NCBI GenBank assembly: GCA_002633005.1
Contig: NMRA01000029.1
Location: 1,280,691 to 1,344,690 of the forward strand
Source: Phoronis australis
Lineage: Eukaryota; Animalia; Phoronida
Direction of reading: 5' to 3'
DNA length: 64,000 bases
In this document: positions 1-64,000 of the stretch, piece by piece
Layout: every line of letters starts with the position of its first letter
Position numbering within the stretch: position 1 is the first letter of the stretch
Notes under the pieces: generated by a model
What the model was told of the DNA's origin: nothing
The model's database searches: none
What the model saw: only the letters and a program-made list of their open reading frames with translations
Translations under genes and position numbers: made by a program

Positions 1-244
1 TGCTCTCGAACATCTTGTTCCGTGTTAATTATATGCCTAAGTGTAAACGTCCACTTGACACCGATCCAGTTGCTCCGGGTCAGTTGCGCTGGATCAGAAG
101 TTGATGTCTAAGCCGGACTTTACGCAAACAGAATATGAAATTCAAGCAGTGAATGAAACACTGGTTTAAAAACTGTGATATGTAGCACTGGAGAAGACAG
201 TTTTTCGGGTCATCATAAAGCCACTCACTCATTGCCATCACCAA

Positions 245-515
245 TCAATTTATTTAATTACCTTATGACAAACAATCTCTTATATGAACGTCAATGTGGT
301 TTTCATCGATCGCGATCAACTGAATTTACAACACTCGAACAAAATGACAATGGACACTGCGATAAACTTGTCAGCAGTCTTCTTAGACTTTCAAAAGTTT
401 TGACTCAATAGATCCCAATATCTTACTAGGTGAACTTTCATTTTATGGTATAACTGCATCCGGGCATTTATCCTACAAAGATATTTACTCATTCGACAGC
501 AGTATGTTTCATTTG
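245..515 (+). pseudogene. Decayed non-LTR (LINE) reverse transcriptase fragment
   Basis: Reads LFNYLMTNNLLYERQCGFHRSRSTE, then across frameshifts LDFQK..DSIDPNILLGELSFYGI and RQQYV. These resemble the QxGFR, D(F/L)xKAFD and RxQxV motifs of CR1/L2-type RT. Confidence 0.65.
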
Positions 516-1962
516 AAATTTACTGTTCTGGCGCAGTGTCAGCTAACAATCAAGAGACACGCAGGCGATTCTATAGCTTCTTCTTTTATTCGAGTGCCGT
601 TCGTACATAGACCAACCCGTAAACTGAAACAAACATAACTCCAAGCCGCTACCACGAAATATACTACAAAACCGTTCTTTACGCAAACCAAGAAAATTTT
701 CAGGTTTCGAAATGACATCGTCAGTTAAAATTTGCTCTTTAATATGAAAATACTAGATACAAAAGGAACATGATTTATACACAATTCTACCGTGAGCTCG
801 CGACGCAAACTAGATTTCAAGTCACGCTAAACAGTTATGATTATATGAGCAAAAACAGACTGATTTCTAAATCCCGATCCCAAGGTCACAGCAAACAACG
901 CCAAAACCCCCGGCATGAATCACGAAGAAATGCAGCAAAGTAAATGAGGCGAAAATATTGAAACTACGGACACAAGAGAATGCAATACATAAACCAGAAA
1001 TATAACAATAAGCAAAAAAGAACACTGCTCACATCATGAACACTGTGCAGTCTCAACGACAGTGAAGATCAATGACAAATGCCTGCGCTGTACACAGATA
1101 GAAAATACGAATGACTAGAACTGGCGGGTAAAACACTTTTAAATGCCAGTACCACGTGGCGAGACCACGATCTGGGAGTATTTCGAAATATGTACAACTA
1201 ACAAAGTAATACTGCATATCATACATATTGGCAATATGGATAATTGCGTCTGCAGTAGCATTAACCCTCAGCAATCATCACAGGTGTACCCCAAAGACTT
1301 ATTCTTGGTCCCCTCCTTTTTCTAATTACTTAAATTACCTCCACAAATCCACTTCTCTTGAGGCATTTATTTATGCTGATTATACATGTCTCACACACAC
1401 ACACACTTTCGTCTAGAAAAGCAACATCAACGAAACTGAAATGAACAATAAACTACGAAACACAGTTATGAATGAACACTAATAATCACCAACTCGCACT
1501 ATTTTGCACATACAAATCCAATACACAAATTATGAAAGGGTACCTTTGCTTGAAGAAACTCTTAATATATCTCGCTTGAAAACACATGGAACGCTTTCAC
1601 ACGAACAACTTTCACATTATTTTCAAAACAATTTTGTTTGCTATTACAACTGAAACAACAAACCAATTAAAAATTATCCTTCGCCAGATCTCCTAAAAAG
1701 CTTCATTGTTACTTATCGTAGGTACAGTCCTATACTCAAGAATCAATTTTACAAACCAAAAACAGCAACTCAATGTTTACGTTTTTACGTTCTTAGAATT
1801 ATCAATGTAAATAAATAAAATATCCCTTTCAGTTTAAGATACACACACTCACTTTCAAGATATTATATGAACCAAATTTTAGATACATATTCATTATGCA
1901 ATGACTAGCTGCTACTCCAGCTGTTATGCTAATGTTTGCCAACATAGACGCAAACACTCGCA

Positions 1963-2006
1963 AGCACACACACATGCACACGCACACGCGCACGCGCAGG
2001 CGCACA
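1963..2006. repeat. Imperfect (CA)n/(CACG)n microsatellite
   Basis: gcacacacacatgcacacgcacacgcgcacgcgcaggcgcaca. Confidence 0.8.
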
Positions 2007-2686
2007 TATGGAAGCCACTCCCTTGAGTTAGCAATAGAAAATAGCAATTTTTATTTCCTATTCAAACATTTTACAAACGATTGGAAAAAATATTTGCAGG
2101 CGGTCTGGTACGCATTTCGGCCCATTGCACTGATCACTTGGAACTATTTATGTGCTTTTCTAATATACAGTTAAGACCGTGCTGAGGAGCTAGAAACCTG
2201 ATTCAAGGGTGTTGCGGTGTGGAAGAGTGACATACAGAATCAATGACATAACTAACTAAATAAATAAACCCGGCAGCTTATTTTGCTTGTATAGTACAAT
2301 GTACATGAACATATATCAACTAACTCAGTAGGCGCTACCAATTGACTTTCTGGAAATTCTCAACAGCCAGTTGCGAATTGCATTTGCTGCTTGGATTCTT
2401 TTTTATATAGCAATACGAAGACGTGTATTAAATTCTAAAACGCTTGACTGTGTATTTTTCATCTGCTGGGTGCTTTGACATTATGGTATAAGAGTTGACT
2501 TTGGAACAGGGTATGAGTTCAGAAAGTTTCGCAAATGCGCAAATTGTTGCGGTCGTCAAAATGTGATTGTTTGGGAAGAGGATCGGAAAACAAAACGATT
2601 TTTTTTCAATTACTGTCAGTGGGCGTTTTTGTGTAATTTTCGGTTGTTGTTAAGACCAGTGAGTGTTCAAAACAGTGTAATTTTAG

Positions 2687-2962
2687 ACTTGGGTACCGTT
2701 TCCCATGTGGTCGTGAGTCAGCAAACGAACTCGTCTTTGGTTGTGTCTTGGACGCCTCCGCGAGGTACCGGATTGTCTTACACAGTTAGCTGCAAACCCA
2801 ATGGCAGTGATTCAGGGCCTTTGCAAGACATTGCACCACCTCTGACCACAGCAACTTGCAAAGGATTAACACCTGGAACATGGTACACAGTGAACGTGAT
2901 CGTTGCGAAAGCAGGATATAGCAATCAAGTTGCCAGCCATCGCGATGCCACCACAAAGACAA
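2687..2962 (+). CDS. Gene A FN3 exon (92 codons, phase 1-1)
   Basis: ttttag|ACTTG...ACAA|gtaatt; SSLVVSWTPP..YTVSC...CKGLTPGTWYTVNV is the FN3 W/Y/LxPGTxY signature. Confidence 0.9.
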
Positions 2963-5900
2963 GTAATTTCTGTTTACTTTAGTTAAAACGTTCTATACTA
3001 GGAACTAATAGATCATATGATATATTGGTTCCTAGTTCTATACAGGAAGACCTATCCAAAATATTGACCCAATTCTACTCAAAAGGAAGTAATGGTTGTT
3101 GATGCTTCCTAAATTAATACCGCAGGTCTCTGTGTTATCTTGGAGGTAAAATGTTCCGAATTAGTACTAAACCACTGGCCTGAATTTGGTACCCAGGTAC
3201 ATGTAACAAAGCGAATCGAACGCTGTATTTGGGTAACGGAAGAGAATGCAAAACGAGCACTTAGCCTTTTTGTTGAAACATTTGAATCTTTTTATTGCTA
3301 CATTTGGCTTGTGCTTGGAAACATGTTGATTTGCAGCAGAGTGACATGTAAACACCGAGCATGGTCTTTTCCAAACAAATTGTGTCGACTTTTAGGGAGA
3401 CAACTGGTCTAAATCAAAAGTTGGTTTCGTAGATAGAACGCTGCTTGATAGCGCTATAATAATATTATTGAGGATTTCATTTACTAGCAAATAAGAAGTT
3501 GGCAGTAGCCCAAATTGTAGGTCACCTTCTACAAGAGCCAATGACTGAGAGTCAAAATGTGGAAGCCTGACTATGTACGGATTCTCAGCATATGGATGGT
3601 TAATTGTCATCATAGGTAGAATGATCAACCAATAAACTAGTTTCATTAAACACTTTAAAGCCATCAAATTTTAGCATTGTTGCATTATTAACATACAGCA
3701 AATAGGAAATCAGACAAAACTAAGATAAAAAACAACAGTGACTACACTTAAGTTAAAACGAAATGATCATCTTAAAAAAGAATAGAAAACTATTTTTCAC
3801 TTTTGTTTAAACATCGGACGGTGGATAACGAATAGTATGTCTTGTACGTTTTGAATAATAACACCCACTATATCGGCCGTCTTTTTCATGTGCTTGTCGT
3901 ACCTTCTTTTACAAACCACGTCGAAGCCCTTCCAATTTATTTGTGACAAAACCGATGTAAGAACAATTAAGAAGTTCCGCTCGCTCTCACAATCTGCATT
4001 TTAGTAAAACCCGAGTCCCGGGTGCTCCAAACCAGTACACATTCGTGCAAGTTGTTTTCTAGCAGAGACTAGCGTTAAACAGTCTGACGTTTGTGAACGG
4101 TCAAATACTAATTGCAAATTTCACCTTTTGAAGACCAGCGGAGACCATCGCAGAGTAGAAAATATTAACAATCGGACATGTACTGTACGGCTTCCGGGTA
4201 AACACATCAATTGACAAACGGGGAAAGTTGTAAACATGAATCTAATGGTGAACGTCGAAGATGTTTGTTAGTGTTGTAAAAAGCATTAAATTGTTCTTAG
4301 AAATATCAAAAATCAATAGGTCTGATTTACTTTTGTCACGATCATCATGCGTACAGCTTCAGTGCATGAGTCAACCAAACGTGGAATTTCTATGCCACTC
4401 TTCAAAGTGGGTCTATTGCCACTGACACATGAGGTCATTTAAGAGTGACTCCATATAAAAACCAACAGGTAGAGTCTATACCCAAAATCACTGATTTTTT
4501 TGAAACTTAGCACATGATTTTGGTTTGTTGAGATGTAGAAAAACCTCACTTTTTAAGAATTTTCATTCATTATTTTTCTTTTTATGACCTGTACCTCCAT
4601 TTTGCAACAAAATTAGGCGTCGAAGTAGGCATGTTTGAATGCATTTTACTAGCATGTTTGGTGAGGTAAAAACAAATGAATAATACGAACTGAAAGGGCA
4701 ATGGCTGAATAATTTAACTGCATGACTTTCAAAATCCATTTTTAAATTTGTACGTTTTGAATTTGTGAGGCAAAAATGGCTATTTTTCAGGTTTTCACTG
4801 AAGCCATTTTTGACCAAATTTGGCACTCTATAGCAGCCATAACGCACCTTTCCTGAAATTGACTTTATAATAATTTGTTCAGTCATTCCTAACCTGATCA
4901 TAATCTAAAATAAAAAATATTGCCTCTAATGTAGTTTTTGCGTACGAAGCATTACACGAACTGCACTTCGTCCTTTTGCATGTTCTCAATTGCCTCTGCT
5001 GCCAATAGGGGGCTCCTGGAACATATAATTAGCTTGCGAAACACGACATAAAAACCTTGTATTTAGGAGAAAAGGCAGACAGCATTATTAATTACCATTC
5101 TCCGAAAACGGCATTGATGATTATTGCTTATTACAAAAAAATATGTACGTAAATCAACGGGCATGCATGCTTCTAAAAGATAGATGGCGCTGCTTTTGTT
5201 TACGTGGAGACTGAAGACGCATCTAGAATAAGAGCAGTAACACGAGGACCTTGCTATAATTCAAAACTTCGCGAGATATTGCTCTGCATTCTAAATGAGA
5301 ACCCGTGGTTTTGGATAAATTTTAGAGAGGTTCTAGTGTTACTGAGCTCACCCCTGCCTTGTTTTCTATCTGCCTTGTTCGTGCCACAGGCAAAGGAAGG
5401 CACCCAAGGTGGATATGCCCCCCTAGTGTTCAGTGCAAATAGTCATTGTAACTTTGGGTTCATATTGTAATGTCCCTGCTGGTTGCTAGAAATTTTAGTC
5501 GCCACCAGTCGCCAAAAACCTGATGTTCCACCCCCCCACACACTGGGCACCCTAACGCTGAGATAGTTGTGCCAGTGTGATCATCATTGGTATAAAAAGG
5601 TACTGACACATTCAGTCAATAGAAAATAATTCACGAGAGACAATTTTATTAATGACTCATTCATGACAGACATCAAGTAAACAGAAGTAACGTTCTCGAC
5701 TTCATATATCACACATCTTTGACTGGTATGCTACAAAACTAGGCTGAACGTTGAGCTCATTTACCACTTCATTCAGTAAATCTGACGACATAACAGCATC
5801 TTCAGCAGAAATAGCATCGTCATAAACATTGCTGCAGACAACTTGGAAAAAATCCACCAATCTGCGGTTCACTTAACAGCACAGGTAAACACTTTCCCAG

Positions 5901-8900
5901 TGGGTTCTCGTAATGTTATCTCCATTTTGGCACTTCCGAGGGTGAACGTTTTTACCTGACTTATCTCCTTCATAGAATATGTTCGTCAGAATGTTCTTAA
6001 CCTTTGCTGAAAATCTTGTTGACCTTTTACCTTTTTTCAATGCCTAACCTATTGCTTCAGGATTCGTCTCATCCAAATAGTACTCTGAGGCTTCCTCAAG
6101 TGACGCTCCGGTTCTTGCATCTGAAAGCATTTCTGACCACTGTCGTGCGATGTGGTCATACGTGTCTTCCCTCTGTAAATGTTCAGTGTGGTTACCCACA
6201 TCCAAATGCTGACCTGGTTCTGCGTCTGTAGCAAAAATTTCGAGTAACCTTGCTGGGTACAAGGGAACTTTTCATGTTGAGGCTCTTCACTAGATACAAT
6301 GCCAACCTTAACTCTTGGTGTTGAAAATTCGCCATTCTAGAGATCTTAGTGTATTTTAGAGAAGTAGGTTTCCCATTTCCTCAGTATTTGTAAGAACTTA
6401 CTGTCACCTACATGGAATGATTTCCACACGCGAATTCCTTGGGTGGAATTGTGGAAATTTGGGAATGTGCTTATACCAGGAACTAAGTATTTTGGAAAAG
6501 ACTTTGTTACATTGACTGAACATGCATACACATAGCATCCCTTCACACGACCAATGGAAAGTAATGCTTCTTTCAAATCCAGAAAGTTTATGATATTGTT
6601 ACCTTCGGCTACAAAGTACTTTGCATGTTGTTTGAGTGGAGCGATCTTGCGATCACAGAGATCCTTTCCATTCTGACTTTCACTAAATCATATCTCGAAA
6701 CAGAAATGACGGTAGAATTTGACAAGGCTGTTACGTTCAGGAGGAGAGGAGCAGAGTGGTAACATCCAGCGTTACCTCACTCTTCCATGACTGGTCCTGT
6801 TCAGTCAGAAATTCACCGACTCTGGGAAGTACGAGTCCGTACTCTGGCACAGGCCTTGCTTTGTGAGGTAGTTTCTTGTATCTCAAATGTTCAGCGGTGT
6901 CTTTGACATAACTCACTAAAGCACAAAGCTTTTGTGATCGAATTTTTTGCAGAATAAACTCTAAAGGAACATGAAGGCCCATCGACATTGTCCGCCATTT
7001 TGTCTTTTTAAAATGCACTTGCTTCTCTCAAAACCAGTCATTACAGATATCAATTCTCACTCGTTTAATCTTAAAGGCATTTATTTCCATTTAAGAGTTC
7101 TACAGAGTGTTTAAATTAACCTGATAATGTAAAACAAATGAAAGAATACAAGAGGGTTACACGTACATTTTTTACAAGCTTAACCTCAACTGACTCCCTC
7201 AGTGGGCAAAGGTCATCGGGATCAGTTTTGATACTAGCCGCGTAATAAACCCGGAAAACATTTCCTTTTCATTTGAAAGAGTTAAGACTTGGTTTCTATA
7301 AATATTTAAAGCAGACTTCTTGCCTAAAAGTTTGTTCAAATGGTCTGTAAACTCTGCTCGTCATTTCCAAGCTATGAAAATAGACAGTTTTACAAGACAA
7401 TTTTCACTAAAGTGCAAAGTTGAGGCAAGATTTTTTATTGCTTAGTCATCAAGACTAACTCTTTAACTGTATGCTCAAAACGTCACATAAGGCTACAAGG
7501 TGTTTTATGGCAGTAAGAAGGTCACAAAAATGGCCACTAAAATTAGCCCCAAAAGTGGTCTGTGGATTATCTCCCCTGTCTAGCACAAAACTGTCAGATT
7601 TTAACAAATGGCACAGAATTATGCACAGTATACGGTGGTTATTTCAACCACCAAAATATAGCTTTTGATCTATTTTGTAACACACTAATTTTTGTTGCTG
7701 AAAACGTGCGATTTTTGAGACGGCTAATATGCCCAATTGTGCCAATTTGTGTTATCATGCCCCAGCGGCGAAATTAGGAGTCATTGGGTGCACACAATTT
7801 GGCATTTGGGTTTTTGTTAGGGTACCTACCCATGTACAAAAAATAAAATGAAGTTGTTTTAAATTTTGACGTATAGACTGATTTTTGAAAATCTACTGGT
7901 TTTTATATGGACTGCCTCTTAAAGTGTAATCGACATAGGAGTACCCGCCAATCTCATCCTTATCCGTTACTTAGTATATATAAGAGTACAAAGTAACAAA
8001 ATGCAACATTAGTTTTATATTTTTTGGAGCTGTGTAGGCCTACCCAAAGTCGGTGACATTAATGAAACATCAAATAAAAAGTGGCATGTTGTGTATGCCG
8101 AACATTAGATTTACCTGCTTTTCTCGTGTTCTGACTATTGATACCACGAGTGCAGTCTTCTGTGAAACAGACGATGATGTCGAACATTGAAACGAATGCT
8201 CCCTAGACCATGCTTTGATTTCGGTACTCGCCGGAGTGATTCAACGTTTGGCATTTCTGCTTGTCAATACTTGAATATTAGCGTATCTGTATAGTAACAG
8301 AATCTTTTGCAAAAGACAAAAGGCTTTGCTACGACCACGTAATGTTCTTAAAGAATCAGCATGTAGATGTCTAACTTTCGGAACTTGAATGATACTAAAT
8401 CTTTTCAGAAGTGACTCTTACGAGACCTTTACTAACACTTTTTAAAATGCTTCGCAATGACCGGCTAGTTTTGAAAACATTGTAATTCCAGAATTGAATG
8501 CTGTCTCCGGCATTACCGTGAGTAATCAAACGAACACGTCGTTAGTTGTGTCTTGGAAACCTCTGCGAGGCAATGGCTTGTCTTACACACTTAACTGCAA
8601 ACCCGATGGCAAGGCATCAGATACGCCAGACGCTGCTATTTCAACGACGACAGCGACTTGTCGACGATTGACGCCTGGAACCTGGTATACAGTGATAATA
8701 GGCACTGCGAAGCCAGGTTGGGACAAGGAATATGCCAGCCTTCATGATAGCAGCACGAAGACAAGTACTATCTGTTCACTATTAATGTTCCCTGTGATGG
8801 TTTGGTTAGAGTTCTTTTAACGAATTCACCAACTTCAATTTAATAGAGAGTAAGCGTTATTTGACGCATTCCTTACGAAGAATATCCGCGTAAAGGTTAA

Positions 8901-11900
8901 TATGTGTATGGACATCTCTAGGAATTAACAGTACACCGTGTTTAACTTTGCTGACTGCACTATGCTTTAATGTGAAAAAGTGTCAGATTTTATTGTTACA
9001 GGTTTTTGTTATAAAAGTTAGTTTAAAACCAAGCGTCGTATTCTTCTTACAAAAGTGCTAAACACTGAACGTACATGTATTTCTGAGGCTAAAACCATTT
9101 GCATTTGTTATGAAAAATTCTAGGCTCTGATTTTTAAATACGTTTTGCCAAAGATTGATCTGTAATGAATGCTAGTAAAATTTTTTTACCCTATTTATAG
9201 GCATTTTAAAAAACATTTTTTTTGAAAAACTTATGTTTTATGAGGATCTGAACATTTTGAAAAACTGAAACCAATTTTAGAAATCTCATAATTCGCCAAA
9301 ACCCCAATTTTCAACGAAAAATGGAAGACCATTTTTGTACAAACACCCGAGACCCCGCCTTGATATCAGCATATGAAAAATTGAAGACCAATTTTTAAAA
9401 ACATCCCATACCCCGCCTTGAGCATGGCCTAGTCAACGTGTTACTTCGGTACTTGAAAAATACCAAACCTTCGCGAGCCTTTTACTAACATCAAGTGCTT
9501 TGCTACGACTAGCTACTTCTAAAACATTGTGATTCTAGAGTTGAATGCTGTCTCCGACATCACCGTGAGTCAGCGAACAGGCACGTCCTTGGTAGTGTCG
9601 TGGAAGCCTCCGCGAGGTAACGGATTGTCTTACACAATTAAATGTAAACCCGATGGCAGTGACCGAGGGATTTTACAAAACATTGCTCCTTCAATGACGA
9701 CAGCCACTTGCCGACAATTAATTCCTGGAACCTGGTACACTGTGGCGATAAGCATAACAAAGGCAGGATGGGACGAAGAATCTGTCAGCCTTCGTGATGG
9801 GAGCACAAAGACAAGTACTATATCTTTACCTTAAATGTTGCATAAAATAATTTCGGTAGGCTTTTGAATACATTGACCAGCTTCTTAAAAGTGAAGTACC
9901 GAATCATAGCCAAGAGTAATTTCCACATACATTTATAACCCTCTTTCACGAAAAAGCTGATAAAAAGAAGGCTTGGGTACGCTACAAAATATTAGGATTT
10001 CAAACCAAGTCAATACAAATTCTTGTTGAATTCCATAGAAAATAATAGTCTTTTGGAAAAGCTGTCTTTTTAGAAACACTTAGCAAAAAGAAGGAGCATT
10101 CACAGCAGAACAAATTTTGTATGATCCAGATGCTCAAAATAAAATGCCAAAACTGCACTCCGGTTTTCTGGCTTAGCGTTTCGTTTTCATTTTATGTAAC
10201 TTCAAGAATTTTTCATTAGAATCGTATAAGTCCTATTACCTCAGAGCTTCTCAAGCGAATTTAGAACATTTAAATACAATTCCTTACAGACTGTTGGATA
10301 ACAGCGTATAAAGCATAACGGCAGTTAACTATTACTCTGTGAACAAGTACATTTTGGATTACTCAATTTTGAGTATAAACTCGAGATTTCGAGTTCAGAC
10401 TCGGAACGAAAGACGTTAGTGACCATATCTTCTTTTGGAACCTCCAAGACACTGTTATCAGCCCCCGTCGTTTCTGACTGTAGTCGCTGTGTGCTGTTAG
10501 ACAGCAATTCCGAGGTTCACAGCGTCATACACATCGCAAACACATCTCCTCGTAGTACGGTGTCAATGTTGATCTCGGTGACATGTAGCAGTCTGACATC
10601 TTCTTTCCTCTATCATGTCTGTCGTCTTTTGCTGAACCTCTGGGTGTCTGGCATGACTGGTCGTTCTTGTGACATTTTTCCTGACCACTGAGTACGCGTT
10701 GTGTACACCTCGTGTACTTCAAATCTTTGCAGAGTTACACTCAGCTGCAAACATTTCGGGTTTAAGGGCTGCTGGCGCCGTCTCATGTTCCATTCTTTCA
10801 TCCCCCATCTGGAGTTCAGCCTTTCTAACCTCTGCAGCCCGGGCCTCAGTCTCCCAGACTAGTCGTCGTTCCGTTGCCGCAGCAGGATCAGTCACGTGGG
10901 CTACTATCCTCTCCTCAGCCTCGCAAGCTTGTTTTCTCTGTTCAGCTGCAGCACCAGTATAACAGCGTAGAAACAAATGCGTTGTCAGCAAACTCCTAAA
11001 AATTTTGAACGCTGAATCGGAAAACATCGCAACCATATCCAAAATTACGTGAGATGTTACAGCTGACACTGAACAGATGTTGTGTCTTGGAAACTGCATT
11101 CTTAGGATGGTATTCAGGGTAGAGTTCAGAAATGAGAACACGTTATTTTGACTAGTCTCGCCACTAGACAGCTACTAAACTTTTTTCGACCGAATACAAT
11201 ATATTTTATGGATTTTAACTTCTTTGTTAATGGAGCTTTTGAAAAGCAAACAAGGGGTTTACGTCAACTCATGATCGCTTTGTTATTGCTGTAGTCAGAC
11301 GCTCGCCAGTCGAATTGTAAGAAACAAAATTGCAGGCGTTCGGGTACCCATTGCACCAGACGTGCGCATGCCGCTAAGGTGGACCCATTGCATTGATCAA
11401 CATGGTCATTTTTATGCTTTTTTAAAATATACATGCAGTTAAAACGGAGCTGGGGAGATAGAGGCACGAGTCCAGAGTCTATTAATGTGCCCAGTGGTTT
11501 TGGAACCCACGACCTTGATTGAAAAGGAAGCGGACACTTATTTCAAATATCCACCTTAGACTACGTATTGATTTCATCAGGTGTTGGTGTGAGTCAGCAC
11601 TTGGAAGACTAACCTTATTTTTCATTGTTCGGATCTCTTTTAGATGGCCGATCCAATGTTTGTTTACAAACATCTTTTCGATAAAACTACCATACAAAAA
11701 GCTGCTGGTTATTAATAACACGTATCCAAATCCTTCACTTTCATGAGAAGTATGTAATGTTTTGGAAAGTTCACAAGCCCCTAGCTTATGTTTTGGGAAC
11801 TACAAGTATTTCTTTATCGGACATCTTTTNAATATGTTGTAGAGTGACTGTGTGAATATTGGGACTGCGTCATTTATGTTACTTTTGTTAAGTATATCAG

Positions 11901-14900
11901 TCCAGTTGAATGTGGTTATGTCAGAGCGCAATTTGTCCATGTTAATGAGGTTGTAATTCCAGATCTTCTTCATAATGTCTGGTTCTTTAGGTGGGCAGTT
12001 GAGTGTGAATGTTGTTTCTATAACGTGGTGGTCTGAGTCACCAATGGGAGGCCTTACAGAAGTGGATTCAATTAATCCGAGATTGTTTGTTATACATAAA
12101 TCAAGGCAAGAATGTGAATACTCTGTTAAACGTGTCTGCTCGTTTATTAGTTGTATACAGTCATTTGTGAGGAGAATATCGAATAATTCGAGACTGGCTT
12201 GGTTGTCATTGTCTTCAGAGTACCAAGTACTATTTCTTGCGTTAAAATCCCCGTTGATAACAATCGTTTTATTACTTTGAGAGAGTTCTTCGGACATCTC
12301 TAAGTACAAAACAAACTCTTCACTGCTACCAGTCAGTACACAAATACATCTCTGGTACAGTGAATCTTCTGAGTTTGTGCGAATATTGAATTACTAGCTA
12401 CGCTCAGCTAATGATGTAAAGTTTATGTTGTTTCTAAAATGTTCGTGAGTCAGAAAACGAGCACGCTGTTGGTTGTGTTTTGAGAGCCCGAGCAAGGCAA
12501 ACGAGCGTCCTACACAATTAGCTGCAGCCTTAGGGCAGTGATTCATGGACTTTCAAAACGTTGATGCTTTCTTGGCCAGACATGCCAAACATTGACACCT
12601 ACATCCTGGTGCGCAGTAACCACTCCGACAACAGACGGGGTCAAGGAATGCACTGTCTCCCCGATGACAACAAGGCAAGAGATAATTTGCATATGCTCAT
12701 CAGTTGTTATTGCTAATCGTCCTTTATTGTGTACAAGGCTTCAACGGTTATTTCTAGGAAGAGGATTTTCAGTATATATCATTTTCAAGTGCCAACTCGT
12801 AAAACATAGACTCCCCTTGAAAAGAATTCAAATAACCCCACTTTTGACAGTTTTTGTCATCGGCTGATATTTTTGCGGTCTTCGTTTTATCCAATAGCTC
12901 ATCAACTTTATCTGCTCAATCATGTTTTCAACTCTCTATGCATTCATCCAAAAAACCGTAATTACGACAGTAGCACTGTCAAATTGTTAAAGCTGAAGTT
13001 TAGCTCATTTTCGTAACCATTACTCACACTATTAAGTGACAACGATGTTCCATTTTGTCTGAAGATTTCCAGACTTGGTGCCAGAAACGAGGCAATGTCC
13101 GTCAACGGAATCTGTCTAGGTCTTGTAGAGATCTTCAAACAAATTCGGCATTACAAGAATTCCGTTTGTACTACAATAGTTACCCTCCAATGAAGTATGG
13201 CAAGTCAACCCGAATTAATGAAAGTTGTAATTCTTTATGCCTTCACCTACACATATTGGTCAGGTAAAACTTACTTGTTTGGCCCTTTATCGTAACCTCA
13301 AAGGTATTACGGAGCCAAGTTGGGTATCACCCTTAGACCCGTATTCATGACCGTGTTGGTGTTGGAGAGAAGACTTGGGGCAGCTACAAACACGGTGGGG
13401 GATAATCGAAGATATAAAGTCCTGTAAAAATCCAGGTCTACAAAACTCTGCACTGCCTAGTACAGAAGAAAAAACTCAGGGTTGTGGCATGGGCGGCGCA
13501 CCATAGGGGAATGGGGGGATTTGCTAAAACGTCCCACTTTTTAGTGCGGCGCCACCCATGGTCTAAGGGCGGTGTACCACAGGGGCGCTATAACCCCACT
13601 TTTTAGTGCTGTGCCGCCCATGTGTGCAGCCTGTCAGAATTGGGAAGGGAAGAATTACCAATTACTAACAGGTAATAAATATGGCTTGAATGATGGAAGA
13701 ACATCGGAAAGGATAGCAAAACAGGAAAAATGTCATGTGACACGTCATATTTGTCACATAGATGGCTCATATAAATCGCATCGTGCAGCGCTATTCCCCA
13801 ACACCACGTCACGGTACTTACTGTACAAGGTTGAGTGATTTAGGGCGGAACGTTTTCGACACAAAATTAATTTTTAAAAACATTTGGTACGAAGTAGGTT
13901 GTGTTACTCAGTAATTTGACTAAGCAATCACAGAGATAAAGAATTAGCGTGCAAATTACACTTTATGCACCTCCAACCATAACAAAATATTGTGTTGACA
14001 TCCGCCAATATTGAGCGTTCAGGTCAAAAGCACAGTTGGTTCTTGTCTAAGGTTTTTGCTTGAAAACAGATCCAGTGGTGCGTTACTTAGCTTCAGTTGC
14101 ATGATTTTTCAAGAACTTTTCATCTGAAACGGGCAAACGATTCGAGGGAGCTTTCCATACATCGGTTGGTGTTTCAAGACATTTAAGATAATGCTTACCT
14201 TGGTGCAGCTTTTTAAAAATAAGAGAGCATGGCTCTAATTGATACGGATGGACTTTGTTTTCCCTCAGTCGATGAGCACAGGTTTGAGAACGAAATCAAC
14301 AATGCCTTTTTGTTTTATAATTCTTTGCAGTCGTGACTGTTGCAAACCCTTTGTGAACATTTTATACTTTATTACATTTTCTTCTAGGGTTGATTGCTGT
14401 GTCTAACATTGTCGTGAGTCAACGAACAAGCACATCGCTAACTGTGGCTTGGACGCCTGCGAGAGGCTTCGGATTGTCTTACACAGTTAGCTGCAGACCC
14501 GATGGCAATGATTCAGAAACGGTGGTAGACGTTGCTCCTTCGCTCACCTTGGCGACTTGCCAAAAACTGACGCCTGGAACTTTGTTCACCGTAACGATAA
14601 CCACTATGAAGGCTCACTGGGAGAAGGTGTCTGCCAGCATTTACGATAACACCACGAAGACAGGTAGTTTATAACAAAATGTAGATCTTGACTAATAAAC
14701 GAATTTCATAATGTGTTGTGAATAGGACTCATCTGGTGGTCTGAATATTTACTTGCATTTCTAGTACCTGGGAGACCTGTCGTCTCCTAGTGGCGGGAAC
14801 ACTGGTCACATGGGAACTCGTTTGATTTATTACCAGTCACCATTTTGACTTGCTGCGCAATATAGCCTCATTTCCTATTCGACTAAAAAGTGCTGCTGGG

Positions 14901-17900
14901 TGTGTTTCCAAATGTTTCACCCTTGTGTTTTAGAACGCACCCACGTTCCTCTTTTTATATCCGATTAATCCACTTTTTCAATCCAGGTGTCCCAATTTTA
15001 TTCGTACATTTGACAAGTACGCGACACAAATATGGTGTTAACATCTGTCCTCGATTCCTTGAAAATCGGTAAATAAAGTGTAAGGCTTACTACTGCTGAT
15101 ATTCATCGAAGGCATTGTGAAAAACGTAGCCAAAAATTGGAAGAGAAAGTCTTGAATCAAGTTTGAAAGCTCACATTTTCCCATTCCATTATTTATAAAG
15201 TGACAACTACGTGGCAAACAATAAACTCTTGACAGACGAGATCGCATAATCAACTATGAATAAAAACGAAGTCGCATGACGCATCACGCATAAAATGCTG
15301 GTGAGGTGTTGAACACTGAACGGGGACAAGTAAAAATATGGTCACAGGGGCGCTCTGGGATGAAGCACAAGGTAAACATTTGAAAAACGTTCGACTTCAA
15401 GGAAGTGAAAGAAGTTTCAAAGTTTATAAACAAAAATATGAGAATTACATTAGAAATTGCTCTGTTTCACTCGGTAAAAACAAAAGTTCGAATTACGTCT
15501 CAAAAATCGGCTCATATATCCGCTCTACTCTATCCTGTTACAGACAAGAGAGTGTGTATAATTATGTGACATTTTCTTATTGGTAACAATATAAAATCCT
15601 TTCACAGCAAGTAACAGTAAGAAATACTATGTCATCTGCTTACGACTGCTAATATTTGTTTATAGGCAACTAAACATGGCACAATGGAGTTAAAAATTCA
15701 AGTTATAAGATGGTTATGACCGTTTTGTGAAATTTGGGCTGAGAGATAGGAGCCTAGTCAAGCTTATGACGATGGCATAATACACTGTGTAATTGCAATA
15801 ATCACGCCAGCCAAATTAAGCAAAGAGGGATGTGTGCACATATAGGTTTTTGTGACTTTCGAGGGTAACGTTGTTAATTTAATGAAAAAAGAATGATGTT
15901 CAAAATATTAAAATTTGCCAGATTGTATCAAGTGTTGGAAATTTTCCAAAAAAAGTTTGCTTGATGCTGTACATGTAGATTTGAATGTAAAGCTATGTAT
16001 GAATATCTCGACGTATGATCTTAGTGACGTCATTGAGAGGGAGATAATTACCCAAACTAAAACATACTTCTGAAAATGATTTGAGAACTTCTGATTTCAT
16101 ATGGCACAGTCACGCAAACGTCTGTCAGTCGTGGTGATTTAGACTGTGCTCGAATACATTATAATTTATGCTTACGAGTTTCTAGTTCAAGTTCGCACTT
16201 GAAGAACCTTATATTCGTGCTACAAACTCGAGTAAAAACTAGAAATTTCGAGTTCAAACTGGAACTTTTAGCCTTAATCTTAGGTTCACCAACTGCAAAC
16301 TAGGACTAATAAATTATCCACGTAAGTCATTATGTACTCGAGCAATTATCTTGAGTTCGCACAAAAGCAGAGTAGAAAATGCCAAACATAAATTCGAGAT
16401 CCATTTCGAGTAAAAAGGTTAAAGAACGGGTCCTGGGCAAAATTGGAACTTAAAACCCATCACTTATACTGGCCATTCTTTACACGACCTGGCTGGATGC
16501 GAGGTATAGTCTGGCCTCTGATACCTTTTTAGCTCTACTCTTTGGAACACTTTTGACAGCATATAAACTGTATTTTTAAATGTTGGGGTTTTTTCAGGAA
16601 TCATAAGAATGCTACAGTGCTCTAAAAGAAAAATGACAATTGCTTTCGCAGTCTTCATTTATACAGGCGGATTTACTTAACTCTTGTAATCATTTTTGCA
16701 GCTTCTTTGGGTGAGAGTGCTTGCACAATGTTTTTATCTATCAATTTATTTCCGTAATAAAGGTCATAGGCAAACAAAAGAACAACATGTAACATACTTA
16801 AGAGTGCAGCAAGCTACTACGGAAAGCGCAAAATACATGCACATATTTACATAGATTGACTCGTATAGTACCATCACTTGTTGACATCAATATATTGAAC
16901 TCGGGATATCTATCACAGCTTAGAATTAAATGATACTTGTCTTCGGTAACATTGAGGCATAATGGACACACTCTGTTTGCCCTGGGTATACTCAAACTTG
17001 CCAACCGACAAAATATTTGGCTTTTTCACACACGTTGAAAGTATCATATTATCAAATTCTATTGTGATTTTTCACGCGACATAGCCACTAAAAAGAAATG
17101 AAAAGGCTTGACTAACACATCAAAAACGATAACAAGACTTCGAAAGAGTTCTATCTAAGTCTTTCTAATTTCTTTTGAAAACTTCTCCACTCTGTGCACA
17201 TTCGCACAGCCTGCTTCCTACAAATAACTCAAACGTTCTTAAAAACCATGTGTGCAGCCAGCCTAAAAATGGGGGGGCTCGAATTTTTGAGATTGTCGAC
17301 CTTACGGGGTACGCGCAGAGATGTGAATTGTGCATTCGTTTGTAGTGGACTTTTATTCTCTACGTTTTCGGACTTTTTGTTTCTCCGAGGCGTACCTTTT
17401 TGCTAAATAGGGGGGAAGGGGCTCCTTCGAGTCCCCAGAGCCCCTCCACTGGGTTCCCTCATGAAAATACTAGTAGTGGAATTCCGTGAAAAAATGATCG
17501 ACATTGTTATAGTTATGGAAGTATCAGATACATTGCCTTTGCATAATTCATAAATGGTGGTCTGCATGTGCGCATCCAAGCGGGGCTCGAGGGGCGAACG
17601 AAGTGGGCAAAAAGATCCGCCTCAGAGAAACAAAAAGTCCGAAAAACTGGAAAACGAGAAAAAAGTTCACTAATAAGGCTGGAGTTACCAAAATTTGACG
17701 AATTCACAATTCATAGCTCTGAACGTACCCTGCTCCACGTTCTCAAAAATTCGAGCACCCATTTTAGGCTGGGTGCATGCATGGTCTGCAAGGTCTTCAA
17801 ACTTCCATCCTTCCGATGGCAGTCTGTTGTGCTGGCTTCATGCACATCGTTAAAAATCTAATCAGGAAGAATGACATCTACTTCCACCTTCGGGAGCCCC

Positions 17901-20900
17901 TCCAAGATGTGACCTTCCTTACCATACATTAGAGACTACGATTTCACAAAAACAGGAACAGAAACAATCGATTTCCACAACTGGGGTCCCTTGTCCTTGA
18001 TCGACACCTTGAGAATAATGCATCGAAATGTAAAACAGCTAAAGGTGGATGCCATCAACTGGTACGTTAAATATGAAACGATCTGTAATTTGAAACATAA
18101 AGCAGAAAATCCCTGAAAGAGCGATCCTAAATTGTCTTCTATTTAAAGATATCGTGGTCCATTTTAGGACAACAGTGAGTCCTTTTAGATACAAATCCCA
18201 GAATCACCTAAGATACCCTGTCACGTTTTTCCCCATGTGTGATTGGATGCAGGTTGTTACAGACCGGTGCTAATAGCTTTCGGTGCGACGATAGACTGAA
18301 GATTGGCTCCAGTTAATCCCGTATTAATTTCCACCGTACGTTCACAAGCTTACTCAAACAAAACGTCCACCTAATGTCTGTTCTACGCTCCAGCCAGGGT
18401 TGCAAAACCACACGCTCTGTCTCAATCTTCGGTAGTGCCACTGCTTGCAGGTATCTGGTGACAAAATCTACCACCCTGAGAATGTATTAGTTTCCATTGT
18501 CGGAAACTGGAGCTATAGGGCCAATCGGATCGATTGCAGTCCTCTTGAGAGGCTCCTCCATAAAAGGCCTTTCTCCCAAGGGTACCTTGGTCACTCGACC
18601 TTTCGGGATTGTCTTCTTGCAGATGCCGCATGATCTGCAGAACGGGTCACTTCTGATGCCACTCCTGGCCAGTAGAAATTGCTGGTGATACGGCCAGTTG
18701 TGTTTCTAACACCGAGGTATCCACCGAGTATGGACTCATGGGCAACTCTTATCAAGGACTTCCGTAAACTGTTCGGCACGACAATATGTTTCACCTCGTC
18801 ACCGTCTTTTTTCTTGAACAACCTCCATCACGTATGACCCCTTGTTTTTGGTCTGTCGCTGAACTTTGGCTTCAGCTGCCTCCCACAACTTTTTCATTGA
18901 CGAATCTTCATGCTGGGCGTCTTTGAACTGTGTTAGTTCCACCTCTTTTATGGTCGGAGATACAGCTAACGGCTTGATATCCGCTTTTTGTCGCTCTGCC
19001 TGAGCTCTGGTAGTCACTGCTACAGCTTCCCCGCTGGATTCATCAGGATCCGTTCCTACCGACACGTCGGCCACCTCCTCTCCCTCTAGAGTTGAGGTCA
19101 CTGGGTTCTTTCTCTTGGGAAGTAGTACCCTTGTGAGAGTTATCCTTCTAGAATATTCCACACTATTCTGTAGTAAACAAACTACGTCATCACTGTGCTG
19201 ACCTCAGCAGTTATGCCAATCAATAACACGAACACAACAATAGAACAAAATAATAAAACTACGAACAGTGCCAATCCACTCCTGACATGCCCCTGACATC
19301 CCAGTCAAGCATAAATCGTGAATAATGCACATTTTTGTACATGGAAATTCAGTTTCTCGCCATTGGCTATCATGTTGCCGCATTAGGTTGATATCGATTT
19401 GTTTAGTGAAGGTATGAATATAATATGTTGGCAATGTGTTATTACATACCTCAAGTTTTAGATTGCATACTCCTTTCCAAACAGGTGATCGCTGAAAGCA
19501 TAGATTGACGTCTTTTGAGGTTGACAAATGACATACATGTATCACTGAATGCCTAAGGTATACTATACGTTGAACATTTNNNNNNNNNNNNNNNNNNNNN
19601 NNNNNNNNNNNNNNNNNNNNNNNNNNNNNNNNNNNNNNNNNNNNNNNNNNNNNNNNNNNNNNNNNNNNNNNNNNNNNNNNNNNNNNNNNNNNNNNNNNNN
19701 NNNNNNNNNNNNNNNNNNNNNNNNNNNNNNNNNNNNNNNNNNNNNNNNNNNNNNNNNNNNNNNNNNNNNNNNNNNNNNNNNNNNNNNGGTGGTAAATCGG
19801 AATCGTGTTTCAAGACATCTGTGTAACAATCTACAGGCACCACTAAACAATGCCCAGTGAATAATAAATCAATAGCTTTCATTCAAGGAAAAATATGAAC
19901 AGTTAAAACTGGACAGTTTTTATACCGTGAAAACATGGCTGCGAAGCCGTAAAATCTGTTTGAGCCTATAACTTTAGAAAAACGCAATATTTTGAGAAAA
20001 TATTTTACCGCTGTTTATAGATCCCATAGGACTACCTATGTGCCAAATTCGGTGAAAATCGGCTGACCCCCACCTTGCCGCTCATGGCTGGTGCTCTCGT
20101 GGACTAGTACTTAGTTTCCATTGTCGGAAACTGGAGCTATAGGGCCAATCGGATCGATCGCAATCCTCTTGAGAGGCTCCTCCATAAAAGGCCTTTCTCC
20201 CAAGGGTACCTTGGTCACTCGACCTTTCGGGATTGTCTTCTTGCAGATGCCGCATGATCTGCAGAACGGGTCACTTCTGATGCCACTCCTGGCCAGTAGA
20301 AATTGCTGGTGATACGGCCAGTTGTGTTTCTAACACCGAGGTATCCACCGAGTATGGACTCATGGGCAACTCTTATCAAGCACTTCCGTAAACTGTTCGG
20401 CACGACAATATGTTTCACCTCGTCACCGTCTTTTTTCTTGAACAACCTCCATCACGTATGACCCCTTGTTTTTGGTCTGTCGCTGAACTTTGGCTTCAGC
20501 TTCCTCCCACAACTTTTTCATTGACGAATCTTCATGCTGGGCGTCTTTGAACTGTGTTAGTTCCACCTCTTGTATGGTCGGAGATACAGCTAACGGCTTG
20601 ATGTCCGCTTTTTGTCGCTCTACCTGAGCTCTGGTAGTCACTGCTACAGCTTCCCTGCTGCATTCATCGGGATCCGTTCCTACCGACACGTCGGCCACCT
20701 CCTCTCCCTCTAGAGTTGAGGTCACTGGGTTCTTCTCTTGGGAAGTAGTACCCTTGTGAGAGTTATCCTTCTAGAATATTCCACACTATTCTGTAGTAAA
20801 TAAACTACATCATCACTGTGCTGACCTCAGCAGTCATGCCAATCAATAACACGAACACAACAATAGAACAAAATAATAAAACTACGAACAGTGCCAATCC

Positions 20901-23900
20901 ACTCCTGACATGCCCCTGACATCCCAGTCAAGCATAAATCGTGAAAAATGCACATTTTTGTACATGGAAATTCAGTTTCTCGCCATTGGCTATCATGTTG
21001 CCGCATTAGGTTGATATCGATTTGTTTAGTGAAGGTATGAATATAATATGTTGGCAATGTGTTATTACATACCTCAAGTTTTAGATTGCATACTCCTTTC
21101 CAAACAGGTGATCGCTGAAAGCATAGATTGACGTCTTTTGAGGTTGACAAATGACATACATGTATCACTGAATGCCTAAGGTATACTATACGTTGAACAT
21201 TTGAAATTTTGATATACACAACTTTCCATTTGCACTGTGTCTGTTTCACATTGTATGATTGTGAGACGTGTGGCTTCAATGGCGACGTTGTTCTTCTCCG
21301 AAGATGCAGCTGTTCATAGCCTTGCTTGAACCTTTTGGCATTATAGATCTCGATACTATCAAGGAACTCAAATTCACAAGTCGGACATCATCGTCACTCT
21401 CTGTATCATGGGGTCACGCTGACGGAATGAAAGAGGGATACAATGTCACTTGTGATTCAATACAAGGCGATACGACGTCCACTCAATTTTTATTGACTAC
21501 TGCACTGAGTGCGGAGTTTACCAATCTGCCTCCAGCTACAGAGCACGTAGTTACTGTGGCAACTATGCTTAAAGGCTGGACTGAAGTGTTCAAATCTGTG
21601 ACTGCAAAAACCCGTATGTGTACGTGATGCTCTATATTCTATCTTTCACGTCCTACACAGAATGTGCAAACGGTAGGGTCTTTATTCAATAGAAGTTGTT
21701 CTACACAAATACATTGTTGTTGTTACTGAATGTTAATTAATCTTCAAAACCTTGAACCTTTGCTTGTAAGAATGTTCCATAAGTGCAAATGCGGAACGAG
21801 CAGTGATGTTCGAAGATAGCATCAAATGTATAGGCCATGAACACCATTCCCTCCAGAAATTTTTAACGTCATCACGCCTGGTCTCTTACAGTGGTCACAC
21901 TCCCGATGGCAAGGACAACTTCATCAATGTCTACCGTCGCTGAGGAGCCTACTTCGAAAAGAGCTGTCCAAAACTCGTCTATGTGCCAAAAACATAAGGG
22001 CATTCGACTGTGCCCCAGCGTCGAAGTGATTTGCGTGAGAAACTGTATGAACACGCGTAGGGAATTCATACGGGAAGACCGCACAACGCAACTAGTGGCA
22101 TCTTGTAACAATTGCGTTCATTATAAGATTATATCATATGACTGGCAGGTTAGTTTTGGTCGTGCTAAAGCCAGCCCATTCAACACCCTGAATCTAAACG
22201 ATGGGGAAAGAAGTAACCCTGTCCTTGAACTAATGCCCGGAATCCTGAAGTCTGACTACGTGTATACATTTTCGGTAAATGTTCTGGTTGGAGACATAAA
22301 AGTTTCAAATTACTACTCTGCAGTAGCCAGGAACGCGAAACTCATGGCAGGAGAATGTATCATAAAGCCAGGAAAAGGCAATGAGATCTTCATAGACTTT
22401 GTTATAACTTGTACACGTTTCAAATCTAACTCTGATGGAGAATCGGAGCTTCAGTACATTTTTTATTCCGCCAATGACCTAACTAATGACGACCAAGTGA
22501 TGTTTATAGGAGAATCGAGAAAACCGAGTTTTAGTGGGAAGTTCCCATTCACAGCAGGGACTCGGAACTACGTCAGAGTTGTTGCGAAGGACTCTCATGG
22601 TAGCCGAGTCGTTAAAGACACTGACTTCCCCCTCCCTAAAATCAAGAATGAATTTGATTTCGCAAAATTTTTGGTAGACCTGATTAAACCTAATGGAAAC
22701 TCTTTGAAAAAACTGGAAAAACTTCTCTCAGCCGGTAATGTAACAGAAGTTGCGCAAGTAATCGACTACAGTAGCTGGTTTTTGAACTTAGATTCACATC
22801 TGATTAGTGAATTTGAGCGAAACAGAATTCGCGATTACCTCATTGAGACGCTGGACAAACTACCAGTTTCCACCCTTCCGAGAGAACATGCTACATCGGC
22901 TCTTTGGAAATTAACATCTGCCTCGCAAATTTCCAAGGATTCAGGTGCGACAGCGGCCAAAGTGTTAAATAAACTAGTTAGTTCTTTCAAGAAAACGAAA
23001 GCCGTTGATGTTGAGAGAGAAGAATCAGAATACAAATCCAGGGATTTCCTTCAGATTGCAGGTAACATAGTAGAAGGGGCTCAGAGAGCGTTACGTGTCG
23101 TCGGAAATAAACATATCGACGCTCAAGATAGCAGGAAATTTGCTAAAGCAATGTTAAAAGCAGTAGACAACATTGCGACCACTTTTCTCAAGGAAAAAAT
23201 GCCCGGGGAGACACCAACCCGGGTGGTTACACAGTGTGTTGGAATACACATGGATTTGAAAAAAGCTGCTTATATTGGAAATAATGTGAGCTTCGATAGC
23301 GGAACACTGCAAATAGCCGGCGGCAATGCAATGATCATCGAGCAGTATGGTGGGGAGTTCGAAGTGGCGACAAAGTCAGTGTGGTTCCGGGAAAACCCGT
23401 TCACGTTGCCTTCGACGTCTAGCAATTTGACTACTGGCATCTTATCCGTGCAATACATTAGCGCCTCAAGCATGACTGAATTACACTTGAAATCAAGAAA
23501 CAAAAACGACTCTCTCATCGAATATGAACACGATTTACACGTGGAAGAGAACAGTGCAATGTCACGTATTAATTATTCCATTCGGGCGGCCTGCAAGAAA
23601 CTCAGCGAGAGAAATCCATGGGAAATAATCAAAACAAGACTGAAGATTGAAAGAGGGGGTATTATTCGATTACGTTTTCTTAATGTAAAAGAGATAAGCT
23701 TTAACGTCCACATTGTTGCAAAACAAGATGATGAATTTGAAATTGTGAACAAGACTCTAAAGAAAAGCGACAACTTTACCGTTTCAATATTCAGCAAGAA
23801 CATCAGTCATGCTAAACATGATGATAACGACGAATACGAATCATTCTCATTGCAAATACTCCCAATTTATGACAACTCCGATTCTCGATGCCAAGAAATA

Positions 23901-25610
23901 AAAGATGTAACGACTGTTGGTGCCAGCGATCAAATGGTTTCGATTGACGTTGAAGTATGGTCGCTCACTTGCCTATACTGGGACGACAGAATCGACGATT
24001 GGAGCAGTGATGGGTGCAAGCCTTCCCAAAAAACTACAACCAAAACGTTAATCTGTGTCTGCAATCACCTAACTGTATTTTCAGGGCGTCTCTTAAGAAT
24101 GCCCAACGTGCTGTATTTTGAAAAGACATTGGCGCTCTTTACCACAATAGATAAAAATCCAGTGACGCTTATAGTAGTGTGCTTTGTTTGGGCTATGTAC
24201 CTCTTGACTGTACCTTTTGCAAGGTATTTAGACAAAAAATGCGAGAAAATAGTTTTCGTTTCTTTCCTTGAAGATAATGAACCATCTGACACTTATGCTT
24301 ATTTGGTAATTCTGCTCACAGGTTGGCAAAAGGAATCTCAAACCACTGCTAATGTTTACATTACGCTAGTTGGGCATAGAGGTGTCGGTATGGCGCATCA
24401 TTTGACAAGAAACGGAAGCCAATTTATCCCCCGTGGAACGGAAAGCGCCTATATACTCATGAACAGCAAACCACTCGGATCTTTGATAAAAGTTCGCATC
24501 TGGCATGACAACAGTGGCAACTCGCCGATGTGGTATTTGCACCAGATCTTTGTAAAGGATCTCCAGACGAGGGAGGTGTGGTACTTCCTCTGCAACAACT
24601 GGCTGGCATCCGACAGAGGTGATGCTGCAACGATGCGTGAACTTTCTGTGGCAACAGACGAGGAGATGACGCGATTCAAGAATATTTATCCTGTGCACAT
24701 GAGACGCGGAATTCACGATGATCATCTGTGGTACAGCGTTTTCAGTAGACCGCCAGAAAGTCACTTCACTAGCGTGCAACGGTTGTCTTGCGCATTTATG
24801 CTTATGTTTACTACCATGGCGGCAGACATAATTTTCTTTCAGTTGCCCAGCGAGTTAGTTGAAGACGCCAACGACATCTCATGGCAGGAGCTTTTGACCA
24901 AATGGTGGCTCGTGTTGCTTGGTTTCAACACAAATGTTGTAGTACTGCCCGTGGACATTGCCATGATCTCAATGTTTCGGTGCATCAAACCAAGGCATAG
25001 TAGCATTCGTTTCCTCGAAATACCTTACAATAATGACACTACAGAGTTTGTGGACGACCTGACGACAAGTGAAAACGTGAGTGAAAACCGAACGCTGGCT
25101 GAGACATCCGTGATATCAGACTTCAGTTCTTCGAGCGCGAGAACGACTGACGTCAATGTAAATTTAAATAATAATCCAGATACCACCACAGGATGTGACG
25201 ATGGAATTGACCACACCAGTCACGAATCTTCTAATAGAGTAGACACACCGACAAACTCCACGGATGTAACAAGTGGGAACAGAAATGTTCAGTGGAAAAT
25301 GACAGAGCCCCAAATACATCAAGGACCTGGGACAATAGCGCGAGAGAAATGCTTAAACTGTGGTTTACCATGGTGGACGATCTTTATTGCATGGGGCTTG
25401 CTTTGCACAATATGTGTTGCGTCTACTTTCTTTACAATTCTATACGGGCTTCAGTACGGCTATAGAATAAGCTTAGAGTGGCTAACAGCGTTTATTTTAG
25501 GTCTCTTCTTCAGTGTATTTTGCATAGAACCGATGAAAACATTTTTGGTTATTCTGGGGATGACACTGTTGTTTAGGAAGCCAGTGGCTTTCTCCAATCG
25601 ATCACTCTAA
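2687..25610 (+). CDS. Gene A: spliced polycystin-1/REJ-like receptor (FN3 x5 - REJ - GAIN/GPS - TM1 - PLAT - TM2-5); 5' end probably upstream of the window
   Basis: Exons 2687-2962, 8492-8764, 9539-9814, 14388-14663, 21347-21613 and 21892-25610 have AG acceptors, GT donors on the internal exons and phase-1 introns, so they join in frame. No start or signal-peptide exon was found. Confidence 0.8.
4443..7918 (-). mobile_element. TTAA-flanked DNA transposon with decayed transposase, Sola3-like
   Basis: TTAA|GAGtgactccatataaaaacca at the left end and tggtttttatatggactgcCTC|TTAA at the right end form imperfect TIRs with a TTAA TSD and GAG..CTC termini. The internal minus-strand remnant FSESQNGKDLCDRKIAPLKQHAKYFVAEGNNI has stops and frameshifts. 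Confidence 0.7.
8492..8764 (+). CDS. Gene A FN3 exon (91 codons, phase 1-1)
   Basis: ttccag|AATTG...ACAA|gtacta; TSLVVSWKP..YTLNC...CRRLTPGTWYTV. Confidence 0.88.
9539..9814 (+). CDS. Gene A FN3 exon (92 codons, phase 1-1)
   Basis: ttctag|AGTTG...ACAA|gtacta; TSLVVSWKPP..YTIKC...CRQLIPGTWYTV. Confidence 0.88.
11482..12309 (-). mobile_element. LINE ORF2 apurinic-endonuclease fragment (CR1/L2-like)
   Basis: The ORF at 11800-12309 has GDFN, LDLCITN and SDHH motifs followed by IWNYNLIN..LR....FNW. The downstream part is broken. Confidence 0.85.
12422..12683 (+). pseudogene. FN3 pseudo-exon paralogous to the gene A FN3 exons
   Basis: Reads VSKMFVSQKTSTLLVVF*EPEQGKRASYTISC, with the conserved Trp now TGA. 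After frameshifts it reads CQTLTPTSWCAVT. The AG/GT sites at homologous positions are degraded. Confidence 0.8.
13488..13622. repeat. Short MITE-like element with inverted ends
   Basis: Starts catgggcggcgcac and ends gtgccgcccatg, with an internal duplication of cccactttttagtgc. Confidence 0.55.
14388..14663 (+). CDS. Gene A FN3 exon (92 codons, phase 1-1)
   Basis: Strong polypyrimidine tract, ttctag|GGTTG...ACAG|gtagtt; TSLTVAWTP..YTVSC...CQKLTPGTLFTV. Confidence 0.9.
16798..17004 (-). mobile_element. 3'-terminal LINE fragment (C-terminal CCHC-like motif)
   Basis: RVCPLCLNVTEDKYHLILSCDRY matches the C-x2-C...ED-x-x-H...C tail common at the end of non-LTR ORF2. Confidence 0.65.
17250..17790. 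repeat. Two inverted copies of a roughly 200-bp dispersed repeat; related copy at about 49735-49995
   Basis: Shared words gggggggctcgaattt, gtggacttt and ctc(c/t)gaggcg..ccttt run forward at 17271-17460 and 49763-49990 and reverse-complemented at 17570-17790. Confidence 0.6.
18420..19130 (-). mobile_element. Gypsy (Gmr1-like) pol remnant: post-protease linker and integrase zinc-binding region
   Basis: AVTTRAQ...FKDAQHEDSSMKKLW, then IVVPNSLRKSLIRVAHESILGGYLGVRNTTGRITSNFYWPGV and, after a frameshift, CGIC (H2C2-like). Confidence 0.85.
19580..19787. other. Assembly gap (N run)
   Basis: Run of n characters. Confidence 0.99.
20111..21202. repeat. Near-identical second copy of 18487-19579, including the Gypsy remnant
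   Basis: Direct repeat at an offset of about 1624 bp with scattered substitutions. The first copy ends exactly at the N gap. Confidence 0.92.
21347..21613 (+). CDS. Gene A FN3 exon (89 codons, phase 1-1), divergent membrane-proximal type
   Basis: ttatag|ATCTC...ACCC|gtatgt; SSLSVSWGH...YNVTC...FTNLPPATEHVVTV. Confidence 0.88.
21892..25610 (+). CDS. Gene A terminal exon: S/T linker, REJ, GAIN/GPS, TM1, PLAT/LH2, TM2-TM5
   Basis: ttacag|TG phase-1 acceptor and a 1239-codon ORF. Motifs: REJ-like GECIIKP..G...F.ITC; GPS CLYWD....WSSDGC...CVCNHLTVF; PLAT Y.V.LLTG...TTANVYITLVG...VRIWHDNSG.SP.WYL...WYFLCNNWL; DHLWYSVF.RP..S.FT.VQRLSC; LPWW..IAW and EPMK. Confidence 0.95.
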
Positions 25611-25614
25611 TAAA
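25609..25614 (+). promoter_or_regulatory. Candidate polyadenylation signal overlapping the gene A stop codon
   Basis: ctctAATAAA, with further AATAAA near 25770 and 25780. Confidence 0.35.
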
Positions 25615-25733
25615 TCATGCTACAGTGCTTGCAAAAAATTTATTTTATGTTAAAAGGAAACGTATATGCAATAATTATTAAAGCTGCCATCGTTTCGCCC
25701 TGAGTACATGGCTTAAAACGACAGTCAAATTAA

Positions 25734-28064
25734 GGTGGGACACTACACTGATTTTTCAAATTTTCGTTAAATAAAAACCAATAAAGATAATTCTTTGAAA
25801 TTTGGACTGTGTTTACATTCTACCAAGATGAGCTTGAAAACACATTTTGGTGTTGTTGTGATAAATGGGGTCAAGACTAGGAGTGAAAAGCTGAAAATTA
25901 AACTTCGCAATTTGCCCCTACCAGATTTATTTTTTCTTTTTCGTTTTTTAACATGTTCAGAGGTTTATTATGTTGTTAAAAGGCTTTTCAACACAATAGT
26001 GACATTTTCATCAATGAAAACAATTTTCAACAAGTTTCTGAGAGTTGCAAAATTCATCAAATTTTTTTCAGAACCCGGTTATCTCCACAAATCATGACAA
26101 AACTCAAAAACTATAGATATTACAAACTTCTAACGTGCACCATTGTATTCAGTAGCCTGTTTTACATACACATGCCAAGTTTCAAGAGCATAGGGGGTGT
26201 ATAACCTATTTTTCTCGTGGGGGCAAGTTGAAGACTTACGATAAAAACGGCGTTCTGCGAACTCGCAAGTTACAAAAAAATAACAACATTGTAACGTCAT
26301 GGTTAACTTTCACTTTATTTACAGGTGTGTTTATGCTTAGTAATTCTTGAAACAATTATCCAACAGTCTGACACTACATTCAGAATCCTCCAGGGACATA
26401 TGAAATACATTCCCTGGCCTGCTGATTAGTCCTCGAAGCCCGCTTGGCTTTATCGATTTCTTCTCGCCATGTCATTGACTTGTCCGTCACTTTCTATTTG
26501 AGTTTAGTAACTCTAAGTACATTGCTACTGTCAACATAGTCCTCCTCCAGCAACCACATCACTTTATTTCAAAAAACTTTCCAAGCTTCAGAGACGACAT
26601 CCCATAGGCTACAGTGCCTCACGACAAACAGGACAGTGTGAGATGTGACGCACTTCCCACCCGCTGGGTGTCCTCATCCATAACTGACAACTGTAAAAAT
26701 TTGGAAAATTGAAATGTAAAATTGTTGAATATTATGTTAAACAGTTATCAATGCTAACTGGAGAAATAATTGGTATCATGGTTTTCGCAACACCCAGAAG
26801 CATTGACAACTGTCATTAACGTACTAATGGAACGTAAAGCTTTGAAGAATACAAACCGGATAAAACACTATCTAAGGAACATGAATCAGTTTGAAATTGT
26901 ATTGCTATTATATCACAGGCCTTCAGTTGACTTTTTTACATCCAATAAGAAGCAGTAAAATGGGTTATTAATATACTGAATCGAACACGTGTCAAAGCTG
27001 GAGGAACGTGTAGTAGACTTGGATTTCTCCACCAAGACTAGTTACTGACTGCAACGATAATGTACAACATCTAAAACAAAACAACACAACCAACAGAAGC
27101 AGCTGCTTACGTGTGTTGTGTCATTGGGGAGCAGTATTTGAAACCGGCAACTTACCTTAGGCATATTTCTATGCTTGCATCTTGAACAATCAGCCTCATG
27201 CACTCAATTCGCCTAACTTCACCAGGAGATTTTCAACAGCTGCATGGTCTGTAGTTTTATCGGCACTGATTTCCTGTTTTTACCGAGTCGTCCTCAAAAA
27301 CACTCAGTTTTCGTTTGGACGCAGAGTCTTTCGTCGGTAAGCTACATCGACGAGTGTTTCAAATGGTCTGACCTGAAGTTGTCGCCGATATGATTTGGCC
27401 ACCAAAAGTTTATTTGCTCCAAAACTTCCTTTTTTACGGCATGGTTTACATTTCCCATAACCATGGGATGCTTTCAACTTCGTTTCAGTCTCTTTTGAAG
27501 TCATAATCCAACAGTATTTCAAAAAACATCCGATAAAAAATACCGATTGAGATCGAAAAACAGCTGCAAAATGGCGCTTGTTACTATGCTGTTTCCATGA
27601 TCAGAAATAGCCGAAGTTACCCACGTGACTCGCTCGTCCAATTAAAATGCTAGAAAGCGACGTCATTGCCTATGAATATCCGTTAGCCAATCAAAATGAT
27701 GAAAAAAGTTTATTTTTAGCAGCAGTTCCTGGAAAGTACACAAGTATTATGAATGAACCTAAGGGGAATTCTGAAAATAGAGGACATGACCTTTCTAACA
27801 GCGTACAACATGGCGGTGTCGGAGGTCTGGAACTGCCGTGGACAAGCTGTTGTTTTGTACAAAATTAGGAGACTAAATGCGTTCAAACCAAAATTTTTTG
27901 GAAGGGTACGTTTGAAAAACCGAGGAATTCAATAAAAAAGGTTAGTTTTACCACTTGTTGGACTACAGAATATTGATTTAGGATGATTATAAGGATCGAA
28001 AATGAGAAAATCTCAACTGTCAAAATAACATCAAAAATGGTAAAATCGTTTGTAGCGTCCCACC
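25734..28064. mobile_element. Non-autonomous TIR DNA transposon, Kolobok-like
   Basis: Left end TTAA|GGTGGGACACTACActgatttt and right end aaaatcgttTGTAGCGTCCCACC|TAAT form imperfect TIRs with a near-TTAA site. The interior is decayed, with Cys-containing minus-strand fragments. Confidence 0.65.
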
Positions 28065-29518
28065 TAATTTCAATTTAATTACAACGGTCTCATAATAAGA
28101 CCACAAAGCTGCGTATTTGAGTATGCATTGCTGTGACTTGATTTGTTCACTCATTTGTTGATATCTGTAGGGATAGTTTATATGAAACTTCAAAATTATC
28201 CGCTGTATAATTTGACTGTTCAATGACGTCACGGTAAATTGTTCAACAGTAACAATGTGGGGCGTGATAATGCAACGTCGTAGTTGCTGTGATGCCTATA
28301 ACTTTCATGCTTCTGGGCCTGATGACCGTGGCACTGTTTTAACATTCCAAAAACGCTTCAGTTAAGAGTTCGGCAGTGAAAGCTAAACAACGACGAAATG
28401 CAGCTTTAACAAAATTTACAAGTTGTTACAAGTTGGCTGTACCATCGTGTTTGTATATGCCCATTTAGTACTTTGGTTTTCTCTTAGATGCAAAATGCAC
28501 GCATCGATATATTTTTCTTTCTAAAGCTGCATTTTCACGAGCATCTTGAACATGTTTAAGCTTGGGCGTTTTAAAATCATCGTATCAGAAAAAGCTTAAA
28601 AGGTGGTAGTCAGTAAACCAACCCTTAAACAAGGTTGGAGTCTTTACAATAAAAGTGTAGAATATCACACTCGAATTGCGTATTAAATATTAAACTTTAT
28701 ACCACATTATCAGCCAAACATGGCCAATGCAAACGTTGAATAACCCATTTAACGCGTATTGAATTTTGGCGGGAAACGGAGGTCGGTTCCAAATCCGTTT
28801 CGTTTTTTAGAGTTTCCAGCAGTGCACTTGACTAATGCTCTATACAGCAACTGGCGTCATCGTACTTGAAAATAGACTACCTAAACGAGGACGCACAATA
28901 ATCGCATATTCAACAAATGATAATTTACTGACATTTTTACGTTGTAAAAATAACATACACATTTTCAATAAAAACGACATTTTTAATTCAGGAAAATTTA
29001 GCAGACTTGTAAATCGTCGATCTCCAGTTAAAATGCAGGTAAAATGTCGCCGAGATCCTTTGACTTGTGCATTATGCTCAGAAACCAGTGGTAACCTATT
29101 TTAACAACCGATATTTTCACGGTGGAAGCTTAGCACGACAAGATGCATAGTAAGCGAGACTAGTTGCTTAAATCTTATTTTATGGATTCACTTTATTTCT
29201 ATTTTATTTATTAAATTTCCAATTGGTTCTTAGTAAAAGCATTATTTGAACAAAAAGAACTCGGCGTTTCTTAAAAGGTCACGACCTCCGATTCTGGGGC
29301 TCTGGCATAGAGAGCAGTTACAAGGCTGAGTTGAGTCGAGAAAGGTTCATGTACATGTAGATCGATTCATTGCAATGTTTATCGTTCAGTAACCAGTGTG
29401 TGTTATGAATTGATTATTAGACGTTTCAGTCCTTATCCCTAACGTCCCCGGGCGATAATTCTCCAAAATTCACTTGATCTCTAGATTACGGATGATAACG
29501 ACTTCCCTCATAAAATAG

Positions 29519-29665
29519 ATATAGATTATTACATGGCGATGTCGTTATCTCCAGTAATCTACTGTAGAGCCCAAGGGACGTTGGCCCCCGAGTTCGATAA
29601 TGCTACTAAATCCCCTCAGGCTTTAGATAAGGGGGTAATGACTGAGAACACGTCATTATCTATAT
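29519..29665. repeat. Short element with imperfect inverted ends
   Basis: atatagattattacatg ... cacgtcattatctatat. Confidence 0.45.
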
Positions 29666-32600
29666 CATATACTGCCTAAATTTTGACATAAAGATAAAGT
29701 TTTGCTTGTTTAATTTTGAGAATCATACACACGACATATTTTCACAACTTGCTTTTATGAAACATAAGTTATACATACAAAATTTTCAAATATGAATATT
29801 CAGCAGCATTGGATTGAATATCTGCAATCGGGATGGAGTTTGAACCCGTATGGTAGGTGCTAACCTTTCCGTTTTGAGATGTGAATCGCATTTTACTTGG
29901 AGTTTTAACTAATTATAAAAATCCGCATTCCGATGATTTTCTGAAAACTCCGTACTTTCAAGCTAACAAAATCCCCATTTTATTGTCTTCAAAATCATGG
30001 AAAATTGGGTGACATTGATTTTTTATTCCGACACATTCAGCACTTCTTATTGGATGCTGCGCGTGTTTGTTTTGGAAACTGTCATTCAAATTATCATGTT
30101 CTAAGTAACCAATCAGAGAAATCCAAGAGAAGCCCACGTGCGGCGACCATGGTATTTGTAAAAAAATGTTGGATGGAATGAAAGTGAGGTTTACAAACGA
30201 TGTAATTGAACACAGTTATTCCATATTTTAGACCATCTTTAATGGTTCTTTCTGTGAATTGATAAAACGTTATTTGCCTACGATTTTTGCCGTCAGTTGG
30301 CGTCACCAGTTCCCTGCATCTATCATTTGTTGCAGCAATGGCTGACTAAACAAAGACAAGGAAATGTCGTTTTAGGCAACTTCATTACCCTGAATTACGA
30401 GGCGAATTTTCTAAAGAAAGCCAAAGGCGCTACATATTTGGAACTAAAATGACCATGTGATGCCGATTGAGTTTTGGAAGTTTCTTTGAAAGGAGTTGAC
30501 AGCGTGTAAAGGACTTGACTGTCTAATCCCATGTAGTGTTTTAACATTAAAAACTTAAAAGTTGTGCTACGATTGAAGGGACATGCACATTCCTCTTACA
30601 GGGAGTAAGTGGAATTATTTACGTTTGCTTTTTAATTCGTTCAACGTTGCAACATAAGGTATGCAACTCACTGTATTTGATTCATTGTTCCTGTCAATAC
30701 ACTATGATCCGCATTTTTACATAAAAATCTACCAAACAACATGTACTTAAATCAATTAGGGCTTGGCACCTCTGGGCCATTAGACATAGGGCTCCTGTTT
30801 ATCATATTTTATTATAGATGCAGATAAGTTACCCCACCATAACATGTATGCAAACTTGCTTTTCGGAATAGAAAATTGGTGAAGATAAAGAATGCTTATT
30901 TTTATTTTTTTGTCACCATCTTGAGTTTATGTTTTAACATTTAAAAATACTCGTCAGATTTGAATGTTAGTGATAGCAGTGGGTTGCTCTCTCTTCAGAA
31001 TCACGGACTTAACAACATCATGTTTATCGTACTCATTGAAGTAGTTCAAGAATTTAATGAATTCAAAATGACTAATGGGGCCATTTTCAATATGATCTTG
31101 TGTTATCCCATTTCCAATCGGTCAGATTTCGAATGACTTTTTTAATAATCAATGTGTCCAGTGTGTGACTACAAACCGTTTGTTGCAATACCCGTGGCCA
31201 GGTAGATCCTAAATTGACAACGTTAAAACTCCATCCAGGTTCACAAAACCACGAGAAAACGACCTTTATTTTGGAATGGAAACCGTTTCAATTCTAGATA
31301 AATCCCGAAAAATAAATATAGGAAATGCCCCTTCCGCATTGTCAAAATCGTATTGCGCAAGTCCATTACATAAATAATAATTTTTATTATTCGATTTCTG
31401 TTGTATACCCGTTTACAATATTCTCCATGAAACATTGAGATACCATTTTAGTTTACAATTTGATTTTTCAAACTGTATTCACTGAAGAAATTACATATTT
31501 GTAGGTTACTGGCACTCTCCCAAATACACTGTAGAGTTGGACCAGCCATTCACTGAGGAGCAGACGAGACCATTATAATTTGCCAGGAACGACATGTGGA
31601 ACGTTGATAGGTCTTTCATTTGATCTGACAGTGTTGGTTTTTACAGTTTTTGGTTTTCAAAGTTACCGAATCGACTCTCTTAAATGGAAAAAATCAGGGA
31701 AAAGCCAGCCGAGCTCACGGCCCGACTTGTTGGCCCTGCGAGTCAGCGCTTGTTCTGTGTTCAGATCGAGTCGAACTTTTGTAGACTGGGTCGAGGGGGT
31801 CGTGGGTCAAGGAGGTCGTGGAGTGTGAGGGTCGAGCGAGTTTGAGGACAATCCGTTTTTAGCAAATCAGCATTACTACAGAGGTATGTTAACAAACAGT
31901 GTTTAGAAATAGAAGATCACTTGCAAAAGCATAATAATGTAAATAACATTGATAAAACTAAGTTCATGTTCCTTAACGTTACTAAACTGTAGCATGCTGA
32001 GAAGTCCGCAGTGATAGCCTTTTTCGATACAGTAATTCAGACATACACGCCGTCATGTCGCACAGATAAATCGTGTCAAGGATTTATGAATTTTCGATGC
32101 AGTCCTACGATCAAGTAAGACTCCGGTATGCATGTATATTGCAGCATAAACTGGGAAAATGTCAACTTGTATTTTCATTTTTACTGTTACAACCCTGCGA
32201 ACTAGTTTAAACGACGGCGTACAGTGTATGTATCGTAATTGTCTGTTTTAATTCATCATGATACCAGTTGTCATCAACGTATATTTGCTTTGCCAGTTTG
32301 GATATGGCTTTGATGCTTTAAGGAAGATTTCAGTTTAAGTGTCATTACTTCAACCTTTGAAATGTTATCCTTGTGAGGGTGTGATAATAAATGTAAATTT
32401 GGTTTTCAAAAATTGAGTTTTTACAGCAACTTCATCAAAAGGACCGACCGGAGGCACCGAAATATTAATACCCTGGATTCCGAGTGGCTAAACGTGGTCT
32501 TGCCATACTTTGTATGCATCTTAATCATCTCGTTTCCATGGCTCTTATAGGGTAAGTGTTAATGAATTGATTTGACCACATCGAAAAAAAACTTTGATTT

Positions 32601-33603
32601 GTCTCCCCCTGTTTAAAGTAGACTCAGCGGTGTGCAGAAGTATACAAAAACATAAGAGACGCAAAGAAAAGACGCATTCAGTGAGATATGGCCAGGTAAG
32701 TGAAGGTACGTTTTCTCACAGATAAAGCTAAATAACAGGTTAACTATACATGTAAATGTGCCCAAAAGGACTCGATGTCGTTTACAAATACATATTTGAA
32801 TGTAAGATACGATAACCTCACAAAAATTCTGTTTACAGTCCACAACCGCAGATCCTCAGCTATGTAGGCATTTTCTATTGCAGCATAAGAGCACATCAAA
32901 TCACATGCTTTTGTGTGTCTTTTAGAATGCATTTTCAGTAATATAAACCAATACATTCTGCGATTAACACACCATTTTATGAACAAAGACAGTGGTCACG
33001 TCCACTTACCCCGACTGAATTGGATCTGGTACATACCTCACCCATGATAATTTTGCGAAATGTATTCTGGACACTTTCAATCCATTCATTTATTGAATTC
33101 CCGAGCCACTGCCCAATATCGTAGATTCGTATATAAGATCTTGTCAAGTAAATCACATTACAAATAGAAGTACAGGGCCGTAGGAATCGGGGGGCCGGGG
33201 GCACGTCCCCCAAAATTTGTAGGCGTCATGGTTAAACCGTGGCAACCGACATAGGCGTGGGGACGCGGACAGTCGAGAAAAGACTGAGAATACGGATTAA
33301 GAGAGAAAATTCAAGAGAACATTTAACAACTCAGTATCAGTGCATGGCTACACTTCGAGGGCCCTGGCCAGAATATTGTTGTTAGGGTCTCTGTTTTTGC
33401 AGCACTTGAAAACGTGCACTTAATGATCCGTATTATGTATTTCGAAAAATCGAGAACATTTGAAATTCAATAACACAATCTTGCGAAAGCATAACTATAT
33501 TTTTCCAAAGGCTCCTACGGACAACGGAGACGACTGCCGTTCTATTTTTTTCTCGAAATTGTATATCACTTGAGAAAAATTGAAGACCTGACAGAAAACA
33601 TCA

Positions 33604-36600
33604 ATTGCTGCGCATTTCCTGATCTTTTAAAATATATATATTTTCATCTTTAGGGACCCAACCCTTGAAGAGGGTTATTGATGACATTCAAGTGGCCACC
33701 ATTTTCGTGTTTTTATTGACAGATTCTTAAGGGACCGCTCACGGAGAGAGAACCCAACGTTGGCATCGATTACCTCTATTTTTCTGTTTTGTATATCGAA
33801 CAACCGGCTATCATGTCGACGAAGGTCTTTTCTTGCATACGAAAATAGAATTGAGTGGCACCCTTTTCCAAGGATAATGATGTTTAGCCTTTCATCTTTG
33901 TCTCCCATTTCAGATGAGACCCTCTCTCGGTGGGGCGGCTCGGGGGAATTGTACCTTTGTTCCTCTATGCACGTAAATCCGACACTGCCAAGTATTCACG
34001 AAGGGAAGTTAAGACTCCAAATTCATTAAACACAAAACATTCGTGTACAACACAGCAGTATCAAGACATTCGAACCAAAAAACCAAAAAACGTGAAAAAT
34101 ACAATAAGATTTACCACTATCGAATAGGTGGAATTTTGAAGAACTTGAAGATCACTATTTGTGAATTAAACAAATTACACAAAATGACAATTTCCGGCGG
34201 TTATATATAACATAATGTTACTTTTCACATAGTATCACAAGAATAGTATTTCTTTTGAAGATCGTTACTAGGAGTTTTTTGTAAGGAATTCGCACATGTT
34301 GAACAAGCTGTCAGGGCCACGATTTGTGATGACCGTGCAATTGTCGAATGGGGGTACTCAAACTACTAGAAATCATAAATAAAGATTGGAGTTCAAGTTT
34401 AACTCGTGAACGGTTATACTTACTTTTGAACAGAGCAAAGATACACTTTAATTTGAATGCCCTATCTCCTATGTTCCCCCAGATACCCCTAAAATCTGCA
34501 AGCATGCTTATAACATTTCGTTTTCATAAACAAACTCTTTGGTTTCAGATTTGCATGTTTATGTATCTAGGAAAATCGACAGATTCATGGATTATTTTTG
34601 CAATTAAAAGATAATCTTGTAAGAATTCGTGATGTTTCAGTGAATTTAGTTGCAGCCTGAAGTTGGAAAAACTCAATAATCCTATACCCAAATAGTAAAG
34701 TACATTTAGACGATTTCTAAAATAACTGTCAAAGACATTGATGAAATTCGGACAGTTCCCAAAAATATACTCACATTTCAAAGGACAATAAAAGCATTGT
34801 TTTTTGAATTGGGCACATGACTGGTTATTTAAACTTACAAACAACAGATTCTAAAGGAATTAAGTCATGAAATCAAAGTAAAGGCATCGCTAATGGAATG
34901 ATTGTTGGCTCCTGATTTGCATATTTATTATCCACAAAAACTCGACTAATAGATTATTTTTGACAATTAGAAGCTAATCGTGTAAGAAACGGCGATGCTT
35001 CGCTGAACTTAGTTGCAAGCTGACATTGTGAAATTTCGACCTATCATCAGTTTCTCAAATAGCAAAGTATACTAAACGATATTTGTCGAACTTGAAAGCC
35101 ATCTCAAGGGTACTGATGAATGTTGGACAGCTCTGCAAAGTGTACAAAAATGTTTTCACAATTGCGTGGCAATAAANATTGCTGCGCATTTCCTGATCTT
35201 TTAAAATATATATATTTTCATCTTTAGGGACCCAACCCTTGAAGAGGGTTATTGATGACATTCAAGTGGCCACCATTTTCGTGTTTTTATTGACAGATTC
35301 TTAAGGGACCGCTCACGGAGAGAGAACCCAACGTTGGCATCGATTACCTCTATTTTTCTGTTTTGTATATCGAACAACCGGCTATCATGTCGACGAAGGT
35401 CTTTTCTTGCATACGAAAATAGAATTGAGTGGCACCCTTTTCCAAGGATAATGATGTTTAGCCTTTCATCTTTGTCTCCCATTTCAGATGAGACCCTCTC
35501 TCGGTGGGGTGGCTCGGGGGAATTGTACCTTTGTTCCTCTATGCACGTAAATCCGACACTGCCAAGTATTCACGAAGGGAAGTTAAGACTCCAAATTCAT
35601 CAAACACAAAACATTCGTGTACAACACAGCAGTATCAAGACATTCGAACCAAAAAACCAAAAAACGTGAAAAATACAATAAGATTTACCACCATCGAATA
35701 GGTGGAATTTTGAAGAACTTGAAGATCACTACTTGTGAATTACAAACAAACAAATTCCACAAAATGACAATTTCCGGCGGTTATTTATAACATAATGTTA
35801 CTTTTCACATAGTATCACAAGAATAGTATTTCTTTTGAAGATCTCTACTAGGAGTTTTTTGTAAGGAATCCGCACATGTTGAACAAGCTGTCAGGGCCAC
35901 GTTTTGTGATGACTGTGTACTTGTCGAATGGGGGTACTCAAACTACTCGAAATCATAAATAAAGATTGCAGCGTTTTTGGAGTTCAAGTTTAACTCGTGA
36001 ACAGTTATACTTACTTTTGAACAGAGCGAAGATACACTTTAATTTGAATGCCCTATCTCCTATGTTCCCCCAGATACCCCTAAAATCTGCAAGCATGCTT
36101 ATAACATTTCGTTTTCATAAACAAACTCTTTGGTTTCAGATTTGCATGTTTATATATCTAGGAAAATCGACAGATTCATGGTTTATTTTTGCAATTAAAA
36201 GATAATCTTTCAGTGAATTTAGTTGCAGCCTGAAGTTGGAAAAACTCAATAATCCTATACCCAAACAGTAAAGTACATTTAGACGATTTCTAAAATAACT
36301 GTCAAAGACATTGATGAAATTCGGACAGTTCCTCAAAATATACTCACATTTCAAAGGACAATAAAAGCATTGTTTTTTGAATTGGGCACATGACTGGTTA
36401 TTTAAACTTACAAACAACAGATTCTAAAGAAATTAAGTCATAAAATCAAAGTAAAGGCATCGCTAATGGAATGATTGTTGGCTCCTGATTTGCATATTTA
36501 TTATCTACAAAAACTCGACTAATAGATTATTTTTGACAATTAGAAGCTAATCGTGTAAGAAACGGCGATGCTTCGCTAAACTTAGTTGCAAGCTGACATT

Positions 36601-36749
36601 GTGAAATTTCGACCTATCATCAGTTTCTCAAATAGCAAAGTACACTAAACGATATTTGTCTAACTTGAAAGCTATCTCAAGGGTACTGATGAATGTAAGA
36701 CAGCTCTGCAAAGTGTACAAAAAAGTTTTCACAATTGCGTGGCAATAAA
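33604..36749. repeat. Tandem duplication of about 1.57 kb (33604-35176 and 35178-36749) joined at a single n
   Basis: Both copies start attgctgcgcatttcc and end gcgtggcaataaa, and differ by SNPs and small indels. The duplicate ORFs in the track match. Confidence 0.92.
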
Positions 36750-39700
36750 TTGTTTATTGACTTAGAAAGTACATCAGTGGTTTAAATTAGTTGATGGGTT
36801 GACTATTAATTACATTTCTTCGTTTTTTTCATGATTTCTAAGTGAGATTTAGCCCAACGAACATAGCATGAATGCGTTTGATTTTTTTCAGTTGAACTGT
36901 AGCCACACGAGGAGTCCTTCAAGGTGTTAACGTCACTGCTGCATGTCACAAAGTAGTGTGTGTGTATGTTTTGGAGCCTCTTTCAGAAACTAAGAAATCG
37001 ACTTGGCATGACCACATGGCAATAAAAAACAGTGACACTACAACAAGCAAGACCTTTACCAGCCCTATGATTGACGCGTTGCATGCGTAAAGAGTTTTTT
37101 TACCAATGTAGTAAACCATAACATGAAGCATCGTGCTCAGGAACCAAGTCGATTCAGTGTCCTATCTGGATCAACGTTTCACCGAAAGAGTAAGCCTGAT
37201 GCAACACTACGTCACAGCACGAGGACACTCCTTTTTGTGGTGAATGTGGCATGTCATGCAAACAGTATGCCTCCTTCTACAGGCATAGCAAGCAGAAATG
37301 TCATGAATGAAATCATTACGTCCAGTGGTGAAGGTTGTTAAGTCACTATAGTTTATTCAGATTTACGGAGTTTATGGTTGGCAGTTGTCTGATGTGATGG
37401 TAATTTGACATTTTGTTTTGAACCTTTTTTCCGCAAGTTTCTTTCTATATTTGTGTTATTTCAGAAGGATCTTTAACAGAATCAGTACAATTTTGTAGTG
37501 TTTAAGTAGATTTAAATGGCATACAAAGTGTCATTGGGTAATAATTACATACAATTGTTCTGACCAGTTAGTAATTTAAAAGAAAACATATGTCTATGAT
37601 TATTGTAGAAATTTCTTTCATGTTGTTGTTGAAATCCTGCGAGAGACTATTATACTATCAATCACTCCTAAGTACCTTGCCTATGATTCAGTGATGATTT
37701 AGTCTAATACATTCCAAAAGTAATTCGTTGGAAATGTTTAATGGATTTGTAATATTGATATCTCTAAAGCAATCTTTTATATATTTTTGTAAGACCAATT
37801 TTGAGGTATGTTTAATAAAGGATTAATATTATAATAAAAATGCTATAATATTGTTGTTCATTTCCTGTGTAAATCACTACAGTGTGTAGTTGAAGTGACG
37901 TTAATGACAACATTTTGACTACGTTTTAAGAAAATCACAATTTAGTAGGTGTATTATAACTGTCTCAATCTTTTCAATGTCACATTAAACTGGAGATCGT
38001 GAACTGGAGATGCAGGTGAACTTAGGACCAAAACTACAAAACAGAAGAGTGAAAAACAACGTACATTCAAGCCACACGCCGGGTGCCACAAGTCAATCTG
38101 TTCTTCTCTGTGTCGATGTTATCAGTAAAACATCAAGTAAAATCCAACCCGTTTTATCAGCACACCAGTTTACACAACTTCTGACCAATTTTTAGATCCC
38201 AGGCCTTGGGCAAGCTCATCGTCATTCTTTGACTTCACTGGCTACTTGTTTCTTTCCTTTTGCTGTCACAATTTTACAAGAAGATTGTACGCTCATCTGC
38301 TGCAATAATTTGTTTACCCCTGGCTGACACGCAACATGGAACAACTCCTGGGTGAGTCTTCAGTTTAAAACCCATTGTTCTCAGTGGTTTTGTCTAAATG
38401 TAGATGTTTGTATTTCAATTCCTGGTTGGATGTACCTTCACGTCGTGGGTAACATGTTCGTTGAAGCTCGCCTCACAATAACAGTGAACTTATTTCCTGA
38501 AATGAAAATAAATTCGTTTGTGAAACTTAAATTATGCTTGACGTTTATGTAGTTTCCATGGCAAATAGAAATATGCTATGCTGTTGTTCAATTTTGATAC
38601 GAAAATAACACAGTAATGACGCGAAATGTGATTAATTCATAGCACCACACTTATTTTGTAACCCTTTTCACGTTTTGTCAGTAAAAAGTTCATTAATATT
38701 CGACACAACACGATGCGTTCCAGATCGCATAAACAACACCAATTTGCGTTCCCGATCGCTCACCGTTGCGTTTTCGATCGCATCTTTCTTTCAACAGAAA
38801 AGCGTCGACAAATTAGAGATCCTGCAAAAAACAAGCCTTGCGTTATATTTTCACACGTCATTTCTTCATAACTCCTTGCTCAATTTATTGATTTAGTGCC
38901 AAAAATAAATGCAATTTGCCAGCATGACATACAAATCACCTTCGTCTCATGCGATGCCTTGCTCAACGTAATTTTTCTCCTGTAATTGGAAGAGACACTA
39001 GCCTAAACCTCTACCTACCCTTCTTCAATGTGTTACGCCTTGAACTCATGTCTCTGTTTTCACATTGTAAGTAAAAACAACGAGAATTTATCAATTTTAC
39101 TCACCTTGCCTGGCTTCGTTTCTCCCCCCCCCCGACAAATTTCGTTCTAGATCGCCTTCCGGGGTGAGATTGGTATGAAAAGTAGTCGAGCATAAGTCTG
39201 CATTAATTACAAAAGTTCTTTAGCTGTTAGCTGTTCAAATTACTGAAAATGATCTTAAGCACTCATCAACATTTCCTATTCATGCAATAACTAAACTGAG
39301 ACAATTTACAAAAAACACCATGCCGTTTAAAACCTCCAAATTCCACCACTTTTGATGGGATGCTAAAAAGTTTCAAAATCGGCCATTTTAAGTCAATTTC
39401 AAGTGAACTTACATTTCTATCGTGACTAGGGAAACTTCGAGAAAAACCTGAGAGAGTGATTTTTGTTTTAGGGATAAAATGCACTTTTAGTATTCAAGGT
39501 ATAAGCCATGTTTCTGGAGCATTGAAAATCTACTTTAACCATCCATTTTTGTTTTTGGTGTGCGACGATAACAATTTCTATAACGTATACCTACATGTAC
39601 GTGTCACGAGCTTCTTCCCAAGTTATCTCCACTGTCATTATTTTAATAAGTAGGAACGAAAAGAAGGATACACTTGGACCCTGAGTAATTAACATACAGC

Positions 39701-41171
39701 GAGATTGCATCTCAATCGAACAGTTTCCAAAATGATTTTTCATAAGATCTTAGCGAAACACCATAATAGCTCCTTTCTTTTGCTTACGCATTCTCAAAGC
39801 CTCACAGCAGTTAAAAGACTATTTAATATGTTTTTATAGTTTAATGAGCGTTTCAGCAAAGACTATCACGCCATCATGTAGTGGTAATTTTAATCAGTTT
39901 CACTGATGAAGATGACACTTGTTTTGTAACATCTCAATAATTTTAATTTATCATGTGGAGAATGAAAAATACTGAACGTACAACCTTGCCAACCAGGCCC
40001 ATAGGAAGCCAAAATTATTGGGGGGACAAGCCATTGCGACTTCGCCAAACTACCCCTATCGCCATCACCTCCCCCCACCCCGTGTTCCGGACGCCACCAT
40101 ATTTGTACCGCACCTCCCACGTCCGGCCTAGCTGGGGGGCAATCCCGGGGATGCAACCGCCAAGAATTGAGTAACAGTGAACTCACACGGAGAGTAAGAA
40201 CGAGCCTAGGACCAGTGCACATACGTGTAGAGAGATGTCTCAAGTAGCTGTAGCTTAGATCTATCAGCGTCAAAATACGAAATTCCCGACGAACTAAAGC
40301 TAATTGCTGGTAAGCTCAGTTATAATTCACTTGAGAGAGGCAGCTTAGCTCGTATACATTCGTCTGCGCTGATTCTAAGGTCAAGATTCGTATTATTATG
40401 ATCCATTGTCGGGAAAACTCCATTTTTATGGTCATTCTTTGAAGGTTTTTTTTGAAAAGGTGAGGTCCCGAGGTCCCTGGTATATAGTGCCTTTGAGGCT
40501 GTTTCAAAATCCCTCGTTGAAACAAGACCAGCAGCCCAGTTTCTGATTTGGGGGCAAATTGATACAGAGTGTTTCCCAAAAACGTACACACTGCGACGCC
40601 TTCGACGCGTAAATAACTGAGATTAAGAGCGGACTCACTGCACGGCTACATGTTACTTTTAACTTCTGTCATCGATAATTTATACATACAAAATTTATAA
40701 GTTTATTGTTTGAGGGATTACATATTTTGAAACCGTCCATATGGTACCGTTATGTACAAGACACGTTTACTGTAATGAATCGCTCAGAAGTTGAGTACAG
40801 AATCACGAAGAATCATGCACTAATTTATGCAGAATCTATGCCGGACAATTAAGCTGATTAACAGAACAGCACAGGAGGCTAATTACATTCAAGCCTCAAG
40901 GCATTTCTTCCACAAGTTATGTGGCGCCAGATGCAAACTGTCGCTAGCAATAAATGAGAGTACCTACAGACAACATCGCGAGACAAGCAAGTTCCCACGT
41001 GACTAGACTTCATGCTACTAAGATTTTACGTCAACTGAGGTACTGGGGATGGGTTAGTATTCAGTCCAACAAACAAGCAATATTCTCTGTATGATATAAT
41101 GGTAATTTAGTTTTCAAAATGGTCCTTACTACTACGACATTTGTAATCAATGTACAAAAGCTATTTCATAA

Positions 41172-44100
41172 TTACATGTGCGTGTCCTGATGTGCCAACA
41201 AGACTTGCTTTTGACGTCGGAACCTGAGAGGTCTCTTAAGAAATGCCGTTACAAATAACATCACGATTATTGTCTTTGCTGGTTGCAGACAACATACATT
41301 AAAAACTAATCCAACCAGAAATGCTACAAGCCAATTCAAACTCCGTTGGTAACCATATTGTAAACCGTACAAAATAATAATAAATGATGAGCCTAAACAC
41401 ACAACGGCGAGGAGAAACCACGCGATTATAACAATCCACCAAGGCAGAACACAACAATCTTTATCCTGCTTCTTTAAATCGTAGGTAATATCTGGAGAGA
41501 TGTCTTTTTGGGATGCGATAGATTTGTGTGTACTATCATCACTTTGTCCTCTGTCAGAATTTTCCGTTGCGTGGATTCTATTTTTGCTTTTTGCCTCGAC
41601 ACAGTGAGTACTGTCGGTTACGTTATCATTACAAAAAACGACACCCGTCGTCCCTGTAGTTCGTTGTATCAGGGATTCTTGTCTTTCAATGCTGAAAGTA
41701 TGTGACCCCAAATCTTCTGTCAAAACCTCAGAACTTTCAACCTCAATCCCATCTCTAATTGTGCAAACAGACGCGACTTTGTTTTCCTCACACACGGGTT
41801 CGTCCAGAATGTGCGTACAGCTCAGTTCTTCCAACTGTCTCGTTATGTTTGCCTTTAACCTGGGTTTCGCAAATCGAAACAAAGACACAATCGCCACCTC
41901 GAAAGGTAACACCATTATACACGAGTTAATCCCAAACAATATCATAGCCCAGTTGCTTACTTGCTTATCCACCGATTCGATGTGTGTTGACTCGGCCTCT
42001 ATTTCAAAGCATGCAATGTCAACGAGCATCGTCGTCAACAAAACCATGCAAGCGCAAGATAACCGCTGAACGCAAGTGAACTGGCTTTCCACTGGCCTCC
42101 CAAGAATGCTATACCACAAGTGCTCGTCGTGGATTTCACGTTTCATTTCGATGATGTAATTATTTTTAAATGATGTCATTTCTTTATGCGTCGCTGCCGT
42201 AAGCTCGCGAATGTTCTTTCGGTTGCCTCTATCAGTTGACAGCCAGTCGTTGCAAATGAAATACCACGAATCTTTGTTGTGTACGTCTAGCACGCAGATG
42301 CCATGCAAATACCAAGCTGATTTTCCTTCAGGATTGTCCTGCCAAATGCGTACCTTTTTCAGCGTCCCTAGACATGTCTGTGTAGCTAAAACGAACGCAT
42401 GCTCCGTGCCTCGGACCAGTTTGGTATTGCTGGTTAAAAGGTGGGACAAGCTCACACCCTTGCTCCCTATCAAAGAGATGTAGATGTTTGGTGTAGTCGT
42501 GGAATTTCGTTGCCATCCGGGGAGGACGATAGTCACGTAGAAATGACTGTAGTCGGTTTCATTGTCTTCAAGATAAACGGTTGTGTTTATTCGTTCGCAG
42601 TTCCTGTCATTACGCCAAGCGAAAGGCAGAACGAGAAGGTACAGGAACCACACAACAGACACGACGACAACAACGACAGTGTTGTCTTTAACAGTACTGA
42701 ACAGTAGTTGAATTCTTTTAAAATACAACGGGTTAGGCAAATTAAAACAACCGGCTGCTACTGCAGTCAGATGATTACACTTGCAGACTAGAGTGCTCGA
42801 AGAAGTTTCCCGCGACGGCCAGCAACCGTAGTTTGACCACATGTCTTCTTTAATGTCAAAGTACTGACATTTAATTGTTTGTGCTGTATATTTAATTTCT
42901 ACAGAGGTTGCATTGGAATGTTTGCCATATAAGCAACGACTATTATTTTTGCCTAGTGACAGTATTAGTTCTACAGAAAAAGAATAAAGCAGGTGTTCAG
43001 AAAATGCTGTATCTTTGTCAGCATTCAGTTGCAGCCAAACCGTCCAATTGTTCGATGACGAAATATTTTCATTGAAGAGTGGTGCGTATTCCGTGCCGTC
43101 TTTAATCACTTGTCTCGCAATGCAACTAATTTTCAGGTCAAGATCTTGTGCATTTAGAAACTGGATCCTGACAGCATCAAATCTGCTGACAGTGAATGTA
43201 TTGGTCAGTGTTGGATAAGCTGGCGATCCGCATAAAGAGTGAATATAATGGTCAACAGAGGACACCTCGTCAGACTCTAACACACGTATATTATAAAGGA
43301 AGAGAGCAACGGGTTTATGCCGGTTAGAATTCACTTCTAAGACTCGATCGGTTTCCAATGTTCGGTATTCGACTGACATCACAGGCGTAGTAACATTTTC
43401 AGAACCTTTCGACCAATGATAAGGGTTTTTGCGAATCCAAACTGATTTTGTGAGGATATCAAGCTCGCCTGCCTCGGGTCCAGCACGAATTGCATTTCCA
43501 TCGACTAACTGAAGAGATCCGTGTTGAAAAGTAACCAAACTTCCTAGAGAACCAGTCTTTTTCAAAACTATATTTATTTCCACATTATCTGCCGTTATCT
43601 GCGTGGCTTCCTCTCCGGAAATCTTGGTCCTTGCAATACCAGATGCAATAACGTCTATTATATCTGTAGCAATTCTCACGATGGATTTGTCATACATTTT
43701 TCGATTTTGACCGACGACTTCAAAAGAAGATAGCATTATGTCACTAGTCACGTTTAGAGCCTGTTTGTATGTTTCATATTCAATGTCAGCTGTCTTGACG
43801 TCGTTGCTTTTCAGGGTTTTGTTCAGCAAATTAAGCGCAGTTCTCGCTGCATTCTCGGTCTTTGTGTACTCCTTGTTTAAGGATGCCAGAGCAAATAAGG
43901 CTCGACCGCCCTTCACGACAGACGACGGAAGTTTGTCTAACCCAACTAGAAGTTCGTAACGAGCTTGTTCAAATTCACTATCTTCGTCATTTGTTTCGTC
44001 TATAAAACTAACAAGATGATTAATTAAATGTAGCGCTTCCTTAAACCTTCCGTACTTAAAATGTGTCTTCAACGGGCCGTCCACTGTGAGATGTTTAACA

Positions 44101-44722
44101 TACTCTCGAACACTGACGCCATACTGAATTTCCGGAAAGTTAAATTGCTTAGACAACACAGATCCAAACATGTCTACAGCGCCTACACGAATATAGTTGC
44201 CATTGCACTTTATCTTTGAAAATTGTCCTTGGAAAATAGCATTATGGGACTGTCCTAGAAACAAGGTATACGCATTCTTGCAAACAACGGAATAAAACTT
44301 GTAGTAGGCAACACTTCCGTTGAAATTCCAACCAAAACCGGAGCAATTGATCGAAAATTGAATAAAGTATTCTAGGTGCTCTTCTTTGTGAATGTCGCAA
44401 TTTCCTTTAACCGGTCCATAGTTCTTGACGGCAATTGTAACGTTACCGCCAGCATTGGCCGAGACAATGGCAGCCGTTATAACATAATCAGTTTCTGGTT
44501 TCAACGAACTACCATCGACTTCGAAGATATTCATTTCCTTTCCTGAAGTACTGAACACCACTCCTGTCGTGCCCAAACGTTTGTTAGATATTTTCCATTC
44601 GAAAACTAGTGGCGTAATATGACTACAGTGGACACAGGTAGCTTCAAGCTTGAACTTGCCATCAGCACGAGAGTATCGTCTTCCTTCGCCAACACAGTTC
44701 CTCCGACAAACAATCTTAACAC
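41172..44722 (-). CDS. Gene B terminal exon: REJ, GAIN/GPS, TM1, PLAT/LH2, TM2-TM5
   Basis: ttctcag|GT acceptor; the frame stays open upstream of the listed ORF (GVKIVCRRNC...LEATCVHC, homologous to gene A VEVICVRNC...LVASCNNC). GPS CQYFD...WSNYGC...CKCNHLT, PLAT VRIWQDN..WYL..WYFICNDWL, HLWYS..RP..QFTCVQRLSC, LPWW and QPAK are present. Confidence 0.95.
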
Positions 44723-47700
44723 CTGAGAACCAGAAACGTGACAGCAGTTACGAGAAGAGAAATCATATGTCTCCAAAGGTCAATGAAAATATATTTCAAG
44801 TTTTTAACAGCCACTGCAGCCAGTAAACACTTTGCATAATAATTAAAGGTACCAGTCCGTGTCAGTAAAATAAAATGCACGACATGTTATTCACAGGTGG
44901 TTAATTTGTATACATGGGCTCCACCTTCAAAAGTTGGCGTGAGTTCATGTTGGTAAATTTCCACTCTTCACACGACACGAAGTATGTCCTTTCATCATAA
45001 ATCCCAACTTTTCTTGAAACTAACGTTATGAAAACTATATGCTACAAGGGCGTTTTACGACGCTTATTGTCGCACTCGGCACATGCAGCATTGTCCCCCG
45101 AGCGACAATAGTTGCCTGGTGCGGCAATCTATGCCGCCATCAACCACATTCATTGTCTCACGAGAGACATTTTCTTCGAGTGCGTCAGCTAGCAACCATT
45201 CAACAATCAGCTGACGGCGTGCAATCACCTCTGTTGTTCGACAAAATCTATGCAACATGCACTTCCGACTGAGTGGGCGAAGTACTACTTACAGCTAGGC
45301 TATATCTAGACTTGCGTTGTCCAAGTATGAAGCGGTTTTATTCAAACTGCTAATTTATTTCCAATCACGCAGGACTTTAATCAGGAAGTCAATAAGTGAG
45401 ATGTTAATGTTAAGCACAATAGGCGAAAGCAGTAATGTACACTAATGCTAACTTGTTTTGATCCCACGTTGGAGAGTAGTTACAAGGATTCCCTCGCTAG
45501 TAACTTCATCAAATCCTTTCTTCATTGTTGTGACCGATATTGTGTACTCGCTATTGGGTAGAAGGTCTTTACAGCGTGCCCACAAACTGGCAGTGAAGTA
45601 ATCTTTCTTGTTTCTCGTATTTACACAGGTTAACCTGTATCTGTCAACGTTTCCGTCGGCACGAGACCATGAAACCTTAATGGAATCGGACCTGATTTCC
45701 TTCACGGTGATGTCTTTCACTTTGGCAAGACCTGAAAGTGAGTTAGCGTGGCCATTGGAAATACTGGGAGACTGGTTACTTACTCAGGCCCTGGTATGTA
45801 GATAAATACCCTACATGTACATCATGAAATGCATACTCTCGCCACTTATATCTCTGCCAACACTTGAACATGAAAAAGCGAGACATCTGGACCTAGCACG
45901 CATCGGAAGAAATAAACAAACATCCGCCGTAATTCCCCCAAAACACACCGAAGGCGTTCTTGTATGGCACCTGTGAAATGAAACGATGAAAGGGAGAAAT
46001 GTGTAGAAAAGCTTAAAAAACATGTGATAATACGTCGATCATGCCGCGAAAGTTTAAAAGAGTAGGCAACGTTTTTCATATCATTTTTAGTTAAAATAAG
46101 GTTCAATGATTATCCCAGACATATTTTTCATTTAATTACAGATTTTCGTACTTCAATTAGTTACTCGTCCTCTACTCTGGAAGTGATGTTTTGGGATGCA
46201 AGAATTTTGTTCTGCGTTGAGTTTACTGTGAGCATACGTACTACTTTTCTTTTCGTGCTGTTTCTGTAAGATTGTCGACACCACTTCCCATCGACGAGTA
46301 TTCTATGAAAACCTAAATTGTTAGAGAACTCAATTACGTTAGATTTACCGATTGTGTAGTTTGTAGTAACCTGAAAATGGCTGGAGTCGTTGACCGTAAA
46401 GAGGTGACTGATGGAGACATTGTTCATAGCAGTGGTGACAAGGATTTTTTCACAGACAGTCAGTGGGTAGGTATATGCTTGAGCCCTAGTATAATGAGGC
46501 AGAATACGCACAGGCACAGAAAGCTGTTGAGAGGAATGAGGCAGGTACTGAGGACAGGCGTGGTGGGACGTCATCGTGCAAACACACGGTGTGCACTGTT
46601 ATATTGACCTCAAAACTGCTTAAATCCCGCCGTGTGACTCCTTCGCCACACACCTGACACCTTCTAAATAGCTCCTTTACTTTAGACTAGTCCACAATAA
46701 ACTTATCAAAGTTTGGCGCCTCGATCTGTCCTCTTCACTGGGTGTCGAACTGGGCCTGTATTCACTCATACTACTCAACATCGCTACAGGACTACCTACA
46801 GGCACTGGGCTAGAGACAACAGCACGGAGCGAATCACTGCTAGTTCCCAGAATTGCAGGCTCTATACCTTCGGAGTCACGGGTGACAGTAGAAGAAGTGC
46901 CTCTAGTCGCTTTAGTGGCCACAGCTCGCGAGGCATCTCCCTACACAAACGCACTTCTCGAGGGTGGCGTCAGGGCACTGCCGCAAATGAAGAGCGACGG
47001 TATGGCACCCGTTGTTTCGCAAGGATCTTCATCAATTCAGCGTACATATCTCTCTCGTAATCTGGCGGCACACACTCGGTAACCTTCAACTGCTTAGCAC
47101 GTTACGTGGACGGGTAACGCTGCGTTCTTCACATGAACAAGCCAAGTACGGCGAAGTATGTCATCCTTCGGAAAGCGATGTAAAGGTACTCCTAAAGCGC
47201 GTGAGACGATAATGAGTACATCCCGGAACGCAACAACAGTAACACATGTTGACTGACTCGTAAACAAAAGCATACGACTACCGAACTTATCACAACCGAG
47301 GTAGAACAATGACTGACTTTACAGCTCTCACAGTCAGACTATATGAAAAGAAATTGTCGCGAAATTCTTGCCTCCCAAAACGTCACTTCCGGAGTAGAGG
47401 ACGAGTAATTAATTTAATTACTAAAAGCTGTAATTAAGTGAAAATGACGCCTGGAAAATTCAACGAGCCTAATTTTTCGCTAAAAATGATATGAAAAAGG
47501 TTGCGTTCGCTTTAAAATGATTGGGCCATCGCATGCAGTGGCGAGACGCCGACCAGAGCTTCTTCAAGCGGTGAGAACGGGCCTGCCAATAGCAATTAGA
47601 CAGTTTTCAAGTACAAGACACACTTGGTAGCATTGGGAGTAACAATTTTGTTGACTGTTTTTGACAGCTGTGAGCAGATTATTACGATCAATTAGACGTA

Positions 47701-50700
47701 CAGCAGAGAAGCCCAGACCAAAAGGACGAAATGACTTAATCAGAGTGACCAATACTTACACTTTTCTTCGAAAAGAAACAAAATAAAATGAGCTGAATGA
47801 TGTTGTTGAAAAATTTACCCGTGAATAATTGATAATACATACACCGCTATAAAATGCAATTATCTCTCTGTCACGTACCGAGTCAAAACGTGTGTAGTCT
47901 TAACCGCCAACGGACGATTTTTAACATGTGTTTAAGTAAATTGTACAGTTAATAAGATTTATTTTATCTTGAGCCTCCCGATTTTTCATTCAAAATTATT
48001 ATTCGAGCTCGTTGAGGACTATTCTACGAGCGTAGACTAGAAACTCGTATGTATAAACCATAAAGTAGTCGAGTACAGAATAACAGACATGATACTCGGT
48101 TCGCAGCCTAGCTATGGTATTTGAATTAAGCCGCATTATGCACAAGGCTTAATTAGTATTCTTTGTAGCAGCTTCCACATAATGTCTCACACCTCAGATT
48201 TGTGGATTGTCATTGTACATAAAAATTACGACTGTTTTACCCACAAAGTGAATGCCATTTTTATCTACCTCTCTACATGTACATTTAAGTTTTCTATTCC
48301 TTTACCTGTTTTGACATCAATCTCCATTTTTATCGGCTGGAAATGCTCATGGATTGTATAAACTGCGATCGTGTAGACACTGCCCGAATCAAGTTGCTCA
48401 CAGTTTGCACGGGTGGCTAATGGGCCTAAAACCACATTTCCTTTGGGGCACAAAACCTCCAAACCCTCTCCAATTGCGTTTTCGGGTAAGCTCCAACTCA
48501 GTACAACCGAATCTTTCAAGATGTCGGAATCCAGGTTAAAAACAGCTTTCAGACCTACAAGTTCATACGATCTTTTCTTTAGGTGGACGTCCTTTTATTA
48601 ATGGGTTTCCTACTAGTTTTTAGTCTATTGTTCTATATCTACATGTACCATTGCAGGAAGGGACTTAGATTGCCGCAAGACTGGCCTGTGTTGTGTATAT
48701 TGCGTATTGTTCAGTGATGCATCCACGCCACTCCAATAAAAATAAATTTATTATTATACAAATGTTCTCACGTAGTGTGCTTTCACGAAACAATGAGTTA
48801 GATTTCGAAGTCATAAGGATTCTCCAGCTATAAGGAGCGTGACTCAGCAAACTATTTAACTAATAGTCTCACCCTGACATTTTGGAACACTGCACAATAC
48901 TCTTTCGTCACTGCCTTCTGGGAAGCACCAAACCCCATTGACCACGGTATCATTGCGGAGTACCTGAGGATTGCGGCAGGAATTTTCACTGACTTTCGTT
49001 GCAATTACCTTCATGTACAAGTTGGCACTGTGCAATGTTTTCCACGGACGACACATGCGGCCGTCTTTTACGCGGTTCACGTGGCCGGTGTAGTAGCCGT
49101 CCAACGGTCCCCAGCATTTGGTAAAATCCGCTAAAACGAAAAGGTTGCGAACAAATAAATTAAGTGATTATAATTTCAGAAACTGGCAATGATATACGCT
49201 CCTTTGAATTTACTTAGGCACCTGAACAAAGAAATAAATAACCCACAGTGCAAAAGTTCCATCGGACACATTTTGACAAAATGTAATAGGTTACTGTTTG
49301 CAAAACTTAGAAGTTTATATTTTCAAGACGGTCATGTCAAAACCAATAACTACTTCTGTGGTACTATGGGATCCATTACATAGTTGGACAGGAAATTGGT
49401 GAAATATTCCAAAAAAGAATTGTTTGGCATTTCTTTCGCACAGTAAAGCCCCCCCCCCAGTCGTTGACAATGGCGCTGCTGTTTTTTGACAAGTAAGAAG
49501 ATTCACAAAGTGTGTTCCTAGTAAATATGCAGATGCATCATCTTCAGGAGGTTGGCAAGGATCCCAGCTAGGAAAACAGCGCTCATATTGTGGGCTTTCG
49601 CGTTTAACTCGCAATTCAACGTCAAATCAAGCACCGAAAACAACTAAAGGTTGACCTTTCATTTACAACGTAAGTCAGGGGTTACATTTGGAAGTCTGAT
49701 TGGGAACCTGGATAAAGGATTGCCGTACTAACCATGCACGCACTTCCCCTTTAATATGGGGAGGGGGGGCTCGAATTTCCGACTATGTGGACATTTTACC
49801 GACAAAAAAGCCGGACCAAGGAAAAAACGGGGTACCACGTCCAGAGCTGTGAAATGTGAGTTTGTGCCTTTTTAGTGGACTTTTTGTCTCATTTTCATGG
49901 TACATTTGTTTCTCTGAGGCGGACCTTTCTGTCCCCCATATGGGGGGGGGCTCGTTCGAGCACCCGAGCCCCCCCCCCCTGGGTGCGAGCATGCTAACTA
50001 CGAGTCCGTTTTTGTTTAACGTTTGACAGGCCTACAAAGGCCGTGTAGGCAAAACGTTTAAATTTGTCAAAATCAAAAGTTTGGTTAGATCACAATGTCC
50101 ACACCGAATACTCCAGATCCTGTTGTAGCTAAGTGGAGATGTTGTTCCTTTAAAAAAATCTTAAACCACGGGATTGCCCATGCAGTGACTCAATTTGTTT
50201 GTCTCGGAATCGACAGTCATGTAATCCATGTTAATCAATGGCTCAAAGTGGTTACTAAATCCAAGGATTACTGATGACCTTATGAACATTGTATTACAAG
50301 AGTACGTTTTGCTACGATTGCAACGGACCGGGCAGTCGTGATACATCTAGACAATCACTGGGCGCGGTGGTTCCTGTTACAATTTTGTACTCGACCTCAC
50401 ATCGATCGAGGTTTACAGAAAGCCGATTTGTTAGACATCCAATATATTTGCGTGAGTATAAAGGTCTTTCCTAAAGACAACTGAATTCTCCAAAAACTAG
50501 AGTGAAGGGTGGTCAGCAAAATAGTACATGATGCCCACTTTCGGTTTTCTCCGTGAGGTTTTATTAGAGAGGAGACAAAGAGGTTTCTTGGAAGAAAACG
50601 TATATTCTTAACAACGAAATAATACTCATGTTGTGACATTCGGTTAAAACTCTGGGCATATAGCAATATCTATACTTAGCCAAGGAAACACAGAAGAGAC

Positions 50701-53700
50701 ATACAGCTTACGCCATTTACAAGCTGTAATAAACACAAAACAGCAACTGCAGAAGTCAAAAGTCTCTAGAGCATAACAAGCGCTTAATACTACAAACAAC
50801 TTAACTAATAATTGGCATGCGCCAATCTACGAGAGGAGTCAATGATACTCAGTCAGCATAAGTATTTGTTTCTTGATACTCTACCAAATCTTGTCTGCTT
50901 CGACATCACGGGATCGCCAGCTTTTATCACACTCTCTCCTGCAGTTGCATTACAAGAATCCTTATCTGGAATTTATTTCTTTTGCAATCTGTTACGTCGC
51001 ACAGTTAGAGCAGGAGTAGACACTAACTACAAGCGATTATGCACTTGGCGCTGAACTGTACCGTATTTCTGGCAATCAGGAATAAAAGCAGACTGTCCTG
51101 GAGTCAGTTCCGATAGTTTGCGAACACGGTGACGTTTGTTAAAATCTTATTTCATTTTCAAACGCTGGCTCTCCGTACAACGAATTGATTGCGAGTCCGG
51201 TAATTCCCAGTAAATATTATACATTGTAACACTAGGCCAGCACCAGGCAGGTACCAACACATGATTCCAAACCGGTATCGGCACAAATTATTTGCACTGG
51301 TACGGTGCTGTAACCGGCACCAACCCAGCACCAGACCAGCACCTGCTAAAAAGTAACGGCCCCTTGCCGGTGCAAGTCAGGTGCCAGCTCCAGCAATGAT
51401 AAGTCTCGATGATGTGTTAAACATAAATGTCAAAACTGAAAATTAAAATAAAAGCAAGCATTCATGGTCAATCTTTTATTGAAATGGGAAGTACTTATAT
51501 GTTCCTCACGTGGTCATGCAACTTCTTTAAGGTAACTGCTTTGAAATACCTCCAACACACTAGTAGAGAAACAAGTAAGTAAACCTGCACTCTGAACTTG
51601 CTTTGTTTTCGTTGGAAATCCCGCAGAAATTTCATGGTTCACAAATTGTTGCTCAAACAATGCATAGTATTTTTCACTTCGACTATCACTGAATCCGGGA
51701 TGCTGTATACCATAGTTTTATGGTAAAACAGCACACAATTCTTAACACCATATTATGTACGTGGGTTTCAACTAGAGAAGAGACAAAGACGTATCATTGC
51801 AGGAAACATATATTCTAATAAGGAACTAGTATAGTTCGGTAGCAGTCATTCGTTAACACCAATTTTGTTGAAAAAACGACTAATTTAACTTTTTGTTTGA
51901 AAGCTTGATTCGCAGTCGCTTGTAGTGTTGAAGCAATCTCCTGTCTTCAGGTGTGCAGCTATGCAACAAAACACCGAACTAAAAGAGCACTTGTGGCAAT
52001 CGGTTGCAGCACTGGACTTACAGCGCCATCTATGCTTAGCTATGAAATACGGAATAGACATACAACACACTGGTAAAAACAGACCGCTACACCAATACCA
52101 TAATCCGTACCTTTATGCGTCAGTTATACCGGTGTTCTACTTAATATTTTACTCAAAAATAATTCAACAACCTTGACCTCGTTTGTCCTGGCAAATGTTA
52201 CTGAAAATGGCGGTACGCTCATAAGACAACAGCGTTCGAAGAAAACGGAACAAAATTAAGTTCGTATAGACGTATTAGGATTTTGACGGTAACACTACAT
52301 GTAACTATGCCGCTATTGTCACTGGCTGGCGTGCCATACGACGAACTTGAACACAAAAAACGTATATCCAAGCTGGATCTGGGTCTACCGTCGAGTCGGA
52401 TGCGGAAGCAGTCCTCCAATAAAGCTGAGTAGGGTATCTGTCTGTGGAAGTACTGTCTTGTTATTTCCGAGATGGTTGTGTGAGTGTCCCTTTCGAGGTA
52501 GATACGAGTGGCTGTGGTACTGCCCCAACATAGCTCACTGGTATGGATGGTGTCAGCTCCAAATTATTGAAACTAGCTCATGACGAGCTGACAACACCTA
52601 TCTCTTAAACCAGAGCATTAAAACTTCCAAGTTCCCTAGTTTGTGGAAACTTGCAAATGTATCTCCTTTACACAAAGGCTGTGCTACTGAAAATGTAAAC
52701 AATTACAGGCCAATTTCAATTTTGCCGGTCTTACATGTATCTAAATTGTTAGAGAAGCATGTTCACAATACCCTGTCTTCCCTTTCGACTGAGCATGAGT
52801 CAGTAGTTGCCTCTCAGTCTGGTTTCAGAAGTGACCACTACTGTGAAACTGCCCTCATTAATGTTAACGGCTGGGGTCAGGCTGTGGATAGCAGTCACAA
52901 TGTTGGTGTAGTATTTTTGGAATTTAAAAAAGCTTTTGATCTTGTTGGTCACAATATACTTTTAAGCAAAATGTTAATTCACAAGATAGGCAAGGTTTCG
53001 CTAGACGGATTTCAATGATATCTGTCAGAGAGGTGCCAGGTTGTAGGCCTATCCCTTGGTGGACATCTGTCTGAAACCCAAGGTATCACACATGGTGTCT
53101 CTCTTGGACCTCTGTTATTTCTATAAATGATCTCTCTTTAGTCTGCGAAAACAGGGTTGACATGTATGCAGATGATACTAATTTGTCCGTTGTGGCAAAC
53201 TCGCTGATCGCTGTAAGGAACAGACTCCAGTCTGATTTGGATAAAGTTGCTACCTGGTGTGATGATAACAAAATGGTAATTAATGCTGAAAAAACAAAAT
53301 GCACGAGTATTGCCTCAGAGCTACGTCATGATAGAAGTTACCTTGAACTTAATCTTACTATTTCGGATGTACAGCTCAAACAGGATGACAGTGAAAAGTT
53401 ATTGAGTGTTACTGTAGACAAGACCATCAGTTGATCTAGCCCTGTTACTGGGACTCTGTCCGAAATTAGACAGCGTCTTTGTCTTCTCAACATTTCTTCC
53501 CACAGAAGGGCGTCTCCAATATTTCAGCGCTTGTATATTGCCTCTGTTCCTTTATTGTAGTACAGTGAGATCAGGATGTAATGCAAAACTGGTTTCCTCT
53601 CTATTGAAGGCTCAGAAGGAGGCGGCCAGACTTGTTCTTTGTGTACCTTTTGGCACTCCATCAATTCAAAAGTTTAACAGACTGGGGTGGCTTCCATTCA

Positions 53701-55273
53701 CAAATATTTTATATATAGGTGTTTGTGTATGATGTACAAGGGTTTTCAGAATAATGTACCAGTTTATTTATCCTGTAACCTTGTACTTGTTCGAAATACA
53801 TGTAGCTACCAAATCAGGACACGATTTTCTACTTCAAACAATTTGGTTTTGCCTAAACACAGAACTTCGTTTTACTTTTGTCCATCTTTATTCAAGCCAT
53901 TCAACAACAGATCAACTTGCCAAATAATCTAAAGGAAGCTGACCGTTATGATGATTTCACACTCAAACTCATTAGTTGCCTGTGATCGTCATACTGTCCC
54001 TCCTTTTTGTCACTCTAATGTATATATCATTATTTAATTTAATTTTTGCTGTAGAGGACCATGCTGTATATTAGCCTTTGGGTAAAGCATGTTTATATCT
54101 ATTGTATTTTATGCTCTATAAATAATTTCTTAATACTATTATTGTTATTATCCTTATTATTTCAACCGCAATGGATTTTAGAGGACTCACGAGTTGGTTG
54201 TACCTCCCTACCTCGATGGACATTCTAAAGTGAAAATTCGGGACATCTGAAAAGGGGCAATGTTCATCGGCAAGTGGGTATACATACGTGTTGGCTTCGA
54301 GAGTTGAAATTGAGCTGAGGGTTGGACTACCCTTGTGAGGCAGATCTACCATTAAGTGTATCTCCGACCCGATTTGGGCCGGCGAATACTCCCAGAGGTT
54401 GCTGCCTATGTACACCGTGGAAGTACCCTCGCGCTAGTTCAAGGATTAGATTTCAGCACGGCCCGATTTGTTGTGGCAGTACCCTCGCGCTGGTTAAGGG
54501 ATTAGAGTTCACCAGGGCCCGATTTGTTACAGTGACTACAAATTTTTCTAGGTTTGCACTTGAATTAAACGGTCCGTTGTAAGGAGCCAGGTCTCATCAA
54601 ATTGCCACCAGTATACATGTACTCTTTCGGCAAAACTACGAGTGTGGATACGTACCCGAAACACGCTTTGCCTGGATCATTACATCACAAACTTCCAAGG
54701 TACCTGCTGGAAAAAGAATCATAGTCAAGTAACGACCGATTTCTTGTTTTCGGCATTCGGCGCTTATTGACTTTCTTTCACCGGGAACTTCTGGCAAGAT
54801 GAAGTCGGCACACAGTGCATCGTTGGTGATGGTTGACACTTGTATTTGTACATTGATACCTGGAAGAAATAACGACTAGCTGTGCTTCCTACTGCTACGA
54901 TATTGAGCGCTACGTCGGCCGCTGAAAATGACTCACTTCGACATAGGGCGAAATCAGAATGAGAAGCCTTATTAAGCCACGTAACGAGAGTCATTCCGAC
55001 GACGGTTTAACTTTATAAATAAAAAAACGGTTACATTGTATTATTTCATGTCATATTTGGTAAGAGTCGAAATTAAATTGAAAACGTGCTGTACCAGTCA
55101 TTACCTAAGCGGCTCCCATTATGCATGTATTTAACTGTAACGGTGATTTCGTCGAAAAGCATAACTGTGACAAAGAAAAAAAGGACGTAATCTTCATAGC
55201 ATGACAAGTTCGAGCGACCAGTAGATGCATTGGTGAATATAATGCCAAATGCGATAACGGAGTATATTCTCAT
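41172..55273 (-). CDS. Gene B: spliced polycystin-1/REJ-like receptor (signal? - F-type-lectin-like - kringle - FN3 x2 - REJ - GAIN/GPS - TM1 - PLAT - TM2-5)
   Basis: Phase-1 exons at 55273-55105 (tentative), 54859-54656, 49130-48873, 48554-48306, 45731-45453 and 44722-41172 join in frame. Confidence 0.75.
45453..45731 (-). CDS. Gene B FN3 exon (phase 1-1; alternative donor would end at 45468)
   Basis: tttcag|GTCTT acceptor; DSIKVSWSRADG.VDRYRLTC...CKDLLPNSEYTISV. Confidence 0.88.
46161..47408 (-). mobile_element. Non-autonomous TIR DNA transposon carrying a decayed THAP domain
   Basis: Inverted repeats of about 47 bp at 46161-46207 and 47362-47408 (ttactcgtcctctactc..gaagtga.gttttggga.gcaagaattt). 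The minus strand reads MCYCCCVPGC, then after a frameshift LHRFPKDDILRRTWL...RVCAA. Confidence 0.8.
48306..48554 (-). CDS. Gene B FN3 exon (83 codons, phase 1-1)
   Basis: ttgtag|GTCTG...ACAG|gtaaag; DSVVLSWSLP...LC...ANCEQLDSGSVYTIAV. Confidence 0.85.
48873..49130 (-). CDS. Gene B kringle-domain exon (86 codons, phase 1-1)
   Basis: ttttag|CGGAT...CAGG|gtgaga; six Cys in the kringle pattern CW....YTG......GRMCRPW...ENSCRNP...WCF...CSVPKC. Confidence 0.92.
52610..53985 (+). mobile_element. 5'-truncated, decayed CR1/L2-like LINE (RT and 3' end), antisense within a gene B intron
   Basis: WKLANVSPLHK, NYRPISILP, QSGFR, FKKAFDLV, YADD and NAEKTK motifs spread over frameshifted ORFs. Confidence 0.92.
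54423..54535. repeat. Two-unit tandem repeat of about 56 bp
   Basis: gtaccctcgcgct(a/g)gtt...ggattaga...ggcccgatttgtt occurs twice. Confidence 0.75.
54656..54859 (-). CDS. Gene B exon: C-terminal part of an F-type lectin (fucolectin)/discoidin-like domain (68 codons, phase 1-1)
   Basis: ttccag|GTATC...TCGG|gtacgt; INVQIQVS...LCA...EC....IGRYLTMIL...LEVCDVMI resembles the C..GRYV.I...L.LCEV.V ending of FTP domains. Confidence 0.72.
55105..55273 (-). CDS. Candidate first coding exon(s) of gene B (signal-peptide-like start)
   Basis: gccATG MRIYSVIAFGIIFTNASTG is hydrophobic. The frame stays open to the phase-1 donor TTAG|gtaatg at 55105. An internal acceptor (tttctttgtcacag, 55164) could define a 60-bp exon instead. 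Confidence 0.45.
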
Positions 55274-55606
55274 GGCTAGGCTTAACAATGCGTTTTACAG
55301 AACTGACTGTCAGTATACGTATCACTGTGCTGATATGCACTCCTATACTACATATGACTAACACATTTAGCTTAAAAGAGGTGCCATTATGCTACAAACA
55401 GAATTTTATTAATACATCTTATTAAGAGATTTAGTAGCCTCTAGTATACCTGTTGCTAAGAAACAAGCAAAAATATTAAAAAATATGTTTTTATGTTATC
55501 CAGGTTGTACGTTGTGAGTGGAAGACCATCTCCGACGTTGTTGTCTTTACCAGTGCGATAGTGAGGAGTTGTGAGGAAAGTCCATGGAGAGCCGCCGCTT
55601 TCCGAC

Positions 55607-55812
55607 ATGAAAATGTGCGTTTGTGGAGGCTGTAGCAACAGCAGCTTGACTGAGAACGTCTCTGTGTTGAAAATCCCTAAATACGGGAAAGTTGCACAGA
55701 AATGCCGTCGGTTTGGGCGCCGCACGAGAGTGCATGTAGAATGTCAGTGTGGAACATGCGATTCAGTTGAAAGCGACAGTTTGTTCGGTACATTTTAAGG
55801 AATCGAATTTCA
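55607..55812 (+). pseudogene. Decayed THAP zinc-finger (transposon-derived)
   Basis: MKMCVCGGCSNS...VSVLKIPK, then after a frameshift ATVCSVHFKESNF (C2CH pattern). Confidence 0.7.
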
Positions 55813-57074
55813 ACCAAGCACAAAAAATGCGTTACGATGAGGGACTCGCCACCTTTTAATTGTACTTCAAATTTTATAAATGACAAACAAATTGCTTTCA
55901 TTCTAGGGCGAGTGATGCCAGGCCCTCGACTCCGGCTCAGATCGAGTGCTACGACAGGTAGGCTTAGGCATTGTGCTGATCCCATCATGACACTCACGAA
56001 TACGAGTGACCCAGGTTTACTGTGGGCTTTGTCAGTGATTATTAAATGTAAGTGTCTATTTTGTGAATATTGACTACCTTATTGTTCATTTGATTGTAGC
56101 TCGCAAATGTCTGCAGCGTTTTTGGTGCAAGTGGGTCGAATTCATTACAACATCAAAGGTGACAAAAGTTCGCTCAGGGAAAATTCAAATCGGATTGTCA
56201 GATTCTTCAAGTACTTGGGTGTGATGCCCATATCCTCTCTCTCCTCTCTGTCTGCATAATAATTGTCTAGTTCTTGCTCAAAATCATCGTCTTCTGATCT
56301 GCTGTGTTCCGTCGTTGCAATTGATTGTCAAGTGACCAACCGTTTTCTACCCATTACCTCATTTGGCGGGAAACTTGGAAATAACACATTTTTCTTCAAG
56401 ATTAAAAAAATTGCTACTATTTGGCATAAAATGTGCTGATTTAGTTCGATTACATGGTATTTATTTCATATAAGTTAATTGAAACCTCAGATACTAAGAA
56501 AATCCATGGTGGGAACATTTTAAATTCGTCTCATCTGCAGTAAAAATCCTGTTTTCCAACAACCCCTCTTTCTCGAAAGGGACTGTAATGAATTTGCCAT
56601 AGGAAGAGGTTGATCAAAACAAGAGTGGCTGCGCGAACAGTTCACTAAACTGTACATGTTTTACGCTCCTGGGTAGGAATTAGTGAATATATGGCTTTCA
56701 GAATCAACAAAAAACTGATGCTTTTGCACACTGAAGGAGCAGTCAAAACCTCTGGGTTGGAAAAAAGGACGTCAATCGCCGCTGGCTACTGGTCAGCTGC
56801 AGATAAGATCGACACATCCTCCGCTATTCTAGCGGGGAGGGCATGCAGGTTTGTAAAAATTGAGCGTTTTGTGACATGTTTTGCAATTTGGTACAATGTT
56901 AAAGGAGAATGCCACCCTATTTAATTAGTCTTTTTTGCCGTCTTAATCGGTTTATATCCACATGGCCTCGCGTACGGTCGACCATACCATGCCGAGAGGT
57001 GTCGCGTTAACCTGTGAGGAAGGTGAGAAACGACGCAGCGACGTCAGTGGTTCATTTGCAGAGTGAATGCCACT

Positions 57075-57262
57075 ATGTTGCGGTGCATCGTTCCCACTTG
57101 TCCGAACTATGCAGCTGCGAGGAAAGGAGGTATATCGTTTTTTTCGACTTCCTCGAGAGTTCGAAATGCTTAGGAAGTGGCTTGCAGCAGTGAAGAATGA
57201 AAGGTATGCTATAAAAAGCAAGTATGAGGCTGTGTAACATCTTCGTGTCTGTGGCCTGCAGT
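57075..57262 (+). pseudogene. Decayed THAP zinc-finger (transposon-derived)
   Basis: MLRCIVPTCPN...GISFF, a one-base frameshift in a T7 run, then RLPREFEMLRKWLAAVK and HLRVCGL. Confidence 0.75.
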
Positions 57263-59576
57263 CGTCTTAAGTGCCTGACGAATGCCGGCTTACCAAATAA
57301 CTATCCATACGTTCCGTTGTCTGAGCTTGTTCACGGCGCCTCTCTAGTATTTCACTGTATTCCGGTTCGAACTGATAGCCTGTGAAACTTAACAATCCAC
57401 CTGCGAAGTCTTCGTCCGGTTGACCTCTCGTCTAAGTCGGGATTGTGAGTTGCCATGTTGACGTTTATTACTGAGCGTTCTGTTTCAAAATGAATTATTC
57501 TCACCCTAACTAATACTTATACAAAACTGAAACAAAGTCTGTCTCATTAGGTGCAATTTGCAATGCCTTTGGAGTGCTCGTGAGTGCAAATGATTTGAAA
57601 AGCCATAAATGAATAAATCACTGCGTTACCGGCTTTAGGTGCAATAAACTAATCGACGGTGCACCGGGGCCGTGTGAGCTCATGGTAATTCAGTGTTTGC
57701 TGATAGAAACAGTTGTGAAACAATAACTCGATTTTCTATCCAACAGCCAGGTGTTAGGGGAATCTCTATTTACATTTACATTATTCAAATATTGATTGTC
57801 AATGTACAACTTCTGCCCTGACAGTTCTGTGGCCAAAGCGGAACCTGAATTCGCGGCCCCCTACGAATAAGTAGATTTACAGTTTAGAGGCTAATTCACC
57901 AACATAATCACGTGCCCATTACTTTTTTGGCTCACTAGTATAGTATTTTCTTGACTGGAAGTTTAGTTTCCAACTTTGGCTGGTTTACGTTCGTGATGTC
58001 TTCAGTCCGGCCGCGATGGGCCTGATCGGGTTCCGAGCCACTGACCAGGATAACAAGCGTTTTGTGTGTTTAGAAGTAAAAAAATACAAGTCTAAACAAC
58101 ACAGATCTATTTTCTCCTTGCTGTATCTCACGGAAAAACACTTCGAATTTATCTCCGAAAAGACCCCAAACTCCTACTACGGACCTTATTGGCCTGCCGA
58201 ACTTTGTAGGCTACGGTGTGTCCAAATACCAATAAATCCGTAACAGCGAAGTAAAACAACACGTTTTAATAAGAACTTGGTGTAATTTTAAGGGTTTGGT
58301 TTAAATCGAAGTTTGATGATGTATTGTTGTTAAACAATGAATTCAAGCAATAAGCTGACCCCAGTAAACCGTGCTTTGAACTGCTGAACAGACTGCGTGT
58401 GAAACCAATTACGTCATTGGATAATTTCAACACCTCGGTCTGCCGTCAGGTGACAGGTAACGCAACCGTAGTGCCGTTATCGAGTAGAACTACTCGATCG
58501 AAATTGATACAAATTAGGTTGTTTTTTGGTTGGCATGCTCCTTTAAGTATAACCAAATTAAATTGAAAATACGTCAGCAACGTGTGCTCACCTCCTAGTG
58601 GCCGATATGCACAAAATCCAACATGGCCGCTGCCGAAAATGAAAATTGGCATACTTCGGCTATCATTATCTCTACAACATACTGTAAAACCCTGTTTTCA
58701 GTACTTTTGGGTTGAGGAAATCATTTCTTCTGATGTCAGTTTTATCTTTTGATGCCTATTAAAGCGTTGAACACTGCTTCTGGACTGAAAATTTAAAACA
58801 TTTGGACACGCACAATGTCTCCAGACAGAAAATTTCAAACGCTTGGCCCCGCGCAGTTCCACTCTTACACCTTTTGGTTATATTATTTTTGTTGGTTGGT
58901 AACAGGCTATATATAAAGTATGGAAAGCTAATTTAGTGATTGATTTTTATTTAATTTTTCTCTAATGCATAAATCTAGATCTGTCCCTAGAAATTCCTCC
59001 ATTGTATTGGAAACATCTCTACATGGTTGCCGACAATCTCTTCGATATCCCAAAAGAAAGGTCTCTAACTGGTCATTGTCTTCCCTTTGCCAAGAACTGT
59101 CTAACAAAGAATTGCAATGCCCATACAAAAGGAGTGTTATCAGAGAGCCTGGCAAACCCTTGAAGACGATTGGAAACATTGTGTCGACCATGATATACCT
59201 TTACCGTTGGGAGTGATCTTGGAGTGCGTGGATGATGGTTCAGCATTAGCTAAAACAACATTAAAGAGTGAAACTAAATACCATGGTGGATCCCTAGGAC
59301 GCTTTTGTTCGTGGACTGCGAAGCGAAAATTGAACAGATGGACCAAGGAAGACTTCGATAGTGAAGAGAACTTGGGTCGCAAAAACGGTCAAACTTTAAT
59401 AACGCCTCGATCTCACCAATTTGTAGTGTAGTGTGTCTACTGCGAGATGTTTCAAGTGTCAGAATAAATATTATAATAAGTCTGCTAGAAGAGTACTCTG
59501 ACATCTTTAGTGAAGTACCAGGTACATTACGACCCATCTGGTTGAGCACAAGATTGAGACCATCAGTGAAGAGCCG

Positions 59577-60805
59577 GTGAGAGTCAAGCCGTATCCCCTG
59601 CCATATGCCACACGGTCGGTTGTGCAGGAGGAAGTTGACAACATGTTAAAGTGTGGAGTCATAGAACCTTCCGATGCACAGTACAACTCTCCGGTGGTCT
59701 TAGTGAAGAAGAAGGACGGTTCAAATCGATTCTGCATCGATTTTCGTCGTTTGAACGCCATCACCAAGTTCGACTCGGAACCGATGGGCAATCCTGATGA
59801 CATCATGGTTAAGATCAGTAAAGACCAGTATTTTACAAAGATTGATCTGAGTAAAGGGTACTGGCAAGTCATTGTCGCCGAAGAATCACGGCCTAAGACC
59901 TCGTTCGTAGTACCAAGTGGTTGCTACAAGTTCGTAAAGATGCCATTTGGTCTGGTAAATTCGGCAGCGACCTTCAACCGCATGATGAGGAAGATGTTGG
60001 CAGGAGCACATAATACAGAACATCATGTGGATGACATTCTGTGCCATAATAAGGCCTGGACTGAACACCTTGCCACCTTGCGAGACACCTTCCAACGTGT
60101 GCGAGAAGCTGGACTAACGATTCGACCCACCAAGTGTTCGGTTGGATCTCGTTCCGTCGATTTCGTTGGACATGTGGTCGCTGACGGGCACCTGGCAATG
60201 GATGAAGAAAAGCTGGGACGCATCCAAGATGCAACAAGACCCAGAACGAAGAAACAAAATCGTTCTTTTCTTGGGTTGGCTGGATACTACAGGAAGTTCA
60301 TCCCAAACTTTGCTGAAATCGCCGTCCCGCTTACTGAGCTCACGAAGAAGAAACAGCCTAACTCCGTGCACTGGGAAGAAGCTCAGCAGCATGCATTCGA
60401 CACTCTTCGAGACCTGCTGACGAGAGCACTCATACTGAGATTACCTGATTTCAATAAACCTTTTATTGTTCAGACTGATGCGTCAGATACTGGTATAGGC
60501 TGTACATTGTTGCAGGAGTATGATGATGGCAGGTTCCCAGTAGCATGTGCTAGTAAGAAGTTGTTACCTCGGGAACGGAATGTTTGGCTATTGTATTTGC
60601 AATCAGAAAATTTGCGAAGTACTTGTATGGTAAAGAATTTATCATTCATACTGACCATCAACCTCTGGCTTACATTCAAAAAAGTAAGTTAGTTAATGGA
60701 CGTATCATGAGGTGGGCCTTGTTTTTGCAAAGCTATCGATTTAAGGTTGAAGCTATCGAAGGCTCAGAGAACGTTGGTGCCGATTACCTGAGTAGGTTAG
60801 AGTAA
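59577..60805 (+). pseudogene. Gypsy pol: reverse transcriptase and RNase H, frameshifted
   Basis: SPVVLVKKKDGSNRFCIDFRRLN, IDLSKGYWQ, MPFGL, HVDD (in place of YxDD), FLGLAGYYRKFI and TDAS, a frameshift near 60580, then TDHQPL and NVGADYLSR*. Confidence 0.95.
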
Positions 60806-60909
60806 TGAAGATTCATGGAAATTGGGTAATAGATCTAAGTGTTAATCAATAATTAAGTCTTCCATGTTGAGAAAATCTTAAGAAGTATTTTCTTGAGGAG
60901 GGGCTTATT

Positions 60910-62252
60910 TGTCAGAATAAATATTGATTAAGTAATTAGTAAGAATAGAGTCATTTTAAGTTGCCCAACATTTGTGCATATGTACTTTTAGATCATGGGT
61001 CAGACTTGTTGACATGTATTTTAACGTCAAAATCTATTTTTAGATGGTGTTTACAACTTTGGGTTCTGGGGTCAAAGTACTCTAGAGATTCTAGAATATT
61101 CTGAGAACAAATTGTAACAGCCAATAACATGAGTGGATATGATCATGTGATTTTTATTAGCCAATCACTAAATAAGTAGAATGTTGTATTATGGGCTGAA
61201 ATCAACAAGATAATTAGATGCGCTATAGTAGTTGAAGCATAAAGACTTGCTACAGGGGGAGAGAGTATTCAGACCAATTAGGTTTTAGCTTTTCTACAAT
61301 ATGTTCTTTGAACCTTTTTGGATGGAAATGCAGTCCAGCTGCTCCAGACGACGATCATAAAGCTTTCTCAAGTCAGCAAGGTTGACGGAAGAATGCTCGA
61401 ACTGGACAAGGGATCGCATTACTGATTAAAATAGGTTTCTTTTGAACATGGCGGTTTGGACTGGGCTGCTCGAGCGTCATTTCTTAACTGAGTATAACAT
61501 GATTTGTGCTCATAGACATCGTCAGCCTCGGTGTCAATATCTGTGCTTAAACGTGCAGGTACCACCCAATTATTGGATTCTGTAGCCTATGTGGTGAGGT
61601 TATGTTGGCTTCAGTTTAGGCTTCTTGCTCTNAGAGAGTATTCAGACCACTTAGGTTTTAGCTTTTCTACAATATGTTCTTTGAACCTTTTTGGATGGAA
61701 ATGCAGTCCAGCTGCTCCAGACGACGATCATAAAGCTTTCTCAAGTCAACAATGTTGACGGAAGAATGGTCGAACTGGACAAGAGATCGCATTACTGATT
61801 AAAGTAGGTTTCTTTTGAACATGGCGGTTTGGACTGGGCTGCTCGAGCGTCATTTCTTAACTGAGTATAACATGATTTGTGCTCATAGACATCGTCAGCC
61901 TCGGTGTCAATATCTGTGCTTAAACGTGCAGGTACCACTCAATTATTGGATTCTGTAGCCTATGTGGTGAGGTTATGTTGGCTTCAGTTTAGACTTCTTG
62001 CTCTGAAAATTTGTTCAACGCCATCACCTTGAATCTTTTCGCAACAGACACACTGCATAGCAATCGGTGCTATCGAAGCATACATTAAAACTTTATTATT
62101 TTTTCCGACTCAAATTCTCTTCATTATCACAGTGCTCCCTGGTCCTGTGTCCAATTATGGCTGTAAAATGTATGAGCTGAAGCGTTCTCGATATCCGTTG
62201 TGGTATTTAGCTTCATTCTTTAGCAATGTTTTTTACTATTTCTGAACCGTCA
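60910..62252 (+). repeat. Putative 3' LTR, containing a 371-bp duplication (61261-61631 and 61633-62003) joined at a single n
   Basis: TG start directly after the PPT and a CA end before the candidate TSD. The internal direct repeat runs agagagtattcagacca...cttcttgctct. Confidence 0.65.
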
Positions 62253-62796
62253 TCAAGGCACTCTAAGTTCACTCCCAATGCTAAAGGTACACCACTGTCG
62301 ACAACACCTTTCAATTCGGCTTCAACTGTTTGGTAGACACTGTGATAACACTTCCTTTTATATGGGCATTGTTCTAGACAAAAGGAACACAATGACTAGT
62401 TGGTGACCTTTCTTTTAGAGATTTCGAAGAGATTGTCGTAAACCGACGTGTTGAGATGTTTTCAATACAATGGAGGAATTTAATGCTGAGGTAAGGTTTT
62501 CAAGACCATGGATATTGTCGGAGGTAGGATGTGAAAATTTAAATTAGAAAAAGTGAAACCAGTCACTAACACAGCTTTCCAGACATTGCATGTATATACA
62601 GGCCGATTCCAACCAACGAAAAAGAATATAACCAATAGATGAAATAGGAGAGCTGCACGGTGTCACGCGTTTGATATTTTACATCGGGAGACAGTATGCA
62701 AAGATTCAAATGACCTTAAACAAAAAATTGAGAATTGAAATAACCCGTCACCGCCCAAAATATTGAAAACATGGAATTACAATATGTTATAATGAT

Positions 62797-63591
62797 AATG
62801 GGGCTATTCGGAGAANCGATCGCTTTTTTGCGTTCGCGATCGCCATAGAGAATTAACGACTTTGTTCCCGATCGCCGTCTCTCACAAGGACCTGTTTGTA
62901 TTGGTAAATATCTCGAATTGCTTCACAAATAATAACTTTGTTATTAACAAAGGTGTCACCAGGGACGATTTAACTATAAACGTCACATGTCTCTATTTAA
63001 GAACCCTGGAATTGCTAATAATAAGTAGAAATTGTCGATTTTACGAGGCGCAAAGCATTTTACCGAAAGCCATTGCTTTCTGAGCTCTATATTTTAGAAA
63101 ATAAGCAAAACCAAGTATTATTTCAGATCCAAAACAAAGGTTACACTCTGACGCTTTCCTGTGTGTAGCATTCGTATCAAAAGTGGCCTCTATTTAAGCA
63201 GAAAATGACACTTAAACTCACCGGGTACGTCATCGTCGTCTGACATTTTTGGTGCAAGGTCTCGTTCCCGATCGCCTTCCGGGCGTTATCGATCGCGGGT
63301 TGGCCGGGGTGGTCATTAAAACATGATATCTTTCAAAAGCAATAGATGGCAGGCTAGTGCAGCTAAATTGCCGGTGTATTTAAACAAACTTAACATAAAA
63401 CGCATATGTTTACAACATAACCGACGTAGCTTAATTCATAATAAAAGCGATAAGCGCGAGTTGTGATCACCATGCCCAGTTTTCACAATATGTCACACGA
63501 GCAGTACACTTTATTTGTGGGCTGAGTATACTTATGCACATTAGAAAGTTTATCCGAGAAGGAACCGTGTGCAATGGGGCTATTCGGAGAA
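62797..63591. repeat. Repeat-family segment with recurrent GTTCC(C/A)GATCGC words; related words at about 38710-39165
   Basis: aatggggctattcggagaa at 62797 and 63573; gttcccgatcgc variants at about 62832, 62864, 63264, 38717, 38748 and 39144. Confidence 0.5.
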
Positions 63592-64000
63592 TTCTCCTCG
63601 CGGTGTCGCTGCTGTACTAGTGGTGATTAAATTGCGCATGCGTCGCTGTCTGCATGTAAACAACTGGTAAAAGATGGAATTTTTATCAAAATACGTCGTC
63701 GCGCTAAGCTTTATTACTGCTAATTTCCGTGGTGCAAGTCTTCGACAGGTGGCCACAAATTCCCAAAAAGACCTAAGGTTACTATATTTGTGGACAATTG
63801 CGGTCAACAGGGTCAACTAACTGACAAAAAGTGTGTGGATGCAGAAGCCCCGTGTGTGCTCTATGACTACTGATGCAGCCATTCGGAGACTATGCAACAT
63901 TATTTGGTAAGTTTTTTAGCAATCAGGTCTCCAATCTCCGTACTCAGACTCGAATCATGCTCAAACTCACACTTCATACTCAACTCGAGTACAGACTCAG

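What the first reader, a model, noticed from the sequence alone, without database searches (positions are those of the whole stretch)
21892..44722. Two paralogous 'half-polycystins': REJ-GAIN-PLAT receptors that end after TM5 and lack the channel-like domain
Seen: both large ORFs follow the PKD1-family layout through GPS, TM1, PLAT and TM2-5. Both stop shortly after the TM5 P-x-K helix (A: EPMKTF...FRKPVAFSNRSL*; B: QPAKTI...LKRPLRFRRQKQVLLAHQDTHM*). Established: canonical polycystin-1 proteins (PKD1, PKD1L1-3, PKDREJ, sea urchin REJ3) have 11 TMs, and the last six plus the TOP domain assemble with PKD2. Inference: two highly diverged paralogs with over 1100 uninterrupted codons and the same truncation point suggest a maintained 5-TM receptor class, not decay. 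Such a receptor might signal without a pore or act in trans on a separate channel. The genes converge, so any missing exons would have to lie mainly in 25.6-41.2 kb, where I see only repeats.
Basis: partly seen in the sequence, partly recalled or inferred. Interest (0 to 1): 0.85.

Follow-up and report, generated by a model that had tools for sequence, protein, structure and literature searches.

The report
Two poreless five-pass polycystin-1-like receptors
Two facing genes in this animal genome encode polycystin-1-like proteins that end after five membrane passes, without the ion-channel half (RNA reads confirm the early stop for one gene); the design is already known from a sea-squirt sperm protein and from fish, and these two likely work as surface sensors that signal through a separate channel protein.

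Summary
ORF A (21867-25610, +) and ORF B (44747-41172, -) encode half-REJ, GAIN/GPS, TM1, PLAT and TM2-5, then stop. No channel-half sequence was found in the window. RNA reads cover gene B on its own strand, unspliced through the stop into the 3' UTR. Gene A has thin sense coverage and no splice out of the ORF. The ORFs are giant last exons: B is Kringle-FN3-FN3 plus this exon (two joints read-supported), and A has five FN3 exons upstream. A and B are sisters, 34% identical with saturated silent sites, so selection kept both frames open. The class is not new. Ciona s-Themis-A is a published, knockout-tested 5-pass REJ-GPS-PLAT protein, and fish 'partial pkd1l3' lacks the channel domain. New here: an independent lineage with a Kringle/FN3 ectodomain, and a 5-TM clade spanning bichirs, teleosts, frogs and a newt, which argues against the published 'remnant' reading. 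Likely mechanism (inferred): a self-cleaving adhesion or recognition co-receptor acting through a separate polycystin channel. New variant of a known kind; interest 0.5.

The parts
21892..25610 (+). Gene A last exon: linker, second half of REJ (22014-22619), GAIN, GPS motif with H-L-T (23967-24083), TM1 (24162-24218), PLAT (24303-24614), TM2, TM3, low-complexity loop, TM4 (25386-25442), TM5 (about 25467-25574), stop 25608-25610 overlapping an AATAAA
   Evidence: thin sense-strand RNA coverage in runs X1 and X2
21347..21613 (+). Gene A FN3 exon (phase 1-1); joint to the last exon inferred, not seen in reads
   Evidence: Pfam fn3 E 1.9e-8; AG/GT borders and open frame
14388..14663 (+). Gene A FN3 exon (inferred part of gene A)
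9539..9814 (+). Gene A FN3 exon (inferred part of gene A)
8492..8764 (+). Gene A FN3 exon (inferred part of gene A)
2687..2962 (+). Gene A FN3 exon (inferred part of gene A); the gene's 5' end was not found and probably lies before the window start
12440..12563 (+). Decayed copy of an FN3 exon with stops in all three frames
   Evidence: blastn 74% to the exon at 2.7 kb; translation
41172..44722 (-). Gene B last exon: second half of REJ (44714-44334), GAIN, GPS motif with H-L-T (42872-42756), TM1, PLAT (42536-42228), TM2-5, stop 41174-41172; the 3' UTR runs on to at least 40900
   Evidence: continuous stranded RNA coverage through the stop
45453..45731 (-). Gene B second FN3 exon, spliced to the last exon (GT-AG intron of 730 bases)
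   Evidence: Pfam fn3 E 4.3e-11; joint in 2 reads of X1 and 4 of X2
48306..48554 (-). Gene B first FN3 exon, spliced to the second
   Evidence: Pfam fn3 E 0.0013; loose ends of 10 and 4 reads at 45734 map to 48309
48873..49130 (-). Kringle exon, phase 1-1, inferred part of gene B
   Evidence: Pfam Kringle E 1.3e-6, below the curated cut-off; borders and open frame; not covered by a read lay
51550..51635 (-). Candidate first coding exon of gene B (ATG, basic stretch, hydrophobic stretch, donor site); speculative
   Evidence: read by eye, translated; no reads laid here
25611..41171 (.). Interval between the two stops: no channel-domain coding sequence found; one scaffold joint at 35177

Best explanation
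A and B are two transcribed, long-diverged sister genes whose proteins contain only the N-terminal receptor half of a polycystin-1-type protein, and they likely act as poreless adhesion or recognition co-receptors that pass their signal to a separate full-length polycystin channel. Shown: the domain order (FN3 repeats, with a likely Kringle in B, then half-REJ, GAIN/GPS, TM1, PLAT, TM2-5, stop); B's stop in spliced mRNA; purifying selection on both frames; the H-L-T cleavage triad in both. Inferred from the family: the GAIN domain self-cleaves at HL/T, the ectodomain stays attached non-covalently to a five-helix membrane anchor, and PLAT, the long TM3-TM4 loop and a tail of a few residues face the cytoplasm. 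Without S1-S6, the TOP domain and the long C-tail, the protein cannot fill a slot in a PKD2-type tetramer. Ligand or force on the ectodomain would therefore be relayed sideways to an 11-TM polycystin/PKD2 channel, as proposed for s-Themis-A, or through PLAT. Origin (inferred, untested): one 3' truncation of an 11-TM gene at the NTD/CTD boundary, possibly through a retrocopied short transcript landing behind FN3 exons, followed by duplication and inversion.
For: Gene B: 265 and 244 reads laid in X1 and X2, only 12 and 6 partly laid. Depth is 8.25 and 7.77 in the bin holding the stop and 0 in the intron bins 44741-45074. The only joint and the only loose end listed are the two FN3 splices. Gene A: none of the 15 joints listed has an end in the ORF, and an AATAAA overlaps the stop. 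No channel-half sequence in the window. Over 1148 aligned codons of A and B, nucleotide identity is 0.49/0.61/0.34 at codon positions 1/2/3, fourfold sites agree in 36 of 147 (chance level), and amino-acid identity is 49% in PLAT and in TM4-5 against 23% in the loop. A+B form a clade (FastTree 1.0; SH-aLRT 100). TM1-5 is a structural domain of its own, and the C-half alone gives channel activity (PMC8357825, passages). PC1 is cut in the TM5-S1 loop, and PLAT binds phosphatidylserine, PI4P and beta-arrestin (PMC9672506, passages). The 5-pass s-Themis-A is needed for full self-sterility, and its authors suggest it indirectly supports the 11-pass s-Themis-B channel.
Against: No partner, ligand, protein product or cell type was shown. 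The organism's genome is not held, so the presence of an 11-TM partner or PKD2 was not checked. Gene A's sense depth is only 0.2-6 per bin and is exceeded by antisense reads (up to 19-21) at 24.4-24.9 kb. Its FN3-to-last-exon joint was not seen, and 176 loose ends were not displayed. A and B keep 67 and 63 of 79 family-conserved columns against a median of 72 and a 5th percentile of 64.5 among 91 long-tailed relatives, so constraint is at the low end. Read variants are 7 replacement to 6 silent (B: 5 to 3 of all 8 listed; A: 2 to 3 of 5 shown from a cut list), P=0.09 against an assumed neutral silent share of 0.26: inconclusive. In PC1 the cleaved stalk is modelled to act on the TOP domain, which these proteins lack, so that route needs a partner in trans.
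Confidence: 0.5

Rival explanations
1. The 5-TM proteins are real and selected but work without any channel: as cleavable adhesion or matrix anchors, or as receptors that signal only through PLAT (lipid or arrestin binding) and the cytoplasmic loop, or as a source of shed ectodomain.
For: All structural and expression evidence above fits this equally well. The TOP domain, pore and C-tail are absent. PLAT is among the best-kept parts, 49% identical between A and B. Sea urchin REJ proteins with 0-2 TMs show that ectodomain-only functions exist in the family.
Against: Keeping TM2-5 at 48-49% identity is more than an anchor needs. The one tested 5-pass relative acts in the same pathway as an 11-pass channel.
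Confidence: 0.3
2. Gene A (less likely B) also has, or mainly has, an 11-TM isoform whose channel exons lie outside the window or in unassembled sequence; the 5-TM form is a short isoform.
For: A's 3' end is thinly covered (sense depth 1.8 and 1.7 in the last bin) and its loose ends were not all shown. The assembly has a scaffold joint at 35177 between the genes. Some short-tailed database relatives look like split gene models (P0038 beside P0043, P0121 beside P0095).
Against: B shows no joint or loose end near TM5 at depth about 4-10 in two runs. A's intron would have to span all of gene B. The joint at 35177 is flanked by a 1.57-kb, 96%-identical overlap, which suggests overlapping contigs, not a gap. 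A's stop overlaps a poly(A) signal.
Confidence: 0.1
3. The genes lost their channel halves recently and are transcribed remnants on the way to loss, as was suggested for fish pkd1l3.
For: Long stem (1.09) and fast evolution, low-end retention of conserved columns, replacement variants in the reads, antisense transcription over A, a decayed FN3 exon in A.
Against: Two recent, separate losses at the same boundary would be needed, since A and B are saturated at silent sites. About 4% of point changes would make a stop, yet both 1.2-k-codon frames are open, and B's reads show no stop or indel.
Confidence: 0.1

Closest known systems
s-Themis-A of Ciona intestinalis type A (PMC9265791, PMC7018956; passages read)
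   Same: REJ, GPS, LH2/PLAT and a 5-pass membrane domain with no PKD channel; shown to be functional by TALEN targeting.
   Different: s-Themis-A has a hypervariable N-terminus and a fibrinogen-like v-Themis gene antisense in intron 1. Here the ectodomain is Kringle/FN3, no fibrinogen-like ORF was found on the antisense strands, and B's reads are mostly 99% or more identical to the assembly. Sequence relationship to s-Themis-A was not tested.
Ray-finned fish 'partial pkd1l3' (PMC5318412; passages read) and the 5-TM clade found here (P0002, P0003, P0040, P0052, P0045, P0081, P0156, P0167)
   Same: GPS, PLAT, five TMs, ending 14-26 residues behind the same TM5 position.
   Different: C-type lectin instead of REJ/FN3 in zebrafish and Astyanax. 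It is a separate vertebrate branch of the tree, so the truncation is most likely convergent. That these database proteins are the paper's pkd1l3 is inferred from length and domains; synteny was not checked.
Canonical 11-TM polycystin-1 family (human PKD1, PDB 6A70; mollusc PKD1L2-like proteins such as P0043, P0061, P0064)
   Same: Homologous from mid-REJ to TM5; GPS with H-L-T, the triad found in 68 of 91 long-tailed relatives; best fold matches are PC1/PC2 structures.
   Different: No S1-S6, TOP domain or long C-tail (92 of 113 relatives carry 408 or more residues behind TM5); first half of REJ replaced by FN3 exons; a single exon from mid-REJ to the stop.
Sea urchin SpREJ1, 2, 7, 8, 9, 10 (PMC1934368; parts 1-2 of 4 and passages read)
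   Same: REJ-family proteins with reduced TM numbers, from full-length cDNAs, all transcribed.
   Different: They have 0, 1, 2 or 6 predicted TMs; none has five.

Membership tests
Polycystin-1 (PKD1/REJ) family, broad sense | REJ domain | tested here: met
   Second half only: Pfam REJ E 8.9e-11 in A (above cut-off), E 0.0013 in B (below cut-off)
Polycystin-1 (PKD1/REJ) family, broad sense | GAIN/GPS motif with cleavage triad before TM1 | tested here: met
   Pfam GPS in both; C-x-C-N-H-L-T in both. Cleavage itself not testable here
Polycystin-1 (PKD1/REJ) family, broad sense | PLAT/LH2 domain directly behind TM1 | tested here: met
   Pfam E 1.5e-18 and 8.7e-17; model
Canonical 11-TM polycystin-1 channel subunit | TOP (Polycystin_dom) and S1-S6 (PKD_channel) behind TM5 | tested here: not met
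   B's mRNA reads through the stop
Canonical 11-TM polycystin-1 channel subunit | Long cytoplasmic C-tail | tested here: not met
   6 (A) and 15 (B) residues behind the aligned TM5 end
s-Themis-A-type self-recognition receptor | REJ-GPS-LH2 with 5-pass TM and no channel | tested here: met
   against the description
s-Themis-A-type self-recognition receptor | Fibrinogen-like partner gene antisense in the first intron | tested here: inconclusive
   0 of 149 antisense ORFs of 55 aa or more hit a fibrinogen family, but A's first intron is probably outside the window and B's 5' end is only a candidate
s-Themis-A-type self-recognition receptor | Hypervariable N-terminal region | tested here: inconclusive
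s-Themis-A-type self-recognition receptor | Testis/sperm expression; orthology to s-Themis-A | not testable with these tools
   Run tissues are coded; present in X1 and X2, absent in X3. No s-Themis protein was among the hits whose names I could see
Bony-vertebrate 5-TM pkd1l3-like clade | Grouping with that clade in a tree | tested here: not met
   A+B lie outside a vertebrate clade of SH-aLRT 99; no AU test was run

The most novel reading that the evidence does not exclude
The TM1-5 half of polycystin-1 is an autonomous receptor module that animals have cut free at the same boundary several times (sea squirts, bony vertebrates from bichirs to frogs, and this lineage, where it was recruited behind Kringle/FN3 exons). 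These proteins form an overlooked class of GAIN-cleaved 5-TM receptors that gate polycystin channels in trans, and the fish 'pkd1l3 remnant' is a conserved working member of it.
Probability: 0.3. Interest if true: 0.75.

Novelty: new variant of a known kind. Interest (0 to 1): 0.5.

Why it matters
The C-terminal six helices of polycystin-1-type proteins are enough to form a channel with their partner (PMC8357825), so what the five N-terminal helices and PLAT do is an open question for the gene behind most polycystic kidney disease. Natural proteins made of only that half, kept by selection, are ready-made test objects. This locus adds an expressed pair from a further lineage. The side result points to an easier test: a 5-TM relative conserved from bichirs to frogs, dismissed in print as a gene being lost, can be knocked out in zebrafish or Xenopus.

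Tried and rejected
No genome is held for this window, so no genome-wide search for paralogues, an orphan channel half or PKD2 was possible. The run search listed no indexed RNA holder; the raw-read runs offered by species label were laid. X3 gave no reads on B or on A's ORF up to 25331, and X4's contigs gave none on either ORF; for X4 that is no proof of absence. A homologue search with the A+B alignment found nothing among 7984 candidates. Searches with the C-terminal regions gave 10 and 5 hits at 27-36% and 28-34% identity, so no orthologue was found and dN/dS to an orthologue could not be computed. The protein atlas gave no answer. A single-sequence fold of B was useless (pLDDT 39.5). Foldseek of the A model hits PC1/PC2 structures first, but with TM-scores of only 0.20-0.35, so it supports homology, not a shared packing. 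The careful IQ-TREE search did not finish; the quick tree on 44 rows that I picked from 114 is reported. P0032 was left out of the trees because its matches were out of order. Three look-ups in earlier findings returned nothing. Rejected: channel exons between the genes; an s/v-Themis-like antisense partner inside the window; common origin with the vertebrate 5-TM clade. No complex prediction was sent because no candidate partner from this organism is at hand. Literature: eight searches showed no paper on Kringle/FN3-bearing 5-TM polycystins or on the amphibian 5-TM gene; subscription journals, including the original s-Themis paper, are not in the library, and no supplements were read.
Full report
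Verdict. The two truncated polycystin-1-like genes are real, and for gene B the early stop is confirmed in spliced RNA. The architecture is already known from a sea-squirt protein and from fish, so this is a new variant of a known kind. The mechanism given below is inferred.

1. What is in the sequence. The window is animal DNA (spliced FN3 exons, retroelement pieces). It holds two long convergent ORFs: A, 21867-25610 on +, 1247 aa, and B, 44747-41172 on -, 1191 aa. They align end to end at 32% identity. Pfam finds REJ, GPS and PLAT in both and no channel family. Each has five hydropathy peaks. An AlphaFold model of A from GPS to the end, on a 34-sequence alignment, has five confident long helices in the TM positions, a PLAT sandwich and a disordered TM3-TM4 loop (pLDDT 75.8, pTM 0.67). 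The last two helices align with the matching stretch of human PC1 in 6A70, at a low score of 3.8 bits for that piece. TM1-5 is the N-terminal domain of these proteins and TM6-11 the TRP-like domain (PMC8357825, passages), so both ORFs end at the domain boundary.

2. No channel half in the window. Of 225 N-free ORFs of at least 35 aa between the stops, none hit Polycystin_dom, PKD_channel or Ion_trans at E<=0.1; the controls in the same scan did. An HMM from the post-TM5 halves of 76 relatives gave best E 0.59 on 3338 six-frame ORFs of the whole window, and tblastn found nothing at E<0.05. The HMM recovered only 10 of 19 60-aa, 5 of 29 40-aa and 3 of 47 25-aa pieces of two held-out proteins, so one small exon could be missed; a whole 550-aa half is unlikely to be. 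The interval has a scaffold joint at 35177 with a 1.57-kb, 96%-identical overlap on its two sides.

3. RNA. Three raw-read runs (about 18-19% of each read) and one contig set with the same species label were laid. Gene B: 265 reads in X1 and 244 in X2, nearly all in one orientation, cover 45742 to 40900 except the intron. Depth is 8.25 and 7.77 in the bin holding the stop, 3.2 and 4.2 in the next bin of 3' UTR, and 0 in two intron bins. One joint is listed, the 730-base GT-AG intron between an FN3 exon and the last exon (2 and 4 reads). One loose end is listed, at 45734 (10 and 4 reads); it maps to the FN3 exon at 48.3 kb. Nothing leaves the exon near TM5. So B's mature mRNA holds the stop. 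Gene A: taking the orientation shown by B, sense depth over the ORF is 0.2-6.0 in X1 and 1.3-4.1 in X2, with 1.8 and 1.7 in the bin holding TM4-5 and the stop. None of 15 listed joints has an end in the ORF. Against a simple reading: antisense reads reach 19-21 at 24.4-24.9 kb, the splice into A's last exon was not seen, 176 loose ends were not displayed, and the lay allowed 90% likeness. X3 has no reads on B and none on A up to 25331, although it has reads on repeats in the same stretch, which suggests tissue- or stage-limited expression.

4. Gene structure. The ORFs are last exons with acceptors at 21892 and 44722, both in phase 1. Upstream of A lie five intact FN3 exons (2687, 8492, 9539, 14388, 21347) and one decayed copy; their joining is inferred from phase and strand. 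Upstream of B lie two FN3 exons (read-supported), a Kringle exon at 49130-48873 (E 1.3e-6, below cut-off) and a candidate first exon near 51.6 kb (speculative). The REJ match starts at profile position 204-208, whereas P0061 has it from position 8 and aligns to A only from its residue 427. For B, where the splice is shown, the first half of REJ is therefore replaced by FN3 domains. One exon from mid-REJ to the stop would fit a retrocopied short transcript; PKDREJ is an intronless precedent (PMC1934368). I could not test this, as no intron positions of relatives were fetched.

5. Selection. Over 1148 aligned codons, fourfold sites agree in 36 of 147 (chance level), while amino-acid identity is 34% overall, 49% in PLAT, 48% in TM2-3, 49% in TM4-5 and 23% in the loop. 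Both keep the H-L-T triad. About 4% of point changes would make a stop, so two open frames at this depth mean purifying selection. Against: A and B keep 67 and 63 of 79 family-conserved columns (median of 91 long-tailed relatives 72, 5th percentile 64.5), and read variants (7 replacement, 6 silent; A's list was cut) are inconclusive.

6. Relatives. Of 159 proteins held, 119 matched TM2-3 and 113 of these also TM4-5. Of the 113, 15 end within 81 residues of TM5, 6 have 188-394 and 92 have 408 or more. In trees A and B are sisters (FastTree 1.0 on 114 rows; SH-aLRT 100 with a stem of 1.09 on 44 picked rows, quick search), weakly next to mollusc 11-TM proteins (0.67; 77; names). The short-tail label needs at least 7 changes on the 44-row tree. 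Several of these may be split gene models: P0038 and P0121 each sit on short branches beside a full-length protein. One group is consistent: 7 of the 15 form a vertebrate clade (1.0; 99) with tails of 14-26 residues, from teleosts (Brachyhypopomus, Astyanax, Pleuronectes, Albula), a bichir (Erpetoichthys; Polypterus in its cluster), a frog (Rhinoderma) and a newt (Pleurodeles). Two long proteins fall in that clade. P0018 (Pelobates cultripes) has two GPS and two PLAT domains; its first part is 97% identical to a separate 1123-aa model from P. fuscus, so it looks like a 5-TM gene fused by annotation to a tandem 11-TM gene. P0036 (Amia, 'partial') carries a channel domain; it is either a chimeric model or a real 11-TM member, which would mean several losses. 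These are database gene models, not checked against transcripts.

7. What is known. s-Themis-A, -B and -B2 of Ciona have REJ, GPS and LH2 with a 5-pass (A) or 11-pass (B, B2) membrane domain. Targeting s-Themis-A allowed self-fertilisation with a delay, and the authors suggest that it indirectly supports the B/B2 channel (PMC9265791 and PMC7018956, passages). Zebrafish, three other teleosts and gar have a pkd1l3-like locus without the channel domain (zebrafish model 1083 aa: lectin, GPS, PLAT), read by the authors as a gene being lost (PMC5318412, passages). Sea urchin REJ proteins have 0, 1, 2, 6 or 11 TMs (PMC1934368, parts 1-2 of 4). PC1 is also cut by proteases in the TM5-S1 loop (PMC9672506, passages). 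A and B work like s-Themis-A in layout; membership in that system is not shown (no antisense fibrinogen-like ORF among 149 scanned; no hypervariability in the part laid).

8. Mechanism. Most likely (0.5): self-cleaving adhesion or recognition co-receptors with a five-helix anchor and cytoplasmic PLAT, which cannot join a channel tetramer and relay the signal to a separate 11-TM polycystin/PKD2 channel. Shown: anatomy, B's mRNA, selection, cleavage motif. Inferred: cleavage, topology, partner. Rivals: channel-independent adhesion or PLAT signalling (0.3), an 11-TM isoform with distant exons (0.1), decaying remnants (0.1). Taken together, the chance that both are maintained 5-TM proteins is about 0.8.

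9. Novelty and interest. The 5-TM layout is published and has been tested once. New are this independent, expressed pair with a Kringle/FN3 ectodomain and the evidence that the same cut is conserved across bony vertebrates (a split of over 400 million years; date recalled, not from a call). Eight literature searches showed no paper that draws these cases together, but subscription journals are not covered.

Noticed in passing
P0002, P0003, P0040, P0052, P0045/P0160, P0081, P0156/P0162, P0167 (database proteins): A 5-TM polycystin-1-like clade across teleosts, bichirs, frogs and a newt, all ending 14-26 residues behind TM5; in Pelobates it appears to lie in tandem before an 11-TM gene (fused model P0018). 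This argues that the fish 'pkd1l3 remnant' is an old, conserved gene and perhaps a paralogue of PKD1L3. The Amia model P0036 has a channel domain and needs checking.
   Followed up: partly
window 23949-25331: Antisense reads over the PLAT-TM3 part of gene A outnumber sense reads in X1 and X2 (19.2 against 0.17 and 21.2 against 2.16 in one bin); 8 of 9 molecules end at 25069 in X2. Source unknown.
   Followed up: no
window 18487-19579 / 20111-21202; 33604-35176 / 35178-36749; 61260-61631 / 61633-62004: Near-identical direct duplicates (96-99%) on both sides of N gaps: probably haplotype overlaps at scaffold joints, an assembly artefact.
   Followed up: partly
window 12440-12563: Decayed FN3 exon among the intact ones of gene A: the FN3 array grew by exon duplication (the four 5' copies are 69-75% alike in DNA) and lost one copy.
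   Followed up: partly
window about 21660-21675: Possible 12-base micro-exon (AG and GT borders, phase 1-1) between A's last FN3 exon and its last exon, seen by eye; it could explain why no direct joint was listed.
   Followed up: no
window 59514-60802 (+); 11800-12390 (-); 52584-53431 (+); 18594-18827 and 20218-20451 (-); 57067-57234 (+): Transposable-element pieces: RT plus RNase H of an LTR element, an endonuclease of a LINE, RT fragments, integrase zinc-binding fragments, a weak THAP hit.
   Followed up: no
P0134/P0164, P0151, P0128, P0110, P0097, P0148: Further short-tailed models in amphioxus, hemichordates, a limpet and an unnamed contig (tails 33-74 residues, 136 in isoform P0164); real 5-TM genes or split models, not checked.
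   Followed up: no
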